A stretch of DNA of 64,000 bases from contig JAUWLF010000009.1 of NCBI GenBank assembly GCA_030613785.1, positions 5,624 to 69,623 on the forward strand. Reading direction: 5' to 3'. Positions 1 through 64,000 of this stretch are shown here, piece by piece (positions within the stretch are counted from its first letter, which is position 1; each line of letters begins with the position of its first letter). The notes beneath the pieces are model-generated. The model saw only the letters and a program-made list of their open reading frames with translations. It ran no database searches and was not told the origin of the DNA. A program made the translations under genes and the position numbers. The stretch comes from Chloroflexota bacterium. Lineage in GTDB: Bacteria > Chloroflexota > Anaerolineae > UBA7937 > B3-Chlor.

Positions 1-731
1 TCGCGGTACTTCTGTGCAACGGCGGGATGACTGAGTTCGGCAGTAGCGGTGAATTCCAACAAGAGGTTTTCGGCGTTGGCCAGGAAAATGCGGTTGACGG
101 TAGCCTCCCACGTATTGATGTTTTCGGCTTCCGTTTTACTACGTTTGCTTTTGCTTTTGGTAAATGCATTGATGTGGTGAGCTTCATCGGAGATTAGAAC
201 GATTTCCTTGTCTTCAAAGTCGTCGTAGGTCAGGGCATTTTCACGGGGCGTGTTGAGGCTGGAATGTAACCCCTGGATGGTGGTGAAGAGGATGTTAATG
301 TCGTGTGGGTTGGCAGCCTGGAAGTTGTCCACGGGTTGAACACTGACCCGCTGCGCCCCGACGCTGAGCGCCGGGGCAAAAAGATACTTGGACGATTGTG
401 GACTGAGGAAGTTGACCTTGGTCTTTTCGATGATGTTGGTGCTGTTGACGAAGAAGATGAAGTTGCGGTATCCCTGCTGATAGAGATAGAGGATGGCGGC
501 CGCCATGATCAGCGTCTTGCCGCTGCCCGTCGCCATATGGAAGAGCAGTTGAGTGGGTTTGATGGGTTCCTGGTAGTCGGTGACATAGAAGATGAAGCGG
601 AACAGGGCTTCTTTTTGGTAGTCGCGCAGGGGAAAAGCTGGGTTGAGGCCACCGGTGATAACCTCCGGCATCTCGGTTTTGAGGACGCCATATTTGGATA
701 GGGCGTCCAATTCTTCTTTGAGGATAGACAT
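1..731 (-). CDS. res: Type III restriction enzyme Res subunit, N-terminal helicase part (open at window edge)
   Basis: Hand translation from ATG at 731: MSILKEELDALSKYGVLKTEMPEV... It carries Walker A LFHMATGSGKTLIMAAA and DEAH box LISDEAHH. It lies 54 nt downstream of the mod-type methylase. It is absent from the ORF track because it runs off position 1. Confidence 0.8.
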   Translation of the reverse strand, partial: MSILKEELDALSKYGVLKTEMPEVITGGLNPAFPLRDYQKEALFRFIFYVTDYQEPIKPTQLLFHMATGSGKTLIMAAAILYLYQQGYRNFIFFVNSTNIIEKTKVNFLSPQSSKYLFAPALSVGAQRVSVQPVDNFQAANPHDINILFTTIQGLHSSLNTPRENALTYDDFEDKEIVLISDEAHHINAFTKSKSKRSKTEAENINTWEATVNRIFLANAENLLLEFTATAELSHPAVAQKYR

Positions 732-785
732 AGGTTTGCTTTACTCCATAAGAACGGGTGAAGGTGGGTGGATTGCCAATCCGAC

Positions 786-2795
786 TTACATGTTGTAGAA
801 TTGTCGGTTGAGCCGTTTATCTTCCTCACTAACGTGGTAGTCCTCATCGTCAATTTCGCTGAGGTTGACGTAGAGGTGATTCTTGTCTAGCACCTCCAGC
901 AAGAAATGCTTCTGATCAGCAAGACTCAACTGAGCGAATTCCTCGGCATGTTCGTCAAACCGGTCAAACTTGACCTTATAGCTGAGGAAGGCTTCGGCCT
1001 GAAGTGTTTCCCAAAGGGCGTCGAGCTCCTCGGTGCTCTGTGCAGCTTCGACCTGGTCGATGTAGCTGGCGTTCCACTGCATCAGATCACAAGCGAGAAA
1101 GTCGCCACCGGCTTGCCAACCCACGGCTTTGGAAACGCCACTCTGATCGCCGTTGATGACGTTCTTGAGGCGCACGATGCTGTCATTGTCGCCGTAGTCC
1201 AGTTGCTCAACGCCGATGTATTGCAGACCCATTTTGTGTGCGACGGCGGCGGTGGTGCCGCTACCTAAGTTGAAGTCGAGAACGATATCGTTGTCTTTGT
1301 GGGTAGCCACTTCAATTATTCTCTTAATCAGTTTCTCGGGTTTCTTGCCATTCTTAAGGGTTACCCCTCCTTCCTTAGCGATACCATCCCAGCTGATATC
1401 GGTCCACAAATCTGTTAGCAACTCTGTAGGAGTTAGAACACCGTCGATGACCCTTACCTTATTGGAATAGAACGCAAGCATCCCGCCGTTCACCACATAG
1501 CCTTGAGTAGACTGGTCATCGTTGCTCTTCTCATAAACAAAAACCTTATCCCTATCAGCTTTCGATAGGTCTAGTAGCTCTCTGAGACTAGCTGTTGGCT
1601 TATGAGGATCACGGATGCTTACCACACGCTCATGATGCTCTAACACCCACTCACCCATAATACGTTCCCTGATGACTTTCCAATGCGGTCCCCACTTCTC
1701 TCTAGCATTTCTTGCTGATTGCTGGGGTGTGTCACCTATTTCGACCCCGTTCTCCTGGTAGACGATGTCTCTAACAGGAACAAGTTTCCATTCCGCTGGG
1801 TCGTCTTCGAAGTTCTCAATCACTAGGCCATAGTTCTTATCATAGTCAACTGGGACATAACACTTCTTGAAGTCGAAAGTCTCCCGGCTCTTCGTGTAGA
1901 ACAGCAAATGCTCGGTTACATCGATCGGTCCCGGGTTCACCGTCTTGAAGCCAGCGGGTGATGCTGTCTTGACCGAAATGAGTTGGATGAAGTTGTTTTT
2001 ATCGAATATCTCGTCCATTATCGCGATCAAATAGCCGACTTCGTGGTAGTCAATTTGCACAAGAATGCAGCCGTCGGCCGCGAGTAGATCGCGGGCAACT
2101 TCTAACCGGTTGACCATAAAGGTGAGCCAAGTGGAGTGGTTAAAGCGATCGTTGTAGTTGAAGCTGTCACTGCCGGTGTTGTAGGGCGGGTCGATGTAAA
2201 TCAGCTTCACGCGGCTTCGGAAGCGAGGTAGCAAGGAATGGACCGCGAGTAGGTTATTGCCTTTGATGATCAGGTTGTCGGTATCGGCGATCTCGTTCAC
2301 CGGGTGCTCCCCATCGGCATCAATGCGTCGGAAGTTGGTGAGTACCTTAGGATCTAGCAGTCGGTCGATGTCGTCCGGCGCCAAGGTCTCGTTCCAGAAG
2401 ATCTCGTCACGTTTGGCATCCTCCTCGGTCTGTCCGCCCTCCAGTACGCAGTCCTTGTAAGGCCACGCCAGCACGACGTCGCGGTGGCGGCTTAGGTATG
2501 TCCTCCCGTTATCATCGGTGAGGCCGATCTTGTTCGCGAAAGCAGTGTAGCTATCGGGCAAGAAGGCTTTGTTGCTCACAAAGTGGATGAACTTCTCTTT
2601 GTCGAACACCAAGACGCTGTCCACTTGTGTGAAGAAGTGGCGCCGCAGCCGAGAGTCCGAGAGCAGGAGTCCAATGAGCGTCTCATCCAACTTGAGAGCA
2701 AGTTCGATCACTTTGTTCTTGAGGAGCCTATCATCAGCAATCAGGCGCTCGTCTTCCTTGAGTAGTTGTTCTAGCTCGGCGAGCAGGTTCTGCAT
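786..2795 (-). CDS. mod: Type III R-M Mod subunit (N6-adenine/N4-cytosine DNA methyltransferase, DPPY type)
   Basis: 669 aa. Catalytic motif IYIDPPYNTGSDSFNYNDRFNHSTW precedes the SAM motif LDFNLGSGTTAAVAH (beta-class order). SD GAAAGGAG lies before the ATG. The res helicase is immediately downstream. Confidence 0.85.
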   Translation of the reverse strand: MQNLLAELEQLLKEDERLIADDRLLKNKVIELALKLDETLIGLLLSDSRLRRHFFTQVDSVLVFDKEKFIHFVSNKAFLPDSYTAFANKIGLTDDNGRTYLSRHRDVVLAWPYKDCVLEGGQTEEDAKRDEIFWNETLAPDDIDRLLDPKVLTNFRRIDADGEHPVNEIADTDNLIIKGNNLLAVHSLLPRFRSRVKLIYIDPPYNTGSDSFNYNDRFNHSTWLTFMVNRLEVARDLLAADGCILVQIDYHEVGYLIAIMDEIFDKNNFIQLISVKTASPAGFKTVNPGPIDVTEHLLFYTKSRETFDFKKCYVPVDYDKNYGLVIENFEDDPAEWKLVPVRDIVYQENGVEIGDTPQQSARNAREKWGPHWKVIRERIMGEWVLEHHERVVSIRDPHKPTASLRELLDLSKADRDKVFVYEKSNDDQSTQGYVVNGGMLAFYSNKVRVIDGVLTPTELLTDLWTDISWDGIAKEGGVTLKNGKKPEKLIKRIIEVATHKDNDIVLDFNLGSGTTAAVAHKMGLQYIGVEQLDYGDNDSIVRLKNVINGDQSGVSKAVGWQAGGDFLACDLMQWNASYIDQVEAAQSTEELDALWETLQAEAFLSYKVKFDRFDEHAEEFAQLSLADQKHFLLEVLDKNHLYVNLSEIDDEDYHVSEEDKRLNRQFYNM

Positions 2796-3062
2796 CTGGA
2801 GACTCCTTTCAAGTCAGGTATGGTGCCCTGGATGAGGGAATACCTAGTAGTGCGTGGTCTTGAAGCTGCTCATTGATTGGCTGGCGGGCTAGCGAAACAT
2901 GTATCGAGTTGATCTTGAGATCCTCCTGACTGAGTCTCCCTGGATTGTTGTCCGGTTGCCTACTTTGACCACCTCCGGCGTGACGAAGTCCGTCGCCAAG
3001 CCTGTCAAGGACGAAGTGCTGCGCGTCCATCGGTCGCCGAAGTAGAGAGCCGACGTGGCCCA

Positions 3063-3091
3063 ATTGTACCGCAGAGAACGAGAGTTCGCAA
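3063..3091 (-). promoter_or_regulatory. Candidate sigma70-type promoter TTGCGA-17-TACAAT upstream of mod
   Basis: Minus strand reads TTGCGAACTCTCGTTCTCTGCGGTACAAT, about 270 nt upstream of the mod ATG. The -35 is weaker than in the other promoters here. Confidence 0.3.
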
Positions 3092-3185
3092 TCGAAGGTG
3101 TGAGTAGCACGACGAGGCCCCGCCGTTGGAAGAGGGCGTATCTACCAGAAGCCGTCAGGAAATGCTGATCAACAGCGGGCGTACG

Positions 3186-3296
3186 CTAGCGCCGCTCATG
3201 GTGTTCCAACGGGGCGCAACCACTCTCCCTGCCCTCCTTCGTCGCCCAACCCCAGCCGCCTTCAACGAATTCAACAGCCACTGTTCCGCCCTCGAC
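3186..3296 (-). pseudogene. C-terminal remnant of an SH3-like mini-gene (paralog of 4594..4743)
   Basis: The frame directly after the DUF3644 stop reads VEGGTVAVEFVEGGWGWATKEGRESGCAPLEHHERR*. It aligns with VEVGEVLTVEFEESHWAWATKESGESGWVPLENL of the 4594 ORF. There is no start codon and no N-terminal half. Confidence 0.5.
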
Positions 3297-4292
3297 TCAA
3301 GAGGCCCTGTCAGCTTTGCGTCTATTCAGCCAACGTCGGTAGGTTGCTCTTGCTCGCGGTAAGTACCCAGGATGCTTTTGGATCTTGTCCACGATCGCCT
3401 CGATCAAATCCTGGGAGTACAAATGCGTCCCAGTGGCTTCGACCAAGTAGTGGTACCTGGACCGGCGAGCCTTCTTCACCTTCAGCTTGTACAGAATCGC
3501 GTGGAGGTCATGTTGAGTGAAGCGGACCGACTCACCCAATCTGTGGGCCACTGCGGCCCGAACCTGTCCAAACAGGAAGGGGTGCGTGCGGCTTACATCT
3601 CGTGGTACCTCAATGAGGCGAGCCTCACCCGTGCCGTCGCCCAGGGAAAGGACAATGTCAGCCTGCTTGGTTTTCTTTGTGAGGACCAACCGATAGGTGA
3701 TGGGTATGCCAAATTGCCGATCATTCGTCTGCGCGATCGCATCCTCAACCTCGCGGCTTCGTGACAGCAAGAACTCAGAGACCTCCTTGCCGTACTTCTT
3801 CTGCACCACGACCGGATCAATGTGTCTGATGTCAAACACTAGGCTCAACATGGGGGGCGAAGCCCTGTCTGTGAGGGTAAGCCCGAACCACTGACGGAGC
3901 ATGTCGGCATAGTTCATCACCCCTGCTTGGAATATGCCGGCGTATACCACCTCAAGCTCGGGGACTATGAGATGCGTAGCGCAGTCTCGAAGCGCAGTGA
4001 TCTCCTCTACATTCCGTCTCACCGGGTCCTTCTCATTGGGAAACACCTTCTTCAGAGCGTCCCGCAGCGATATTGACCGCCGCGGCCGTCCTCGCCGCTT
4101 CTTGTAGAAAATGCTCCCGTCAAGTTTTGTGTCCTCGACAATCCTCGCCTTAAGGAGGAGCTCCCACGCATTGGTGAATAGGAAACAGAAGCCCTCAATC
4201 CGATATCGTATCGTCGGCCTGTTGTAGAGATCCAGTGAGAGCAGGTATGCGTCCTGGCTTCTCTCGAGCAATTGCTTGGACAGTCTGTGCAT
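3297..4292 (-). CDS. DUF3644-family protein with an uncharacterised C-terminal domain
   Basis: 331 aa. The N-terminus SQDAYLLSLDLYNRPTIRYRIEGFCFLFTNAWELLLKARI matches my recollection of the DUF3644 signature. SD AGGAGGG lies 8 nt before the ATG. It has its own promoter and leader. Confidence 0.6.
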   Translation of the reverse strand: MHRLSKQLLERSQDAYLLSLDLYNRPTIRYRIEGFCFLFTNAWELLLKARIVEDTKLDGSIFYKKRRGRPRRSISLRDALKKVFPNEKDPVRRNVEEITALRDCATHLIVPELEVVYAGIFQAGVMNYADMLRQWFGLTLTDRASPPMLSLVFDIRHIDPVVVQKKYGKEVSEFLLSRSREVEDAIAQTNDRQFGIPITYRLVLTKKTKQADIVLSLGDGTGEARLIEVPRDVSRTHPFLFGQVRAAVAHRLGESVRFTQHDLHAILYKLKVKKARRSRYHYLVEATGTHLYSQDLIEAIVDKIQKHPGYLPRARATYRRWLNRRKADRAS

Positions 4293-4433
4293 CTAGGTCA
4301 CCCTCCTGGCCAGTTCCATCCCAGCCACGCCTAAAGGCATCCCACTCCGCCTGCCGCGCCTGTCCGCGGGTGGACCCGGCAAGACCTCGCTGCAGCGCAC
4401 AAGCCACACCACGCGAGAGCAGAAGTGAACGCA

Positions 4434-4464
4434 AAGGCCCGCCCCGAACTGCAAGGCGAGCCTT
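4434..4464 (-). promoter_or_regulatory. Leader hairpin, copy A (AAGGCUCGCC / 11-nt loop UUGCA... / GGCGGGCCUU)
   Basis: 10-bp stem with one G-U pair, followed by UUGCGUU. It lies about 50 nt downstream of promoter 4513..4541 and 142 nt upstream of the DUF3644 ATG. Confidence 0.6.
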
Positions 4465-4512
4465 GTTGACGAAGTATTGATCCAGGATGCTCCCCTTGGA
4501 CCTTACGATCAC

Positions 4513-4541
4513 ATTCTAGCACAATTGCGCTTGCCTGTCAA
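4513..4541 (-). promoter_or_regulatory. sigma70-type promoter TTGACA-17-TAGAAT (DUF3644 cassette)
   Basis: Minus strand reads TTGACAGGCAAGCGCAATTGTGCTAGAAT, with a TGC extended -10. Confidence 0.75.
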
Positions 4542-4593
4542 GATAGGCGGTACTTGGTCACCCCTCTATGACCATCCTCGCCATAACCGGTCC

Positions 4594-4743
4594 CTAGGTG
4601 TCGGTATCAAGGTTCTCCAACGGAACCCAACCGCTCTCCCCACTCTCCTTCGTCGCCCAGGCCCAGTGACTTTCCTCGAACTCCACAGTCAGCACTTCGC
4701 CCACCTCGACGGACAACTCAGTCGCGTCGTAGTCGCGCTTCAT
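4594..4743 (-). CDS. SH3-like mini-protein 2 (49 aa from the ATG; the ORF track extends it to a GTG at 4815)
   Basis: MKRDYDATELSVEVGEVLTVEFEESHWAWATKESGESGWVPLENLDTDT, an SH3-type pattern (ALYDY-like start, W-W, GWVP). Its ATG overlaps the upstream stop as TGATG. Confidence 0.55.
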   Translation of the reverse strand: MKRDYDATELSVEVGEVLTVEFEESHWAWATKESGESGWVPLENLDTDT

Positions 4744-4919
4744 CACGCAGGAATCCCCCCGGATCTCCACCCACTGTTGCCTAAGCTGCTGGTGCACCAG
4801 ATCCACCCGGGCCACTCCGTCTCCTTGTGTTCGAAACTGAGCTGCTCGCCCTCTCGCACGGTCAACGGATCGGCGTCTGCAGCTTGATGTGGTTTGGTAA
4901 CACGATGCTTGTCACCCAT
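4743..4919 (-). CDS. SH3-like mini-protein 1 (58 aa)
   Basis: MGDKHRVTKPHQAADADPLTVREGEQLSFEHKETEWPGWIWCTSSLGNSGWRSGGIPA. This is the internal ATG of ORF 4743..5036. The SH3 pattern is present but the usual GWVP..Y ending is lost. Confidence 0.5.
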   Translation of the reverse strand: MGDKHRVTKPHQAADADPLTVREGEQLSFEHKETEWPGWIWCTSSLGNSGWRSGGIPA

Positions 4920-4941
4920 CGAGTTGTCTTCCCGTGCAGCC

Positions 4942-5943
4942 TCAGTCCTCGGCAAACCCTTCGAGTTTGGGCACGTCCTCGGCCTCGCCAACACCGCCTG
5001 GTTCAGGCAACTCACCCGCGCTTGGCCTGGACGCACTGATCTGAAGACTCGTCAACCCACTGCTCACCTTGCTCAGCAGGACACTCAGCTCGTTGCGGGA
5101 ATTGGTCAGCATCGTGATCGCCCTGGAGAACCTGCCTTCGAGTTCTTCTTGCGCCGCCTGGATGCTCTCTTCCGCGCTGCGCAGGTACGCGTCCAATCTC
5201 TGCACGTCAAAGCTCTGCGAGGTCTCGAGTACTGTTTGAAACACGAGCAACAGATAGGGGACAAACATTCTGTAGCTGACGAGTGCCACGTTCAACCGAA
5301 ACACGTCTACGTAGATGCCAGCGCTAAGATCGTACACCCCGTCGGGGACCACCGCGACGCCGAAGTTCACCGTGACGTTGGGATCGATGTACTTCCTCAC
5401 CTCTTTGGCCTTGTCGAGCACAGCCTTCTCGATCTGAGCCTTGATCCTTTGTTGGTCCTGAGGGTCGTCGGCGGCGGCGAACTGCTCCAAGAGATGCGTC
5501 GCCGGCCACTTGGAGTCGATGGGCAGCACCAGGTTGTTGGGCAGGCGCAGGCCGAACTCCACGGCCTTGTCCCCTACCCTGAAGTTGCGCACCTGCCACT
5601 CGATGGGCAATTGGGCAAACACCGCCTCGAGGATATTCTCCCCCGCCGCGCCTTTGGTCTGCGTCCCGGCAATGACCATCTCCAGCCGCCGTATGGACTC
5701 GGCCGTCTGGCGCTCCAGGTCCTGGCGCGCTCTCGTGTACGCCTGCAACTGGGTCAAGTCCCGCTGGATGTTGGTCACCGCCTGGCTGACCGGCTCCAGT
5801 TGCGACAGCTTCTCTGAGATGACTGCGGTCTCCACGTCTCGTCGAGAGCTGCGGAGTTGCAGGAATTGCAGGGCCAGCAGCATTAGCACTGCCAGCAGAA
5901 GCACGACCACCAGAACGACCAACACCAGCAACAAAGGATCCAT
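4942..5943 (-). CDS. rmuC: RmuC-family protein (N-terminal TM helix, coiled coil, PD-(D/E)xK-like nuclease core)
   Basis: The hydrophobic N-terminus LLLVLVVLVVVLLLAVLMLLAL is followed by GAAGENILEAVFAQLP and EFGLRLPNNLVLPIDSKWP, which match RmuC core motifs. AGGAGG lies 6 nt before the ATG at 5943. Confidence 0.75.
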   Translation of the reverse strand: MDPLLLVLVVLVVVLLLAVLMLLALQFLQLRSSRRDVETAVISEKLSQLEPVSQAVTNIQRDLTQLQAYTRARQDLERQTAESIRRLEMVIAGTQTKGAAGENILEAVFAQLPIEWQVRNFRVGDKAVEFGLRLPNNLVLPIDSKWPATHLLEQFAAADDPQDQQRIKAQIEKAVLDKAKEVRKYIDPNVTVNFGVAVVPDGVYDLSAGIYVDVFRLNVALVSYRMFVPYLLLVFQTVLETSQSFDVQRLDAYLRSAEESIQAAQEELEGRFSRAITMLTNSRNELSVLLSKVSSGLTSLQISASRPSAGELPEPGGVGEAEDVPKLEGFAED

Positions 5944-5987
5944 CACATGCCTCCTGTTATGCGCCCAACTCCGTCTGCATGTCTACC

Positions 5988-6959
5988 TCAGTCCCGCACC
6001 GAGAACTCCACCCACAGCGGATAGTGGTCCGAGATGCGCCACGAGAGCTGCTGCCTGGTCAGGTTCAGCGACCTCAGCGCCGCCGTGGTGAAGTCGAAGC
6101 TACCCGCCTGCACGTACTCCAGGGACAGGGCCGGAACCTGGTTGTCCCCCGTGAACCAGGCGATCTGGTCGTAGAACTTGGGCCGGGCGGGATGGCCGAA
6201 GATCGTGCGAGGCACCTCGTTCACATCGTCAGGGACGTACAGCCCAGTAGAGCTGAAAGCCTCATACAGCTCGCTCTCCTGGCGGTCGATGTTGAAGTCA
6301 CCCAGGGCGATGAGGTTCTGATCATAGGCGTTGACATCCTTGGCCCAGTCGGCCATCCATTCGGCGATGGCCTTCAGCTCTGGGATGCGTCCCTCGGCCT
6401 CATCCCCCCACTTGACGTGCAGCGTGACCAGGATGAAGGTTCGCTTGCCCGAGAGGAAGCTCACCGCGTATGGCGTGCGAGCGAACTGTTCGTGCAGGGC
6501 GTCCGGCCCGATTCGGTCCAACTGCTCCTTCGGCACCACCAGCTCGCAGGCCAGCCCCGAGAGCCGCACTTTCCGCGTGTCGAACACGAAGGCCATGCGC
6601 TCGCTGTTGCCTGGAGCGCCCCTGGTGACGTCCGTCAGGCTGAAGGCCCAGTGTGGACCCAGGACCTTGAGCATGTGTCGCAGCGACCTCAGATTGGCCT
6701 TCACCTCCTGGAGGGCAATGACGTCGAAGCGGGAGACGATCTCGGCGATACAGCGCACGGCGTGAAGGTCGCGCTTGGGAGTGTCGTCGGGACCGGCCCT
6801 CCACTTCTTGGTCATGTTCCCAAAGGCCCGGATGTTCCACGTGCCAATAAGCACGTTCTGGTCGAGAATCTTGGGCGGGATGGCCTCATCCAGGGCCTCT
6901 CGTAGCTCAGCGAGTTCGGCCTCGATGTCTGGCGGCGGGCGATCGGTGATCTCAGCCAT
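5988..6959 (-). CDS. Endonuclease/exonuclease/phosphatase (EEP, DNase I-like) family protein
   Basis: 323 aa with LIGTWNIRAFG, VIALQEV, LGDFNIDR and SDHYPLWVEF. Strong SD GAAAGGAGG. Confidence 0.8.
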   Translation of the reverse strand: MAEITDRPPPDIEAELAELREALDEAIPPKILDQNVLIGTWNIRAFGNMTKKWRAGPDDTPKRDLHAVRCIAEIVSRFDVIALQEVKANLRSLRHMLKVLGPHWAFSLTDVTRGAPGNSERMAFVFDTRKVRLSGLACELVVPKEQLDRIGPDALHEQFARTPYAVSFLSGKRTFILVTLHVKWGDEAEGRIPELKAIAEWMADWAKDVNAYDQNLIALGDFNIDRQESELYEAFSSTGLYVPDDVNEVPRTIFGHPARPKFYDQIAWFTGDNQVPALSLEYVQAGSFDFTTAALRSLNLTRQQLSWRISDHYPLWVEFSVRD

Positions 6960-7049
6960 GCAACCTCCTTTCTCGATCCGCCGGCATTGGTCGTGCTCTT
7001 GCCAACAGACCGTTTATGACGGGATACTCGCTCTGGAGTCAAGACAAAA

Positions 7050-7079
7050 CAGGGCTCGCCCTGTGCAAGGCGAGCCTTG
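7050..7079 (-). promoter_or_regulatory. Leader hairpin, copy B (terminator-like: 11-bp stem, loop UUGCACAG, then UUUUGUCUUG)
   Basis: The RNA reads CAAGGCUCGCC-UUGCACAG-GGCGAGCCCUG-UUUUGUC. It lies between promoter 7128..7156 and the EEP ATG at 6959. Confidence 0.65.
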
Positions 7080-7127
7080 TCGACGAAGAAATGATGAGTG
7101 AGTGCTCCCCCTGCACCCTGCGTACTT

Positions 7128-7156
7128 ACTATAGCAGTCGTGAGGTGGATTGTCAA
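7128..7156 (-). promoter_or_regulatory. sigma70-type promoter TTGACA-17-TATAGT (EEP/RmuC/SH3 operon)
   Basis: Minus strand reads TTGACAATCCACCTCACGACTGCTATAGT. Confidence 0.8.
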
Positions 7157-7386
7157 TAGAGAACCGCCGCTGATCTGAGGTGTTGCCGCCCTTGGCCCAA
7201 GATCTCTCCCTCGGGCCCCATACTGTCGGCGCGCTGCACTTGCCTCACTCTGGTGCTCTCCTTCGACAGAAGCCTTGTCAGGTTGTGCCAGTGAAAACGG
7301 CTGGGCCGATCATGCTCCACGTTTTCGCAGTGCAGCAGGTCAAAGCCATGTAGGAAGTCTGCTCTCGATTTTTCCCTGCATCGCAT
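7153..7386 (-). CDS. Hypothetical 77-aa basic protein, possibly coupled to the DUF4013 gene
   Basis: Its ATG overlaps the DUF4013 stop as TGATG, the same junction used by other coupled pairs here. No family was recognised, and its 3' end runs into promoter B. Confidence 0.25.
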   Translation of the reverse strand: MRCREKSRADFLHGFDLLHCENVEHDRPSRFHWHNLTRLLSKESTRVRQVQRADSMGPEGEILGQGRQHLRSAAVLY

Positions 7387-8051
7387 CAGGCGACTGCCAG
7401 CGATTCGCGTTGCACCTGGCCCAGCAGATGCGCCATTACCAGATAGTACCAGAACATGGTGAAGAGCAGGCCGACGAAGCAGGCTATCACGCCGAAGTAG
7501 GCGACGTAGACAGCCACCACAGTGAGGGCGAGGGCCACGATGTAGTTGGCTATGTTGTCCCTGATGAAGCCGAAGATCTCACCGACCTGGAAGGCGGACC
7601 TGAAGACACCGGTCATCGCATACCTGATGAGGGCCGCCGGCGCAAAGAACAGGACCGCAATCGTATAGATCAAGTAGATACAGTTCGAACAGGCGCGGAG
7701 CATTCGCGCCATGTTCATCAGGGCCTCGTTATCGCTGACCCCACCCACGCCCAGCACGTACACACCCATCAATCCCAAGTTCAGACATAGCAGCGGCATC
7801 ATCGGAATCTGGTAGATGAAACCGATGACGAAGAAGATCAGCCCCTTCATGAACTTGCCACCGAAGTCCTCCCACTCGGGCAGGGGGATGTCCATCCCGT
7901 CGGCGGTCCTCTTGAGCGCCTCCAGCATGTATCCCAAGACCGTGAAGTTGACGATGGGGATGAAGAACAGGATGCCGCCGATGACGATCTTCGTGATCCA
8001 GCCCTCATCCTCGAACACGTAAGTGAACGATCTGCCAATATTGAGTGTCAT
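7386..8051 (-). CDS. DUF4013-family membrane protein
   Basis: 221 aa. The N-terminus FTYVFEDEGWITKIVIGGILFFIPIVNFTVLGYMLEALK fits my recollection of DUF4013. It has several TM helices. Confidence 0.6.
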   Translation of the reverse strand: MTLNIGRSFTYVFEDEGWITKIVIGGILFFIPIVNFTVLGYMLEALKRTADGMDIPLPEWEDFGGKFMKGLIFFVIGFIYQIPMMPLLCLNLGLMGVYVLGVGGVSDNEALMNMARMLRACSNCIYLIYTIAVLFFAPAALIRYAMTGVFRSAFQVGEIFGFIRDNIANYIVALALTVVAVYVAYFGVIACFVGLLFTMFWYYLVMAHLLGQVQRESLAVA

Positions 8052-8181
8052 TTCGATCTTACCTCCTCTGGGCTGAATTCGTCATTTCCTCAGGTGGAAT
8101 TCGATCAGTCGTTTCATAGTTGACATCCTTTCAGCACCTTTGAGAATGCTATCTCACTTGAGGCGCAGGCGGCAGGGCGGC

Positions 8182-8721
8182 TTAGCCGACGCTTCGCTTT
8201 CTCCGCGCAGCAACCCTAGATTGCACGACAAGAACGACTATCAAGAGAGCAATTGTGACCACAATAGCAGGCCAGGTGCGATGGTAGCCCGCGTCGAGTG
8301 GCGGGCGGGGTTGCGGCAACCACAAATCGGGAAGCTGATGGGCACCCATAACAAAGAAACTGTCAACCAGAAAGTAGATCACGTTTGTGGCCGCAAATGC
8401 CCAGGGCAACAGCGCCCTATTCGTAGTTCGTGCAGTTCCAGCGACGAATATGCTTGCACTGGCTACAACAAACACTACACCGGGCAGGATGGAACCAGGC
8501 GGCACTTCAAAGAAATCATTCACAGTCCGTGCCCAAGTTCCCAGAGGGGGTCGTTCCGGCGGACCAATGCAATCCCACGGCACCAACCAAGCCTCCGTCA
8601 TAACTGCGATCATCACGAACAGGAAACACCAGGTGCCGACCAGTAAGAGTGTACCGCTGCCAAAGACCACCGCCTTCTTCAGGTTCCATCCGACTCTTCT
8701 GTCAACAGTTTGTGTGTCCAT
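8182..8721 (-). CDS. Hypothetical membrane protein (about 4 TM)
   Basis: 179 aa with hydrophobic segments. SD GAGGAG precedes the ATG. Confidence 0.5.
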   Translation of the reverse strand: MDTQTVDRRVGWNLKKAVVFGSGTLLLVGTWCFLFVMIAVMTEAWLVPWDCIGPPERPPLGTWARTVNDFFEVPPGSILPGVVFVVASASIFVAGTARTTNRALLPWAFAATNVIYFLVDSFFVMGAHQLPDLWLPQPRPPLDAGYHRTWPAIVVTIALLIVVLVVQSRVAARRKRSVG

Positions 8722-8920
8722 TGCTCCTCGTTACCACTGCACGAAACGGCGGCCGACTGCTCGACATCCGAAGCCCGCATCTGTAGCACATCGCCAATCT
8801 TTCCCCAGAGTCTCTTCGTCACCGTCAGGCCAAGCGCTCTCTCCTCTCACCCTGCCGCAGAGGATCTGGGCATCAGCCGCCAACGGCGCGCTAGATAAGG
8901 TGTCACGGACTTGCTTGAAT

Positions 8921-9640
8921 TCATTTCCCAGGCCAGCGCCAGTAGGCCGGTTCCTCCCCTGGGGGGTAGACATCCACAATCTGCCAGTGGCGCACAGGAT
9001 ATCCTTGCATCTCTCCCCAGTAGCAGCCGCCAGCCACCAGAAGGTCGAATACGTATTGGCCCGGTTCATCACCTCCGGAGACTTCTACCCAGAGCCGGGC
9101 AAAACCGGCGTCTCGGCTATCGGTGATGACGCGAGGCTCGCAGCACGTGCCCCACCACTCGATTCTTAGCACCCGACGGGTCAGCTCCGCCCGCAGCTCC
9201 TCCAGTTCTGTGGTTACAGACTGGCGGCGCACTTCATACTCCGGCCCGAGGCGCTCGTTCGCGGGCCACAGTGTCAGGGCTTCCTCGCGAGCCCCTGACG
9301 AGACGAACTCTAGATACGACGATACTTTCGCTTGGGGTGCTTCCCCGATGAGCCTCTCGACCAGACGGTTGGCGGGTCCCAGCATGGCAGCACTGCTAGT
9401 CACGGGAAGGAACCCGAACGCTACAAGTACTATGCCGACGAGCCCGACGTGGACCACTAAGCATAGGACGATGCCCCTCCCACTTCCCAGCCATCTGGAC
9501 AGCAACAACAAGGACAATGCTCCAATGGGCAAGGCATAAGCAGGCGAGAGGCCAGTGGGCAACATCGGCGAAAGCAGTACAGCCACTAGCAGCGAAGCTA
9601 GCAGAAAGGCAAGATACACCAGTAGAATTCGAATCCTCAT
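8921..9640 (-). CDS. Hypothetical protein, 3 N-terminal TM helices plus a soluble C-terminal domain
   Basis: 239 aa. SD GAGGTGAGGG. No family recognised. Confidence 0.5.
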   Translation of the reverse strand: MRIRILLVYLAFLLASLLVAVLLSPMLPTGLSPAYALPIGALSLLLLSRWLGSGRGIVLCLVVHVGLVGIVLVAFGFLPVTSSAAMLGPANRLVERLIGEAPQAKVSSYLEFVSSGAREEALTLWPANERLGPEYEVRRQSVTTELEELRAELTRRVLRIEWWGTCCEPRVITDSRDAGFARLWVEVSGGDEPGQYVFDLLVAGGCYWGEMQGYPVRHWQIVDVYPPGEEPAYWRWPGK

Positions 9641-9795
9641 CCCTCACCTCGCCACCGCTTTCACGCAGTCGCCGACGCAGAGATGGCACTCTGGAGCTTT
9701 CAGCACAAGCGAAGCGGCCTGCAGCGTACCGAGGGCCATGCCCCGAAGTGGCGCCTGCACCGCGCTATGTGCGGTTGCCATCGTCGGTCTCTCCC

Positions 9796-10848
9796 TCAAC
9801 CCGCTCTGTGCTCTTGGGCGCCAGCCGCGGGGCCTTGGCGTTCAATCCAATAATACATCACCGTGGCCAGAGCTACCGCTATCGTATACTGGGCGCCAGC
9901 CAGGAGATGTGGGAGCCACCAGCCAATCCAGTATCGGCTTGGCGTGCCCCGGCACGCGAGGAGTCCGATGGCCGCGCCCATGACCACAGCGATGATGGGC
10001 GGCAGTATCAGCCCCCAAACCCGCTGGCGCGCGGAGCGGGAACGCAACACCCAGATGGCTGGGACGATGAGCAAGAGCAGAACCATGACACTGGCCAGCG
10101 CGATCACGGGTGCCTGGTGGGCCGTACACACCCAGATGCCGTAGACCGGTCGCCCGTCTGCCACCATTAACACAACCAGCCCGTCCACCATGACGTATTG
10201 GAAGGCACCGACCATCAGCCCTGCCAAGGTACCGCTGCGCCAAGCGAGCGGCAAGCCTATCGCTACCGCCGACAGGACCACGCCCGTCCCCCTCAGTTCG
10301 TACCATAGTCGAGCCAAGACAGCTACCCAGTCATATGGGCCTGGGGCGGCCACGCTGGTGGTGATGACCTGAGCCACGCCAAAAAGGATGGCCAGGCCAA
10401 GCAACACCCATCCCGACCGCGGAACGTGAATGCCGTGCCGCCGGTAAACCCGGTACGTGATTGGAGCAGCAATCGCAGCAAGGAAAGCAAACTCCAGCAC
10501 GGGGGGTGCGTTGTGCCAGAACGCGCTCGGAGCGTCTAGAACTCGGAAGAGCATATTGGCCAGAGGTACCCACCACCAGGCACTAAGGAGAGCTAGTAGA
10601 ATACCGAAGGCGGGATAACTCCAGATGGGGAGGCGGCGCTGGGGAACAAGCCCTGCGATGACCAGGAGCAGACATACGCCGATCAAGCCACGTACGGCGA
10701 GAATGTCAGCTGTGGCGACGCCCAGAGCCGACGAGAGGAGACCGCTGCTGGCCGCGAGGGCAAACAGTCCAGGGAGAATAGCCAGTACAACTTTCGCCCA
10801 GGCCGTGGGAGAGAACGAACGCTCTTGCATCTCCTGACTCCTCTGCAA
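9796..10848 (-). CDS. Polytopic integral membrane protein (about 10 TM)
   Basis: 350 aa, almost entirely hydrophobic. SD GAGGAGTCAGGAG. Confidence 0.55.
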   Translation of the reverse strand: MQRSQEMQERSFSPTAWAKVVLAILPGLFALAASSGLLSSALGVATADILAVRGLIGVCLLLVIAGLVPQRRLPIWSYPAFGILLALLSAWWWVPLANMLFRVLDAPSAFWHNAPPVLEFAFLAAIAAPITYRVYRRHGIHVPRSGWVLLGLAILFGVAQVITTSVAAPGPYDWVAVLARLWYELRGTGVVLSAVAIGLPLAWRSGTLAGLMVGAFQYVMVDGLVVLMVADGRPVYGIWVCTAHQAPVIALASVMVLLLLIVPAIWVLRSRSARQRVWGLILPPIIAVVMGAAIGLLACRGTPSRYWIGWWLPHLLAGAQYTIAVALATVMYYWIERQGPAAGAQEHRAG

Positions 10849-10988
10849 TATCCGTTCTTAGCTCCGATGAGGCGTCTGCACACCAAGGCGCCACATGCGA
10901 AGTCTTCCCCACTGAAGGCGAGGCTTCTCGCCGATCGCTCGCAAGGCCTCCTGTCAGCTTCGGGTGGTGCGACGTGCTGTCAAAGAGA

Positions 10989-11019
10989 AAGGCCCGCGCG
11001 GCGATGCAAGGCGAGCCTC
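10989..11019 (-). promoter_or_regulatory. Leader hairpin, copy C
   Basis: GAGGCUCGCC...CGCGGGCCUU gives 9 pairs including wobbles. The loop starts UUGCA and UUCUCUUUG follows. It lies 140 nt upstream of the ATG at 10848. Confidence 0.55.
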
Positions 11020-11058
11020 ATCGAAGAAGCGTGTGCTCCCCCTGCACCCTGCCCACAT

Positions 11059-11087
11059 ACTATAGCACAAGTGCGGCAATCCGACAA
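11059..11087 (-). promoter_or_regulatory. sigma70-type promoter TTGTCG-17-TATAGT
   Basis: Minus strand reads TTGTCGGATTGCCGCACTTGTGCTATAGT. Confidence 0.65.
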
Positions 11088-11130
11088 TACGGAATCGGGC
11101 TCTTCTGTCACCCCCACCGACTTCGCCGCT

Positions 11131-12072
11131 CTAGAACGCGGGTGGCTCCTGAAACAGCAGCCGGACGTCCAGCGGGAGGCCCTTCCTCTCGTCGCGCACC
11201 AGCGACAGCGCCTCATCTGGGCACTGCTGCACACATACCCCGCAACCCATACACGTCTCCCAGTGCACGACGGCCGTCTCGTCTACCTCGATGGCTCCGA
11301 AGGGACAGGCATCCTCACAGGTCCCACAGGCTACGCAAAGTGTCTCGTCCACCTCCGCGACGTAACCGGAGGACGCGATGCCAGGAACGCCATACTTGAC
11401 CATGCCTTCAATGCCCGCACAGCAGCAGCCACAGCAGTTGCAGATTGCGTAGAAGCGGTCGATGCAGGCATCCTTGAAATAGGCAGCATGCACGTGCCCG
11501 CGCTCATGCTCTGCCCGAAGGAGTTCGAGGGCCTCCGCTTGGGTGAGTCGGCGACTGGTCTGGGGATGGTGCTCCAAAATGAAATCCGTGAAAGGTTGGC
11601 CGATGGCCATGCATACCTGGCTGGGCTGGCAGACACTATCCCGCAAGTCCCGGCAAGCACACTCGAATGCCACCACATCCGGCGGGCTATTGAGCACCAA
11701 TTCGCGAGCCATGGCATAAGGGATGATCTGCTCCAGGTCTCTCAAGGGGATTTCTTGCTGAATGGTGATGATGGCCTCCGCTTGATCCTGCGTCAACACC
11801 TTGCTGTGGTGGTGGTCGGCCAACCACTGCTTTCCCCGGGGACCCAGGCGGGGGATGATGTGATTGATGAATAGATCAACATATTCCTTGGTCCAGCGCC
11901 CATAGATGTAGCCATGCACACCGCTCAGATTGAGGAATCGCCGCAAGCCGGCCTCTCTCATCATCCTCCACGTCGAGGGGCGCAAGGGCCTCCACCGCTC
12001 ACCATAAAGCCACACAATCACTACCGTTGCCACCAGCGCGGCCGCCGTGATGAGTATGATGCTGCCTAGCAT
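11131..12072 (-). CDS. Membrane-anchored Fe-S protein (CNCCGCCC cysteine cluster plus a 2x[4Fe-4S] ferredoxin domain)
   Basis: The start was moved to the ATG at 12072 (MLGSIILITAAALVATVV, SD GAAGGAGGG), because the ORF-track start lies inside leader hairpin D. Motifs are CVACGTCEDACP and CMGCGVCVQQCP. It is a paralog of 56139..57224. Confidence 0.7.
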   Translation of the reverse strand: MLGSIILITAAALVATVVIVWLYGERWRPLRPSTWRMMREAGLRRFLNLSGVHGYIYGRWTKEYVDLFINHIIPRLGPRGKQWLADHHHSKVLTQDQAEAIITIQQEIPLRDLEQIIPYAMARELVLNSPPDVVAFECACRDLRDSVCQPSQVCMAIGQPFTDFILEHHPQTSRRLTQAEALELLRAEHERGHVHAAYFKDACIDRFYAICNCCGCCCAGIEGMVKYGVPGIASSGYVAEVDETLCVACGTCEDACPFGAIEVDETAVVHWETCMGCGVCVQQCPDEALSLVRDERKGLPLDVRLLFQEPPAF

Positions 12073-12126
12073 GCTGTCTGCCCTCCTTCTTTCAGCTCCG
12101 TACAGTGCTCCGAACTGCCAAGCAAG

Positions 12127-12157
12127 AAGCCTCGACCTGCCATGCAAGGCGAGGCTT
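12127..12157 (-). promoter_or_regulatory. Leader hairpin, copy D (compensated stem AAGCCUCG / CGAGGCUU)
   Basis: The stem position that is G-C in copies A, B and G is C-G here, changed on both arms. The loop contains UUGCA. Confidence 0.6.
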
Positions 12158-12210
12158 GTCGACCAAGAAGAGACGAAGCAGCGGCTGCTCCCTCTCCGCC
12201 CTCCCTGCTC

Positions 12211-12239
12211 ACTATGGCATAAGTCAGGTGGATTATCAA
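12211..12239 (-). promoter_or_regulatory. sigma70-type promoter TTGATA-17-CATAGT
   Basis: Minus strand reads TTGATAATCCACCTGACTTATGCCATAGT. The spacer is nearly identical to that of promoter B. Confidence 0.6.
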
Positions 12240-12359
12240 CGCCAAGTCAGGGAGTCTGAGAGCTTGGCCATCGGCTTTGCCAGCGGTCGCGGCCTCCTGA
12301 CACCAGAAGATTCACCACTGTGGTTCTTCTGGCCGTTTGTCCACCGTCGTCAACGCCGA

Positions 12360-13340
12360 CTAGAGTCTACCGTGGTCCCTGAACCACTGAATCGCATCTC
12401 GAACAGATTCTCTTGGTGGACGAGGGGAGTAGCCCAGTTCGCGGCGAGCCTTCTTGCAAGTGGTCAGGCAATCGCTGGTAAGGACGTGAATCGAGTACGC
12501 TGTGAACAAAGGTTTGGTTCCTCTCACCCGATAGTACAGAGGGGTAAACCTGGCGATTGTCCTGGCGAGCGCGGGAGGTACTTTCAACGAGGGTGCTCTG
12601 GCCCCAGTCACCTCTTCTAGCATGGACAACAGATCGTGCACGGTGATTCGTTCACCCGACAAGATGTAGCTCTCTCCCCTGCGTCCCTTTTCAGCGGCGA
12701 GAACGAGGCCCCTAGCCACATCACGCACATCGACGAAATCGTAGGCTCCCTCGATGTAGGCTTTGAGCTTCCGCGTAGCCACGTTGATCATCAATTGACC
12801 CATCTCAGATGGCGCGTAGTCATAAGGGCCTATCACACCTGTGGGGCATGCCACCACAGCATTGAGGCCCCTCTCCACCCCTTCAAGCACTTCCAGAGTG
12901 GCCAGGGCTTTGGATCTGGCATAGTCACCTATCGCGCTATCAGGGTCAAAGGGAAGCGTTTCGTCGATGACAGTGCCAGGGGGCGGCTCTATTATGGCAT
13001 GAATAGAGCTCGTATACACCAGCCGTGGCACACCAACTTCCAGGCATGCTCGTATCACATTCCGTGTGCCTTCCACGTTCACTTCGCGCAGCAGATCAGC
13101 CTTGCCTGGCGAGATGGACACAATCCCCGCCAGGTGGTATACCACATCGCTCCCCCTGAAGGCCTGCATGAGAGAATTGACGTCGCGCACGTCGCCTTCG
13201 ACTCTCTCTAGCCTCAACCCATCGATGGGTGTCGTATCCTCGAAGGGGGGCACCAATGCACGCACCTTTTCGCCACTTGACAGCAAATCGCGAACGAGGA
13301 CGTTGCCGATGTGTCCCGTTCCACCTGTGACCACAATCAT
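12360..13340 (-). CDS. NAD-dependent epimerase/dehydratase (extended SDR, dihydroflavonol-reductase-like)
   Basis: 326 aa with MIVVTGGTGHIGNVLV (Rossmann fold) and YARSK (YxxxK). Confidence 0.75.
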   Translation of the reverse strand: MIVVTGGTGHIGNVLVRDLLSSGEKVRALVPPFEDTTPIDGLRLERVEGDVRDVNSLMQAFRGSDVVYHLAGIVSISPGKADLLREVNVEGTRNVIRACLEVGVPRLVYTSSIHAIIEPPPGTVIDETLPFDPDSAIGDYARSKALATLEVLEGVERGLNAVVACPTGVIGPYDYAPSEMGQLMINVATRKLKAYIEGAYDFVDVRDVARGLVLAAEKGRRGESYILSGERITVHDLLSMLEEVTGARAPSLKVPPALARTIARFTPLYYRVRGTKPLFTAYSIHVLTSDCLTTCKKARRELGYSPRPPRESVRDAIQWFRDHGRL

Positions 13341-13457
13341 GATCGGGTATCCCTAGCAATATGATCTCGCTTGGTACAGGAACATAGCCTGCCCCAATGG
13401 TGAAGTTTGACGCACCACGGGCTATGTGCCTAGTCCACGGTAGGCCCGCAAGCAGAG

Positions 13458-13487
13458 AAGCCCGCCCCACGATGCAACGCGAGTCTT
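13458..13487 (-). promoter_or_regulatory. Leader hairpin, copy E (degenerate, one bulge)
   Basis: AAGACUCGCG-UUGCAUCGUGG-GGCGGGCUU, then CUCUGCUUG. It lies 118 nt upstream of the epimerase ATG. No clear promoter of its own was found. Confidence 0.4.
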
Positions 13488-13646
13488 GGCGTCTAATCGT
13501 CATCGATATGTCTGTTCCTCAGGCGGCCCCACTTACAGGCATCTCAGGCCTCCCGTGCCCTCGGGCAAGGCCAAGAGACCCACGCTCATCAAACCCCTAT
13601 TCCAGACAACCCTTCACCTTCACACCGCCGACGCACGCGACCCTGG

Positions 13647-14417
13647 TCACATCAATTCAGCCAGGGTCTTGCCGCCAAGATAGTCAGGGAAACTGTAAAC
13701 GCCACCGACTTGGATATAGCATCGATCTGGGTGCTTCTCCCAACCTCTGGCCAAGCCGATGCGCAGGTAGACGTCGCGCTCTCCCAGAAAGCCCGTCAGC
13801 CACTCACTGACCTTCGCGACAGTCCACTCCTTGCGAGTCTTCAAGTAGTCACAGGCGGTCCTGAAGGTGAGGTCGGTGATCGCCAGTCGGTACTCTTGGT
13901 CGGCTTGATCGGTGAACCATATCCGATAGTCCCACCTCTCACCTTCACTCCTGTACGAGTACAGCACCCGAGAGATCTGCTTCGGGAGTACGGTCCCCAG
14001 AGATCTGCCACCTTCCCCCCTCTTGATGTATTTGTCGTACTGTACCGGTGCTCCAAAGATGTCTGCCACCGAGCCATCGAGATGATCGTCCAAGAACTGC
14101 CGTCTCTCGTGAGTGGGCAGAACCCTGACCAACTCAGGCCGGGATGGAAGATCGATCTCCCAATCCTCCGTATGGGGCGGGTCAGACACACGACGAAGGA
14201 ACTCCAATCGCACCTCGGCAAACGGCATGACGACCAGCCGGTCGTCTTTCCAGAGGAATCCCTCAGTGACCCTCTCGCGGCTGCGATAAGGCATGACTGG
14301 CCTGACCGCTGCTCCATCGTCCGCGAAGAACCCAGCCACACATACTCCGGGGGCTCCCATTCTAGTGACATCGGTAACGATCATGCTCCTCTTCATCGCC
14401 TTCACCTCCTTGATCAC
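13647..14417 (-). CDS. Uncharacterised protein, possibly a dual OB-fold type, third gene of the DUF488 operon
   Basis: 256 aa. MIVTDVTRMGAPGVCVAGFFADDGAAVRPV and a later RSLGTV...YRLAITDL...LRIGLARGW...CYIQVGGVYSFP pattern. The family assignment is from memory only. Confidence 0.45.
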   Translation of the reverse strand: MIKEVKAMKRSMIVTDVTRMGAPGVCVAGFFADDGAAVRPVMPYRSRERVTEGFLWKDDRLVVMPFAEVRLEFLRRVSDPPHTEDWEIDLPSRPELVRVLPTHERRQFLDDHLDGSVADIFGAPVQYDKYIKRGEGGRSLGTVLPKQISRVLYSYRSEGERWDYRIWFTDQADQEYRLAITDLTFRTACDYLKTRKEWTVAKVSEWLTGFLGERDVYLRIGLARGWEKHPDRCYIQVGGVYSFPDYLGGKTLAELM

Positions 14418-14474
14418 TCAACACGTCTTCATGTCTCAACCGTAGGATCACCCTAGCCCCGGACGCCTAGCCTC

Positions 14475-14921
14475 TCACAGATGCACTACCTCAACATCCG
14501 GCCATGATTTCTGCAAGTACTCAGCCACAAGCCTCCGGTGGCAGTGGTCGGGAGTAGGCTCGCTGCACAGCAGGCAACAACTCTTCTCCGCAAAGAAATC
14601 CCTGTGGAGCGTCTCCAGAACCTTCCGCTCCTCCAGCAAGTCGTGGAACTCCTTCACGTACAGCTCCCAGTCCATCTCTGATTCCTGATATGCCTTCCTG
14701 ATCTCGGGGGTTGGAGCCAGGGACTCGAAATGGTAGTATTCGATGCGCAGCAGGCGGCGGAGGAAGTACTCCAGATCCTGCTTCTTGCTGAACCCAGCAA
14801 GCTGTGAAGTGTTGCGCAAACGCACATCCAGTACGCGCTCAATGCCGTGACTCTCGAGCAAGTCGAAGAACTCCTCAGCGGACTTCTTGGTGTAGCCTAT
14901 CGTGTAGATCTTCATGGCCAT
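14475..14921 (-). CDS. DUF488-family protein (copy 2)
   Basis: MKIYTIGYT, VLDVR and CSEPTPDHCHRRLVAEYL are DUF488 hallmarks. An alternative ATG at 14915 overlaps the upstream stop as ATGA. Confidence 0.8.
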   Translation of the reverse strand: MAMKIYTIGYTKKSAEEFFDLLESHGIERVLDVRLRNTSQLAGFSKKQDLEYFLRRLLRIEYYHFESLAPTPEIRKAYQESEMDWELYVKEFHDLLEERKVLETLHRDFFAEKSCCLLCSEPTPDHCHRRLVAEYLQKSWPDVEVVHL

Positions 14922-15433
14922 TCATCCCCAAAACCCAACTGCTGGGCGTCCCAGGCCAGGCTTCTTTGTGCCGGCTCTGTCCACGTCTCGCCGGCCTTAT
15001 GTCGGATGTGCACCACTTCCACGTCTCTGTCCAGCAGGGTCTGAGAGATGAGCAAGTGACGATGGCATTGGCTGGGGTCCTCCTCGGCACACATGATCGC
15101 TGTCCACTTCTCGGTCGCAAGTTGGATAAGCCCGTCGATGCCTTTCTTGTACCAGTCCCTTTTCTCCACCTCCTCATAGAGCACTCTGTCTTCATCTTGC
15201 TCATCGTAACAGCTTGGGTCCTTCGGCCTCCCCCCCAGATGATGCCCCCCGTAGATGTACTGGATTCCGGCCTGCTCGAGTTGCTCGGCAAGTGTCTCCC
15301 TATTGAACTGGGGTGCATGCCGGCTATAGGGGGAGCTGCGCACATCCAGCACCGCGTCGATGCCATGAGATTGCAACAACTCGATCACTCGCTCCACTTC
15401 AACGTTACTGTGCCCAATGGTGTAGATAGTCAT
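14912..15433 (-). CDS. DUF488-family protein (copy 1)
   Basis: MTIYTIGHSN, VLDVRSSP and CAEEDPSQCHRHLLISQTL. Confidence 0.8.
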   Translation of the reverse strand: MTIYTIGHSNVEVERVIELLQSHGIDAVLDVRSSPYSRHAPQFNRETLAEQLEQAGIQYIYGGHHLGGRPKDPSCYDEQDEDRVLYEEVEKRDWYKKGIDGLIQLATEKWTAIMCAEEDPSQCHRHLLISQTLLDRDVEVVHIRHKAGETWTEPAQRSLAWDAQQLGFGDEWP

Positions 15434-15558
15434 TGCCCGCTCTCTACCCTACGGTGATAACCCTCTGCCGCAACGCAACCCGTTGGCGGTAACACCGCCA
15501 CTTGCACGACCGACAGCCGGAGCCTTTGTCCGGCACGCACTCAGGCCCGTACATTGCG

Positions 15559-15681
15559 TCAAAGCCGTCTGTCGGCCGCCGAGAACTCCTCCAGTCTGAT
15601 CCCTGAGGTGAATCGCTCAATCTTCTCGAGTGCGTCGAGGATATTTTGAAGGTAGTCTCTGAAGTCTCGGTCTTGCGTCAT
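15559..15681 (-). pseudogene. hepT: Truncated HepT (DUF86) toxin remnant, 40 codons
   Basis: Hand translation gives MTQDRDFRDYLQNILDALEKIERFTSGIRLEEFSAADRRL*. This is a typical DUF86 N-terminus, but the R(x)4HxY region is absent. Its ATG overlaps the mntA stop as ATGA. Confidence 0.6.
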
Positions 15682-15980
15682 ACCGGCACGAGTTCCTCAA
15701 GGATGTGAGTGCCGATGCGCGGCTTCAGTGTGCTCCTCATTACCAGGTCTATCTGGACACCGAGGAGTTCGCTGAGGTACTCCTCAAGCCGGATGAACTC
15801 GAAGAGGCTAGGTGGTTCGTGGAACTCCACAAGTACGTCTAAATCGCCACCTTCCCCTTGCTCGCCACGCACATAGGAACCGAATACACCCAAGGACTTG
15901 ACTCCGTTGCGTGTTTGCAGCTCAGGCAAGTACCTGCGAAGAGATCCTACGAACTGTGCCAGCTCCTCGTTCGTCGCCAT
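15678..15980 (-). CDS. mntA: MntA-type nucleotidyltransferase (type VII antitoxin family)
   Basis: MATNEELAQFV...LGVFGSYVRGEQGEGGDLDVLVEF, with the GSxxRG...DxD motif. The start at 15980 has SD GAGGA; an alternative ATG lies at 16034. The ORF-track start at 16145 is inside the promoter. Confidence 0.75.
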   Translation of the reverse strand: MATNEELAQFVGSLRRYLPELQTRNGVKSLGVFGSYVRGEQGEGGDLDVLVEFHEPPSLFEFIRLEEYLSELLGVQIDLVMRSTLKPRIGTHILEELVPV

Positions 15981-16116
15981 GGCCACGTCCTCGGTGGTCT
16001 TGCCGCCCTCCGACAGGTCCTTCGAATGAGCCATAGTACATCTGCCAGGGTTGTCAGCCGCTCGCAATGAAGCGAACGCTATCCGCATGGACCAGAACAG
16101 TCCGTGCCCCAATCGC

Positions 16117-16145
16117 AGTATAGCAGGAACGAAGTGTGGTGTCAA
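16117..16145 (-). promoter_or_regulatory. sigma70-type promoter TTGACA-17-TATACT
   Basis: Minus strand reads TTGACACCACACTTCGTTCCTGCTATACT. Confidence 0.75.
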
Positions 16146-16425
16146 TGGTGCGCTAGCTGGGGGAGACTTCGACTAACCGAGGCCGCGGCGAGAAATCGCA
16201 TCCCGACATGGCCCAACGGCAACGGCTCCCGGGACGACAAGGTGGCTCGAACGTCGTCAGACACAAGCCCAGCTACATGAATTGAGGACAAGCTGCCTGC
16301 GATCCTGAGATCAGAGTAGTCACCCTATTGGCGACCTATCCGGACCTTGAACTGCTGGTCCTCCCTCTCCGTGACCGCAATCCACAATCCCCTCAACTAG
16401 GGGATCTCCAGGTCACGTGCGGGCC

Positions 16426-17901
16426 CTACCGCGCAGTCAACTCCGGGAGCTGGTCCAGCCCTGCGGCCTTGGCATGCCGGGTAGCGATGGCCTCCAGCTC
16501 CCGCACCACATCGTTGGCCAGCGGCAACGCCTCGTAAGCCTCGATCAGTTCCTCGACCCGGTGATGCGCGCGGGCGTTGACGTCCAGCGCCCCCTTGCCG
16601 AGCCAGGTCTGGCGATAGTCCCGGTCGATCACCTCCGAGGGCATGTAGTCTTCAGTGCGGAAGTGACGGACGGTGTGCTTGGTGCCCAGGAAGCTGCCCT
16701 TGTGTCCCACCTCGCGCATCACATCCAGCGCCAGTGGCTCGTCCGAGTCATCCACGCCGCGCACCAGCCGCTTGGCCATGCCCACGATTTCGGCGTCGAT
16801 CACCAGCTTCTCGAGGCTGAAACAGCTCTCAAAGTTCATCATGCCTGGCCCCGACATCATGTTGATCCCTGCTAGCGCACCGAGGATGGCCCCGGACGCC
16901 GACTCCAGGCCCGCCTGGGCGTCCACAATCTTGGTGTCGCTCATACAGAGGTATGCATGGGTGGGCAGGCCGCCCGGCTTGATCATCTTGCCGATCTGAG
17001 AGTAGGTGCAGTCGAGCATCATCGTCCCCATGGCGCCCATGGGCGGTGCACCCGTGCGCATGTCGAAGGCGGACGGAGAGCCGCCCCAGACGATGGGGCT
17101 CCCTGGATGGGCCAGTTGGTGGATGGTGAGGCCACTCAGGCACTCGGCGGCGTGCTGCACGGCCGCGCCGATGATTGTGGCGGGACCGGTTGCACCCATC
17201 AGGGGCATGGAGACCAACTGAGCGGGCACCTGGGCGCGGGCGGCGTCCATCAGATTAGCGCACGTGATGTCGCTCCACATCAGGGGTGGTGATGGACAGA
17301 CGTCGAAGATGGCGCGGGGTCTCTCCGCCAGGGCTTCCGCGCTCCCCGCCACGGCCACCAAAAGTTCGTGCATAATGGCGAAGCTCTCGATGGCAAAGGT
17401 GCCGGTGACGATGGGTTTCCGGGCGTAGAGCAGCACCAGATATAGGCGGTACCAGTCGCCCATGCTCTTGGGCACGTCGCCGCAGACGATGGATGTGGCC
17501 ACGGCGTCGATCTGGGGCAGCATCTCCGCCAGCCGGACGAAGTTCTCGCCATCGGCGGTGACCGGCACACGCGCCTCGTTAGCCCCATAGTCGGCGATTT
17601 CGATGGCCGCCGAACCGGGATCGAAATGCACGTCATCGCCGCCATAGTGGACGACTGGCTCTCCATCAAGGTTGTAGAGATAGAACGAGTTGGGCGCGCT
17701 CTCCACCGCGCTTTCGGCCAAAGGCCGGGGGATCTTGGCGACGCGCGATTCCATATCCACGGTGGCACCGGCGTCGGCCAACAGCTCCAACGCCTCATCG
17801 TAGTGGATGCGCACCCCGGGGTCGACCAATAGATCGTAGGCCTCGTCGAGCGCCCGATCGACTGTCTCGCGCGATAGGAACTCCAGCTTGGGTCGTATCA
17901 T
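16426..17901 (-). CDS. MttB-superfamily methyltransferase (trimethylamine/glycine-betaine type, no in-frame UAG)
   Basis: The start was moved to MIRPKLEFLSRETVDRALDEAYDLL (SD GAAGGAGGAG) because promoter 17924..17952 lies inside the longer ORF. It gives 491 aa, a typical MttB length, and the frame is uninterrupted. Confidence 0.75.
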   Translation of the reverse strand: MIRPKLEFLSRETVDRALDEAYDLLVDPGVRIHYDEALELLADAGATVDMESRVAKIPRPLAESAVESAPNSFYLYNLDGEPVVHYGGDDVHFDPGSAAIEIADYGANEARVPVTADGENFVRLAEMLPQIDAVATSIVCGDVPKSMGDWYRLYLVLLYARKPIVTGTFAIESFAIMHELLVAVAGSAEALAERPRAIFDVCPSPPLMWSDITCANLMDAARAQVPAQLVSMPLMGATGPATIIGAAVQHAAECLSGLTIHQLAHPGSPIVWGGSPSAFDMRTGAPPMGAMGTMMLDCTYSQIGKMIKPGGLPTHAYLCMSDTKIVDAQAGLESASGAILGALAGINMMSGPGMMNFESCFSLEKLVIDAEIVGMAKRLVRGVDDSDEPLALDVMREVGHKGSFLGTKHTVRHFRTEDYMPSEVIDRDYRQTWLGKGALDVNARAHHRVEELIEAYEALPLANDVVRELEAIATRHAKAAGLDQLPELTAR

Positions 17902-17923
17902 GTCTCCTCCTTCAACGAGTCCT

Positions 17924-17952
17924 ACGATAGCACGACGCGCCTGATTTGTCAA
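17924..17952 (-). promoter_or_regulatory. sigma70-type promoter TTGACA-17-TATCGT
   Basis: Minus strand reads TTGACAAATCAGGCGCGTCGTGCTATCGT, with a very short leader of about 15-20 nt. Confidence 0.7.
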
Positions 17953-18350
17953 CGAAGCGCCCAAGAGCACCTTCAACCGGTCCACGGAATGTCGCTCTGC
18001 CCAACCGACCACAAGCGCTGCCGGAGATGCTCCGCTGTACTTCCTCGGGCGTAGACCCATTCCGCCTCAGATGACTGCGGCCGCTGGCACTTGCACCTGC
18101 AAGGCCGCAGTCAGGGAAGAGATAGGGTCGACAGGACCGAGAACTGAGCTGCCTACCTAACCGCTTGTGTTGCGTGAGACCCAATCCTATGGCTTCGTGC
18201 TTCTTGGCCGCACCGAAAACTCCAGACCCGCCATCCTGAGTAATCGCGGAACGTAGTGGAGCAGCGTATCGAAGGATGTTCCCTTCGACACAGTGTCCGA
18301 CCAGGCAGGCATCCCCTTGAGGCAACCCTGCGCACAGCCTCGAGTCAACC

Positions 18351-19634
18351 TCACCCCTCGTCCCTCTGCACCTCAAAGGCGCCGATGTCGCACGGAGTGC
18401 CGTCGGAAGTCAACTCAATTGGCCGGGCGTTCCCCCGCTGGTCGGTGGTGACGGTGCAACTGATCACGGAGACGGCGTCAATCGCCGGGCTGCCCGGGAG
18501 CAGGGTATGGGTCAGGGTATCGCCGCCGTTGTCGGCCAGGGGAGCCAATCGCGCATCGCCCGAGAGGGCAGGGCTGCAACTCCCGTCCTCGACCAGGTTG
18601 TTGGCGTTTGTCCCGAGGGTGCTGTCGTCGGCCAGCATGCAGTCATCACAGCAGTACTCCCGGCCATCGGTGTTGTCGGCGATGATGGTGTTGGTGAGGT
18701 CCAGCCACCCGCGGATGAGACCCCTCTCACCGCTGCCTTCGACGTAGACACCACCCCCGGTGCCGGCAGCATGGTTGCCGGCGACAGTGCTGTTGATCAA
18801 CTGCGCCGCCCCCTTGACGTACATTCCGCCACCGTTACCTCCTGTGGCGCTATTGCCGCTGACGGTGCTGTTGATGAGCTCCAACGTGCTCTTGCAGGCC
18901 ACAAAGATGCCGCCCCCTCTATCTCCGCAGGCGTTCCCGGTCACGGTGCTGTTGATCAGTGTTAGCCTCCCTGTGAGACTCTTGATACCCCCACCAGTAT
19001 TGCATTCCCTGAAAGCGCTGTCGGCGGTACCGGCGGCGTTGTCGCTCACCGTGCTGTTGATGAGCGTCAGTGTGCCATCACTGTGAATCCCACCGCCGGC
19101 AGTGGAGTCGTTGTCGCTGACAGTACACTGTTCTAGCGTCAGCGTACCCTCGTTCAGGATCCCGCCACCGGTTCTGGGACTTTCCGTGGGATTGCCGTAC
19201 CGAATCGTCAGACCGCCCATGGTTACTGTGGCCTCACTGGTGATGAAGAACACCCGGTCGCTCGCGCTGCCGGCCTCTGCGTGAGCCTGCACAATAGTGC
19301 CCCCGGGCGCCTGGCCCAGGATGGTGACGCTCTTCTCCACAGTGATGCCCTGCTCGGTGTGCACAGCGTCCATGACAGCGATGATCTCACCATCCGTGGT
19401 GCCGGCGTCGTCTATCGCCGCTTGAATGGTGGTGAAGTCGCAGCCGCTGGCGCACACGCTGAGGGCGGGTACCAGAGTAGGCGTAGGTTCGGCCGTGGGG
19501 CTGGGTTCAGGAGTGGCCGTGGGCGAGGCTATCGCCGTCGGCGCTGGCTGCGGCGTTGCGCACCCCGCAATCACCAATACCACTCCCAGGATGACCAAGA
19601 CGTTTCTCAACACTCTCCCCAAGGAGCCAAACAT
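18351..19634 (-). CDS. Secreted lipoprotein with parallel beta-helix repeats and a choice-of-anchor-Q-like C-terminus
   Basis: Lipobox VLVIAGC. A Pro/Thr linker is followed by repeated [11 protein letters not shown] units. The C-terminus reads [22 protein letters not shown]...DQRGNARP...CDIGAFE. Confidence 0.7.
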
Positions 19635-19679
19635 GGCCTTCTCCTTCCCGGCTGCGGCGGCTGTGTCAACAAAGCGGTC

Positions 19680-21218
19680 CTATCTCTCGTAGACCCACTC
19701 CTCGAATAGTGGGGTCAGGTCGCACTGGCAGTGACGCTCCGCAAGCTCCTTGAACGCCTCTCCCGTGCCGATGCCCCACTGGTAGGTCTGGTAGTAGTCC
19801 CGCAGGAATTCGTCGAATGTGGCCTGACCCATTTCCTCGGCCAGAGTCTCTACGAAGAGGGGCCCACGGCCGTAGACAATCGCACCGTACTGCCCGTCCT
19901 CGTACGCTCCCACGGGCAGACCGATGGGGGTCTCGGCCATGTCAACACGGTCCCAGCGACCGACCCACGAGTCACGGTATCCCTGCGCAGCACCCGCTCC
20001 GTCGGTATCCAGATAGTACAGCTTCACCACGTACTGCACCACGGCCTCATCCAGCCAGGGCTCGTCCACCTGATCGTTCCCCACGACGTTGTAGAACCAC
20101 TGATGGGCAACCTCGTGGGCTACAGCCGACTCGAGGATGATCGGCGATGGCAGCCCCAGGATCTCCGCGTTCGGGTCGAACAGATCCAGGGATATACCCG
20201 TCAGGCCCGGATACTCGATGCCCAGCGCCCGCATCGGCGTGCTCACTACGTCGAATTCGGTGTACGGGTACACGCCAAACCGGTCGTTGTAGCTCTCCAG
20301 AGCGTCCACCGCAAACTGCAAAGCCAGCTCGGCTCCGTCTCTCCGCTCGGCAAAGGTGTGGCTGTTGACCGTCGTCTCCCCCACCGTTTCGCTGACCGTC
20401 ACGTATTGGTCACTGGCAGCGAGATAGAAATCGCGCGCGGGGCCAGCGGCGAAGGTCAGCGTCTGCTTCCCGTTCTCTAGTTCGCGCCCGACCTCAACCC
20501 CCGAGGCGACTACAGTGAGCTCGGCAGGCGCAGTCACGCGCAACAGATAGAAGCTGGCGTCGAAGTGAGTCACATCTCCGGTGGGAGGCGGAACCTCCAC
20601 GTTCCATCCCTCTTCGTCGTAGACCGGGATCACCGGATAGAACTCGTCCAGCACTAACACTTCATCGAAGTAACCAAACAATCCGTAGTTCCCGCCCATC
20701 TCCGTGGGCACTTCCACGGTGAAGTTCATCTGGATGGTGATCTGCTCGCCAGGATCCAATGGATCCGGCAAGGGAACCCGCACAGCACTGTTCTCCAGTT
20801 CATAGACCGGCTCCACATCCTCCCCATCCACCTTCACCCCAGACACCGAGGCCGCTCCTCCGGCCAGGTTCGGAAACAAGCGGAAGTAGACTTCGTCAAG
20901 AGCTGCATCCTCTTGATTGGTGTAGCGGGCCTCTTCCCGACCTGACAGGGTGAGGAAATCGTCGGCGATCTCAAGGTCGATGTGGTAGACGGTCGCCCCC
21001 GGCAAGTCATCTAGTACCGCTTGCTCCCCCTGGATCAGTCCTTGACGGAACACAGCGCGGTTTTCCCAGTCTATGTCAGACCCAGTAGATGCGCTGCGCG
21101 TGGGGAGTGGGGTCCAGGATGAAGAAGGAGTGGTCTCCTCTGGCGCTATTGGCGTTGACGCGCTGCACGCCGCCAACGCCAGTGTGGCCAAGACTAGAAC
21201 AGCTGACAACCTCTTCAT
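19680..21218 (-). CDS. M1-family zinc metallopeptidase lipoprotein
   Basis: HEVAHQWFYNVVGND...WLDEA (HExxH-18-E). Signal plus lipobox LALAAC. The ATG at 21218 is preferred for its SD spacing. Confidence 0.75.
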   Translation of the reverse strand: MKRLSAVLVLATLALAACSASTPIAPEETTPSSSWTPLPTRSASTGSDIDWENRAVFRQGLIQGEQAVLDDLPGATVYHIDLEIADDFLTLSGREEARYTNQEDAALDEVYFRLFPNLAGGAASVSGVKVDGEDVEPVYELENSAVRVPLPDPLDPGEQITIQMNFTVEVPTEMGGNYGLFGYFDEVLVLDEFYPVIPVYDEEGWNVEVPPPTGDVTHFDASFYLLRVTAPAELTVVASGVEVGRELENGKQTLTFAAGPARDFYLAASDQYVTVSETVGETTVNSHTFAERRDGAELALQFAVDALESYNDRFGVYPYTEFDVVSTPMRALGIEYPGLTGISLDLFDPNAEILGLPSPIILESAVAHEVAHQWFYNVVGNDQVDEPWLDEAVVQYVVKLYYLDTDGAGAAQGYRDSWVGRWDRVDMAETPIGLPVGAYEDGQYGAIVYGRGPLFVETLAEEMGQATFDEFLRDYYQTYQWGIGTGEAFKELAERHCQCDLTPLFEEWVYER

Positions 21219-21501
21219 GATCATCTCCTGGTATTGCCTGGTGATGCAAGGGAGCCTGTCTCATTGGGAACGGCGCCCTTTTCCTGCTTGAGAAGCCTTG
21301 TCTGCCCGCGTCGGAAGTGGAGCAGTGATGCCGCGCCCCATTCCGTACACCAGCGACGGCCGCATGAGGTTCACGCATCCAGGACGCTCGGCGACCGCCC
21401 GCGGTCAGACCCCACTTTCCATTAGTCTGACAGCCCGGATACGTCAGCGAGCCTGCGCTCAAGGGCTCGACTCCCTCCTCGTGGCTACCCGTAGAAACAC
21501 G

Positions 21502-21532
21502 AAGACTCGCCCCCACATGCGAGGCGAGCCTT
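21502..21532 (-). promoter_or_regulatory. Leader hairpin, copy G
   Basis: AAGGCUCGCC-UCGCAUGUGGG-GGCGAGUCUU (10 bp, one G-U), then CGUGUUUCUAC. It lies 278 nt upstream of the M1 peptidase start. Confidence 0.5.
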
Positions 21533-21602
21533 TTCAGGACGAACGCACCGAAGCCTTTCGCGCCCCACAATCGCACCCAGGCGGCCGCCGGGTGCTGGCG
21601 AT

Positions 21603-21941
21603 CTACCTATCGCCAGGTCCCGTCACGTAGTCATAGGCCTCGCGGGCAAACCGACCGTACGCGGATGAGTGAGCGACAAGGATGTGCACCCACTCCCTCA
21701 TGGCATGTCCCTTACCCCTGGGGTCCCAGAGATGGGCACCTTCCATTTGCAAAGCCTCAGCGTGGGCCTCTCCCGTCAGTTTGAACGCCACGTCCCCCTC
21801 AAATAGCACTGCTATGACCTTGCCGTCGGCTTTCAAGCAGTGCTTCCCGAACATCTTGGCTCTGACAATGTTGGGTTGGCCGCCGAACTCGGCCAGCACT
21901 TCATCAAGCTTGTCCGTGTCACTCACTGGCGCTCTACCCAT
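21603..21941 (-). CDS. TfoX N-terminal-domain-like small protein
   Basis: MFGKHCLKADGKVIAVLFEGDVAFKL fits the TfoX_N pattern. Its ATG overlaps the upstream stop as TGATG. Confidence 0.5.
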   Translation of the reverse strand: MGRAPVSDTDKLDEVLAEFGGQPNIVRAKMFGKHCLKADGKVIAVLFEGDVAFKLTGEAHAEALQMEGAHLWDPRGKGHAMREWVHILVAHSSAYGRFAREAYDYVTGPGDR

Positions 21942-22714
21942 CAAGCGCCCAGCCGCAGGAGGTCTTCGAGTTCTATCGTGGCCAGATCCTCAGTGACGAT
22001 GTCTGCCCCTACCTTTTCCAGCGCGCTCTTCTCCCCAATCCGCAACACTCCCACGACATAGTAGCCCAGAGACTTGGCAGCCGCCGTGCCCGAGGGGGCG
22101 TCCTCAAAGACGAAGAATCTCTCCATCTTGCCCTGCGGGAGTGCCAGCAACCCCTCTGCTGCGAATCTCAGTATCTGCTCCTTGCCACCGACATCAACAC
22201 CACAGGCATCGAAATCAAACGCGGAATAGAGACTGTCTCCCTCCCCGAGAGCACCGGAATCGTCGCCAACTTCCCTCAGCACACGAGACCTGGGGGTATT
22301 CCTCAGCATCGTGCTCGCGTTCTTCGACGCTGAAGCCGCCGCCTGGAGGATGCCTGCACGCCTCGCTTTGAGAAGCAAGGCAACGGCATCGGTGAACAAC
22401 TTGAACTCCCCCCGCTGAATGAGGTCCTTGATCAGAGCGTCTTTCTCCGCGGCGTACTCTTCCATGAGCTTCTTCTTCTCTTCCTCGCTCGTGGCGCCAA
22501 GACGCTCGTAGACGCCCAGCAATTCCAAGATGTTGTGGGCGCCCTCGTACCTGGGCCGAGACGCCACCTGGGTGAAGTAGAAGTCGGAAGTCAGCCCGTC
22601 TGCGTTCCACGGCTCCTTCATCACCGTGAGGCGCCACGCCTCTTCGTGAGGGCTGTCTATCACCACGCCATCAATGTCCCATATGAACCCCGCCCTGCTT
22701 GCCATCGCCATCAC
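21941..22714 (-). CDS. pgmB: HAD-superfamily hydrolase, beta-phosphoglucomutase-like
   Basis: FIWDIDGVVIDS (DxDG motif I). It overlaps the stop of the GH65 phosphorylase gene, the classical partner. Confidence 0.6.
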   Translation of the reverse strand: MMAMASRAGFIWDIDGVVIDSPHEEAWRLTVMKEPWNADGLTSDFYFTQVASRPRYEGAHNILELLGVYERLGATSEEEKKKLMEEYAAEKDALIKDLIQRGEFKLFTDAVALLLKARRAGILQAAASASKNASTMLRNTPRSRVLREVGDDSGALGEGDSLYSAFDFDACGVDVGGKEQILRFAAEGLLALPQGKMERFFVFEDAPSGTAAAKSLGYYVVGVLRIGEKSALEKVGADIVTEDLATIELEDLLRLGA

Positions 22715-25026
22715 CTCTTCGCCGTCACGGTCTGTCCCGGCTCCAAGACCTTTCTCTGGCCACGGATTTCTATGTCCACTGGTTTTCGGCCTTTCACCAT
22801 GGAAGCCTCTGCCTGACCATCGGAGATGGTGAACTCAATCTGCCTACCTCTGAACCAGGTTCGGAATCTCATGCTTTGCCATGACTCATACAGAACTGGA
22901 TTGATGATGAGCACCTCATCTTTCACCCTCAGCCCTGCGAAGCCATGGATCACAATCTGCCAGGCTCCGCCCAATTCTGCTGCATGCACCCCACGTTCAG
23001 TGTTGCGGTGTATGTTTTCCAAGTCAGTCTCAGTGGTGTGGTGCAGGTACCTATATGCTTTCTCGCCGTAGCCAAGTTCATTGGCAAGTATCGCGTACGG
23101 AGTGATACTCAGGGAAGACATGTGGGTGGTCCTTGGTTCATAGTATTCGAAGTTCACTCTCTTTGTGTCGAGGGAGAATTCATCTGACAGGAGATACAGC
23201 AGCAGAACCACGTCCCCCTGTTTTATCAGTTGAGTCTCTTTGACATCGGCCAAGGCCACCTCGGTAGGCCAAACGGGCATGCCATGCTCATCCTGTCCAC
23301 GTATGATGATGTTCTTTCTCTGAAAGTAACCTTCAAACTCCTCTATCAGCCCATCGGGCCCGATGAGAAACACCAGCCCTTCGGCTATCTCTCTCCAGGT
23401 GTCAACCTCTTCGACTGTCAGGCCTATCCTTTCGGCAACGGCCTGACCCTCCTGAGAATGCGTCTTCTTCTGCAGGCGGTCAAAAAGCCCGGCTGCATAT
23501 CTCAACATCCATCTCGCCAAAGCGTTCGTGTATGAGTTGTTGTCCACACACACCTGAAACTCATTCGGACCGATCACTTCTCTGATCTCATAAGATCTGC
23601 TCTTCTCATCTGGGACTACACGTGATGCCCAGAACCTGGCGGTTTCGAATACCATCTCAGCGCCGTAGTGAAGCATGAAGTCTTCGTCTCCAGTTGCCTG
23701 GTAGTAGCGGTAGATGGCATAGATTACGTCGCTAGCGATATGGTGCTCTCTCTTGGAGTTGTAGACTGGCAAGACCGTGCCATCGAAGTTGACCCAGGAT
23801 TCTGGCGTCTCGTCCTCGCCGCTCTCAGCCGATTCCCAAGGCCATAACGCCCCTTTGTAGTTCTGGTTGAGGGCACAGTTCTTGGCCTGCTGCAACCGAC
23901 GATATCTGTACATCAGAAAGGCTTTGGCAAGTTGGGGCTGCGTGTGGATAAAGAAGGGGAGCATATAGATCTCGGTATCCCAGAAGACATGCCCCTGATA
24001 CCACTCGCCCGATAGAGCCTTGGCAGGGATACTCACATCTATGTCCCGTGGGGGCGCAATTGCCAGCAGGTGATAAATGTCAAAACGAAGCGCTTTCTGG
24101 AGAGGCCAATCGCCATCTATCTCAATATCGGAAGATTCCCACCTCCTCTCCCAGGCCGTGACGTGATCCCGCAGCAGGCGTGACACTCCTCGATCCCTCG
24201 CCGCTTCAATACTGTCAAGGCAAGCGGTTCTTATTTCGCTCTCAGTCTCACGAGAGGTGTATATCGAGATGTACCCCTCGAAGTCGTATCTCACTCCCTT
24301 TTTCGCGCTGAAGGAGGATTCGCTTGCAATGGAGTGTTCATCTATATGAGATCTTGTCTCTAGATCGGATGTGTGCTGTGCGCTCTTCATGCCGCCAGCG
24401 GTGGCGATTCCAATCACCTGCCCGAGGTCGTTGGTCTTAGCCTCTAGATATGATACGCCATCGCCAAGGTCCAAGGCCTGAGTAACGGCGTAGTGCTTTC
24501 TTGGCCCACCTACAGCGTGCATGCCGTTGTGCACCGTTCCATCTATGCTGCATCTCACAACTACCTCGGCGTCACTGTCGAGGGCCTTAAGCGAGAAGCT
24601 GACAGCGCCTAGGTGCATGTTTTTGAGGCTGAAGAAGCGTCTAGATTGATACTCATATCTTCTATCACCCATCGCGAAGATAGTACGTCTAAGGAGCACT
24701 GCTCTCTTCATGTCCAGTATTCTGCGATGTTCGACAACCTCCATCTCGTCCATGCACAGTTTCTTACCATCCACATAGATTTCCGCGAGCAGAGGATTCG
24801 GGATATTGACGATGGCGAACGACTGCCCTCCGCTCTTGTCATATATGCCGGCAATGTAGGTGCCAGCGTATCCCTCTTCATAGCCTTCTTCCAGAATGCC
24901 CCTAGACCCCAGGTACCCATTTCCAAGAGTCAAAATCGCCTCTTGAAATCGCATTTTGTCCTTGTCAATTTCGTACTCAGATATTGTCCACTCCTCACCG
25001 GATAGTCCTCGTTGAAACCTGCTCAT
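22711..25026 (-). CDS. Glycoside hydrolase family 65 disaccharide phosphorylase (maltose/trehalose/kojibiose type)
   Basis: 771 aa. The length and motifs such as GHVFWDTEIYMLPFF and LWPWESA are typical of GH65. Confidence 0.8.
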   Translation of the reverse strand: MSRFQRGLSGEEWTISEYEIDKDKMRFQEAILTLGNGYLGSRGILEEGYEEGYAGTYIAGIYDKSGGQSFAIVNIPNPLLAEIYVDGKKLCMDEMEVVEHRRILDMKRAVLLRRTIFAMGDRRYEYQSRRFFSLKNMHLGAVSFSLKALDSDAEVVVRCSIDGTVHNGMHAVGGPRKHYAVTQALDLGDGVSYLEAKTNDLGQVIGIATAGGMKSAQHTSDLETRSHIDEHSIASESSFSAKKGVRYDFEGYISIYTSRETESEIRTACLDSIEAARDRGVSRLLRDHVTAWERRWESSDIEIDGDWPLQKALRFDIYHLLAIAPPRDIDVSIPAKALSGEWYQGHVFWDTEIYMLPFFIHTQPQLAKAFLMYRYRRLQQAKNCALNQNYKGALWPWESAESGEDETPESWVNFDGTVLPVYNSKREHHIASDVIYAIYRYYQATGDEDFMLHYGAEMVFETARFWASRVVPDEKSRSYEIREVIGPNEFQVCVDNNSYTNALARWMLRYAAGLFDRLQKKTHSQEGQAVAERIGLTVEEVDTWREIAEGLVFLIGPDGLIEEFEGYFQRKNIIIRGQDEHGMPVWPTEVALADVKETQLIKQGDVVLLLYLLSDEFSLDTKRVNFEYYEPRTTHMSSLSITPYAILANELGYGEKAYRYLHHTTETDLENIHRNTERGVHAAELGGAWQIVIHGFAGLRVKDEVLIINPVLYESWQSMRFRTWFRGRQIEFTISDGQAEASMVKGRKPVDIEIRGQRKVLEPGQTVTAKR

Positions 25027-26099
25027 CGGCTGTACCTCTTGTCTGCTCCTTCAATGCCCAGTATCCCCTCATAAGCACGTTCGTAGCCATCAACCATGGT
25101 CTGGGCTGTGAACATCTTCTCCACGCGGTCACGACATCTCCGCGGGTCGATCTCGCCAACGTGCTTCACAGCCTCCACGAACTCGCCCATTGTCTCCACC
25201 ACAAAGCCTGTTGCTCCGTGGGCCACAATCTCTGGCGCCGCCCCTCGATGGAAGGTTACCACCGGAGTGCCGCAGGCCATAGCTTCGGCCATCGTGATTC
25301 CGAACGGTTCCTCCCACTGTATGGGATAGAGGTACCCCTTAGCCTTGGAGAAAAGCCGCATCTTCTCCTCGCTCCAGTGCCCAAGTTCGCCTACGAATTG
25401 TATATCGCTGCTCAGATAGGGGATTATGTACCGGTCGAAGTAGCTACGCTCCGCTTCCTCATGTACTTTGCCAGCCAATACCAGTTTCACTCCCAGCTCC
25501 TGTGCCACCTGACAGGCCAAGTGAGGCGCCTTTTCTTCGTTGAACCGACCGATGTAGAAGAAGAAATCCTCTTTCTCATCGGAATAGGGGTACTTGTCCA
25601 GAAGCACGCCATTGTACACGGTGCCCACGTAATTCAAGCCTGGAAGGCAGGTTTGTTGAAAATCGCTTATGGTGACGAAGTGCATCTTCTCGTAGCCCCT
25701 GAAGAGGCTATAGAACCGCTCATTCTCCTCGTCGAAGGGGCCGTGCACCGTGTGCACGACAGGCTTGTCTATGAATGCAGCCGCAAGAAGACCTTCCTTC
25801 CAGGTGTGGTCGTGGATGATATCGATGTCGTCATGAGGTATCTCTTCGTAACACGCCAATGCGTGCGTCAGAGCGATGTTCAGAAAACTGGATGGCGGAG
25901 CATCCAAGTAGGACTTCATCTCATCATCGAAAATCGTATGCAATGACGCCCTCGTTGATGAGCTACCCACCGCACAGAGGGTGACCTCATGACCATTGTC
26001 AATAAGGCCCTCCACCAGTAGATGAATGACGACCTCGATGCCACCATATCCCTCAGGCGGTATCTTGAACCACGGCGGCGCGATCATCGCAACTCTCAT
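25023..26099 (-). CDS. GT4-family glycosyltransferase
   Basis: MRVAMIAPPWFKIPPEGYGGIE and EPFGITMAEAMACGTPVV (E-x7-E region). Confidence 0.75.
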   Translation of the reverse strand: MRVAMIAPPWFKIPPEGYGGIEVVIHLLVEGLIDNGHEVTLCAVGSSSTRASLHTIFDDEMKSYLDAPPSSFLNIALTHALACYEEIPHDDIDIIHDHTWKEGLLAAAFIDKPVVHTVHGPFDEENERFYSLFRGYEKMHFVTISDFQQTCLPGLNYVGTVYNGVLLDKYPYSDEKEDFFFYIGRFNEEKAPHLACQVAQELGVKLVLAGKVHEEAERSYFDRYIIPYLSSDIQFVGELGHWSEEKMRLFSKAKGYLYPIQWEEPFGITMAEAMACGTPVVTFHRGAAPEIVAHGATGFVVETMGEFVEAVKHVGEIDPRRCRDRVEKMFTAQTMVDGYERAYEGILGIEGADKRYSR

Positions 26100-26246
26100 T
26101 TTGCACCTCTCTAGTGCCTGCGGCTGTACATTGGGTGTTACCGGAACAGACTAATGGGTTCAGCACACCACCCGCGTCACGCCGTACGGGTCTCTCTTCT
26201 GGGGGCGAAGTTGTGCTCTACGCTGCCTCCCGGATGATGCCTGCAC

Positions 26247-26275
26247 ATTATAGCTCAGGTGAAACGTACTGCCAA
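26247..26275 (-). promoter_or_regulatory. sigma70-type promoter TTGGCA-17-TATAAT (GT4-GH65 operon)
   Basis: Minus strand reads TTGGCAGTACGTTTCACCTGAGCTATAAT. Confidence 0.7.
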
Positions 26276-26382
26276 TACCGAAGCGTACACGCTGCAAGAC
26301 TTCAGCACTCCAGCTCAGTTGGCGCACAACGCTGCCCCATCCGCGTTTTCTAGGACGGTGGCACAAGTATAGGTACAGGAGC

Positions 26383-26411
26383 TTGCAATTCGGTACAGAA
26401 TCTGGTATAAT
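26383..26411 (+). promoter_or_regulatory. sigma70-type promoter TTGCAA-17-TATAAT
   Basis: TTGCAATTCGGTACAGAATCTGGTATAAT, 30 nt before the ATG at 26442. Confidence 0.8.
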
Positions 26412-26441
26412 GCTGATGTACAACTCCGGAGGTGCGCTACG

Positions 26442-27089
26442 ATGTCCATAACCCTCAACCTCAATGTCCTCATCGCCCAGTGGGAGCAGGCCCATCCAGG
26501 CCAGAAGCTGACTTTGAGAAGGCTCAGCGGCCTGGTCGGCGTAAACAAGAATACTCTGGGCCGCCTCAGAAGTGGAACCGCCGAACGGATAGACCTCACG
26601 ACTCTGGACACGCTGTGCCGGTTCTTTGACTGCACCCCAAATGATCTGCTGCCCTACAGCAAGGAGGGCAGGGGAATCACCGGTCCTGAGAGGAGGGACA
26701 CCATGAAAGACAAGCTCGTTAGAGATGTGATGCACCGCAAGGTGATCAGTTGTCGCGTGGACACCCCGCTCAAGGAGGCTGCCGTAATGCTGGACTCCGA
26801 GAAGATCAACGCTCTCGTGGTGGTCGATGAGAGCGGCGACCTCTGCGGCGTAGTGTCACAGAGCGACTTGGTCAAGGTCTGTGAACAGGACTGGGAGGGC
26901 CTGGCAGCGGAAGATGTGATGACGCCGGATGTAGTCACCATCGTCGCCGACATCCCTGTCCTGGCGGCGGTCGAGCTGATGCTCGACAACCAGATACATC
27001 GCGTGGTCATCATCCAGGGAGGCCTGGCACCTCGTCGCCCGGTCGGTGTCCTCTCCATGACAGACGTCGTCCGAGAAATGGCAGTCTGA
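26442..27089 (+). CDS. XRE-type HTH fused to a CBS-pair domain
   Basis: The N-terminus LTLRRLSGLVGVNKNTLGRLRSG...LDTLCRFFDCTPNDLL is an HTH_XRE type. The C-terminus VRDVMHRKVISC...ALVVVDESGDLCGVVSQSDL...VMTPDVVT...HRVVI forms two CBS motifs. Confidence 0.75.
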   Translation: MSITLNLNVLIAQWEQAHPGQKLTLRRLSGLVGVNKNTLGRLRSGTAERIDLTTLDTLCRFFDCTPNDLLPYSKEGRGITGPERRDTMKDKLVRDVMHRKVISCRVDTPLKEAAVMLDSEKINALVVVDESGDLCGVVSQSDLVKVCEQDWEGLAAEDVMTPDVVTIVADIPVLAAVELMLDNQIHRVVIIQGGLAPRRPVGVLSMTDVVREMAV

Positions 27090-27130
27090 AGGAGGCCATC
27101 TCTCACTGCAGTGCGCCTAGGCACGTCGCA

Positions 27131-28222
27131 CTAGCCGCTAGGCTGCTGCTGGACGATGCAGTGAATGTTGCCACCACCTAGGAGGATCTCCCGGCTGTGC
27201 ACTCCCACAACCTTTCGCTGGGGGAACAGCCTTTGCAGACTCTCCAGGGCGTCCTCGTCATGGGGATCACCAAACGTGGGTACCACAACCGCACCGTTGG
27301 CGAAGTAGAAATTCACGTAGGACGCAGGCAGACGATCCCCTTCTCGACGAGGCCGAGAGCCCTGCACGGCCTGAATGCCTTCGCAGTCTGCTTTGGTCCT
27401 ATGCAGAGGCCCCGGCTGGTGGATGATGTGAATCTCCACTTGCCGTCCCCTGGCATCAGTGGCTTCGCTCAAGCGCTCATACGCGTCGTTAGAGATCTTC
27501 CATTGTGAGTCCGATGGGTCGTCAGTCCAGGTCAAGGCCACCACTCCCGGACGGATGAAGCAGCACAGATTGTCCACATGCCCACTGGTTCCATCGCCAG
27601 GGACGCCCTTGCCCAACCAGATGATCTTCTCCACCTTCAAGTACTCCGCTAAGAACTTCTCAATCTCCCCCCTGCTCAAGCGGGGGTTGCGATTGGGATT
27701 CAGGAGGCACTCCTCCGTCGTCAGCAGCGTACCCTCTCCATCCACGTGGATGGAACCACCCTCCAGTACCAGTGGAGCTTTGTACCTGTCAAGGCGTTCG
27801 ATCTCTAGAACCTTGCGGGCAACCAGGGCATCTTGATCCCAAAGAAAGTACGCGCCACCATCAAGCCCTCCCCAGGCGTTGAACTCCCAGTCCACCCCCC
27901 GAACGAGGCCCTCGTCGTTCGCCACGAAGGTGGGGCCGCAATCGCGCATCCAGGAGTCGTCGCAGGACATCTCCACCACACGGATGTCGCTGCGCAGTTG
28001 TTGACGGGCGTTGGTGAACTGGTCTTTGGACACTCCAACTGTGACCGGCTCGAAGTCGGCTATCGTCTCGGCCACCGCTGCGAACGCCTGCTGAGCCGGC
28101 TTGGCGTCCAGGCGCCAGTTGTCAGTTCGCTCTGGCCAGAGCATCCAGCAGCCAGCGTGGGCTTCGAACTCGCCTGGCATCCAGAACCCGTCCCTGCCGG
28201 GAGTTCCGCCAATAGTGGTCAC
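27131..28222 (-). CDS. aguA: Agmatine deiminase
   Basis: 363 aa. It ends with GGGNIHCIVQQQP and shows the WMRDCGP and HVDN motifs. GTG start. Confidence 0.8.
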   Translation of the reverse strand: MTTIGGTPGRDGFWMPGEFEAHAGCWMLWPERTDNWRLDAKPAQQAFAAVAETIADFEPVTVGVSKDQFTNARQQLRSDIRVVEMSCDDSWMRDCGPTFVANDEGLVRGVDWEFNAWGGLDGGAYFLWDQDALVARKVLEIERLDRYKAPLVLEGGSIHVDGEGTLLTTEECLLNPNRNPRLSRGEIEKFLAEYLKVEKIIWLGKGVPGDGTSGHVDNLCCFIRPGVVALTWTDDPSDSQWKISNDAYERLSEATDARGRQVEIHIIHQPGPLHRTKADCEGIQAVQGSRPRREGDRLPASYVNFYFANGAVVVPTFGDPHDEDALESLQRLFPQRKVVGVHSREILLGGGNIHCIVQQQPSG

Positions 28223-28430
28223 CGTCTCCCTTTGCTCCGCCTCTCTTGTGCGCCGTGCGGGCGCCCCTTCTCACCATAGGCAATGAAGATGTTCACGCTG
28301 GCACGCTCATGCTCGGCCACGGACTCCGCACAGCATTCCTCGTCTGTGCAGTCCGTCACGACCTGGCTCAGCCCCGCATCTCGTCCCACTGCGACGCGAC
28401 CTCATCGAAGTACTTCTTGCCGCTCACCAT
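28219..28430 (-). pseudogene. Possible internally deleted, frameshifted SAM-methyltransferase remnant
   Basis: MVSGKKYFDEVASQWDEMRG* is a typical methyltransferase N-terminus. In another frame comes ...TDEECCAESVAEHERASVNIFIAYGEK..., which resembles the C-terminus of ArsR-linked methyltransferases. Its stop overlaps the aguA GTG as GTGA. The family link is from memory. Confidence 0.3.
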
Positions 28431-28638
28431 CCTTTGCCCCCTCAGCTCTTCAGAGAATAGACGTGCTTCAAGCAAACCAAGAATCGCGCGTCCACTTCTT
28501 CCTTCTGAGCCAGCTTGACCGTGGTGCTCCAGCTGCTTTCTAGGGCGTCTCGCGAGCCGAAAAGACTGCCCACCCGGACGTTCAGCGCCCTCGACGGAGA
28601 GACACTGGCACGGAACGCCGGTTGCACGTTGCAGCCAC

Positions 28639-28667
28639 AGTATACGAGCCTCGGCGAGAACTGTCAA
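28639..28667 (-). promoter_or_regulatory. sigma70-type promoter TTGACA-17-TATACT
   Basis: Minus strand reads TTGACAGTTCTCGCCGAGGCTCGTATACT, about 410 nt upstream of aguA. Confidence 0.7.
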
Positions 28668-28817
28668 CAGTGGAGCTCAGCTTTCCGAGGCCCTGGCTAC
28701 AAGCGTCGGTGCGCTCCTACCGTGGCTAGCAGGTGTGATGCGCACAGTGTCATCACGCTAGTCCCCTGGGGTACTTCTGCCCATACGGGAAGATTGTAAG
28801 GTATCCCTTGCAAAAAG

Positions 28818-28846
28818 TTGACAAATCTGCTACACTATACTATCGT
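28818..28846 (+). promoter_or_regulatory. sigma70-type promoter TTGACA-17-TATCGT
   Basis: TTGACAAATCTGCTACACTATACTATCGT. The ORF-track start at 28808 lies upstream of it. Confidence 0.75.
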
Positions 28847-28867
28847 GAAAAGAACGGAGTTGGACAG

Positions 28868-29299
28868 ATGAGATTCACAACGCGAGCCCGCTATGCCCTG
28901 AGAGCTATGATTGACCTGGCCACGCACTATGATCAGCACCCCGTGCCCAGACGAGATATAGCACGCCGACAGGACATCTCTCCCCACTACCTTGAGCAGT
29001 TGTTCCTCAAACTGAGAGACGCCGGTCTGATTCAAGCGGTCAGAGGGCCAGGAGGTGGATACATTCTTTCCGCGAGCGCAGAGGACCTTACGGTGGGGAC
29101 CATCATCCGCGTTGTGGATGAGGTACTTGCACCTGTCCCCTGCCTCAGGACCGAGTCGTCCCTCAAGTGTGACCGCGCCCCGACCTGCGTCACACGCCCC
29201 CTCTGGAGGGAACTGGAGAAAAGGACGTACGAATTCCTGGACTCCATCACCCTCCAAGACTTGTGTGATGACGCCTGCGAATTGGCCGGTTCAGACTAG
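28868..29299 (+). CDS. Rrf2-family transcriptional regulator with a Cys triad
   Basis: MRFTTRARYALRAMIDLA... is a typical Rrf2 N-terminus. The triad is C-x8-C-x5-C (CLRTESSLKCDRAPTC). Confidence 0.8.
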   Translation: MRFTTRARYALRAMIDLATHYDQHPVPRRDIARRQDISPHYLEQLFLKLRDAGLIQAVRGPGGGYILSASAEDLTVGTIIRVVDEVLAPVPCLRTESSLKCDRAPTCVTRPLWRELEKRTYEFLDSITLQDLCDDACELAGSD

Positions 29300-29346
29300 T
29301 GGCGCCGGTTCTTGCAGAGCGGACCGCCGACACGGCTGGAGATGTC

Positions 29347-31644
29347 ATGACCGAGCCATCGCTCATTGGAAAGAGTATCCCCAAGATTGACTCCCTGACC
29401 AAGGCCACCGGAGAAGCCAAGTACACGGCGGACTTGACCCTGCCCAGGATGCTCCATGGTAGGATCTTGCGCAGTCCATACCCCCACGCCAGGATCCTGA
29501 GCATAGATACTAGTGAGGTGGAGAGATTGCCTGGCGTGAAGGCTGTCCTCACCGGCCGAGATACCGCGGGCGAGAAGTGGGGCGTTTTCAGATATACCCG
29601 TGACCAGCAACTCCTACCCGTGGACAGGGTTCGCTACGTGGGCGAGGAGGTGGCTGCGGTAGCCGCGGTGTCGGAGGATGTCGCCCAGGAAGCCCTGGAG
29701 CTCATCAGAATAGACTACGAGGCTCTCCCCGCCGTGTTCACCATAGAAGAGGCCATGGCCGAGGGAGCGCCCCTCATCCACGAGGGGTTTGCACGGAACA
29801 TCAATATCCACGTGCCCATCGAGGTGGGAGATGTTGAAGGAGAGCTCAGCCAAGCACATTTGGTGAGGGAGGACACTTTCGTCTCTGAAGAGGAATCCTA
29901 TTTCATGAGCGAGCCATATGCGATCCTGGCTAGCTACAACACCGCAGGCAACCTTGAGATCTGGATGCCCAATGCTTCCCCACACACCAAGGCAAAAGCC
30001 CTGTCCAATGTGCTGAAGATCCGTCTCAGCAAAGTCCAGGTCCGGAAGACAACCATTGGTGGGGCTTTTGGGGGACGCTCCGACGTGTTTCCTGGAGAGT
30101 TCATCGCCGCTATGCTCTCCATCAAGGCCGCACGCCCGGTCAAGATCGTCTATAGTCGGGAAGAAAACACCACGGCCACGCGGCAGGGACACTCCATGAT
30201 CACCACCATCAAGACTGGAGTGGACAGGGATGGTGTGGTCACCGCACGAGACATCACCTGCTATATGGATGGCGGAGCCTATAGCAGCACGGGTCCCATC
30301 GCTACCTCGGTACCCTTCCTTTGCCTGGAGCAGGTCTATCGGATGCCCAACGTCCGCTACAACGGCTACCGAATCTACACCAACAAGCCTATCCGCGGGA
30401 TGATCCGTACCCACGGTCGAGCCTTTGCCTGCGGTGTTGACATGCAGTTGGACATGATCGCCGAAGAGTTGGGCCTAGATCCGATGGAGATCCGCCTCCG
30501 AAACGCAACGCGGCAAGGAGATATCCTTCCCACCAAGTCTGTGGTCCACAGCTGCGCCCTTGATGAAACCATCAGGCAGGCGGCGGAGAAATCCAAGTGG
30601 AAGGAGAAGCGGGGAAAGCTCCGACCCTACCGCGGCATTGGCATGGGCTGCAATTCCGTTCAAACCGGATTCCCTCTGGGTATTCGAGGAGGCTCCCAGG
30701 CCATTATCAAGTTCAACGAGGACGGCGGGGCGACAGTCATCTCTGGGGTCGTCGATACCGGCCAAGGAAATGACAACATGCTCGTGCAGATCGCCGCGCA
30801 GGAATTGGGCCTGCCGATGGAGGAGATCCGACTCATCTCCGCAGACACCGAGACCACCCCCACGGACGCGGGCTGCTATTCCATGGTCACCACCTTCGCC
30901 GGCGGAAATGCTGTGCGGCTTGCTGCCCGAGACGCCAAGCTACAGCTTTTCGACGTCGCCGCCGAGATGATGGGCGCAGAGCCAGGGGACCTCGTGGCCA
31001 GGGATGGACAGATCCTCATTGAAGGGGAGTCCCCAACGGGGATCCCTATCCGCAAGGTGGTACGCAAGGCTCTGCTCGAGGACAAGCCGATCATGGGCCG
31101 AGGTCACTACACTCCTCACGTGGACCACACGCGTGAATGGATCAAGAACCCTCAAGGACAACTCTCCGAGGCATTTTCCTTCGGAACAACCGTCGCGGAG
31201 GTGGAGGTGGATCCAGAGACAGGGCAGGTGAGGGTTCTGGAGGTCACCGCGGCTCAAGACTGCGGGTACGCCATCAACCCCATGATCGTGGAGGGCCAAT
31301 TCGAAGGAGGGGTGGCCATGGGGGGTCAAGGTGGGGTCCTCACCGAGGGCCATCAGTGGGACGGTGGGCACATGTTCAACCCCACCTACCGGGAGTACAA
31401 GATCCCCTTGGCCTGCGACATGCCCCACATCAACCCCATCATCGTGGAATCGCTGGATCCCAACGGACCCTACGGAGCCAAGGAGGCGGGGATGTCCATC
31501 GCCATGTCCGCCGCCCAAGCATATTGCAATGCTATCTGCAACGCCATTGGCACCTGGATTCAAGAGCTACCATTCACTCCGGAGACCATTCTGAGAGCCA
31601 TTGAGACGAAGGAAGGGAGCTCGAGCGGAGAACAGGCCAGATGA
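29347..31644 (+). CDS. Xanthine dehydrogenase/aldehyde oxidase-family molybdopterin-binding large subunit
   Basis: KIDSLTKATGEAKYTADL (a/b hammerhead), GGAFGGRS, and a length of about 765 aa. The ATG at 29347 has GGAG 8 nt upstream. Confidence 0.8.
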   Translation: MTEPSLIGKSIPKIDSLTKATGEAKYTADLTLPRMLHGRILRSPYPHARILSIDTSEVERLPGVKAVLTGRDTAGEKWGVFRYTRDQQLLPVDRVRYVGEEVAAVAAVSEDVAQEALELIRIDYEALPAVFTIEEAMAEGAPLIHEGFARNINIHVPIEVGDVEGELSQAHLVREDTFVSEEESYFMSEPYAILASYNTAGNLEIWMPNASPHTKAKALSNVLKIRLSKVQVRKTTIGGAFGGRSDVFPGEFIAAMLSIKAARPVKIVYSREENTTATRQGHSMITTIKTGVDRDGVVTARDITCYMDGGAYSSTGPIATSVPFLCLEQVYRMPNVRYNGYRIYTNKPIRGMIRTHGRAFACGVDMQLDMIAEELGLDPMEIRLRNATRQGDILPTKSVVHSCALDETIRQAAEKSKWKEKRGKLRPYRGIGMGCNSVQTGFPLGIRGGSQAIIKFNEDGGATVISGVVDTGQGNDNMLVQIAAQELGLPMEEIRLISADTETTPTDAGCYSMVTTFAGGNAVRLAARDAKLQLFDVAAEMMGAEPGDLVARDGQILIEGESPTGIPIRKVVRKALLEDKPIMGRGHYTPHVDHTREWIKNPQGQLSEAFSFGTTVAEVEVDPETGQVRVLEVTAAQDCGYAINPMIVEGQFEGGVAMGGQGGVLTEGHQWDGGHMFNPTYREYKIPLACDMPHINPIIVESLDPNGPYGAKEAGMSIAMSAAQAYCNAICNAIGTWIQELPFTPETILRAIETKEGSSSGEQAR

Positions 31645-31740
31645 GGCCCTCTTGCCAGTGATTTGCCGCTCGGCCAGAATCCCGCTGCGTCCCCAAACTC
31701 ACCGCACATAGGAGATAGAACGCTCTTGTGCACAGCTCCC

Positions 31741-32844
31741 ATGCATGGACGGACCATCGAGGAACTCTCCAACGAGGAACTGGAGTACTATTCCCGACAG
31801 ATAGTTCTCCCAGCCATAGGCTACGATGGACAACTAAGACTGCGAAATGCAAAGGTTTGTATCGTCGGCTTGGGTGGACTTGGTTCTCCGGCCGCACTAC
31901 AACTGGCCGCCATGGGCGTCGGGCATCTCCGGCTCGTAGACTACGACGTCGTCGAGCTCTCGAACCTCCAAAGGCAGCACTTGTATGATATTCACTCCCT
32001 GGGGTACGCCAAGGTAGAGGTGGCAGCGACGAGGCTGCGTGACCTGAACCCCCACGTCCAGATAGAGCCCTTGCCGCTGTTCCTGAGTGAGAGCAACGCA
32101 CAAGACATCGTCAGGGACATGGATGTGGTGGTGGATGGACTGGATCGCATGAGCCCACGGTACGCCTTGAATAGGGCGTGTGTGAATCTGGGAGTCCCCT
32201 ACATCTTTGGCGCTGCCGTCAGCACGTACGGAAACGTCTCTACCATCATTCCAGGAACAACCGCATGTGTGGAGTGCTTCCAGAGAGGTTTCGACGATGA
32301 CTCGTTGCCGACCTGCGCTGTCGTAGGAGTTCACCCGTCGATCATCAACATCATAGCCAGCATCGAGGTCTCTGAGGCGATACGGGTGCTCCTGGGGCAG
32401 AAGCCTCGGCTGGCCAACGGGTTGCTTCACTGTGACGTCGAGTACCTGGAGTTTGAGAAGCTAGATCTCTCGAAGGCCGACGACTGCCCCGTGTGCGGCT
32501 CCGAACTCACAGCGCCCGCAGCGATTCCGGAGCACAGACTGGTGACCGAACTATGCGCGAGGCAGGGGCTAAGGACATTCGTGATCGCTCCGCGGCGAGA
32601 CCTGGCGTTGGACATGAGTGAGGTGCGCTCGCTGTTGAGCAAGGGAGGCTTCGATGCCAAAGTCGAGGGTGAGCTGGGGATCACGTTCGATCGAAAAGTG
32701 AACAAGAGCGTTAGCTTGTTGAAGAGCGGCGTGATGATCGTCGAGGATGCAGCCGACGAAAAAGAGGCGTATGATTTCTACGGCGAACTGGTCTTCGAGG
32801 GTCTGCACATCTCCCCGTCAGCAGTTGAAGACGTTACCTCCTAA
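31741..32844 (+). CDS. ThiF/MoeB/HesA-family E1-like adenylyltransferase with a C-terminal domain of about 120 aa
   Basis: YSRQIVLPAIG, VGLGGLGSP, two CxxC pairs (CVECF, CPVCG) and PTCAVVGV. The C-terminal region shows no rhodanese Cx4R loop that I can see. Confidence 0.75.
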   Translation: MHGRTIEELSNEELEYYSRQIVLPAIGYDGQLRLRNAKVCIVGLGGLGSPAALQLAAMGVGHLRLVDYDVVELSNLQRQHLYDIHSLGYAKVEVAATRLRDLNPHVQIEPLPLFLSESNAQDIVRDMDVVVDGLDRMSPRYALNRACVNLGVPYIFGAAVSTYGNVSTIIPGTTACVECFQRGFDDDSLPTCAVVGVHPSIINIIASIEVSEAIRVLLGQKPRLANGLLHCDVEYLEFEKLDLSKADDCPVCGSELTAPAAIPEHRLVTELCARQGLRTFVIAPRRDLALDMSEVRSLLSKGGFDAKVEGELGITFDRKVNKSVSLLKSGVMIVEDAADEKEAYDFYGELVFEGLHISPSAVEDVTS

Positions 32845-32970
32845 ACGGACGGGCTGGAGACCCAGTGCAGACCAGATCCGCAGCAACAGCGATGTCCTCG
32901 TCCCGAGCTCCCAGCCCAGATCGGTGCACCAGCGCACTCGGATCAGCCAGGATCCACGGCCAACCGCTGG

Positions 32971-34179
32971 CTACGGAGAAGCCCCTCCCAATCTGGCCCA
33001 GTCGGGCAATGGCTCCTGCTTGTACTCGGCGCCGTAGAACAAGTCATCGGCCTTGGTGAGAAAACGCGTCGCCTGGGGCACGCGAGTCGCGATCTCGGCC
33101 ACGAGTCTATGGAAGACAGTACGCGGCTTGCTCCAAGGACAGACCACCTGGCAGATACCGCAGGCCGCTCCCTGGCTGCCCCAGTAGAGGAGACATCTCT
33201 CCTCGTCTAGCTTCCACTTCCTCACACCTCTGACCACCACCTTCTCGCCTGAAGGGATGGCTCCAGGTGGGCAGTTCTCGGCACATTTCAGACACTTCTT
33301 GCAGTAGTCCTGTACCCCCAGATCTACGGGTTTGTCCACCGCCAGCGGAAGATCGCTGGTGACACAAACCAGCCGGAAGTTCAGCCCCAGTTCCTTGGTG
33401 ATTAGATACCCGGAGCGGGCCAGCTCCCCCATCCCCGCATCTACAGCCACTGGAACCAGTAGCACGCCGTAGTTCCTCAGGTGGTGGGCCCGAGCCGGGT
33501 ATCCCAGAGCCCGGATGTACTTGCCCAACTGCACCGCAACCAGAGCGCTGACGGCGTAGACCCGCCCGGTCTCGAAGTCATTCAACAGCGAGGGCCCAGT
33601 CCGCACGAGGCGAGCGCTCTGAGGAAAGGCCATGGTGATGGCATACTTGTGGTTGATCTCTATCGAATCGCCATACTTCAGGCCCTGATACCCATCAGGC
33701 ACTCCGGTGAACAGCGGAGGATTCGCTCGGTAGTGGTCGAAGAAAGGGCGTGTGCCCCGATGGCTATACACCCAGGCTGGGTTCAGTGGGCCTATGCGCA
33801 CCAGGTATGCCCCCAGTCGCCTGGCAACGGCCTTGATGCGGCGCGACATCACGTCCAGGTCCACTTGCACCTGATACGAGTCCACGGGCCCATCTACAGC
33901 ATCAGGCTGTGCCAAGGGCGCCACCGACCCAAAAGTCGTCTCGTAGAAGGCCTCGTTCAATGGATCTTCCGGTTCCTCTGGAGGGCTGTCAATCTTGTCC
34001 TGGATGAACCTGGCTAGCCGGCGATCGCTTTGCACAAGTTCCGGGTGCCGGGCGTGGTACTCCTTCTCGTTGGGGGTCCCGGGCAGGTACGCCTCGCGCG
34101 CAAACATGCTGTCCCGTTCGTCGAAGCGCTCCAAGGGGCCTACTACTTCATATGTGGGTCGCTCTACCTCGTGAGCCAT
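32971..34179 (-). CDS. Reductive-dehalogenase-family (RdhA-like) Fe-S protein, cytoplasmic type
   Basis: The C-terminus reads CKKCLKCAENCP...CGICQVVCPW, with VTSDLPLAVDKPVDLGVQDYC before it. There is no twin-arginine signal. The start was moved to MAHEVERP (SD GGAGGTG) because the promoter lies inside the longer ORF. Confidence 0.7.
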   Translation of the reverse strand: MAHEVERPTYEVVGPLERFDERDSMFAREAYLPGTPNEKEYHARHPELVQSDRRLARFIQDKIDSPPEEPEDPLNEAFYETTFGSVAPLAQPDAVDGPVDSYQVQVDLDVMSRRIKAVARRLGAYLVRIGPLNPAWVYSHRGTRPFFDHYRANPPLFTGVPDGYQGLKYGDSIEINHKYAITMAFPQSARLVRTGPSLLNDFETGRVYAVSALVAVQLGKYIRALGYPARAHHLRNYGVLLVPVAVDAGMGELARSGYLITKELGLNFRLVCVTSDLPLAVDKPVDLGVQDYCKKCLKCAENCPPGAIPSGEKVVVRGVRKWKLDEERCLLYWGSQGAACGICQVVCPWSKPRTVFHRLVAEIATRVPQATRFLTKADDLFYGAEYKQEPLPDWARLGGASP

Positions 34180-34197
34180 GTTCACCTCCGGAGAAAT

Positions 34198-34226
34198 AAT
34201 ATAGCCCCGACGGGTTGGGATGTCAA
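34198..34226 (-). promoter_or_regulatory. sigma70-type promoter TTGACA-17-TATATT (rdhA-like gene)
   Basis: Minus strand reads TTGACATCCCAACCCGTCGGGGCTATATT. Confidence 0.7.
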
Positions 34227-34248
34227 TCACAACTACCTGTGTTATAAT
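34220..34248 (+). promoter_or_regulatory. Promoter ATGTCA-17-TATAAT with TGT extended -10 (M16 operon)
   Basis: ATGTCAATCACAACTACCTGTGTTATAAT. Its -35 occupies the same bases as the -35 of the divergent promoter. Confidence 0.55.
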
Positions 34249-34454
34249 CGCATGTGAGCTGGCCGACAGGTCCCATTGTTCACGAGGCTGTTACCGCCCC
34301 CAATTGGCAGATCTTGGATGTTCGACAGATACATCCGCGCAAAGCAAACCGGAATTGTCAGTACGTAGGCCGCGGCACGTCGACCTGGCGGATTCTCAAC
34401 TGAGGCAGCATCGGGAGTTGATTCCGGTGCATTCTGACATACAAGGAGAAATGA

Positions 34455-35726
34455 GTGTATCAGAAGACTGTATTGGACAATGGACTGCGCATCGTGACCT
34501 CTACCATGCCCCATACCCGCTCGGCTAGTGTGGGGTTCTTTGTCAGCGTCGGCTCGCGGTACGAGAGCAAGGAGGAGAACGGAATCACGCACTTCATCGA
34601 ACATATGCTGTTCAAGGGCACGACGAAGAGACCGACGACCAAGGACATCGCCATCGCCATCGAGGGCATAGGTGGGGTCTTTAACGCCAGCACTGGCCGC
34701 GAGCTGACCACCTATTGGGCTAAGGTGGCCCGAGCTCACTTTCCCGTCGCCCTCGATGTTCTGGCAGACATGCTCTTGAACTCCAAACTGGATGAAGAGG
34801 AGCTAGAGAAGGAGCGGGGGGTCATCATCGAGGAGATCAACATGACCTTGGACCAGCCCTCCGACTGGGTTCACCACTTGGCGACGGACCTGATCTGGCC
34901 CGACCATCCGCTGGGCCGAGACCAAGCTGGCACCAAGGAGAGCGTCAGTGCCCTGACCAAGTCGATGATGAAGGACTACCTCAGGCGTCACTACCAGCCG
35001 GCCAGTGCTGTGCTGGGTGTGGCCGGCGCCGTGGAGCACGATGACGTGGTGAGAGAGGTTGCGGCCCATCTCAGCGACTGGGAGGAGAAGAAGCGAGGCA
35101 GCTATCAGCCGATGAATGGGGTGCAGGAACAGCCGAGGGTGCGGGTGGAGCATAAGCCCACGCAGCAAGCTCATCTATCTCTCGTCCTCCCCGGCATATC
35201 CCGCTCCGATGACGATAAGTACAACCTCAGCCTGCTCAACACCATACTGGGACAGGGAATGAGTTCCCGGCTTTTCCTAGAAGTCCGCGAGAAGCGAGGG
35301 TTGGCCTATTCCGTCTACTCGTACGCATCGCCATTACACGACACCGGCCTGGTGGGGGTCTATGCTGGCGTCGATGCCCAGCAGACCGAGAAAGCCATCG
35401 AGGCGATCCTCGCGGAGTTGGGCAAGACCAGTAACGAACCGGTACCTGAGGAAGAACTGGAGAGGGCCAAGGAGTTCACGAAGGGACGCTTGCTGCTCCA
35501 GATGGAGGACTCTTTTTCCGTTGCCTCGTGGATAGGGCGCCAGGAGATTCTGGAGGATCGAGTCCTGACGCTGGATGAAGTCCTCGAGGAGATAGACGCC
35601 GTCACCACCGAAGATGTACACGGCGTGGCTCAGCGACTGTTCCGACAAGACAAACTGAACCTGGCGGTGGTGGGTCCCTACGAGGAAGCCCAACAAGAAC
35701 AGTTCGAATCCTTGCTCCAATTGTAG
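34455..35726 (+). CDS. M16-family (pitrilysin/insulinase-type) zinc peptidase
   Basis: HFIEHMLFKGT (HxxEH) near the N-terminus, 423 aa. Confidence 0.8.
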   Translation: MYQKTVLDNGLRIVTSTMPHTRSASVGFFVSVGSRYESKEENGITHFIEHMLFKGTTKRPTTKDIAIAIEGIGGVFNASTGRELTTYWAKVARAHFPVALDVLADMLLNSKLDEEELEKERGVIIEEINMTLDQPSDWVHHLATDLIWPDHPLGRDQAGTKESVSALTKSMMKDYLRRHYQPASAVLGVAGAVEHDDVVREVAAHLSDWEEKKRGSYQPMNGVQEQPRVRVEHKPTQQAHLSLVLPGISRSDDDKYNLSLLNTILGQGMSSRLFLEVREKRGLAYSVYSYASPLHDTGLVGVYAGVDAQQTEKAIEAILAELGKTSNEPVPEEELERAKEFTKGRLLLQMEDSFSVASWIGRQEILEDRVLTLDEVLEEIDAVTTEDVHGVAQRLFRQDKLNLAVVGPYEEAQQEQFESLLQL

Positions 35727-35800
35727 TCCTACCACTAAGTGCAGGCAGGAGTGAGAGATCCAGCTTCTGCTCACTTTGTATCCAACGGTCACGCGAGACA

Positions 35801-36655
35801 ATGGGGGACAGGACTGCCCGGCGGGCTTCCTTGGCACTCGTGGAACATGAGGTAGGAATGAATCAACCTGGTCTCGACCAACCTCAAGTGCTGCGACTGC
35901 TCTTCCATCCTCGACCGGAGTACGCTCTCGGTCTTCTCTCACCACAGGCGCGCTCGGTGTCCATCGACGTCGAGCCCGGAATCTCCATCGGAGGGAGATT
36001 GTATTCCACCAGACCCGGCGACCCCGCCATCCTGTACTGGCACGGCAACGGAGAGATCGCCGCCGACTACCATGCCATCGGCCCTATGTACACGCGGCTG
36101 GGCATCACACTCCTCGTGATCGATTACCGGGGTTACGGCACGAGCGACGGCTCCCCCACGTGCAGCAATCTCCTGTCTGACGCAATCACCCTGTTCGACA
36201 CGCTCGACCGCGTCTTCCAGGATCACCAACTGACGCCATCACGCCTCTATGTCATGGGCCGCTCTTTGGGGAGCGCGGCCGCCATTGAGGTGGCCAGGCA
36301 CGCAGGCGACCAACTGGCCGGGCTGATTATCGAGAGCGGTTTCGCTGATACCTTTGCCCTTCTGGCGCGCCTGGGGATGCGGGCAGAGGAGGCCGACGAA
36401 GCCCTCGATGGCTTCGCCAACGCGGCCAAGATGGGTCTGATCTCTGTGCCCACTCTGATCATCCATGGACGGAACGACGTACTCATCCCGGCCACAGACG
36501 GGCAGGAGCTACTTCGCCGTTCCGCCGCAAAGTACAAACGACTGGTGCTCATCCCTGACGCCGGTCACAACGATCTGATGCTCGTGGGAGAAGCACAGTA
36601 CTTCGAGGCAATCAGGACATTCGTGGTAGATTGCTCTGGAGGAGAGGATCCATGA
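35801..36655 (+). CDS. Alpha/beta hydrolase
   Basis: Nucleophile elbow GRSLGSAAA, then HGRNDVLIP and AGHND. The start is uncertain (alternative at 35858). Confidence 0.7.
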   Translation: MGDRTARRASLALVEHEVGMNQPGLDQPQVLRLLFHPRPEYALGLLSPQARSVSIDVEPGISIGGRLYSTRPGDPAILYWHGNGEIAADYHAIGPMYTRLGITLLVIDYRGYGTSDGSPTCSNLLSDAITLFDTLDRVFQDHQLTPSRLYVMGRSLGSAAAIEVARHAGDQLAGLIIESGFADTFALLARLGMRAEEADEALDGFANAAKMGLISVPTLIIHGRNDVLIPATDGQELLRRSAAKYKRLVLIPDAGHNDLMLVGEAQYFEAIRTFVVDCSGGEDP

Positions 36656-37299
36656 CCACCGCAGAGGAAGCGGCGCTAGCACAACCTCTCATCATCGGCG
36701 TAGCCGGCGGCACAGGTTCGGGAAAGACCACCGTCTCCAACTCCATTCTGGAAAGAGTTGGCAGCGATCAGATCTCATACATCCAACATGATCACTACTA
36801 CAGAGACCGCAGTCACCTCCCGCCGGAGGAGAGGGGCAAGATCAACTTTGACCATCCCGATTCCCTGGAGAACGAACTCCTGGCTCGGCACCTCAAGATG
36901 CTCAAGGAGGGGCAAGCTGTGGAGGTGCCGCAGTACGATTTCACCACCCACGTCCGCAAGCCGCAGACGACACGAGTCGAGCCACGCAGGGTCATCCTGG
37001 TAGAAGGGATACTCATTCTCGCCGTCAAAGCCCTGCGAGATCTTATGGACATCAAGCTTTTTGTGGACACCGATGCCGATATTCGCCTTATTCGGCGCAT
37101 ACGGCGCGACATGACGGAGCGAGGCCGGACTCTCGAATCGGTGATACGTCAGTATACGGAGAGTGTTCGTCCCATGCACTTGGAGTTCGTCGAACCCAGT
37201 AAGCGGTACGCCGACATCATCATCCCCGAAGGCGGTTTCAACCTCACCGCCATAGACATGGTGGTAGCGAAAGTGAAAGCCATGATCGGCGGCGAATGA
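36652..37299 (+). CDS. udk: Uridine kinase
   Basis: IIGVAGGTGSGKTTVS, with the DHPDSLE and ILVEGI motifs. The ATG overlaps the upstream stop as ATGA. Confidence 0.85.
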   Translation: MTTAEEAALAQPLIIGVAGGTGSGKTTVSNSILERVGSDQISYIQHDHYYRDRSHLPPEERGKINFDHPDSLENELLARHLKMLKEGQAVEVPQYDFTTHVRKPQTTRVEPRRVILVEGILILAVKALRDLMDIKLFVDTDADIRLIRRIRRDMTERGRTLESVIRQYTESVRPMHLEFVEPSKRYADIIIPEGGFNLTAIDMVVAKVKAMIGGE

Positions 37300-37404
37300 A
37301 CCTTCAAGGAATGGGACACCCCTCAAGGACGTAGCCTTAGCCTCCCTGACGCACCCTGACAAATGGAAACGCTGCTATGAATGGATGGTGGGAGTTTGGT
37401 ACTA

Positions 37405-37433
37405 TTGACTACTAAACTTCGTGGCAGTATAAT
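37405..37433 (+). promoter_or_regulatory. sigma70-type promoter TTGACT-17-TATAAT (glycan cluster)
   Basis: TTGACTACTAAACTTCGTGGCAGTATAAT. Confidence 0.8.
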
Positions 37434-37465
37434 GAAGCATAAGGAAGTTCAGTTCTCTGGCACCG

Positions 37466-38389
37466 GTGGCACTCGACTGGGCCAGCAAGCGCCTGGAGGA
37501 AGGCAGAGAATGGCGAATGACTGTAGGCAGTGAGACTGTGGGCAACGTTTCCCCGCCCTCGATCCGTGAGGACGTGCCCACGATAGTGATACGCCCCTCG
37601 CGAGGCTGGGCGACCCTCAATCTGCGAGAGTTGTGGGCCTATCGCGAGTTGCTCTACTTTCTTGTTTGGCGCGATATCAAGGTCCGCTACAAGCAAACGG
37701 TTCTCGGAGCAGCCTGGGCCGTGCTTCAACCCTTCTTCACCATGGTGGTGTTCAGCATATTCTTCGGTCGACTGGCACAGGTCCCCTCAGACGGCATCCC
37801 GTACCCCATCTTCGCCTACTGTGCACTGGTCCCCTGGAGCTATTTCTCCGGAGCACTGGACAGAGCCGGTAACAGCCTGGTGGGTAGCTCCCACTTGATC
37901 ACCAAGGTCTACTTCCCACGACTTGCTATCCCCATCTCGGCGGTTCTGGCAGGACTCGTGGATTTCGGGATCGCCTTCGTGGTCCTCTTGGGCATGATGC
38001 TCTATTATGGGATCGCCCCCACCGTAGCGGTCTTGACCTTGCCACTCTTCCTCTTGCTGGCCGTTCTGACGGCTCTAGGGGTCGGGCTTTGGCTCTCTGC
38101 ACTCAATGTGCAGTATCGCGACGTTCGATACACCATCCCTTTCCTCACCCAGGTTTGGCTCTTTGCGACACCCATTGCCTACCCAAGCAGCTTGGTTCCG
38201 GAGCAGTGGCAAGCCCTCTACGGTCTGAATCCCATGGCCGGCGTGGTGGAGGGGTTCCGCTGGGCATTGTTGGGCAAGGAACCACCCGGACCCCTGCTGG
38301 CCGTTTCCGCCACGGTTGTGGTGCTATTGCTGATCGGCGGCCTGTACTACTTCCGCCGCATGGAGAAGACCTTCGCGGACGTGATATGA
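37466..38389 (+). CDS. wzm: ABC-2 type polysaccharide export permease
   Basis: LWAYRELLYFLVWRDIKVRYKQTVLGAAWAVLQP and 6 TM helices. The start is uncertain (GTG 37466 or ATG 37517). Confidence 0.8.
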   Translation: MALDWASKRLEEGREWRMTVGSETVGNVSPPSIREDVPTIVIRPSRGWATLNLRELWAYRELLYFLVWRDIKVRYKQTVLGAAWAVLQPFFTMVVFSIFFGRLAQVPSDGIPYPIFAYCALVPWSYFSGALDRAGNSLVGSSHLITKVYFPRLAIPISAVLAGLVDFGIAFVVLLGMMLYYGIAPTVAVLTLPLFLLLAVLTALGVGLWLSALNVQYRDVRYTIPFLTQVWLFATPIAYPSSLVPEQWQALYGLNPMAGVVEGFRWALLGKEPPGPLLAVSATVVVLLLIGGLYYFRRMEKTFADVI

Positions 38390-38392
38390 GAA

Positions 38393-39685
38393 ATGAATAA
38401 CACTGCCATCCGTGTTGAGAAGCTAGGGAAGCAGTACCGCATCGGCGCGCGGCAAGCAGGATACAGCACCATCCGCGAGACCGTCACCGACCTGGCAGTC
38501 GCGCCATTGCGCCGACTGCGCCGCCTCGGTCAACCCACGCCAGCGGAAGAGTCCATCTGGGCGCTGAAAGATGTGTCCTTCGAGGTCAAGCAGGGCGAGG
38601 TCGTAGGTATCATCGGTCGCAACGGGGCAGGGAAGACGACACTGCTTAAGGTCCTCTGCCGCATCACCGAGCCCACGGAGGGCCGAGCGGAAATCCACGG
38701 CCGTGTGGGCTCTCTGCTGGAGGTGGGTACCGGCTTCCACCCGGAACTGACCGGACGCGAAAACGTCTACCTCAACGGCGCCATCCTGGGGATGAAGCGA
38801 GTTGAGATCGACCGCAAGTTCGACGAGATTGTGGACTTCTCTGGAATAGAGAGATTCCTGGACACGCCCGTCAAGCGCTACTCCAGCGGCATGTATGTGC
38901 GTTTGGCCTTCGCCGTGGCCGCCCACCTCGAGCCGGAGATTCTGCTAGTAGACGAGGTGCTGTCGGTGGGCGACGCCGGCTTCCAGAAGAAGTGCTTGGG
39001 GAAGATGAACGATGTGGCGCAAGAAGGCCGCACCGTGTTATTTGTCAGCCACAACATGGGAGCGGTAGAGTCACTCTGCACCAGGGCCCTCCAGATTGAC
39101 CGTGGGCGAATTGCTCTCTCTGGAGGAACCGAGCAGGTGATATCTTCCTATCTGGCTGAGACGTATCGACGCTCTGCGAATCCATTCCTTGATTGTCCGC
39201 GTAGTGGCACTGGGAAGATTCGAGTGGTTGGTTTTCGTCTGGAGTCTCCGTGTGGAGAAGTGCTCGAATTCGCGCAGAGCGGAAGGCCGATAGTCGTTGC
39301 GTTTGAGTTCGAGAATCATGGGTGCGGCCCAGGTGATCGTGTATCAGTTGGGTTAAGCGTGCACACGGACCGTGAAATCGGAATATTCCACCACTACAGC
39401 GACTTCTCCGATACGTACTTCGAGCATGTTCCCGCAAGCGGCATCTTCAAGTGCCTTATCCCCGACGTTCCTCTGGCCCCGGGCAACTACTTGGTCGGGT
39501 GCCGTGTGGTAATGAACGGGAATCGAGTTACGGGTGAAGAGGTAGACTGGCCACGTGCATATGCGCCCATGACCGTAGTTGGAGCAGATTTTTATGGGGT
39601 GGGGAACTCAAATGTGTCAACGTGGGGACCGATTCTCGTAAGGGCTGAGTGGTCACAGTCCCTGGGAGAGGATAGCGATGCCTAG
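38393..39685 (+). CDS. wzt: Polysaccharide export ABC ATPase with a C-terminal beta-sandwich (Wzt_C-like) domain
   Basis: GRNGAGKTTLLK, YSSGMYVRLAFA and LLVDEV, then about 180 aa beyond the NBD. Confidence 0.8.
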   Translation: MNNTAIRVEKLGKQYRIGARQAGYSTIRETVTDLAVAPLRRLRRLGQPTPAEESIWALKDVSFEVKQGEVVGIIGRNGAGKTTLLKVLCRITEPTEGRAEIHGRVGSLLEVGTGFHPELTGRENVYLNGAILGMKRVEIDRKFDEIVDFSGIERFLDTPVKRYSSGMYVRLAFAVAAHLEPEILLVDEVLSVGDAGFQKKCLGKMNDVAQEGRTVLFVSHNMGAVESLCTRALQIDRGRIALSGGTEQVISSYLAETYRRSANPFLDCPRSGTGKIRVVGFRLESPCGEVLEFAQSGRPIVVAFEFENHGCGPGDRVSVGLSVHTDREIGIFHHYSDFSDTYFEHVPASGIFKCLIPDVPLAPGNYLVGCRVVMNGNRVTGEEVDWPRAYAPMTVVGADFYGVGNSNVSTWGPILVRAEWSQSLGEDSDA

Positions 39686-41852
39686 GGACTCTAGTGTTGT
39701 GCCCTGCGTGGTTTTTGCCTTCAACCGCCCGGACAACCTCGAGACAGTTCTTGCGGCTTTGAGAGCCCAGGACATCGATCGCTTGATTGTGTTCGTGGAT
39801 GGCTCGCGAGACGACGCGGATGTTGAGTTGGTGGAACGATCCAGGGCCATCGCCAAAGATGTGGATTGGGTTGATAGGGAACTGCACTTTCGGGACCAGA
39901 ATCGCGGGTTGCCTGGTTTAGCTGACAACGTAAGCACAGTCATGAGTGTACATGAATCAGCCATCTTCGTAGAAGATGACTGCTTGCCTATGCCGAGTTT
40001 CTATTCTTTCATGCGGCAAACCTTGGCCCGTTATGAAGCAGAAAGCAAAGTCTTCTCAATTGGAGGATACCAACCGATACCCTACAAGTACTTCAAGGAT
40101 TACCCGTACTCCCTTGTTAGTTCTGCAAGATTCCTATGTTGGGCATGGGCTACGTGGCAAGATCGGTGGGCGCTGGTTGCGCCATACCTGTCAAGCTATT
40201 GGGAGCTGTTTGACGGTTTGACGAACGTCCCTGAGCTTGCCGGCGACGATTTAGGGAGCATGGCGCGAGCTTGTGCAGAGGGCAGCGACGAATCGTGGGC
40301 TGTCAAGGTCGCCATCTCCACTTTGTGGCTTGGGCAGGTGCATTTGCTGCCAACAAGGGGATTGGTGCGCAACACAGGGATAGGGGGTGGCACGCACAGG
40401 GAGTCCAGGCGGTCGACGCATCGGAGAGAACGTGGACACAATAACAACGTCTACGAGCACTCATTGGAGAACATAGTGTGGTTGGAGAACGTCGAGCTCA
40501 ATAGCGATTACGGTGAAAGACTCAGACAATTCGTGGCTACTCCAGGCTTGCCTTTAGTAAGCAGGGTCAAGAGTGTGCTCCGGCGATGGCCTTTGCTGGT
40601 CAGCCTCTGGCGGTCGATTCGCTACACAGAATCCAAACTCCGGAAGCGCCTTTTCAAACCGCCTCCGGAGCGACTGTATCACCTTGACCTGCGAGAAGGC
40701 CGGTCCGAGCTTCTCACCAAGAGAGCGTTGCTTTCATATGTCGTGCATCCCTTCTCGATTCCCCGAGATGATCCACGTTTCCTCCGCCACATCAATATCT
40801 GGCATGCCCAGGAGATCGTGAGGATATTGAATCAGTTGGGTTACACCGTAGATGTCGTGGACTTCAGGGATACAAGTTTCGTTCCGCGCAAGAGATACGA
40901 CCTGTTCGTCGGTCATGGGGGCATCAACTTCCAGAGGATTGCGCAACGATTGCCCGACAGCGCAGCAAAGATATACTTTTCCACAGGTTGCTATTGGAAG
41001 TTCCACAACGGGCAGGAACTGTCCCGCGTCGCTGCGCTCCGCGAACGAAGAGGGGTTGACTTACCCCCAGATCGACTTATCAAAGACAGTGAAGAGGGCG
41101 CGTTGCTGGCCGCAGATGGCGTTGTCGGGCTTGGCAACGGGTTCACGAGGCATACTTATGCCCGCTTTTCCCCGGTCACCATGGTCAATAGCACCGCGCT
41201 TTTCGATGATAGGTATGAACCAGACAGAAAGCATTTCGACAAAGGCAGAAAGCACTTTCTCTATTTTGCGGGTGCGGGGAACGTCCACAAGGGGCTGGAC
41301 CTGTTACTGGAAGCGTTTGTCGGACTTGAGCAGGATCTATGGATCTGCTCCAGCATCGATCAAAGGTTTGCGCAAGCCTATTCGGACGAGCTGCATAATC
41401 GTTCAAATGTCCATCTTGTAGGTTGGATTCAGCCGCGTTCTGCCAGGTTCTACGAACTGATGAATACGTGTGACTGGGTGATCCTGCCGTCCTGCGCCGA
41501 GGGAGGGTCACATTCTGTGGTAGAATGCATGAACCAGGGGCTGATCCCTGTAGTCAGCCGGGCCTGTGGTCTCGACGTCGAGGACTATGGTGTCGTACTC
41601 GACCCATGCACCATCGAGGAAATGGTCAGGGTCGTCCGCAAGCTGTCGTTGCTGTCTCCGGCTGAGTGCCGGCACATGTCGGTCAGCGCGCGCAAAGCCG
41701 CTGCCACTCGCTTCTCAGAGGCCACCTTCTCTCAGAGCATGGAGGAAGCGATGAGGGCCATAGTGCAGAAGAAGCTGCCCGGAACCCGCGATGCTTCGCA
41801 GAGTCAAGGCATGGTGTTTGAAAAGAGGGACGATTATGCTGACGGCGATTGA
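39678..41852 (+). CDS. Two-domain glycosyltransferase (N-terminal GT-A fold, C-terminal GT-B/GT4-like)
   Basis: VVFAFNRPDNLETV...FVEDDC in the N-terminal domain. CAEGGSHSVVECMNQGLIPVV in the C-terminal domain. Confidence 0.65.
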   Translation: MPRDSSVVPCVVFAFNRPDNLETVLAALRAQDIDRLIVFVDGSRDDADVELVERSRAIAKDVDWVDRELHFRDQNRGLPGLADNVSTVMSVHESAIFVEDDCLPMPSFYSFMRQTLARYEAESKVFSIGGYQPIPYKYFKDYPYSLVSSARFLCWAWATWQDRWALVAPYLSSYWELFDGLTNVPELAGDDLGSMARACAEGSDESWAVKVAISTLWLGQVHLLPTRGLVRNTGIGGGTHRESRRSTHRRERGHNNNVYEHSLENIVWLENVELNSDYGERLRQFVATPGLPLVSRVKSVLRRWPLLVSLWRSIRYTESKLRKRLFKPPPERLYHLDLREGRSELLTKRALLSYVVHPFSIPRDDPRFLRHINIWHAQEIVRILNQLGYTVDVVDFRDTSFVPRKRYDLFVGHGGINFQRIAQRLPDSAAKIYFSTGCYWKFHNGQELSRVAALRERRGVDLPPDRLIKDSEEGALLAADGVVGLGNGFTRHTYARFSPVTMVNSTALFDDRYEPDRKHFDKGRKHFLYFAGAGNVHKGLDLLLEAFVGLEQDLWICSSIDQRFAQAYSDELHNRSNVHLVGWIQPRSARFYELMNTCDWVILPSCAEGGSHSVVECMNQGLIPVVSRACGLDVEDYGVVLDPCTIEEMVRVVRKLSLLSPAECRHMSVSARKAAATRFSEATFSQSMEEAMRAIVQKKLPGTRDASQSQGMVFEKRDDYADGD

Positions 41853-42549
41853 CAAATGGGCGCGAGGATTCGTAGCCACTGCCCTTCGAGGCCCACTTGC
41901 TGGGCTGTACTCGACCCTCGACAACCCAATTGAGGTTCCCGTACAGGTGGCGGGCTACACATTGGTAACCCAAAAATACTTGAGGCCAGGAGACCGGGTC
42001 TTGGACGTGGGCTTCGGCCTTGGATATGGTTTCAAGATCATGTCTCAGGTAGCCGATTCTTTCCATGGTGTTGAGGTCGATGAGAGAGCAGTATCGCACG
42101 CTACAGACTCGTTGCGAGACATCTCAGAGTCCATTGAGGTGGAGCACTACGACGGGAAAGCTATCCCCTACGCCGACCGCACCTTTCATGTGGTGACATG
42201 TGTGGACGTGCTTGAGCATGTTGCGGACTACGGCGATTTGATTCGGGAGATGATGAGGGTGTCAAAGCGAGTGGTTTTCCTATCCACCCCCAATCGCCGT
42301 CCGGAATATACACGAGCTGACGGAAGGCCCAAGAATCGTTGGCACATACGTGAGTGGTCGTATCAAGAGCTGGACTCTATCCTACAGAGAATGGCTGGTG
42401 TTCGCGTGGACTGGAACTTCCTGAACGGGCCCTGGGAAGGGCCTTTTCAATGCAGCTGTGTCGTTTGCGAAAACACCGTGGCGTTGACACCGGCCTTGAT
42501 GCTCCTATCACCAATGTGTCAGCAATGTGACGATCTTCGAGGCGGATAG
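41836..42549 (+). CDS. Class I SAM-dependent methyltransferase
   Basis: RVLDVGFGLGYG (motif I) and VVTCVDVLEHV. Confidence 0.75.
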   Translation: MLTAIDKWARGFVATALRGPLAGLYSTLDNPIEVPVQVAGYTLVTQKYLRPGDRVLDVGFGLGYGFKIMSQVADSFHGVEVDERAVSHATDSLRDISESIEVEHYDGKAIPYADRTFHVVTCVDVLEHVADYGDLIREMMRVSKRVVFLSTPNRRPEYTRADGRPKNRWHIREWSYQELDSILQRMAGVRVDWNFLNGPWEGPFQCSCVVCENTVALTPALMLLSPMCQQCDDLRGG

Positions 42550-42960
42550 GTTCATCGCACGAGGACAGTGATTTGATACTGACTGTCGACGGGGTTATTT
42601 ACCTAGTGCATTGGCATGGCGGGATTTCGCGTCTCTACAGTAAGATTCTGCCCCGCATGTGCCGCATCGACGAGTCGCTTGACATCAGATTACTTACGAC
42701 TCGTAAGCTCGGGCAAAGGCTCCCCATCCATCCGCGTATCTCGCATGTGTCCATACCTCATGTTGAGCGGTGCTTGTGCCCAGAGCGGCTCTGCAGATCT
42801 ATTGCAACACGGGCTCGACGGTTCCTTCAGAAGTTGTGGATCGGTCGCGGAGAGCGACAGATCTGGCATTCTGCGTATTACACTCTCCAAGAACCTTAGG
42901 ATGGGTTACAGGTCGTCGCAGTGCTAGACATGATCCACGAGGCCTTCGCGCATCTGTTTG

Positions 42961-46238
<3,278 letters not shown>

Positions 46239-46242
<4 letters not shown>

Positions 46243-47273
46243 AAGTCCTCTTCCTTCCAACGTCCAATAACCCGTATCAGTACTCACTGGCCGAGGCACT
46301 GGCGCCACTAGGCGTGGAAGTGGAGCACAGATCCCGTTTCCCCTCTGAGCGCTGGCTGGTACAAAACCGGGGTCTGGTTAAGCTGCTGCACATCCACTGG
46401 CTGGACCAACTGTATTCGTGGGGATGGAAGACGCCGCTGCGGTTCGGCCGATTCGTTGAGAAACTGTCACTCGCCCGGTCGATGGGCTACAAGATCGTGT
46501 GGACCATGCACAACGTCATGCCCCACGAACGCACCTTTCCTCTGATCGATGTCCTAGCACGATTCGCGGTAGTGGGGCTAGCCAACGCCATCATCGTGCA
46601 CTGTGAATACGCCAGGCAGCAAGTCAGCGAGCGGTTTCTCAGAAAGCATGGTATCCATGTAATGGCATGCGGGAACTATATGGCGAGCCACCCACAATCC
46701 ATCCCAAGGCAGCAAGCCCGCACAACTCTCAACGTCGGGAAGGATGCCTTCGTCTATCTCTACTTTGGCAGAATACGACCCTACAAGGGGGTGGAAGATC
46801 TCGTACGAGCATTTCAGCGGCTCGACGTCCAGGGTACTGACCTACTGATAGTTGGAGTCTGCCACTCAGAAAACCAGAAGCGTGGGTTGATGGACTTGGT
46901 CAGCGGAGACAGGCGCATAAAGATGTTCCTCGAGTTCATCCCCGATGAAGCTGTCCAGCGGTACTTCGCCGCGGCAGACGTGGTCGTTGCACCTTTTCGA
47001 GAAGTCCTGACCTCTAGTTCCGTCATGTTGGGGCTTTCCTTCGCACGCCCCATTGTTGCCCCAGCACTAGGGTGCCTGCCAGAAGTGATTGGCCCACAGG
47101 TTGGCATCTTGTACGATCCACTAGACGAAGAAGCCTTGGTGAAAGCTCTCAGAGCCATTAGGCGTTGCGACGTAGAGATGATGGGGCGCGAGGCCTACCG
47201 TCTCTCACGTAGCCCCGAGCTTGATTGGAACATCATCGCCTGCAAGACTCGACAGTTATACCTTGATTGCTGA
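46239..47273 (+). CDS. GT-B (GT4-like) glycosyltransferase
   Basis: KVLFLPTSNNPYQ...VVAPFREVLTSSSVMLGLSFARPIVAP. The TTG start at 46239 overlaps the upstream stop; the start is uncertain (the ORF track has 46125). Confidence 0.6.
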
Positions 47274-47334
47274 CGTCGGTCCTCATGAACCAGTACACCG
47301 CACGTTGGGCCAACCGTCCGCACGGAGGCAAGCG

Positions 47335-48279
47335 ATGAGATTGCCGGCAAAACGCCCACGTGAGTGTCGAAGCGGAGTTCCTTTCGTTTCGGTGATAGTA
47401 CCGGTGTACAATGATCCCACTGGCTTATCTGAGACTCTGCGGGTTCTTGCCAAGCAGGACTATCCAGCGGGCCGTTGGGAAGTCATCGTCGTGGACAACA
47501 ACTCGACGGACAACACACTGCAGGTGGCCAGCTCCTTTCGAGGTGCGATTTCCAAGCTTGAGATACTGACCGAAAGAAGACAGAGTTCCTATGCAGCTCG
47601 GAACCGTGGCATCCAGGAAGCTGGCGGCCAGATCCTGGCCTTCATTGATGCCGACATGACTGTCGGAAGAGACTGGATTAGCCGAGGAGTTCGCGACATC
47701 GAAAGCGGGCGCGGAGACTATGTTGGCTGCCGCGTGGAGGTCTACACTAGTGAGTCGCTACCCACCATATGGGCGATACATGACCAGCTCACTGATTTCC
47801 CCATACGCCATTACATGCAGGAGGAACATGGCTACACCATTGGTGGAAGCCTGTTCGTGCGACGAAGGGTATTCGAGACGGTGGGCATGTTCGACGGAAG
47901 ACTCGTCTCCGGCGGTGACAGGGAGTTCGGCAACCGTGTTCAGGCTAGTGGCTTCAACCTGTTCTATGATCACGACAACGTCATGCGACATCCAGCTCGG
48001 TCAACCTTTCGGTCCGTTTGGAGCAAGTACCTTCGAATAGGAAAAGGAACCGTAGATCTCAGACGCTACTATCCGGACAGGTATAGGTCACTGAAGCCAT
48101 GGTCTTTCCTTCCTGTGTTCCGTCCGGCCACTCATGTGAGCGGAATCCTGGATCCGTCAGGGTTAGGTTTTGCACAGAAATGCGGCGTTGTGTTCGTGGA
48201 GAACGTTCGGCGGCTCGCGCTCGCTTCAGGTCGAATGGTCCGCTGTATTGAGATAGTTATGGGCCTCAGAGCGTCGTAG
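47335..48279 (+). CDS. GT2-family glycosyltransferase
   Basis: VSVIVPVYNDPTGLSETLRVLAKQDYP...VVDNNSTDNT and FIDADM. SD GGAGG. Confidence 0.8.
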   Translation: MRLPAKRPRECRSGVPFVSVIVPVYNDPTGLSETLRVLAKQDYPAGRWEVIVVDNNSTDNTLQVASSFRGAISKLEILTERRQSSYAARNRGIQEAGGQILAFIDADMTVGRDWISRGVRDIESGRGDYVGCRVEVYTSESLPTIWAIHDQLTDFPIRHYMQEEHGYTIGGSLFVRRRVFETVGMFDGRLVSGGDREFGNRVQASGFNLFYDHDNVMRHPARSTFRSVWSKYLRIGKGTVDLRRYYPDRYRSLKPWSFLPVFRPATHVSGILDPSGLGFAQKCGVVFVENVRRLALASGRMVRCIEIVMGLRAS

Positions 48280-48463
48280 GCCAGTACGTCGGCCGGCATC
48301 TGGACACGACCACGATGCGTTGTGCGTCTGAACGCCCTTTCCAATGATCATCGTTATCAGCGCTCCGCGCCGGTGGGCACTCCGAACCGTTGCGCTTCGG
48401 CAGCCCGTGGCTCTGGGTGAGATTCAAAGCCACCTGCGAGTCGATTCTGGTGATGGCAAGCTC

Positions 48464-49459
48464 ATGACAGACAAACAAGGTAATCCCAAGGTAAGCGTGA
48501 TCATCCCAACCTACAACCGGGCTCGCCTCGTTGGAGAAGCCATCCAGAGTGTCCTGGACCAGACGTTCACGGACCTGGAGTTGATCGTCGTGGACGACGG
48601 CTCCACCGACAACACCGAGTCCGTGGTAACGGAGTTCAAGGATCCTAGGGTCAGGTACATACATCAAGAAAACATGGGCATCAGTGCAGCGCGGAATGCG
48701 GGCATCCACAATACTCAGGGCCAATATGTCGCCTTTCTGGATTCCGATGATCTCTGGCTTCCTCAGCTACTGGAGCTGCAAGTCCGTTTCCTTGACGGCA
48801 CCCCACACGTTGGTGTAGTCTATGCCAAGGCTCAGGCCATGACCGAGAACGGTCGCCTGCTCCTCTATAGCCGAGGGGATCTCGAGAGATACCCAAATCA
48901 GCCGCTGAAGAGTATGCTGTATGGAGACTTCACCTGCATCCAGACCGCCCTCGTGCGCCGAGAGTGCTTCGGCGGGGCCGGCTTCTTTGATGAATCTCTC
49001 ACAGGTAGAGTGGATTGGGACATGTTTCTACGACTGGCCAAGGTCTGCCGCTTTGCCTTCACCGACAGGGTTCTGGCCCATTTCAGAGCCCACTCTCTAC
49101 AACACACCGGTGCCAAGTCGGAGTACTTCGCCGAGGTCTGTGAAAGCGGGATCAAGGTTCTGGACAAGGCCTTCGCTGACGCGGACCTGTCGAAGGAGAT
49201 CCTAGCTATCAAGGCTCTGGCCTATCGAAATGCGTACGTGGACATGGGCCTGCGCTGGATGGGTGTGCCGGAGTGGACGGAGAGTGCCCGCTCCTTCTGG
49301 AGGGCCATTCGTGTCTCGCCCAACCCTTTCGTCACACCCTTCCATATTGGGTGGTTGATCTTCTTCTACAAGGTCCTCAGCAAGACCAAGTGGGGCAATC
49401 GCCTGATCTCTGCGCTGGTCGGGTTGAAGCGGGGACGGCGCCAAGCCCCGGGTCAATGA
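48464..49459 (+). CDS. GT2-family glycosyltransferase
   Basis: VSVIIPTYNRARLVGEAIQSVLDQTFTDLELIVVDDGSTDNT and FLDSDD. Confidence 0.8.
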   Translation: MTDKQGNPKVSVIIPTYNRARLVGEAIQSVLDQTFTDLELIVVDDGSTDNTESVVTEFKDPRVRYIHQENMGISAARNAGIHNTQGQYVAFLDSDDLWLPQLLELQVRFLDGTPHVGVVYAKAQAMTENGRLLLYSRGDLERYPNQPLKSMLYGDFTCIQTALVRRECFGGAGFFDESLTGRVDWDMFLRLAKVCRFAFTDRVLAHFRAHSLQHTGAKSEYFAEVCESGIKVLDKAFADADLSKEILAIKALAYRNAYVDMGLRWMGVPEWTESARSFWRAIRVSPNPFVTPFHIGWLIFFYKVLSKTKWGNRLISALVGLKRGRRQAPGQ

Positions 49460-49474
49460 ACCAGGCAACGCCCG

Positions 49475-50602
49475 ATGAGAGTTGTTGACCACGACCGCCC
49501 GGTCTTTGCCATCGTCAGCACCGATATCCGCCGCGACCTAGTGGCACCGCTGCGGCACTTCACCCGCCTGCGCGTCGTGCACTTCTACCGCCAGGCTCCC
49601 TATGCTGACCTCACCACTGAAGACATGGACGACTGCCTAATCAGGTACACGACCCCCTTGGACCTCTTCGGCAAGCTGCGGCAGGTGCGACCCGACATCG
49701 TCCAGGGAGTGGAACCCTTCTCCATACGGCTTCTGCCCTACCTATATGCGGTTTTCAGCGCGGCTGTACTGAGGCACATCCTCCTGGTCATCGTTACACT
49801 AGAGAACCGCCCTCTGGCTTCCAAGCATGGCCCTGTCTTCTCATCTGTCATGCGAAGCATCCTGCGCCCCGTCTTCAGCTATGCGCGTCTGATCATTCAT
49901 TTGAACAAAGGAGCGCGGCGGAACGTGCTGTCGGTCGGGGTATACGATGGGAAGCTTTGGCGCCTCATGTACGGCACCTGGGGAATCGACGCGTCGGAGT
50001 TCACGCCACATCGCAATGGCAGCGAGCCCTATCTGGGACCCGGGCCTGTTGTTCTCTTCGTGGGTCGCCTCCACGCTGAGAAAGGTGTGTTCTATCTATT
50101 GGATGCCTACAGTCAGGTGAAGGAACAGCTTCCGCAAGCCAAGCTGGTGTTCATCGGCGACGGGCCGGCTCGCTCTGCAATGACAGACATCGCAGCACAT
50201 CACGGGTGGGCAGCTGACGTTGCTCTCAAGGGAACGATCAAGAACCGGGACTTGCCCTCGTATTTTCGGGCAGCCGACCTCTTCGTCGCTCCTTCCATCA
50301 CCACTCGCAAATGGGAGGAACAAGTCGGCATGACCAACATCCAGGCCATGGCCTGTGGGGTACCGGTCGTCTCCACTCGTAGCGGCGCGATCCCGGAGTA
50401 CGTGCCAGAGGAGGCAGGTGTTCTCGTGCCGGAGCGGGACCCAAAGGCGTTGGCAGAAGCCATCATTCGACTCCTGTGCGACGAGAGCCTGCGACGCAGG
50501 ATGGGTGAGGCCGGACGCTCCTACGCCGTGGAGCACTATGACGCACGTAGGAACGTGGAGGGAGCAGAAGCGATCATTCTGGAGCGCTGTCTGGGCCTAT
50601 GA
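49475..50602 (+). CDS. GT4-family glycosyltransferase
   Basis: EEQVGMTNIQAMACGVPVVSTRSGAIPEYV. Confidence 0.7.
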   Translation: MRVVDHDRPVFAIVSTDIRRDLVAPLRHFTRLRVVHFYRQAPYADLTTEDMDDCLIRYTTPLDLFGKLRQVRPDIVQGVEPFSIRLLPYLYAVFSAAVLRHILLVIVTLENRPLASKHGPVFSSVMRSILRPVFSYARLIIHLNKGARRNVLSVGVYDGKLWRLMYGTWGIDASEFTPHRNGSEPYLGPGPVVLFVGRLHAEKGVFYLLDAYSQVKEQLPQAKLVFIGDGPARSAMTDIAAHHGWAADVALKGTIKNRDLPSYFRAADLFVAPSITTRKWEEQVGMTNIQAMACGVPVVSTRSGAIPEYVPEEAGVLVPERDPKALAEAIIRLLCDESLRRRMGEAGRSYAVEHYDARRNVEGAEAIILERCLGL

Positions 50603-51663
50603 AGATCGGGTTTGACACCCAGTCCACCTTGGGACGAAAGACAGGCATAGGACTGTACACAGCCAACCTGCTGCAGGCACTCCGCCAAGTTGCCCCGCAA
50701 CACGAGTACGTGGAGATATCCTCAGGCCGAACCCAGGAGATGCGCACAGACCAGAGGCTTCACTGGCAGCAGTTCGAGCTACCCCGCCGCGCACGGGCGA
50801 TGCGAGTTGATCTCCTGCACGTCACTGGTTTCGACGCGCCGTGGTGGAGGCCATGTCCACTCGTTCTCACCGTTCACGACCTTATCGGCCTGCTCTTCCC
50901 GGCCAACCTGCCGCCCATCTCGCGCCTCTACTGGAGCCGCTGGTTGCCGCACACCATACGCCGCGCAGACCGGATCATAGTGGATTCAGAGCACACCAAG
51001 AGCGACGTCAATCGACTGCTGGGCATCCCGGCCGAGCATATGGACGTCATCCACCTTGGCGTTGATGAGAGCTTCCATCCAGTGGAGGATGAGGGATCTC
51101 TGGGAACTGTGCGTGAGAAGTACAGTCTCCCCTACACTTTCATCCTCTACCTCGGCACGCTGGAGCCCCGCAAGGGGCTGGACACGCTGCTTTCTGCCTA
51201 CGCCGACCTAGTCACCGATGTCTCTCACCACCTGGTCATCGCTGGCAAGCGCGGGTGGTACACGCAGCCTCTGTTCCAGCAAGTGAAGGCGCTCAGCTTG
51301 GGCCAGCGAGTGCACTTCACTGGATACGTGGCCGAAGAGGATCTCGGGGCCCTCTACAGCCTGGCCCACCTTTTCGTCTATCCCTCGCGCTACGAAGGCT
51401 TTGGCCTTCCTCCATTGGAAGCTATGGCTTGTGGCCTGCCGGTGGTCTGCACAGACGCCGCCAGTCTACCGGAGGTCGTCGGCGACGCTGCTCTCTTGGT
51501 CTCCCCGGACGACCCGGGCGCCCTTGCGGCCGCCATGCGACGCGTCTTGGCTGACGGCCAGTTGCACACAGAGATGCAGGCACGGAGTCTGGAGAGGGCC
51601 GCTCGCTTCACCTGGCAGGAGACCGCCCGCAGAACACTTCAGGTGTACGAGGCAATGGGATGA
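50599..51663 (+). CDS. GT4-family glycosyltransferase (tandem paralog 1)
   Basis: MKIGFDTQ... and YEGFGLPPLEAMACGLPVVCTDAASLPEVVGDAALLV. Confidence 0.8.
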   Translation: MKIGFDTQSTLGRKTGIGLYTANLLQALRQVAPQHEYVEISSGRTQEMRTDQRLHWQQFELPRRARAMRVDLLHVTGFDAPWWRPCPLVLTVHDLIGLLFPANLPPISRLYWSRWLPHTIRRADRIIVDSEHTKSDVNRLLGIPAEHMDVIHLGVDESFHPVEDEGSLGTVREKYSLPYTFILYLGTLEPRKGLDTLLSAYADLVTDVSHHLVIAGKRGWYTQPLFQQVKALSLGQRVHFTGYVAEEDLGALYSLAHLFVYPSRYEGFGLPPLEAMACGLPVVCTDAASLPEVVGDAALLVSPDDPGALAAAMRRVLADGQLHTEMQARSLERAARFTWQETARRTLQVYEAMG

Positions 51664-52787
51664 GAATCTGCATGGACATCACACCGGCCGTCCATCGTCG
51701 CGCCGGCTTGGGTCGGTACGCCCAAGAGCTCACCGCAGCCCTCCTAGCAACTGACACCGAGAATGAATATGTGGCCTTTTACAATCGTCCGAGCGAGGCC
51801 TATGTGGAGCCGCCTCTCGACAGGCTTCCCCACCTGACCACCAACCTCTCCGCCAAACCATGGCGCATGAGCGCACTCGTGGGGCACCTCGCCCACGTCG
51901 GCCAGGACCGCCTCTTCCCTGGGGTTGACCTCTTCCACGCCACAGATCACCTCCTCCCTCGACTGACGCAGGTGAAGAGCGTCTTCACGCTCCACGACCT
52001 GGTTTTCCGCTTCTATCCGCACACGCACAAGCCCTTGAACCGCTGGTTTCTGACCCTGATGATGCCCCGTTTCCTGAAGGCTGCCGACGCAGTGATCGCC
52101 GTTTCCCGATGCACCAAGAGAGACGTGGTGCGACTATATGACCTCGACGAAGCCAAGGTCAAGGTCATCCACGAAGGCGTGAACCCCCGGTTCCGCAGAA
52201 GTTCGCCAGGTGTCATCTCATCCGTACTCCACAAGTACGATCTTCGCGAGAGATACATCCTTTCGGTGGGAACCATTGAACCACGTAAGAACCTGACGTC
52301 TCTGTTGGAAGCTTATGTGGCTATCAGAAACCAGGATTCTCAACTCAAGCTGGTCATCGTGGGGAAGAGAGGTTGGCTGTACGAGGGTTTCTTCCGCAGG
52401 CTGCACGAGTTGGGCCTGGAGAACGAGGTGATCTTCCCTGGCTTCGTCCCTGATGAAGATCTGCCTGCCCTCTATAGCGCCACTGATCTCTTCGTTTTCC
52501 CGTCGCTGTACGAGGGCTTTGGCCTGCCCGTGCTGGAGGCCCTGGCGTGCGGCGCACCGGTTGTCACCAGCAACACCTCCAGCCTGCCAGAGGTGGCCGG
52601 GGAGGCGGCGCTGCTGGTGGACCCGAACAGTGTAGAGGCCCTGGCTCGAGGTATGAGGGACGTTCTGGACAGCAGAACACTGCGCGACGACTTGCGGGCG
52701 AGAGGCCCCAAGCAAGCCGCCAAGTTCAGTTGGGAGAAAGCAGCCCGTGAGACTCTGACCATCTACACGTCGCTGTTCACATCCTGA
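51660..52787 (+). CDS. GT4-family glycosyltransferase (tandem paralog 2)
   Basis: MRICMDIT... and YEGFGLPVLEALACGAPVVTSNTSSLPEVAGEAALLV. Confidence 0.8.
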   Translation: MRICMDITPAVHRRAGLGRYAQELTAALLATDTENEYVAFYNRPSEAYVEPPLDRLPHLTTNLSAKPWRMSALVGHLAHVGQDRLFPGVDLFHATDHLLPRLTQVKSVFTLHDLVFRFYPHTHKPLNRWFLTLMMPRFLKAADAVIAVSRCTKRDVVRLYDLDEAKVKVIHEGVNPRFRRSSPGVISSVLHKYDLRERYILSVGTIEPRKNLTSLLEAYVAIRNQDSQLKLVIVGKRGWLYEGFFRRLHELGLENEVIFPGFVPDEDLPALYSATDLFVFPSLYEGFGLPVLEALACGAPVVTSNTSSLPEVAGEAALLVDPNSVEALARGMRDVLDSRTLRDDLRARGPKQAAKFSWEKAARETLTIYTSLFTS

Positions 52788-52879
52788 CCCATTTCGTCGC
52801 GTGAGGGGTTTGAGCTCAATGCCTCGCCACGGCAGAACTCTCAACGGTGTCAACACGTCCTTCCAAGGGAGAGATTACC

Positions 52880-53998
52880 TTGCGAATCGGCATTGATGGA
52901 CGGTACATCGAGGACCACTTCCCAGGCATCGGGCGCTACACCTACAACCTGATCAACAAGATACCAGAGATTGCCCCCGAAGCGGATTTTCTGGTCTTTC
53001 ACGACCCCCGTCTCCTCAACACACGGTATGACGTGGAGGACTTGGCTCGCCATCCCAATCTCCAACTGGTATCTGTGGACGTTCCTACCCTTTCCCTGAA
53101 AGAGCAGCACCGACTGCCGTCCCTCGCGAAAAGCCTTTCGTTGGACCTTCTTCACTCGCCATACTACATCAAGCCCTACTGGTTGCCCTGTCCCTCGGTC
53201 GTCACCATTCACGATCTGATCCCCATGATCTATCCCCAGCATCTGCCGCACCGCTGGACTGCCTGGATCTTCCGAGCCACTGCTTCGCTGGCCGTGCGGC
53301 GTACGAATCAGATCATCGCCGTTTCGGAGTCAACCAGCAGAGATTTGGCCCGCCTCTTCGGCGCTTCCCAAGCGCAAATGACGGTTGTCCACGAGGCAGC
53401 CGACGAGAGGTTCCGTCCCTTCGAGAAAGAGCAATGGGAGCAGGTCCTTCACAGGTATGGCCTGCCGAGGAAATACATCCTGTACCTGGGAATCAACAAG
53501 CCCCACAAGAACCTGGTTTTCTTGTTGCAGGTTTTCAGCCAGGTCAAGACCAAGGCGAAGCTGGTCCTGGCCGGGAGGGAAGATCCCCGCTACCGACAAG
53601 CGCGTAAGGAGGCAGAGAGACTGGACCTAAGGGAGAGGGTGGTGTTCCTGGGCGAGGTCGCCGACCGTGATCTGCCCATGCTGTACAATGGCGCCGAACT
53701 GTTCGTCTTCCCCTCCCTGTATGAGGGCTTTGGCCTGCCTGTTCTCGAAGCAATGGCTTGTGGAACCCCTGTGATTTGCAGTAGCACCTCCAGCCTGCCC
53801 GAGATCGTTGGCGATGCTGCCTTGACCCTGGACCCTCTGGATCGGGATGCTTGGGTTGCAGCGCTAGCGGAGCTGTTGGAGAAGGAAGCCTTGCGAGCAG
53901 AGATGAGTACAAAGGGCTTGAGGAGAGCACAGACGTTCTCGTGGGAGGACACTGCCAGAAGGACCTGGCTGGTGTATCAACGTATTCTGGAGCCGTAG
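52880..53998 (+). CDS. GT4-family glycosyltransferase (tandem paralog 3)
   Basis: The TTG start gives MRIGIDGRY, parallel to the two paralogs, with SD AAGGGAGAG. YEGFGLPVLEAMACGTPVICSSTSSLPEIVGDAALTL. The ORF track starts at GTG 52847. Confidence 0.75.
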   Translation: MRIGIDGRYIEDHFPGIGRYTYNLINKIPEIAPEADFLVFHDPRLLNTRYDVEDLARHPNLQLVSVDVPTLSLKEQHRLPSLAKSLSLDLLHSPYYIKPYWLPCPSVVTIHDLIPMIYPQHLPHRWTAWIFRATASLAVRRTNQIIAVSESTSRDLARLFGASQAQMTVVHEAADERFRPFEKEQWEQVLHRYGLPRKYILYLGINKPHKNLVFLLQVFSQVKTKAKLVLAGREDPRYRQARKEAERLDLRERVVFLGEVADRDLPMLYNGAELFVFPSLYEGFGLPVLEAMACGTPVICSSTSSLPEIVGDAALTLDPLDRDAWVAALAELLEKEALRAEMSTKGLRRAQTFSWEDTARRTWLVYQRILEP

Positions 53999-54355
53999 AG
54001 GCTGTTCACTTCACCAATGGCCTTGGTACGGGGGCGAGTGGATGGGGTGGTCGACGCTGATCGCAGAACTCAGTCCAAGTGTCGCGACCCCCGGTCTACG
54101 TCTGTCGAAGGATCGACCTTGACGCAGTCTCCGAAGTGCTCAGGCACGCCCCGTGTTGGTCCAACGGGAGTTCGCGGCTCTGACCTTCACAAAATTCTGT
54201 TACACGCTGGGACACGCGCCGCTCAAAATGCTCAAGCCAGCAGCGAGCCATCTCCTCCATCATCGTCGTCGAATGGTGTCGGGACTTGCTCGTCCTCCTG
54301 TTCATAGCGAGGCGAGCTGGCCTCTATGAGGAATCCCGTTCCACCTTGAAGGTTG

Positions 54356-54847
54356 CTATCCTGATTCCCCCGGCTTGATCGCCGCGAAGATCAACCCGCC
54401 GAGGGCACCCAGCCCTGCGCTTATCGCCAGTGAGACGCCACAGCACATGCTGCTGCCAATCACGCTTGTGGTCGCATCAAAGCCCGCCCCTCCCAACATC
54501 CGGGGGTCCAGTCCCGTCTCGTACATCTGCGCGAGCAACTCAGGCGGCAGTTGCCTCAACAAAGACATCTGCACCGGGCCCAGCACCGCCCCGCCCACTA
54601 GGTTCACGCCGATCCCCACGACGCCGCCAATCGCGGCGGCTATCAGGGCGGCCAGCGCCCCCTGCCCAGCGGCTGAACCGGTCGTCCGCAACGGCGTTAT
54701 CCAGTACGCAGCCAGAGCACCAATGCAGCCGAACGCCACCCACTCCAGCGGCACCCCACAGCACACCACACAGGGGATCACCTCCACCACCTTCAGCGCC
54801 ACCAAGATGGCACCACCGATTAGTCCTGCTTTCAGCCACGCTGACAT
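54356..54847 (-). CDS. Hypothetical Gly/Ala-rich membrane protein
   Basis: 163 aa with 4-5 hydrophobic segments. SD GAGGAAAGGAG. Confidence 0.5.
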   Translation of the reverse strand: MSAWLKAGLIGGAILVALKVVEVIPCVVCCGVPLEWVAFGCIGALAAYWITPLRTTGSAAGQGALAALIAAAIGGVVGIGVNLVGGAVLGPVQMSLLRQLPPELLAQMYETGLDPRMLGGAGFDATTSVIGSSMCCGVSLAISAGLGALGGLIFAAIKPGESG

Positions 54848-54908
54848 AGTCTACTCCTTTCCTCTTTGAGAGCTCTCCCTTCGCAAGACGACAACACTGA
54901 TCGGACTC

Positions 54909-54937
54909 TGTATACCATAGATCAGCCAACGATGCAA
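54909..54937 (-). promoter_or_regulatory. Candidate promoter TTGCAT-17-TATACA
   Basis: Minus strand reads TTGCATCGTTGGCTGATCTATGGTATACA. Confidence 0.35.
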
Positions 54938-55165
54938 CCGACTGACCTGACCGGTACGCAGGTATCACACCGGTGTCACGTGTGCCAAGCTCTTCTGAAC
55001 CACCAGTCACATCCCGTTGAAAGCCTCCGTGCCCTCTCGTCCCCTACATCGGAGAGCGCTTCATGGCTCAGAGTCTGCTCACTCGGCGGTGGAGGGGTCT
55101 GTCCACCCTCGGATGACAGCAAGCCTCATGGGTCGGTATCTGCCCGACCGGCTCTGCCTCCTCTG

Positions 55166-56101
55166 TCAACGAAACCTTCTGACGAAGAACTTCCGTCCCT
55201 CATACTCTGCCTCGAGGAGCTGCCCCGTGTCGACGAGCTCACGAACAGCCTCCCAATCGGCGCCCGTCCGCGTCAACAACTCGGCCACAGCCTCTTCTCG
55301 CATGGGATGCACCGCGGTGATGCTAAGGATATCCTCCTCCACGTCGCCCGTGGAGGCGAAGGCATTGCCCTCGTACCCTATCAGGTGCTCTACATCAGCG
55401 AGCCTCTCGCTCAGGATCTGGTAGGCGAGGTTGATGGCGTCCTCATCAGGTGCTTGTACCCACTGCTCCGCGGGCGGCCTGGTGGGAATGGACAGGTAAG
55501 CCTTGGCAGGTCCCAGGCGAGACAGGAAGTCGGCAACTTCCGTCACGTGATCAGCACCATCATTCACTCCTCGGACGAGCATCGTCTCCGTCACGAGCTC
55601 TCCGGCGTAAGTCTTGGCGAACTCTAGCATTCCGTCCAGAATCGAGGCCAGCCGCAAGGCACCGTGCGGCCGATCTATGGTACGCCAGACCCCATCTTGC
55701 GTGGAGTCCACTTTCAGAGATACCCAGTCTGCTCTGCCCAGATCCTCCCTCACATCTTCCCGCCAGGCCAGTGAAGAGTTGGTGATCACGGCGATCTTCA
55801 CCCCCAGTGGACGCAATAGCTCGATCTCACGGCCCAGGTTGATGTCCAGTGTAGGCTCGCCGTCGGGCACGAAGGCGAGGTAGTCAATAGCCTCTCCGGT
55901 TTCCTTTGCCTGCTCGACCTTGCTTTCCACCGCCCGCAAGATCTCCTTTGGCCGGTAGAACTCCTGCCTCTCAGCACGCATCGTCCTGGTGCGACCCAGT
56001 TGGCAGTAGGCACAGGAATACGTGCACACTTTGGGTGGGATGTTATTGATCCCCAGACTGCGCCCTAGACGTCTGGAGGGAACTGGTCCGAAGGCAATCA
56101 T
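55166..56101 (-). CDS. Radical SAM protein
   Basis: The start was moved to MIAFGPVPSRRLGRSLGINNIPPKVCTYSCAYCQLG (CxxxCxxC). The longer ORF would overlap the upstream gene by 370 nt. Confidence 0.75.
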   Translation of the reverse strand: MIAFGPVPSRRLGRSLGINNIPPKVCTYSCAYCQLGRTRTMRAERQEFYRPKEILRAVESKVEQAKETGEAIDYLAFVPDGEPTLDINLGREIELLRPLGVKIAVITNSSLAWREDVREDLGRADWVSLKVDSTQDGVWRTIDRPHGALRLASILDGMLEFAKTYAGELVTETMLVRGVNDGADHVTEVADFLSRLGPAKAYLSIPTRPPAEQWVQAPDEDAINLAYQILSERLADVEHLIGYEGNAFASTGDVEEDILSITAVHPMREEAVAELLTRTGADWEAVRELVDTGQLLEAEYEGRKFFVRRFR

Positions 56102-56138
56102 CTGCCGAGCCTGCTCCTCCACTGGAAACTCCGCCGTC

Positions 56139-57224
56139 CTAGAGGATGTCCAACATGGAGATGCCGCGCTCTTGAGCGCGCAGGGCCATCCAATCCCTAC
56201 GGTCCATGGGTGGCGCCGAGACCTCCGCCTCAGGGCGGCGCTCCAGCCGCAACGCATCGGTGGGACAGACGGTGATGCACTGCCCGCACCCCACGCAATG
56301 CGAGTAGTCCACGACACAGACCTCCTCGGGCACCGATAGCGCCCCAAACTGGCAACGCTCCACGCAATCGCCGCAACCCACACACTCGTCGGAATCCACC
56401 ACAGCCCAGAAGTCGGATCTGGCGATGGCAGTGGGAACGCCGAACTCAGCCACAGTCCGCAAGAACCCGCAACAGCAAGTGCAGCAATTGCAGATGTAGA
56501 AGTGGCCATCGCGGTAGTTGGCGGCGGAGTGCACCAATCCCGCCTCCTCCGTCTCGCCCAAAATACGCAGCGCCTCCTCCTTGGTAATGGCCCGCGTCAC
56601 TTCGCTGTGGTCAAAGACATCCTCGACCGGTGCGAATACCAGGCAGACCTCCACAGGATGATCGCACCCCTTCCCCACCAGCCGCTGTTGCACGCGACAT
56701 ATGCAATCCCGTACGCCCCACGCCTTGGCCCCCTCTAATAGTTCGGAGGCTCTCTCGTAGGTAAAGATCTCCGCATCAAAGGGGATGGCCTGCTCGACGG
56801 GGATGACGCGGTGACCAGCCGGGGCATTGCGTATCATGCTGCCTCCCCCCTGCGTCTCCTGGAAAAACTCTTCGAACAGTGTGGCGAGTTCCTCATCCAG
56901 GCGAGGAAGTTGCTCTTCATAGATGCCCACCACGAAGGGCATCAGCCCGAAGATGAGTTCGCCCTCCCCCTTTTTGGCCAGGATCAGTCCCTTACGCGCC
57001 ATTCCCTTCAGAGTACGATAGGCTGTCTCACGGTCAGTACCAACCCTATCCGCGATATCAGCAGCCGGCTCGTGGGTCAGACGCATCGCAGCAGCCAGCT
57101 CCGCCTCCTCCGGTGTGAAGATCTTCGCCAGCAGCCGGAGTTCCGCGCCACTCTCGGTCGCCGGGAATCCATTCGGTATGGCATCCAACCTCTGGGCCAG
57201 TTCGCGATAGACATCCTCAGACAT
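56139..57224 (-). CDS. Fe-S protein: N-terminal wHTH-like region, CNCCTCCC cysteine cluster, 2x[4Fe-4S] ferredoxin domain
   Basis: CVGCGDCVERCQ and CVGCGQCITVCP. ICNCCTCCCGF. The N-terminus reads ADIADRVGTDRETAYRTLKGMARKGLI. It is a paralog of 11131..12072. Confidence 0.65.
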   Translation of the reverse strand: MSEDVYRELAQRLDAIPNGFPATESGAELRLLAKIFTPEEAELAAAMRLTHEPAADIADRVGTDRETAYRTLKGMARKGLILAKKGEGELIFGLMPFVVGIYEEQLPRLDEELATLFEEFFQETQGGGSMIRNAPAGHRVIPVEQAIPFDAEIFTYERASELLEGAKAWGVRDCICRVQQRLVGKGCDHPVEVCLVFAPVEDVFDHSEVTRAITKEEALRILGETEEAGLVHSAANYRDGHFYICNCCTCCCGFLRTVAEFGVPTAIARSDFWAVVDSDECVGCGDCVERCQFGALSVPEEVCVVDYSHCVGCGQCITVCPTDALRLERRPEAEVSAPPMDRRDWMALRAQERGISMLDIL

Positions 57225-57280
57225 AGCTCATGCTCCTTTCCTCTGTGGTCGCGGTCAAATCCCGGACACAGAGCCAACAG

Positions 57281-57309
57281 TGAATAGTCAGTCGGCAGTC
57301 CTTTGTCAA
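57281..57309 (-). promoter_or_regulatory. sigma70-type promoter TTGACA-17-TATTCA
   Basis: Minus strand reads TTGACAAAGGACTGCCGACTGACTATTCA. The -35 overlaps the kynureninase stop codon. Confidence 0.55.
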
Positions 57310-58583
57310 GTCACTCCCAGCCGCTTCCCCGGGAAGTAGCGCAGGTACCGCCGTTCCGCCACCACCCGCCGGATGCGATCCACCGCCTCCCACACCTCGG
57401 CAAACGACGTGTAGAGGGGAGCCAAGCCCAGGCGGATGTTGTCGGGCTCTCGGAAATCAGGCAGGACCCCCATCTCCTCGATCAATACCTGGCTTATGCG
57501 GTACCCCTCGCGGTGTCGAATAGAAACGTGGGAGCCTCGTTGGGCAGGGTCTGTGGGCGAACCCAAGACAAAGCCCAAAGGAACCAGGACTGTCTCCACC
57601 AGGTAGATCAGGTAGGACGTCAAGTGCACTGATTTGTGGCGGATGCGGTCGATCCCAGCCTGCAACACCACATCAAGCGCCGGTTCCAGGGCCAGAGTTG
57701 AGAGGATGGGAGGGCTGCTGACCAGGAAGTGGGCGATTCCCTCTGCACGGTCATACTCCAGGTCGAAATCGAACGGCGCACGTTGCCCGAACCAGCCCCA
57801 GATGGGGGAGAGCGCCTCCTGAAGGTCTCGGCGTACGTACAGAAAAGCGGGGGCACCGGGTCCCCCGTTGAGATACTTATAGGTGCAGCCGACCGCCAGA
57901 TCCACATCCCAGCGGTCCAGTTCCACAGGCACCACCCCGGCCGAGTGGCCGAGGTCCCACAAGACTAAGGCCCCCACTTCGTGCGCCCGCTCGGTCACCG
58001 CTTCTGCGTCATACAGAAAGCCGCTCTTGAACACGACGTGAGACAGCGTGACCAATGCTGTCCGCTCGTCTATGGCGTCGAACAGGGTCTCCTGGTCCAC
58101 CGTCATCTCGTCTTCCGAAGGCACCAGGTGGAGCTGATGAGAGTCGCCCAGCAAGCGAATGCACCCCTGGAGGATATAGAGATCGGAGGGGAAGTTCAGC
58201 ACATCGCTCACGATTCGATCACGCCCGGCTCGCATCTCGAGTGCGACCATCGCCAGTTTGAACAAGTTGATGGAGGTGGTGTCGCTAACCACAACCTGGC
58301 CCGGTCCCGCGCCCAGCAGCAAAGCGATCTTCTCTCCCACTCGCGCCGAGGCCTCCCACCAGCCCGCGTTCCAGCCTCGGATGAGATCGCGACCCCATTC
58401 CTGCTCCACGGCTGTGCGCAAGCGCCCTACCGTACGGCGGGGCAAGCGTCCCAAAGAGTTGCCGTCCAAGTAGATCATGTCAGCCTCGGCGAAGACGAAG
58501 GCCTCCCGAAAAGAGGCCAACTCGTCCTCTTCGTCCAGGCGATGGGCATAGTCCAACCCAGGTTCAAACTCCAACGGTCCCAT
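57306..58583 (-). CDS. kynU: Kynureninase
   Basis: 425 aa with IYLDGNSLGRLP and CTYKYLNGGPGAPAFLYV. Confidence 0.8.
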   Translation of the reverse strand: MGPLEFEPGLDYAHRLDEEDELASFREAFVFAEADMIYLDGNSLGRLPRRTVGRLRTAVEQEWGRDLIRGWNAGWWEASARVGEKIALLLGAGPGQVVVSDTTSINLFKLAMVALEMRAGRDRIVSDVLNFPSDLYILQGCIRLLGDSHQLHLVPSEDEMTVDQETLFDAIDERTALVTLSHVVFKSGFLYDAEAVTERAHEVGALVLWDLGHSAGVVPVELDRWDVDLAVGCTYKYLNGGPGAPAFLYVRRDLQEALSPIWGWFGQRAPFDFDLEYDRAEGIAHFLVSSPPILSTLALEPALDVVLQAGIDRIRHKSVHLTSYLIYLVETVLVPLGFVLGSPTDPAQRGSHVSIRHREGYRISQVLIEEMGVLPDFREPDNIRLGLAPLYTSFAEVWEAVDRIRRVVAERRYLRYFPGKRLGVT

Positions 58584-58774
58584 ACGTATGACCCTCAGTC
58601 AGCGACATCGTTCGGCAGCCCCCAGCTCCCCATGCCTAGGCCTGTCCCGAGAGCAACGGTTGGTTCACAGGCGGTATCACCCCAAGGCGAAGCCAGCCAT
58701 GCCTCGACCCTTGCCTCCCCACCCACTCAGTCATGGGACAAGAGTCAAACACCTCCGAATGGTGCCACTCCAGT

Positions 58775-59917
58775 TCACTCCTCTGCGCGCGCCCGACAAG
58801 CCTTCTCGAGGCCCTTTTCAACCGCCGCTCGCTGCTTTGGGAATTCCTCCTCCGAGTAGACCTCCAGTGCGCCGCGGTAGGCGGCGATGGCCCGGTCCAA
58901 GTTCTCACTACGTTCACCTCGGATCCGCTTGAAGTACGCAAAACCCAAGCTACGCTGAGTCCCGGCCCAGTGAAGCGGGAACCGGTCACGCGTCAGCACC
59001 TCCAGGGCAGACTCGTAGGCGGCAACCGCCTTTTCCAGGTTCTCCGCGTGATCGTCCCTTTTTCGCCTCCGGTACGCCGCACCCAGGTTGTTCTGAGCCA
59101 TCGCCCAGTCCACAGGGAACTTGTCGCGTGTGGTGACCTCCAGGGCAGCTTCGTAAGCCGAGATAGCCTTTTCCAGATTCTCGGCCCCACTGCCGCGTCT
59201 CCGTTCCGAGTACGCGATCCCCAGTTTGTTCTGCACGGCCGCCCAGAACGGTGGAGCATCCTGCCATCGGAGTTGCCCTAGGATCTCCTCGTAGATCTCT
59301 ATCTGCTCTTCCAGGCCTTTGCTGCTGGGCGGCAGGCCCTGGAGACGCGTGATCTGTTGCCGGAAACGCCGGGGGACCTTGATAGATGGCCGCTCTGCGC
59401 CGTACAACTCCCTCCGTTGCCACCCCTTGCGCTTCCGCACCTGCGCCAGCCATTCGTTCTGCCCTTGCACGGTGTCCATCTTCTGCGCCCACTCTTGTGC
59501 CCTGTCGGAGTCGTCCCCGATCTCCTCTTGCGCTACTTCCCTCAGGAAAGGGAAGACATCAGGATGATTGTCCTGAAGTTGCCGGAGCCACTTGGGCTTC
59601 AACCACCATGGTTGGCTGCGCCCGATGAGGAAGGCGACGATGAACGAGGGGACGAGAAGGTAGAGTAGGCGCCTCTGCCTGGTCTCCACGTCGTCAGGCA
59701 GTGCTGTGAGGGCCAAAACGAAGAATATCGCCCCGACCAGGGGAAGGAACTGATACGTGGTGACACCAAAGAAGCGTGATTCTTTCTTCAGGAAGTACCC
59801 CTTGGTGTAGCCCAAGCGTACATACATACCATAGCCGAAGATGAACGCACCGACACCGAAGCTAAGCAAGAAGACGACCCACTGTGTAGCTGCCTCGTGC
59901 ATCTGAACGTTCATCAC
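58775..59917 (-). CDS. Membrane protein (4 TM) with C-terminal TPR-like repeats
   Basis: N-terminal TM helices are followed by three 46-aa units ENLEKAI.AYE.ALEV.TRD.FP..WA..QNNLG.AY. Confidence 0.65.
   Translation of the reverse strand: MMNVQMHEAATQWVVFLLSFGVGAFIFGYGMYVRLGYTKGYFLKKESRFFGVTTYQFLPLVGAIFFVLALTALPDDVETRQRRLLYLLVPSFIVAFLIGRSQPWWLKPKWLRQLQDNHPDVFPFLREVAQEEIGDDSDRAQEWAQKMDTVQGQNEWLAQVRKRKGWQRRELYGAERPSIKVPRRFRQQITRLQGLPPSSKGLEEQIEIYEEILGQLRWQDAPPFWAAVQNKLGIAYSERRRGSGAENLEKAISAYEAALEVTTRDKFPVDWAMAQNNLGAAYRRRKRDDHAENLEKAVAAYESALEVLTRDRFPLHWAGTQRSLGFAYFKRIRGERSENLDRAIAAYRGALEVYSEEEFPKQRAAVEKGLEKACRARAEE
58861..59274 (-). repeat. Three in-frame tandem 138-nt repeats (TPR-like units), with a degenerate fourth beyond
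   Basis: Units start at CCTCCAG at 58861, 58999 and 59137, an exact 138-nt period. Confidence 0.8.
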
Positions 59918-59986
59918 CTTCTCCCCTTGAGTGGGGCTACCTGGGTACCTCGCCTTCGAAAGTGCAGAGCCACCATGCCCGAAGAG

Positions 59987-60016
59987 ATTCTAGCACACGG
60001 GGACGAAGTCCGTCAA
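59987..60016 (-). promoter_or_regulatory. sigma70-type promoter TTGACG-18-TAGAAT
   Basis: Minus strand reads TTGACGGACTTCGTCCCCGTGTGCTAGAAT. Confidence 0.6.
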
Positions 60017-60233
60017 GGGCAAAGGCAAGAGAGCCCCATCGCACGTTGATCAGCTTCACATGGTCACGGAGGAGATGGGCCAGATCATGGCACTACTCCA
60101 TGCCTGGACACACGTGGAGCACAAAAGCTGTTGGCTCACAGCCATCGTCTCACGCCAGGAACAGCGAGCTCGAGTGCACGAGCATGACCAGGACACGCTG
60201 CACCGTCTGCCACTCATCGCGGATGCCTCATGC

Positions 60234-61265
60234 TCAGTCTATCGGCACATAGCCACTCTTCCTCACCACTTGCTGGCCCTCTTCCGAGACAAGCCAATCT
60301 CTAAGCCTGTGAGCATTGCTATCGCTGTCCAGATCGCCTCTGATGACGACGTAGACTTCGGTGGTGAGTGGGTACTTTCTGGCCCTGATGTTGTCGTAGC
60401 TTGGAGCGACGCCATTGATGCTGCACAGTTTGATCTCCTCATTGGGAGCCATGAACTCCTCGAAGAAGTACACCGAGTACCCTACCCCATCTCTATCTTC
60501 ACCTATCCGGTTGATGGGACCCATCATCCCTTCCAGGATCATCGGCTCAGGAGACTCTATCATCTCCAGATCTTTCATCACAAGCGTCTCCATCAGCTCC
60601 TGACTACCCGAATTCTCATTTCGCTGGTACGGACGGATCTCCGCGCTGTCTCCACCCACCTGGCTCCAATTGGTGATCTTACCCATGTAGATGTCCTGAA
60701 TCTCCCCTACAGTCAAGTCTCCCACGGGATTGTGTCTGTTGAGGATGAAGACAAAGGCATCCAATGCAATTGCCTCCGCCTCCAGTTGTACACCTAGACT
60801 CTCCGCCAATTCCAGTTCATCTTGCGAGGGCAGTCTCGCCACCAGTATCACATCTGCACTGTTCCCGATCAGGTTCACGTAGGAGCCATGGGTCCCTTGA
60901 TGAACTACCGTTCTCACTATGCTCTCGGCCACGTGTTCCTTCCCTGCCACCGTGGCCTCGGGCACCACGCGCTTGGTCGCGTCCCACGGGCTCGCTTCCC
61001 AGCCCCATGGCACGCCCAGGAGTTCGCAGGCGATGAGAACGCCCAGCGGATGAGTTGAGGTCGAACCATCCACGCGCGGATAGTTCATGGCGAAACTAGG
61101 CTCTTCGGTGGCCGAGCCACGAACTTCGGGACAGATCACTTCCGGGGGGCACTCCGGGCATGAAGGACAACAACCTGCCACCGCAAGCAGACCCACGATC
61201 ACCCCACCCAAGACGCTTGTCCTCAGGTCCATTTCCACAACTCCTTTCGAGATCCCTATCTCCAC
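60234..61265 (-). CDS. PstS-like (PBP type 2) substrate-binding lipoprotein
   Basis: Lipobox LLAVAGC, then ITNWSQVGGDSAEIRPYQRNENSGSQELM. Confidence 0.65.
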   Translation of the reverse strand: MEIGISKGVVEMDLRTSVLGGVIVGLLAVAGCCPSCPECPPEVICPEVRGSATEEPSFAMNYPRVDGSTSTHPLGVLIACELLGVPWGWEASPWDATKRVVPEATVAGKEHVAESIVRTVVHQGTHGSYVNLIGNSADVILVARLPSQDELELAESLGVQLEAEAIALDAFVFILNRHNPVGDLTVGEIQDIYMGKITNWSQVGGDSAEIRPYQRNENSGSQELMETLVMKDLEMIESPEPMILEGMMGPINRIGEDRDGVGYSVYFFEEFMAPNEEIKLCSINGVAPSYDNIRARKYPLTTEVYVVIRGDLDSDSNAHRLRDWLVSEEGQQVVRKSGYVPID

Positions 61266-61300
61266 AGAGAGCGGATAGTTCTCCCGGCTATGAGAGGCGG

Positions 61301-61918
61301 CTACCTGATGAATATGATGTTCACAAGAACGCAGAAGGCACTATAGAAGATGCTGATCACCGCTGATCTGAACCAGCTCAGTCTGTGAATGACGTTCAGG
61401 CCTCTCGCCAGCAGCACCGTGCTCCACCTTACGTACAGCGAACGCGTTACTGTGTTGAAGACCAATGGCCAGTTGCCTCCGTTCAGCACAATGAACACGG
61501 CATCTAGACTCTCGATCAACACAAAGGGTGTGAAAACGACGATGCCCATGATGTTGAGACTGGCCTCAAGAGAGCCCTTTCCTCCCCACGTTCTGGACAG
61601 TACTTGCACCACACCCGATATCAATATCCAAACGACGAGGCCAAAGGGTATGTACTAGAATAGCTGGTAGAACCTGTAATCTTCAACCGGTATGTTCAAC
61701 CAGGGTTTCGCAAACATGACTTGATCTGTGAAGTAGAGATAGAACACGTAGACCTCACGTAGAATCCATTTCGTCGCTACCAAGACGAAGCCGACTCGGA
61801 TGGCCTCCTCCTACCCCCATGGCTCGAAGGACGCTCTTGCATGAAGAATGCTGCGGACGAAGTAGCCGAGTGGCCTCTTGAACACGTTCTCTTCCGTCGC
61901 AACTCTCACTATGGACAT
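61301..61918 (-). pseudogene. Yip1-like membrane protein frame interrupted by two in-frame TAG codons
   Basis: A single frame reads MSIVRVATEENVFKRPLGYFVRSILHARASFEPWG*EEAIRVGFVLV...YRFYQLF*YIPFGLVVWILISGVVQVL... The TAG codons are at 61811..61813 and 61655..61657. The ORF track shows only the last third. Confidence 0.55.
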
Positions 61919-62078
61919 CCTTTCGTCCAATTCTCGAACATCTCGGTCAACGTGGCACGCATCCGCGAGCGCTACATCTCCACCCATCTAGCCCGCTGCG
62001 GCCCCCAACATTCTACTGCCACTCAGGTCACAGAGCAATGGCACTGAATATCTTTAAGGTTGGATATAGTCTCTCAGT

Positions 62079-62107
62079 TTGACATTCTACGCCACTTGTG
62101 GTATTGT
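62079..62107 (+). promoter_or_regulatory. sigma70-type promoter TTGACA-17-TATTGT
   Basis: TTGACATTCTACGCCACTTGTGGTATTGT, about 30 nt before the riboswitch. Confidence 0.7.
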
Positions 62108-62140
62108 CCTCGCCAATCGAATACCAGCCGATGAGAGCAA

Positions 62141-62257
62141 TCCCATCCAGAGAGGTGGAGGGACCGGCCCTGTGAAGCCTCGGCAACCAAGCGTGCCATT
62201 ATCTGGACGCTGCGGTGCCAATTCCGTCAGACCCCCGGCGGGTACTGGAAGATGAGA
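62141..62257 (+). promoter_or_regulatory. SAM-I (S-box) riboswitch aptamer
   Basis: TCCCATCCAGAGAGGTGGAGGGACCGGCCCTGTGAAGCCTCGGCAACC...GCGGTGCCAATTCCGTCAG...GGAAGATGAGA matches the conserved S-box core. The P1 arms are UCCCAUC and GAUGAGA. Confidence 0.85.
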
Positions 62258-62274
62258 CCACGGCAACGCCTAGT

Positions 62275-62312
62275 GCCTCTTCAGTAACCTAGCCCCGCTG
62301 GAGAGGCTTTTT
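62275..62312 (+). terminator. Intrinsic terminator of the riboswitch expression platform
   Basis: GCCTCTTCAG-13 nt-CTGGAGAGGC (10 bp, one G-U), followed by TTTTT. Confidence 0.75.
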
Positions 62313-62386
62313 GGTGGGCACCTTTCCTCTTCTGATGAGAGAGCCTCAAAATCACTGACCCTGGCACGACCAGAGAGGAGGGTTCC

Positions 62387-63592
62387 ATGACCAGCCGCAT
62401 CTCGACTCAAGCGGTGCACGCGGGCGAAGAAAGGCCCAAGCCCTACGGAGCACTGACCACTCCCATCGTCCAGACCTCGACCTACACCTTCGCCGACACG
62501 GCAGAGATCATGGACTTCATGCATCGCAAAGCGGCCGGTGACTCGCCGGTTCGACACGAATACGGTCGCTACAGCAACCCTACCCAAGTTGTGGTGGAGC
62601 GCAAGGTGGCGGCACTGGACGGCGGCGAAAGAGCCTTGCTCTTCGCCAGCGGTATGTCCGCCATCACCACCACCTTGAGCACTCTGTTGTCCACCGGTGC
62701 CCACCTGGTGATGGTCCGCGACGTAAACCACCGGACGATGGACTTTGCTCTCTTGTTCCTCCAGCGATGGGGCGTGGAAACAACTCTGGTAGCTCCGGAT
62801 GAGCCCACCGCGATGGCTGCTGCGATTCGACCTAACACCCGTATGATCTTCTCCGAGACCCCAACTAACCCGTACCTGCGCATCATGGATCTGTCGCGAA
62901 CGGTCGAGATTGCAAGACAGCATCACCTAATGATAGTCATTGACAGCACCTTTGCCACACCCGTCAATCTGCGCCCCCTAGAACATGGCGTTGATCTCGT
63001 CATACACAGCGCCACCAAGTTCCTGGCAGGGCACAACGACCTTCTGGCAGGAGTAGTCGTTGGCACCAACGGCATCTTGATGGAAATCGAAGAGGCGCGA
63101 GGCATCTTGGGTGGGGTGAGCAGTCCTCACGACGCATACCTCCTCCTGCGCGGCCTGAAAACCCTGGACGTGCGCGTATGCCGCCAGAACGAGAATGCCC
63201 TTCGCATCGCACAGTTCCTTGAGGGACACCCCGCCGTACGTCGTGTCTACTATCCCGGTCTGCCCAGCCACCCCGAGTACGAAATCGCCAAGCGCCAGAT
63301 GACCTGTTTTGGGGGCGTGGTCAGCTTTGAGATCGAGGGCGACCTGGAGCAGACGTCGCGTTTCATCGATCGTCTGCGCCTGCCCTATATCGGCCCCACT
63401 CTGGGAGGTGTGGAGAGCGTCGTGCAGCAGCCGGCAACGCTGTACTCCATCGACCCTGAGGAGTGGCAGGCGGGAGGGATCAAGGACAACCTGGTGCGGT
63501 ATGCGGTAGGCATCGAAGATGCCGAAGACCTGATGACCGATCTAAGCCAGGCCCTTACGGGAGTTCAGTCGACAACACGGAGGGTACAATGA
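62387..63592 (+). CDS. Cys/Met-metabolism PLP enzyme (cystathionine gamma-synthase / O-acylhomoserine sulfhydrylase family)
   Basis: 401 aa with STQAVHAGE and [20 protein letters not shown] (PLP lysine). Confidence 0.8.
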
Positions 63593-64000
63593 TCGTACAC
63601 AAGTTCGGCGGCACCTCAGTCGGCCAGAGTGAACTGTTTGGCAGTGTGGCCGACATCATAATCGAGCAGCAACAGCGGATGACACCCGCCGGGTCTGACC
63701 AGGCCGGTTCACACTCAGGCGAGATCGCAGTCGTGGTCTCGGCCATGAGCGGCGTCACCGACGAGTTGATCGCCGGGGCACGGGCTGCGACAGAGGGCAA
63801 AGATAACGCCTACGGGGAAGTCAAAGCTCGGCTGCTGAGCAGACACCTCGCGGTGGTGGACGCCATGTTGAGTCGTGGGCGCGAACGCCTCGAAGTTGGT
63901 GGCCTCTTCGAGGATCAGTTGCACCAACTAGAGCGCCTCTACCGCAGCATCGGTGTGCTCGGAGAGTTGACCGTGCGGAGTCGCGACGCAGTTGCGTCCT
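63589..64000 (+). CDS. Aspartate kinase, N-terminal part (runs off the right edge)
   Basis: [12 protein letters not shown]...AVVVSAMSGVTDELI. The ATG overlaps the upstream TGA as ATGA. Confidence 0.75.
   Translation, partial: MIVHKFGGTSVGQSELFGSVADIIIEQQQRMTPAGSDQAGSHSGEIAVVVSAMSGVTDELIAGARAATEGKDNAYGEVKARLLSRHLAVVDAMLSRGRERLEVGGLFEDQLHQLERLYRSIGVLGELTVRSRDAVAS

Follow-up and report, generated by a model that had tools for sequence, protein, structure and literature searches.

The question raised by this locus is why functionally unrelated genes should share one leader sequence, and what that leader does. We found that a promoter and leader module in front of unrelated genes is real. All six elements named in the preliminary description are in place on the minus strand of the window, that is, of the whole 64 kb stretch analysed (Table 1), and the module spans about 95 nt, counted from the -10 box through the second hairpin. 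The AAGGCTCGCCTTGCA pattern matched exactly these six sites in the 64 kb window when up to two mismatches were allowed; with up to three there were eight matches against 2.2 expected, and none of 100 shuffles reached eight. A covariance model (R1) of the linker and hairpin P2, run on the window with filters off, scored the six copies, which belong to its training set, at 40.2-63.5 bits, compared with 12.6 bits for the next-best match. R1 also recovered about 45 copies outside the window in Anaerolineae/Chloroflexota genomes and metagenomes. These always have an extended -10 promoter directly before them, and the next gene is almost always co-oriented. Carriers are limited to one clade of Anaerolineae, where the copies group locally inside accessory islands and strict-pattern matches number one or two per species-representative genome. 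Because of this low copy number, the local clustering and the lack of terminal inverted repeats, the promoter-carrying MITE that had been offered as an option is unlikely.

Table 1. Module copies A-E and G in the window and the genes behind them.
Feature	Coordinates	Strand	Description	Basis
Copy A promoter	4513-4541	-	TTGACA-17-TG-TAGAAT	promoter scan
Copy A P1	4479-4502	-	GGUCCAAGGGGAGCAUCCUGGAUC	predicted fold
Copy A S1	4489-4498	-	conserved G-rich strand within P1, CAAGGGGAGC	S1:S3 duplex prediction
Copy A linker and P2	4434-4478	-	linker AAUACUUCGUCAAC; P2 AAGGCUCGCC-UUGCAGUUCG-GGGCGGGCCUU, then UUGCGUU	63.5 bits
Gene behind A	3297-4292	-	DUF3644 with restriction-endonuclease-like domain	Pfam
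Copy B promoter	7128-7156	-	TTGACA-17-TG-TATAGT	promoter scan
Copy B P1	7100-7118	-	GGGUGC-AGGGGGA-GCACUC	predicted fold
Copy B S1	7104-7115	-	UGCAGGGGGAGC	S1:S3 duplex z = -3.4
Copy B linker, P2 and tail	7040-7099	-	linker ACUCAUCAUUUCUUCGUCGAC; P2 7051-7078; tail UGUUUUGUCUUG	59.9 bits; flagged terminator-like
Gene behind B	5988-6959	-	endonuclease/exonuclease/phosphatase-family (EEP) protein	Pfam
RmuC gene, after EEP gene	4942-5946	-	RmuC	Pfam, ORFs
SH3 gene, after EEP gene	4594-5036	-	frameshifted	Pfam, ORFs
Copy C promoter	11059-11087	-	TTGTCG-17-TG-TATAGT	promoter scan
Copy C leader	10979-11053	-	S1 11035-11046; P2 10989-11019	59.9 bits
Gene behind C	9796-10848	-	polytopic membrane protein	homologue in L077
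Copy D promoter	12211-12239	-	TTGATA-17-CATAGT	promoter scan
Copy D leader	12117-12200	-	P1-like hairpin (about 12170-12197), linker, P2 12127-12157	60.4 bits
Gene behind D	11131-12072	-	membrane-anchored 4Fe-4S ferredoxin-domain protein	Pfam
Copy E	13447-13556	-	decayed full module; P2 13458-13487 with one bulged base	44.9 bits
Gene behind E	12360-13340	-	SDR-type NAD-dependent epimerase/dehydratase	Pfam
Copy G	21492-21556	-	linker-like stretch and P2 (21502-21532, loop UCGCA)	40.2 bits
Gene behind G	19680-21224	-	M1-family peptidase, about 280 nt downstream	Pfam

Consensus promoters had been claimed for four copies, and extended -10 promoters were confirmed for A, B, C and D, with the consensus TTGACA-17-TGnTAnAnT. 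Copy E retains a remnant (TTGCCC / GATGCC) 50 nt upstream of P2; no recognisable promoter was found for copy G, which lies about 70 nt past the end of a 113-aa ORF (21603-21944) upstream of it. The distance from the extended -10 promoter to P2 is a near-constant 49-50 nt in most subfamilies, and the sequence of the -35/-10 spacer is free to vary among copies, the spacer of copy D being homologous to that of copy B. At 16145 and 17952 the window has further consensus promoters with no such leader behind them, so the leader is not a generic promoter-proximal sequence. The elements do follow real consensus promoters and precede unrelated genes, as expected of the transcribed 5′ leaders they had been taken for.

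Transcription is predicted to start a few bases past the extended -10, and the first 80 nt or so would hold, in order, a variable hairpin (P1), a conserved single-stranded linker and the near-invariant hairpin P2, ahead of a short U-rich tail. P1 pairs in varying registers but keeps in every subfamily a strand, S1 (consensus UGCRRGGNGAGC), which falls in the loop in the B type and in an arm in family 2. The loop-closing pair of P1 shows real covariation, with G-C, U-A, C-G and G-U all seen. The pyrimidine-rich linker (CAUCUCUUCUUCGUCGAC-like, about 18 nt) is the best-conserved unpaired stretch, and nearly every minimum-free-energy fold leaves it single-stranded. S1 has its complement in P2, made up of the 5′ arm (S3) and the first loop bases, UUGC (GCUCGCCUUGCA); this complementarity accounts for the conservation of the 5′ half of the loop while its 3′ half is free. 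Of the cells in this S1:S3 helix 87% pair, a figure that falls to 34-53% with the partner slid; a G.G mismatch is usual. Six subfamilies reach duplex z-scores of -3 to -5; little or no duplex signal came from copies D, E and G. One-sided changes all preserve pairing (A-U/G-U, G-C/G-U), and double compensatory changes are absent because S3 is invariant. Based on these analyses, S1:S3 pairing is a possible antiterminator. The S1:S3 form is the predicted fold for L033:4473 and for copy C (ddG -5.0), in which the 3′ arm of P1 is weakened or missing; copy C's leader is about 10 nt shorter because it lacks this arm and part of the linker.

P2 itself is a G+C-rich stem of 10-12 bp (AAGGCUCGCC / GGCGRGCCUU) with a short, interrupted U tract behind it, and its positions are 97-98% paired across copies. 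Its energy is -20.6 kcal/mol in the sense and -15.3 kcal/mol in the antisense orientation, and in 35 of 36 cases the sense hairpin is the more stable one. This specificity for the transcribed strand, which is due to G-U pairs, favours a role at the RNA level. Loops measured about 7-12 nt, not the 8-15 nt given before, and the described UUGCA start holds for the copies in the window (UCGCA in G), whereas the wider family also has UUGUA, UUGUG, UUGUC and UUGCG. The claim of a covarying hairpin is weak. One double compensatory pair is present (G-C to C-G in copy D) and the remaining changes are wobbles, but covariation among 42 distinct sequences did not exceed that in shuffles; this test is biased towards invariance, since part of the set was collected with a stem-fixing search pattern. 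The argument from covariation to selection on structure is thus without statistical support for P2, which is conserved in sequence. Both arms are more invariant than a plain terminator needs, hinting at sequence-specific recognition by something else. A-type copies share 100% identity in P2, and from the first base beyond it identity is 27%, a random level.

A same-strand long ORF starts 16-450 nt downstream in about 35 of 38 copies, and the module is strongly associated with accessory and anti-phage defence genes. The gene behind copy A matches the PADLOC defence candidate PDC-S19 (E 5e-89), and PDC-S19, Old, dGTPase, KAP, LmuB-like, Mrr and Cas3 genes are among the many defence genes behind family copies; the copy C gene had no Pfam or PADLOC match. 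One and the same A-type leader precedes at least seven different genes, and a conserved EEP-RmuC-SH3 flank precedes differing cargo. A block that starts in the -35 region of module E and ends 54 nt beyond the P2 hairpin of copy C differs between close relatives, and the left edge of copy E (13556) is a synteny breakpoint. Neither P1, the S1/P2 complementarity, the clade limit nor the link to defence and accessory genes had featured in the preliminary description.

Our preferred reading, held tentatively and with slightly less than even confidence, is that of a portable promoter and attenuator 5′ leader of an Anaerolineae clade, with accessory and defence genes behind it. Some 80 nt into the transcript, P2 would work as a leaky intrinsic terminator and so hold down the amount of RNA that arrives at the gene. 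If P1 were opened, for example by a factor acting on its 3′ arm or on the linker, S1 would be freed to base-pair with P2's 5′ arm, and the terminator could not form; P1 strength varies by copy and may give each its own set-point. The analysis directly establishes the element and its conservation, the promoters, the shared orientation with genes, the strand specificity of the hairpin and the S1:S3 complementarity; from these we infer termination at P2, formation of the alternative helix and the existence of a trans factor or signal. No terminator-like structure in the window is stronger than the P2 hairpins, and apart from them such sites occur at chance level. The attenuator suggested earlier is reasonable in view of the U-rich tails and of P2 in copies B and G being flagged terminator-like, but the U tracts are often poor, interrupted in many copies and reduced to UU in some of A type. 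The terminator form is also predicted to be 8-17 kcal/mol more stable than the alternative in most copies, and switching would therefore depend on kinetic control or a strong trans factor.

For nearly all copies, the next gene lies directly downstream in the same orientation and shows no other obvious promoter. This argues against the doubtful alternative that the module is a family of trans-acting sRNA genes of about 80 nt whose read-through incidentally feeds the next gene. The architecture does match a classical sRNA: a strong promoter of its own, P1 as 5′ stabiliser, the unpaired, conserved linker as a C/U-rich seed resembling an anti-Shine-Dalgarno sequence, and P2 with the U tail as terminator, its end the exact limit of conservation. 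By inspection, CUUCUUC could pair with GAAGGAG-type ribosome-binding sites, and there is a weak, sub-threshold likeness to a Betaproteobacteria toxic sRNA (22.4 bits; gathering score 50). However, many of the U tails are too weak to give efficient release, linker pairing with the ribosome-binding site of its own gene is inconsistent (predicted in 2 of 14), no target could be defined, and the copies are few and embedded in particular islands. It is likewise improbable that P2 and the linker form an mRNA site for sequence-specific binding or processing, P2 not itself being a terminator. Its reader, be it RNA polymerase itself, an endoribonuclease or a dedicated RNA-binding protein, would then control stability, translation or downstream termination. 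Such a site would suit the many weak U tracts and the two hairpins at fixed spacing directly behind the promoter, where put-like processive antitermination RNAs also sit. The P2 arms, loop start and linker are invariant, beyond what a terminator requires, across subfamilies with divergent promoter spacers, P1 hairpins and 3′ loop halves. Yet S3 is doubly constrained, pairing with S1 and S4, which could alone account for this invariance; none of the loci examined links a candidate protein to the copies; and the P1 loops seem unlike the ANTAR, RAT and PyrR-type consensus sites.

Conservation at the DNA level seems quite improbable. On this explanation the module is the constant end of exchangeable cassettes, a recombination or insertion site or homology anchor with which the promoter travels as genes are swapped in defence hotspots. 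The abrupt loss of identity at the end of P2, the variety of genes behind one leader and behind the EEP-RmuC-SH3 flank, the bounds of the block that differs between relatives and the local clustering all fit such exchange. Among about 40 larger window ORFs scanned against Pfam, however, there was no integrase or transposase, and by inspection the module has no attC-like R′/R″ core, terminal inverted repeats or target duplications. Its upstream boundaries are ragged, with an SH3 gene fragment in some copies, resembling ordinary recombination. Non-essential positions have diverged while S1, the linker and P2 are invariant, which indicates purifying selection and not recent spread, and the strand-specific hairpin also counts against a DNA-level function.

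Terminator/antiterminator leaders are expression platforms in many bacterial 5′ UTRs. The attenuator leader that we favour resembles them in its G+C-rich hairpin and U-rich tail between start site and gene, and in an upstream strand, sequestered by P1, that can pair with the terminator 5′ arm. It differs in having no recognisable sensor (aptamer, leader peptide or known protein site), a terminator conserved in sequence rather than covarying, one leader for unrelated genes and energetics that strongly favour the terminator form in most copies. Correia elements, ERIC and BIME/REP are intergenic repeats able to supply promoters, hairpins and terminator or processing sites. The module is likewise a repeated intergenic unit able to serve neighbouring genes, but it has no terminal inverted repeats, target duplications or linked RAYT-type transposase, its copies per genome are few, and its orientation to the downstream gene is fixed. 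As in integron attI/Pc and attC arrays, a constant, promoter-bearing, structured site separates variable, unrelated genes of the same orientation; in contrast to integrons, the larger window ORFs scanned include no integron integrase, the module has no R″/R′ (RYYYAAC/GTTRRRY) core, its hairpin is just about 30 nt and each unit has its own promoter. The preliminary description could place the module in no RNA family, and our search against Rfam 15 gave no match to any, Chloroflexi-1 included. The resemblance it drew to Chloroflexi-1 (RF01698), an orphan hairpin motif reported near unrelated genes in Chloroflexus aggregans (Weinberg et al. 2010, PMC2864571), is conceptual only: both are orphan hairpin-bearing Chloroflexi motifs near unrelated genes, but ours is from Anaerolineae, and cmscan gave no match to RF01698 even at E<=10. 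Putative mobile promoters are highly similar promoter-bearing upstream regions before non-homologous genes (Matus-Garcia, Nijveen and van Passel 2012; PMC3575422); like them, the module is common to several genomes and matches nothing in Rfam. Unlike them, it is conserved mainly in a transcribed leader whose hairpins are defined, with a free -35/-10 spacer, and its copies cluster locally, within a single bacterial class, in defence and accessory islands.

Our analysis shows that all six minus-strand sites in the window carry the same elements in the same order: a pyrimidine-rich stretch resembling CUUCGUCGAC, then AAGGCUCGCC, a loop, GGCGRGCCUU and a U-rich tail. The loop of this hairpin (P2) begins UUGCA, or UCGCA in copy G. 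The linker-like stretch, stem, loop start and tail listed in the preliminary description were read at every site, and the six-copy arrangement it reported is specific. Allowing up to two mismatches, a window scan with the 15-mer AAGGCTCGCCTTGCA matched exactly the six sites; allowing up to three gave eight matches against 2.2 expected, a count reached by none of 100 shuffles. A covariance model of the linker and hairpin (R1), searched against the window with filters off, scored the six copies at 40.2-63.5 bits and the next match anywhere in the 64 kb at 12.6 bits. The promoter context described earlier was recovered by a consensus scan as extended -10 promoters for copies A, B, C and D. In these copies the hairpin begins 39-56 nt past the -10 box, i.e. 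in the leader between promoter and coding sequence, and in most subfamilies 49-50 nt separate the end of the -10 box from P2. In copy E all that remains is a decayed stretch resembling a promoter, exactly at the family's 50-nt spacing, and copy G has no recognisable promoter. Pfam returned the downstream gene names already assigned (DUF3644, EEP nuclease, 4Fe-4S protein, SDR epimerase and M1 peptidase). The gene behind copy C, described as a polytopic membrane protein, is without a Pfam family; its homologue at L077, a locus outside the window, is strongly hydrophobic.

A search for further copies, as had been proposed, extended the family to about 45 in species-representative genomes and metagenomes. 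The pattern scan of species-representative genomes gave mostly chance single hairpins, with only one or two strict-pattern matches per genome. Five matches in Anaerolineae/Chloroflexi MAGs (L014, L026, L033, L039 and L045) had the entire architecture, including a TTGACA-17-TGnTAnAAT promoter. Metagenomes supplied about 30 additional loci, in which R1 picked up copies overlooked by the pattern. The window belongs to a Chloroflexota of the Anaerolineae type, with named homologues of one housekeeping enzyme, 74-75% identical, labelled "Anaerolineae bacterium" and "Chloroflexota bacterium". The nearest DNA sequence is that of L077 (SDBS01019254.1). In more distant lineages (Ardenticatenaceae and others), where the EEP gene has homologues of 70-73% identity, no leader lies upstream of it, except for one decayed copy of 20 bits at L086, and for this reason no unbiased covariation set was obtainable. 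Scans of viral contigs gave no A-type leader; since they yielded just two partial chance hairpins of 79% G+C, a phage origin was rejected. A search of the whole window against Rfam 15 at the gathering threshold gave no match on any copy, the sole match being a SAM riboswitch. E-value scans of window 4000-22000 and six other leader-bearing loci gave none on the copies apart from one sub-threshold match to RF02278 (22.4 bits, gathering 50). The element therefore fits no Rfam family, in line with the first reading, and the likeness to Chloroflexi-1 (RF01698) suggested at that time was not borne out by any Rfam match to the copies. No Anaerolineae or Chloroflexi leader of this kind was found described in the literature. 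We conclude that the promoter-leader RNA motif is real, conserved and lineage-restricted, and that it is apparently undescribed.

Among 42 distinct sequences P2 is 96.9% paired, an invariance that is partly an ascertainment effect of the search pattern; copies found by the model only have equally conserved arms, with variation confined to the loop. The preliminary description called this hairpin covarying. One double compensatory change (window copy D) is indeed present and all other changes are wobble transitions, but shuffles match the observed values, so that the covariation is not significant and the argument from it is weak. The mean energy of P2 is -20.6 kcal/mol in the sense and -15.3 kcal/mol in the antisense orientation, with sense better in 35 of 36, and this strand bias points to the transcript. 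P2 stems span 10-12 bp. Copies B and G passed a terminator consensus scan, and A and C passed through shorter inner stems; the U tract that follows consists in many copies of only 2-5 interrupted U. In the A type, conservation ends at the last base of P2 (100% identity in the 5' arm against 27% in the next 30 nt, ten copies). Mimicry of the tRNA-Cys anticodon loop by UUGCA was dropped by eye because loop length ranges from 7 to 12 nt.

Upstream of P2 lies a further hairpin, P1, preceded by a short 5' tail and paired in a register that varies among the leader subfamilies (among them the A type, B type and family 2; Table). The pair closing its GAGC loop occurs as G-C, U-A, C-G and G-U, which is genuine covariation. 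The G-rich strand of P1 (S1, UGCRRGGNGAGC) is kept in sequence whatever the register, and the linker after P1 is conserved, pyrimidine-rich and unpaired. A leader-peptide attenuator was rejected, with no start codon conserved across subfamilies and no periodicity in linker entropy by codon position (0.85/0.99/1.04); so was sequestration of the gene's own Shine-Dalgarno sequence by the linker, predicted in only 2 of 14 full 5' UTR folds.

The strand S1 has its complement in the 5' arm of P2 together with the first loop bases (S3, GCUCGCCUUGCA). In a 25-sequence alignment 87% of S1:S3 cells pair, and sliding the partner by 1-3 columns lowers this to 34-53%. One-sided changes retain pairing every time; there is no double compensatory change because S3 is invariant. 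One column, usually a G.G mismatch, is U.G in L033 and C-G in L081. Against dinucleotide shuffles, duplex energies give z values between -3 and -5 for the B type, family 2, L033, L081, L062 and L079. A-type copies show a weaker signal (-1 to -2), and copies D, E and G show none. This complementarity would explain why conservation in the loop is limited to its 5' half, the 3' half being free, and why the S1 sequence is conserved despite subfamily-specific use of P1. In most copies the S1:S3 form is predicted to be less stable than the form with P1 and P2, by 8-17 kcal/mol. For copy C, which has lost the P1 3' arm, and L033:4473, where that arm is weak, the S1:S3 form is predicted to be preferred, and these two look like natural "open" variants.

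The copies are nearly always co-oriented with a long ORF beginning 16-450 nt downstream, and a same-strand gene lies behind about 35 of 38. Strikingly often these are defence genes, as called by PADLOC and Pfam (Table). Known or candidate defence genes lie behind eight of the ten A-type copies, the Old homologue at L082:4079 counted; the remaining two stand before genes for a LAGLIDADG protein and for a protein of 646 aa whose sole match, to MkoB, is weak. Genes outside defence comprise the EEP nuclease operon, the membrane protein, the ferredoxin-domain protein, SDR enzymes, M1 and S9 peptidases, acetoacetate decarboxylase and LysM proteins. The A-type leader typically lies behind a conserved EEP-RmuC-SH3 operon and the next gene varies by genome; such a conserved flank with changing cargo is typical of a variable defence slot. 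That the copies are associated with defence genes and with such a slot, and that the S1:S3 complementarity is conserved, are the new and most interesting points of our results.

Table. Defence genes behind leader copies, P1 helices by subfamily, and located features of the window and other loci
Feature	Position (strand)	Evidence, sequence or remark
PDC-S19	window copy A	PADLOC E 5e-89
Old	L073	PADLOC E 6e-104
Old homologue	L082:4079	N-terminus near-identical to that of L073
dGTPase	L014	PADLOC E 2e-46
KAP NTPase, QatA/PDC-S20-like	L048/L063	PADLOC E 4e-22
LmuB-like SMC ATPases	L054, L067, L075	PADLOC E down to 9e-48
Mrr type IV restriction enzyme (PDC-S02)	L050	PADLOC E 1e-35
Cas3 (cas3 gene type I-E-like, Cas3e)	L056 953-2494 (+)	PADLOC E 1e-120; family-2 leader about 300 nt upstream
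Type III methylase-like N-terminus	L033:4473	PADLOC E 2e-35
PDC-S11	L033:1902	PADLOC E 2e-13
P1, family 2		GCAGGGG-GAGC-CCCCUGC
P1, L081		GCGGGGC-GAGC-GCCCUGC
P1, L033		GCAGGGU-GAGC-ACCCUGC
P1, B type		GGGUGC-AGGGGGA-GCACCC
P1, A type		GGUCC.AGGG-GAGCA-UCCU.GGAUC
Accessory and defence island	window 786-16145	
SH3-domain gene after RmuC	window 4594-5036 (-)	overlapping ORFs 4743-5036 and 4594-4815
Stretch matching L077	window 5439-11913	98% identical over 6.5 kb
EEP-family gene behind copy B	window 5988-6959 (-)	
Small hairpin past copy C	window 10905-10935 (-)	GGCGAG-AAGC-CUCGCC
Block absent from relatives	window 10935-13556	
Counterpart of the block in L076	L076 6487-7095	
Conflict-system-type cluster	window 13647-16145 (-)	
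Nucleotidyltransferase promoter	window 16145-16117	consensus; leader absent
MttB-family methyltransferase ORF	window 16426-18060	544 aa, uninterrupted
PYLIS_3, sub-threshold	window 16845-16944 (-)	34.4 bits, gathering 38, E 6e-4
SAM riboswitch RF00162	window 62140-62258 (+)	73.8 bits
Cys/Met-metabolism PLP enzyme (PF01053)	window 62387-63592 (+)	
Hammerhead HH9, sub-threshold	L079 2054-2133 (-)	24.6 bits, gathering 52, E 0.02

The copies are clustered, with six in 17 kb of the window, none in the remaining 47 kb, and two each, 0.5-7.4 kb apart, at nine other loci. Given this clustering and the low number of strict-pattern matches per representative genome, the element is not a high-copy dispersed repeat. 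The accessory and defence island in the window contains a Type III methylase, PDC-S19, a DuOB protein, two DUF488 proteins and a nucleotidyltransferase. The close relatives L076, L069 and L085 lack a block that starts at the -35 region of module E and consists of module E with the SDR gene, module D with the ferredoxin gene, and module C with 54 nt; therefore, promoter-leader-gene units come and go as blocks. What the relatives have in its place is a small ABM-like gene, together with a longer version of gene C that has a TM extension, and the difference is a clean block replacement.

Other features were noted around these genes. Exactly at the synteny breakpoint with the three relatives, about 55 nt past the P2 of copy C, is a small hairpin whose 3' half (AAGCCUCGCCUU) repeats the P2 5' arm of copy D. 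The conflict-system-type cluster is formed by the DuOB domain protein, the nucleotidyltransferase and the two DUF488 proteins, one of which matches PADLOC PDC-M45C (6e-60). The SH3-domain gene is split by a frameshift or sequencing error, and its 3' end (..ESGxSGWVPLE..) accompanies A-type leaders in L048, L054, L073 and L082. The EEP-family protein behind copy B has 68-72% identical homologues (P0008-P0038) in MAGs labelled Ardenticatenaceae, WOR-3, Krumholzibacteriaceae and Bipolaricaulia; these often adjoin restriction-modification or transposase genes, which suggests that the gene is horizontally mobile. At family-2 loci (L049, L050, L052, L057, L064 and L072) there are extra intergenic repeats about 60-250 nt upstream of the leader, composed of purine-rich units of the GCGAAGGGGCGAAAGGG type and an optional insert of about 45 nt with CATTCTGAGCGCAGCGAAGAATCTC. 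About 45 nt past P2 are also conserved at family-2 loci, followed in several copies by a fragment resembling the acetoacetate-decarboxylase C-terminus.

The best-supported reading, which we hold tentatively, is that of a portable promoter and attenuator leader. About 80 nt after the transcript start, P2 would act as a leaky intrinsic terminator, with P1 and S1 as a putative anti-antiterminator/antiterminator pair; the set-point would be copy-specific and may be shifted by a factor that binds either the linker or the 3' arm of P1. The established facts are at the sequence level, and from them we infer termination and switching. Known terminator/antiterminator leaders are closest in working, although the element described here has no recognisable sensor. 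The architecture would also suit a small family of sRNAs of about 80 nt with a C/U-rich seed, but the adjacency to genes, the co-orientation and the weak U tails make this unlikely. That P2 and the linker are so extremely invariant could instead reflect a leader bound sequence-specifically by a protein, RNase or polymerase and not itself a terminator; no candidate protein is linked to the copies at the loci analysed, and we consider this reading improbable. If the element worked mainly at the DNA level, as the fixed end of cassettes that are exchanged, this would account for the sharp right boundary and the swapping of cargo. This reading is quite improbable in view of the ragged left boundaries and the sense-strand specificity, and because neither core sites nor, among the window ORFs scanned, a recombinase were found. 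These four readings are not mutually exclusive. Integron attC/attI sites were rejected, as no GTTRRRY/RYYYAAC cores flank the hairpin, and Pfam found no recombinase or integron integrase among about 40 larger window ORFs.

A bolder and rather doubtful extension would make the element a dedicated defence-hotspot leader, one RNA device common to PDC-S19, Old, dGTPase, KAP/QatA-like, LmuB-like, Mrr and Cas3 genes that nearly silences them by premature termination and releases them together on a common cue. Such cues might be infection-induced changes in termination or a dedicated RNA-binding factor, and cargo inserted right after the hairpin, as at a plug-in expression site, would gain both promoter and control.

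In its evolutionary behaviour the element resembles putative mobile promoters, defined by at least 80% identity over at least 50 nt upstream of non-homologous genes (Matus-Garcia et al., PMC3575422). A-type copies fall within this definition across genomes, being 82-90% identical over 90-139 nt before PDC-S19, Old, dGTPase, KAP, LmuB-like and other genes; copies within the window are mutually only 71-78% identical, under the published cut-off. The promoter-carrying MITE considered in the preliminary description is unlikely, as are REP- and Correia-like elements. Terminal repeats are lacking, the inverted repeats being internal hairpins only; the edges are the -35 region and the end of P2, with unrelated flanks, and copies are few and locally clustered.

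To our knowledge, the expression and coordination of defence islands are largely unknown outside a few protein regulators, and Chloroflexota, for which we know of no genetic tools, is a phylum almost unexplored for RNA regulation. A single, easily recognised promoter-leader unit of about 95 nt, present in several Anaerolineae genomes ahead of numerous defence and accessory genes that are unrelated to each other, is a concrete candidate for RNA-level control of defence genes. Since it marks variable defence slots, it may aid in mining new systems from the unknown genes behind it. It could also serve as a compact natural promoter and attenuator part for Chloroflexota, and it adds a well-defined case to the poorly understood reuse of promoters.

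The Rfam scans also gave matches away from the copies. The SAM riboswitch lies upstream of the PLP enzyme gene, homologues of which are named cystathionine gamma-synthase in some sources. On L079, a leader-bearing metagenome contig, there is a sub-threshold hammerhead match. The PYLIS_3 match falls within the MttB-family methyltransferase ORF; a non-Pyl MttB homologue with a similar coding sequence is its probable source.

Follow-up and report, generated by a model that had tools for sequence, protein, structure and literature searches.

The window analysed here, a 64,000-nucleotide stretch of a Chloroflexota contig, carries three co-directional genes on its minus strand in the order DUF488, DUF488-N3a and DuOB. 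These are DUF488-A (14912-15433, 173 aa; Pfam PF04343 and PADLOC PDC-M45B), DUF488-B (14475-14921, 148 aa; Pfam PF04343 and PF22751, PADLOC PDC-M45C) and a DuOB protein (13647-14396, 249 aa; assigned from PF22557, an AF2 model, Foldseek and a GGAGG core). An earlier note on this DNA had described three open reading frames in tandem, and we found all of them on the minus strand at the same coordinates, together with the motifs IYTIG, VLDVR, RSLG, YRLAITDL, LRIGLARGW and CYIQVGG that it had picked out. The overlap of the first two genes had been given as either 10 nt or ATGA, and both are possible: translation from ATG 14921 yields 148 aa and a 10-nt overlap, while ATG 14915 yields 146 aa and overlaps the TGA of DUF488-A as ATGA. 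The latter start is favoured, since DUF488-B homologues are mostly 144-146 aa long and begin with MKIYTIG. The third protein had been correctly placed after DUF488-B, but the 57-nt gap and 256 aa given for it belong to a GTG start at 14417 (13647-14417) and should probably be replaced by 78 nt and 249 aa, the values for ATG 14396, which has a GGAGG core 8 nt upstream. The closest DuOB relatives are 249-254 aa long with the N-terminus MKRSMIVTD, and judged from such sequence features ATG 14396 is most likely the start of the gene.

Upstream of the trio, also on the minus strand, lie the MntA-like gene and HepT remnant that the earlier note had seen there. The putative nucleotidyltransferase (15678-15980, about 100 aa from ATG 15980, with the mechanical reading frame extending to 16145) matches Pfam NTP_transf_2 at 8.7e-16 and PADLOC PDC-S09 at 4.5e-24, and scores 38.7 bits against the NCBIfam MntA model, under the equivalog cut-off of 60. 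Its stop codon overlaps the ATG of the HepT (DUF86) N-terminal remnant (15559-15681), again as ATGA, and this reading is ended by a stop after 40 codons. The remnant was identified by translation and by tblastn, whose best matches (plasmids; E 0.03 and 0.4) fall in genes annotated HepT-like or DUF86; the peptide is too short to match Pfam. Upstream of mntA a scan for the consensus found a promoter-like site, TTGACA-17-TATACT with a TG extension (16117-16145, minus strand), that matches 11 of 12 consensus positions. No terminator-like site was found on the minus strand between this site and the trio, and mntA, the HepT remnant and the trio may form one transcript. The neighbour does not qualify as an intact MntA/HepT type VII toxin-antitoxin system, as HepT is cut to 40 codons and MntA is below the NCBIfam cut-off. 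A functional link to the trio was rejected as well: HepT is truncated, and in two syntenic relatives (L003 and L007) the trio directly follows the same MttB gene without MntA/HepT. The MntA/HepT-remnant locus is an incidental, lineage-specific neighbour and lies outside the module. Searches for a mobile-element signature found no meaningful flanking repeats around the trio, and no tRNA gene was found in the whole window.

The DUF488 pair

The two DUF488 genes had been taken for diverged paralogues, and Pfam agrees: DUF488-A matches PF04343 at 2.8e-26 (93 bits) and DUF488-B at 1.7e-25 (90.4 bits), against a cut-off of 22.2. DUF488-B also matches PF22751 (DUF488-N3a) with 48.9 bits (cut-off 27), and PF22751 was present in 120/120 of its relatives among the matches listed. 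DUF488-A reaches 18.8 bits against the same model, which places it outside N3a, in the general DUF488 clade. PF22752 (DUF488-N3i) is not matched by A and is matched by B with 23.6 bits, under its cut-off of 27.

Alignments show that a C..E..P..CHR loop is kept in both copies, as C-A-E-EDPSQ-CHR in A and C-S-E-PTPDH-CHR in B. The pattern C.E....CHR proposed earlier had thus caught the loop, but the spacing from E to CHR is five residues, not four. Other conserved positions are G7-H8-S9, D30-V31-R32-S33, C115, E117, P120 and C123-H124-R125 in A, and T7-G9, D32/R34, Q40-L41-G43-F44, C116, C119-S120-E121 and C127-H128-R129 in B. Pfam describes N3i as an 'inactive' partner clade; A, by contrast, has no N3i match and retains the Cys/His/Arg loop, so that both subunits look catalytically competent.

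In an AF2 model of an A-B fusion, C130 and C305 sit where strands end and CHR sits at the helix start. Its pTM of 0.54 makes the inter-domain packing unusable, and the heterodimer interface is therefore not established by the model. When this model was compared with the PDB by Foldseek nothing fell below 1e-3 (best E 2e-3 to 1e-1). The matches, weak and suggestive only, included RapZ (rank 6, E 4e-3, probability 0.54), tetrapyrrole-type methylases (SonM-type methylases with probability 0.93), T4 PNK and a viral PTP (probability 0.54). Profile alignment by hhalign, with E. coli RapZ or an alignment of DUF4326 as the target, brought the same motifs into register, twice pairing RapZ 'DVRFLPNP' with DUF488 'DVRSxPxS', at scores that are not statistically significant. 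Sequence searches of the PDB, run for A, B and DuOB with profiles as well as single sequences, returned no relative with a solved structure.

The DuOB protein

The third protein had been likened to a dual OB-fold family, and rightly so: it matches PF22557, 'Dual OB-containing domain', with 40.6 bits (cut-off 27), a match that takes in residues 23-240 and positions 13-210 of the 210 in the profile. Among the matches listed, 119/120 homologues carry a precomputed PF22557 match. Its AF2 model (pLDDT 90.1, pTM 0.89) contains two beta-barrel-type strand sets, and the top Foldseek matches were POT1, RPA70, the HIN domains of p204, p202 and AIM2, LEF-3, Teb1, TEBP-alpha and CST, with E values of 2e-4 to 1e-2 and probabilities up to 0.99 over about 250-300 columns of tandem-OB proteins. 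On the evidence of the model, then, the predicted fold is two tandem OB folds, and DuOB is probably a DNA-binding or targeting subunit.

Natural fusions point to DNA as the substrate. Within the window's subfamily, DuOB is fused to full RecQ (P0389 and P0370), to RQC+HRDC (P0428, P0403 and P0391) and to HEAT repeats; one cluster has a glyoxalase/bleomycin-resistance domain. In one locus (L152), DUF488-A, DUF488-N3a and a DuOB-RecQ protein are joined by 4-nt overlaps just after genes for a HerA-like ATPase, an unannotated 535-residue protein and a Dam-like methyltransferase, and about 1.2 kb downstream comes an XPG/FEN1-like gene. The tandem-OB model and the fusions make the nucleic-acid role suggested by the earlier note plausible. 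DuOB also has unusually many invariant polar or cysteine residues (C19, R32, H75, E77, D78, S132, D175 and C226), and its part may therefore go beyond passive binding.

Conservation of the module and its relation to PDC-M45

We collected 80 related DuOB loci spanning Chloroflexota, Bacillota, Armatimonadota, Poribacteria and archaea. Both DUF488 types stand beside DuOB in 69 of them, separated by median gaps of 8.5 nt (A-B) and 17 nt (B-DuOB), with overlaps in many gene pairs; A and B are moreover fused into single polypeptides in dozens of 90%-identity clusters. Such recurrence in independent loci is far beyond chance, and it answers the earlier note's question of whether the three genes are kept together. 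As a conserved module, the trio turns up across many bacteria and also in some archaea and some phages. Among the exceptions, two loci have DuOB without DUF488 (L033 and L065) and one has only the A-type (L010); their neighbours were considered as a functional clue and set aside as uninformative housekeeping genes.

There is no fourth conserved gene, in that no Pfam or PADLOC family occurred more than three times among the 150 nearest flanking open reading frames. The neighbours are mostly housekeeping genes (for example GatB, RuvB and amidohydrolases), some are DNA methyltransferases, and defence genes beside the Chloroflexota-type trio are few. The argument that the MntA/HepT locus marks a conflict neighbourhood is accordingly weak, given these surroundings and the relatives that have the trio without it. 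Related Anaerolineae have the trio in the same syntenic position beside MttB, and in the window's lineage it is vertically inherited. Over phyla and archaea its distribution is patchy, which suggests horizontal transfer and not a function in core repair.

On sequence grounds we assign the window trio to the Chloroflexota branch of a DuOB + DUF488 + DUF488-N3a module, the PADLOC candidate PDC-M45. PDC-M45 is one of 145 phage-defence candidates and was selected by its embedding in defence systems (Payne et al. 2024, bioRxiv 10.1101/2024.01.29.577857). Its models, taken from PADLOC-DB v2, describe the same three families, A being the Pfam DuOB protein, B DUF488 and C DUF488-N3a, and trios of Koribacter versatilis and Smithella match PDC-M45A/B/C at 1e-83, 7e-84 and 5e-69. 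The window's DUF488-A matches PDC-M45B at 1.3e-50 and its DUF488-B matches PDC-M45C at 5.9e-60. Its DuOB, with either start codon, matches none of the four PDC-M45A models at E ≤10, and six other Chloroflexota-type DuOBs have no match at E ≤1; bona fide members match at 1e-83 to 1e-89. BLASTP between the window and Koribacter DuOBs aligns a 45-residue patch only, and hhalign relates them over 193 columns at E 1.3e-4. In both forms the genes run in one direction and almost touch, but their order is rotated: DUF488-DUF488N3a-DuOB in the window and DuOB-DUF488-DUF488N3a in PDC-M45. The latter order occurs in the loci L081, L084 and L088, but in only 3 of the 80 window-type loci. The Koribacter/Smithella form has BrxL and CBASS genes alongside it, or PglZ and BrxL immediately downstream.

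The module had been called undescribed. This does not hold, as Pfam has dedicated models for DuOB and DUF488-N3a and the Acidobacteria/Smithella form is PDC-M45A/B/C. Neither the name 'DuOB' nor 'PDC-M45' was found in the literature searched. The superfamily is the subject of a computational paper by Burroughs and Aravind (2023, NAR Genom Bioinform lqad029). Their study reportedly defines a RapZ-C-DUF488-DUF4326 clade, and is said to predict new forms of DNA-end processing in conflicts between viruses and hosts. For the window, our result is mostly a matter of correct annotation and reveals no new kind of system. Surveys relying on the four PDC-M45A models, which miss the Chloroflexota-type DuOB, may undercount the system.

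Discussion

We propose, with about even confidence for and against, that the trio is an operon complete in itself, encoding an enzyme complex directed at DNA in which DuOB would provide the targeting and a DUF488 heterodimer the chemistry. DUF488-A and DUF488-B would pair with each other, as their frequent natural fusion suggests. In each, a beta-strand ends in a cysteine that would be catalytic; after it come a short loop and then Cys-His-Arg, where a helix begins. A Cys-loop-CHR geometry is typical of cysteine-dependent rhodanese-phosphatase-type phosphatases and transferases. DuOB, with its modelled tandem OB folds, would bind ssDNA, single-/double-strand junctions or DNA ends and recruit the enzymes. 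More speculatively, a phosphate or sugar-phosphate might then be removed, transferred or added at a DNA terminus or lesion. The outcome could be either restriction of invading DNA or an end-cleaning repair. For the family as a whole we lean slightly towards a role in conflict, and for the chromosomally syntenic Anaerolineales copy we lean neither way.

This proposal is favoured by the co-conservation and tightness of the operon, by A-B fusion and by the retained CHR loops. The tandem-OB model of DuOB, its fusions to RecQ and RQC+HRDC and the context of L152 favour it too, as do the BREX and CBASS neighbours of the sister form, the phage cassettes described below and the chemistry known from the R-P superfamily, whose enzymes remove terminal phosphates via an active-site cysteine and whose DUF4326 clade likely acts on ribose-linked terminal phosphates (PMC9503650). 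The weak Foldseek list with RapZ, methylases, T4 PNK and viral PTP points the same way. It is weakened by the weak fold assignment of DUF488, by the low pTM (0.54) of the A-B fusion model, by the vertical MttB synteny and mostly housekeeping neighbours of the window's lineage, by the invariant polar residues of DuOB, and by the fact that OB folds bind RNA too.

The same synteny and surroundings would suit a housekeeping DNA repair system, in which DuOB would recognise damaged or blocked ssDNA ends and the DUF488 pair would clean them, for instance of a 3'-phosphate or a comparable blocking group, to let repair go ahead. Defence genes are few beside the Chloroflexota-type trio, RecQ, RQC and HRDC are classical modules of repair and recombination, and the glyoxalase/bleomycin-resistance fusion and the XPG/FEN1-like gene of L152 would also fit. 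Yet the sister form lies within BREX or stands beside CBASS (such embedding in defence systems is how Payne et al. selected it), the module is present on phage contigs, and its spread over phyla and archaea is patchy. We therefore regard pure housekeeping repair as unlikely, though with a substantial chance of being right.

A bolder version of our proposal, which we advance tentatively and think doubtful, is a DNA-end-modifying machine of a new type: a tandem-OB protein like those of telomeres would capture ssDNA ends or junctions, with a heterodimeric cysteine enzyme then acting covalently on their terminal phosphate or sugar-phosphate, in the service of hosts (with BREX) and of phages (as the mSLOG-DUF4326 variant). 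Under such a scheme the ssDNA ends would sometimes be exposed by a fused RecQ helicase. If true, it would give DUF488, which is widespread in prokaryotes and occurs in some viruses, its first biochemical function.

It is also conceivable by analogy that the system is directed at RNA, with DuOB binding ssRNA and the DUF488 pair processing RNA termini (2',3'-cyclic phosphate, 2'-phosphate or 5'-phosphate). The C-terminal domain of RapZ binds small RNA, RapZ recurs in both the Foldseek and the hhalign comparisons, and RNA binding is common for OB folds. Nevertheless, the resemblance to RapZ lacks statistical significance, DuOB is fused to DNA helicase and DNA-binding modules, its top structural matches are DNA binders and DNA methyltransferases occur among the neighbours, all of which make this reading improbable. 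Least credible of all is a toxin-antitoxin or abortive-infection-like system, with one DUF488 paralogue neutralising the other, perhaps tied to the MntA/HepT locus: the two paralogues are translationally coupled and that locus is directly upstream, but their frequent fusion indicates cooperation rather than antagonism, catalytic-looking residues are kept in both, MntA/HepT is missing from syntenic relatives and its HepT truncated, and the DuOB partner, needless for a simple pair, is always present.

DUF488 is very widespread, with at least 7995 B-type relatives alone and E. coli YeaO also a member, and the earlier note was right that it has no established biochemical role, our literature search having found no experimental biochemistry for it. 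The module offers a handle on the family in the form of a likely obligate A/B heterodimer with a dedicated tandem-OB partner.

Comparison with known systems

DuOB resembles POT1, RPA70 DBD-A/B, the HIN proteins (AIM2, IFI16, p202 and p204), baculovirus LEF-3, Teb1 and TEBP-alpha in having tandem OB folds, and these proteins bind ssDNA, DNA ends or dsDNA. Identity to them is 6-11%, with no sequence similarity, and TM-scores of only 0.23-0.36 indicate that the two OB folds are oriented differently to each other. DuOB also differs from passive SSBs, which are without its many invariant polar and cysteine residues. The likeness is one of fold and is not evidence of family membership.

The best-known DUF488 member, YeaO of E. 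coli, is a standalone protein of 115 aa with no DuOB partner nearby. It aligns with the B-type profile over its C-terminal half (hhalign, E 1.5e-4), but carries 'YSAKNTTQNHA' where the window proteins carry 'CSE..P..CHR', and so is missing both cysteines as well as the arginine. The only phenotype we found is that a yeaO deletion altered the CRISPR spacer source in one screen (bioRxiv 10.1101/2024.05.24.595836), and what is concluded from YeaO may not carry over to the window proteins.

A related cassette is carried by phages. In 13 of 24 module-bearing IMG/VR loci, DuOB and DUF488-N3a form a tightly linked core, as in the window, but the A-type DUF488 is replaced by a fusion of about 200 aa between a minimal SLOG domain and DUF4326 (mSLOG-DUF4326); one such cassette (L101) lies near a large terminase gene. 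Homologues of a LOG-like anti-Avs protein have a C-terminal DUF4326, so the cassette may work on behalf of the phage in this conflict. With one form inside BREX loci and another on phage contigs, the family may act on both sides of the conflict between phage and host.

Gene organisation and conservation of the module

The trio consists of three minus-strand open reading frames in head-to-tail arrangement, and the observation of the earlier note is correct: DUF488-A (14912-15433, 173 aa; Pfam DUF488, 2.8e-26), DUF488-B (14475-14921, 148 aa; Pfam DUF488, 1.7e-25, and also DUF488-N3a, 48.9 bits versus a cut-off of 27) and a third frame (13647-14417) whose product belongs to the Pfam family DuOB, 'Dual OB-containing domain' (40.6 bits, cut-off 27), bearing out the dual OB-fold partner suggested in that note. 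The TGA of A (14914-14912) falls within the start region of B, where both of the overlaps proposed earlier are available, through ATG 14921 (10 nt) or ATG 14915 (ATGA); we favour the latter because B homologues are mostly 144-146 aa long and begin with MKIYTIG. The third protein had been read as 256 aa, but a GGAGG core lies 8 nt upstream of ATG 14396 and the nearest relatives measure 249-254 aa with the N-terminus MKRSMIVTD, so we take the DuOB gene as 13647-14396 (249 aa).

We retrieved 80 loci from species-representative genomes with an alignment of DuOB relatives and scored every open reading frame in them against the three proteins of the window. Most loci were from Chloroflexota (Anaerolineae, Chloroflexia, Thermomicrobiales, Ktedonobacteria and Dehalococcoidia), and the remainder included Bacillota, Armatimonadota, Poribacteria and two archaea. 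Co-conservation was evident, both DUF488 types lying beside DuOB in 69 of the 80 loci, while six of the other 11 end at a contig edge beside the DuOB gene. The order A-B-DuOB of the window was found in 52 of the 80 loci and, with a split DuOB gene, in two more; A and B were fused and followed by DuOB in five, DuOB preceded A-B in three, B and A were divergent from DuOB in six, and one arrangement was mixed. Spacing was tight in 50 loci with the window's order (A-B: median 8.5 nt, 14 overlaps; B-DuOB: median 17 nt, 11 overlaps). No family occurred more than three times among the 150 nearest flanking reading frames, and the module therefore comprises exactly these three genes.

The DUF488 pair

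A and B are homologous to one another (hhalign E 3.8e-17), with different loops: GHSN, DVRSxPxS and LGGRPxDPxCY in A; G(F/Y)TKKSA, QLAGFxKxxDLxYFL and LAP in B. Both retain C-x-E-x-x-P-x-x-C-H-R in the alignments, and neither resembles the 'inactive' N3i clade named by Pfam. In contrast, YeaO of E. coli K-12 (gene at L156:8910-9257), the usual DUF488 reference, has YSAKNTTQNHA in place of the CSExxPxxCHR of the window proteins and thus lacks both cysteines and the arginine. Single-chain A-B proteins also exist: a search with a fused Thermomicrobiales protein recovered dozens of clusters of them (clustered at 90% identity), 34-92% identical to the query. In an AF2 model of a fusion protein the domains are confident (pLDDT 84.6) while the geometry between them is unreliable (pTM 0.54); the first cysteine sits at a strand end and CHR begins the next helix. 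The two proteins are probably parts of a single enzyme.

Burroughs and Aravind reportedly defined, in 2023, a RapZ-C/DUF488/DUF4326 clade of rhodanese-phosphatase enzymes, and their abstract is said to predict DNA-end processing in conflict systems. Foldseek matches of the DUF488 model include RapZ, tetrapyrrole-type methylases, T4 PNK and a viral PTP, and non-significant hhalign pairings align DVRSxPxS with DVRFLPNP of RapZ, and CSExxPxxCHR with CHCKPxxCHGD of DUF4326; this support for the placement is only suggestive. Rhodanese-phosphatase enzymes act via an active-site cysteine, and the sister family DUF4326 likely processes ribose-linked terminal phosphates (PMC9503650).

The DuOB protein

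The AF2 model of DuOB is confident (pLDDT 90.1, pTM 0.89), and the PDB structures that it matches best in Foldseek are without exception nucleic-acid binders with tandem OB folds (POT1, RPA70, the HIN domains of p204/p202/AIM2/IFI16, LEF-3, Teb1, TEBP-alpha and CST), with E-values from 2e-4 and probabilities up to 0.99 but low TM-scores (0.23-0.36). The protein has many invariant polar and cysteine residues (C19, R32, H75, E77, D78, S132, D175 and C226), of which C19, R32, E77, S132 and D175 are kept in both DuOB subfamilies, the window type and the distant PDC-M45A type, and probably C226 as well. This set exceeds the needs of a passive binder, and may point to a dedicated site for a ligand, a metal or catalysis instead of generic binding to ssDNA.

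When 1.84 billion representative proteins were searched with a profile, 1305 DuOB relatives were recovered at E <=1e-3, several long ones among them being fused to other domains. P0389 (900 aa) joins DuOB to a complete RecQ helicase (DEAD, Helicase_C, RecQ_Zn_bind, RQC and HRDC), and P0370 is of the same type with just two helicase-core domains visible. HRDC accompanies DuOB in P0428, P0403 and P0391, with RQC as well in P0428; DuOB of the window's subfamily is fused to HEAT repeats in P0369 and P0433, and to a glyoxalase/bleomycin-resistance domain in P0365.

Possible function and genomic neighbourhood

We propose that A and B would heterodimerise, that DuOB would bind DNA, and that the pair may carry out cysteine-dependent phosphoryl or sugar-phosphate chemistry at DNA termini, a model to which we give about an even chance. 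The module could instead serve DNA repair, not defence, as its RecQ fusions might suggest; copies of it lie within BREX loci and in contigs of phages, and we consider a pure-repair role rather unlikely. An RNA-directed role, with which tandem-OB folds might also be compatible, seems improbable: the strongest pointer to DNA as substrate is the P0389 locus, on a metagenome contig (L152:4037-7703), where the genes for DUF488-A, DUF488-N3a and DuOB-RecQ overlap one another by 4 nt and are preceded by those for a HerA-like ATPase, an unannotated protein of 535 residues and a Dam-like methyltransferase.

Least credible, and very doubtful, is a toxin-antitoxin-like role, for which the MntA/HepT remnant upstream of the trio might speak. 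There, a strong promoter-like site close to the consensus (TTGACA-17-TATACT with TG; 16145-16117, minus) lies about 130 nt upstream of the gene for an orphan MntA-like nucleotidyltransferase (probably 15678-15980, minus), which also matches the PADLOC single-gene candidate PDC-S09 (4.5e-24). The stop codon of this gene is overlapped by the ATG of a 40-codon HepT (DUF86) stump (15559-15681, minus); no reading frame resembling HepT occurs in the 125 nt between stump and DUF488-A, so the pair has lost its toxin half. The earlier note had taken this locus to indicate a conflict neighbourhood. Yet two related Anaerolineae (L003 and L007) share the upstream genes of the window, namely MttB-family methyltransferase (16426-18060, minus), right-handed beta-helix protein (18351-19634, minus), M1 peptidase (19683-21260, minus) and HAD hydrolase, and in both the trio begins some 280-400 nt past MttB without MntA/HepT. 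The remnant is therefore a lineage-specific insert, uninformative about the trio, whose inheritance in this lineage is vertical. Neither a tRNA gene nor any meaningful flanking repeat occurs in the window, which also encodes an RmuC-family protein (5002-5982, minus). In the two closest loci, DuOB is followed immediately by a 240-aa protein with no Pfam match (L001:5322-6077 and L002:4702-5415); the window copy (8924-9643, minus), 65% identical to that of L001, is about 4 kb farther away, so the genes for an Fe-S protein and an epimerase (11131-13340) look inserted relative to those loci.

Relation to known systems

A variant of the module is borne by phage contigs in IMG/VR (L095, L098-L105 and L108-L110), where a DuOB and DUF488-N3a core is followed by a minimal SLOG-DUF4326 fusion of about 200 aa that replaces the A-type DUF488 (for example L101:5324-7031, with a large terminase gene 0.6 kb upstream). 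A LOG-like anti-Avs protein described in a preprint has homologues with a C-terminal DUF4326, by analogy with which the phage cassette may act in counter-defence.

B-type relatives number at least 7995, and among the 120 matches listed all carry PF22751. In Koribacter versatilis Ellin345 and Smithella the gene order is DuOB-DUF488-DUF488N3a, and the three proteins match PDC-M45A, B and C of PADLOC at 1e-83, 7e-84 and 5e-69. The PDC set comprises 145 candidate systems, drawn from genes that lie inside BREX, DISARM and type I RM loci (10.1101/2024.01.29.577857), an origin with which the Smithella copy, adjoining BrxL and a CBASS pair, is consistent; on one IMG/VR contig the trio lies immediately upstream of PglZ and BrxL. 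The module is thus already catalogued, and not undescribed as had been supposed, and the trio is a good experimental target for giving DUF488 a function. A and B of the window strongly match PDC-M45B and PDC-M45C, whereas its DuOB matches no PADLOC model and is kin to the Koribacter DuOB at profile level only (hhalign E 1.3e-4 over 193 columns). Judged from these sequence comparisons, the window carries a diverged branch of PDC-M45 with rotated gene order, and so another member of a catalogued module rather than a new kind of system.
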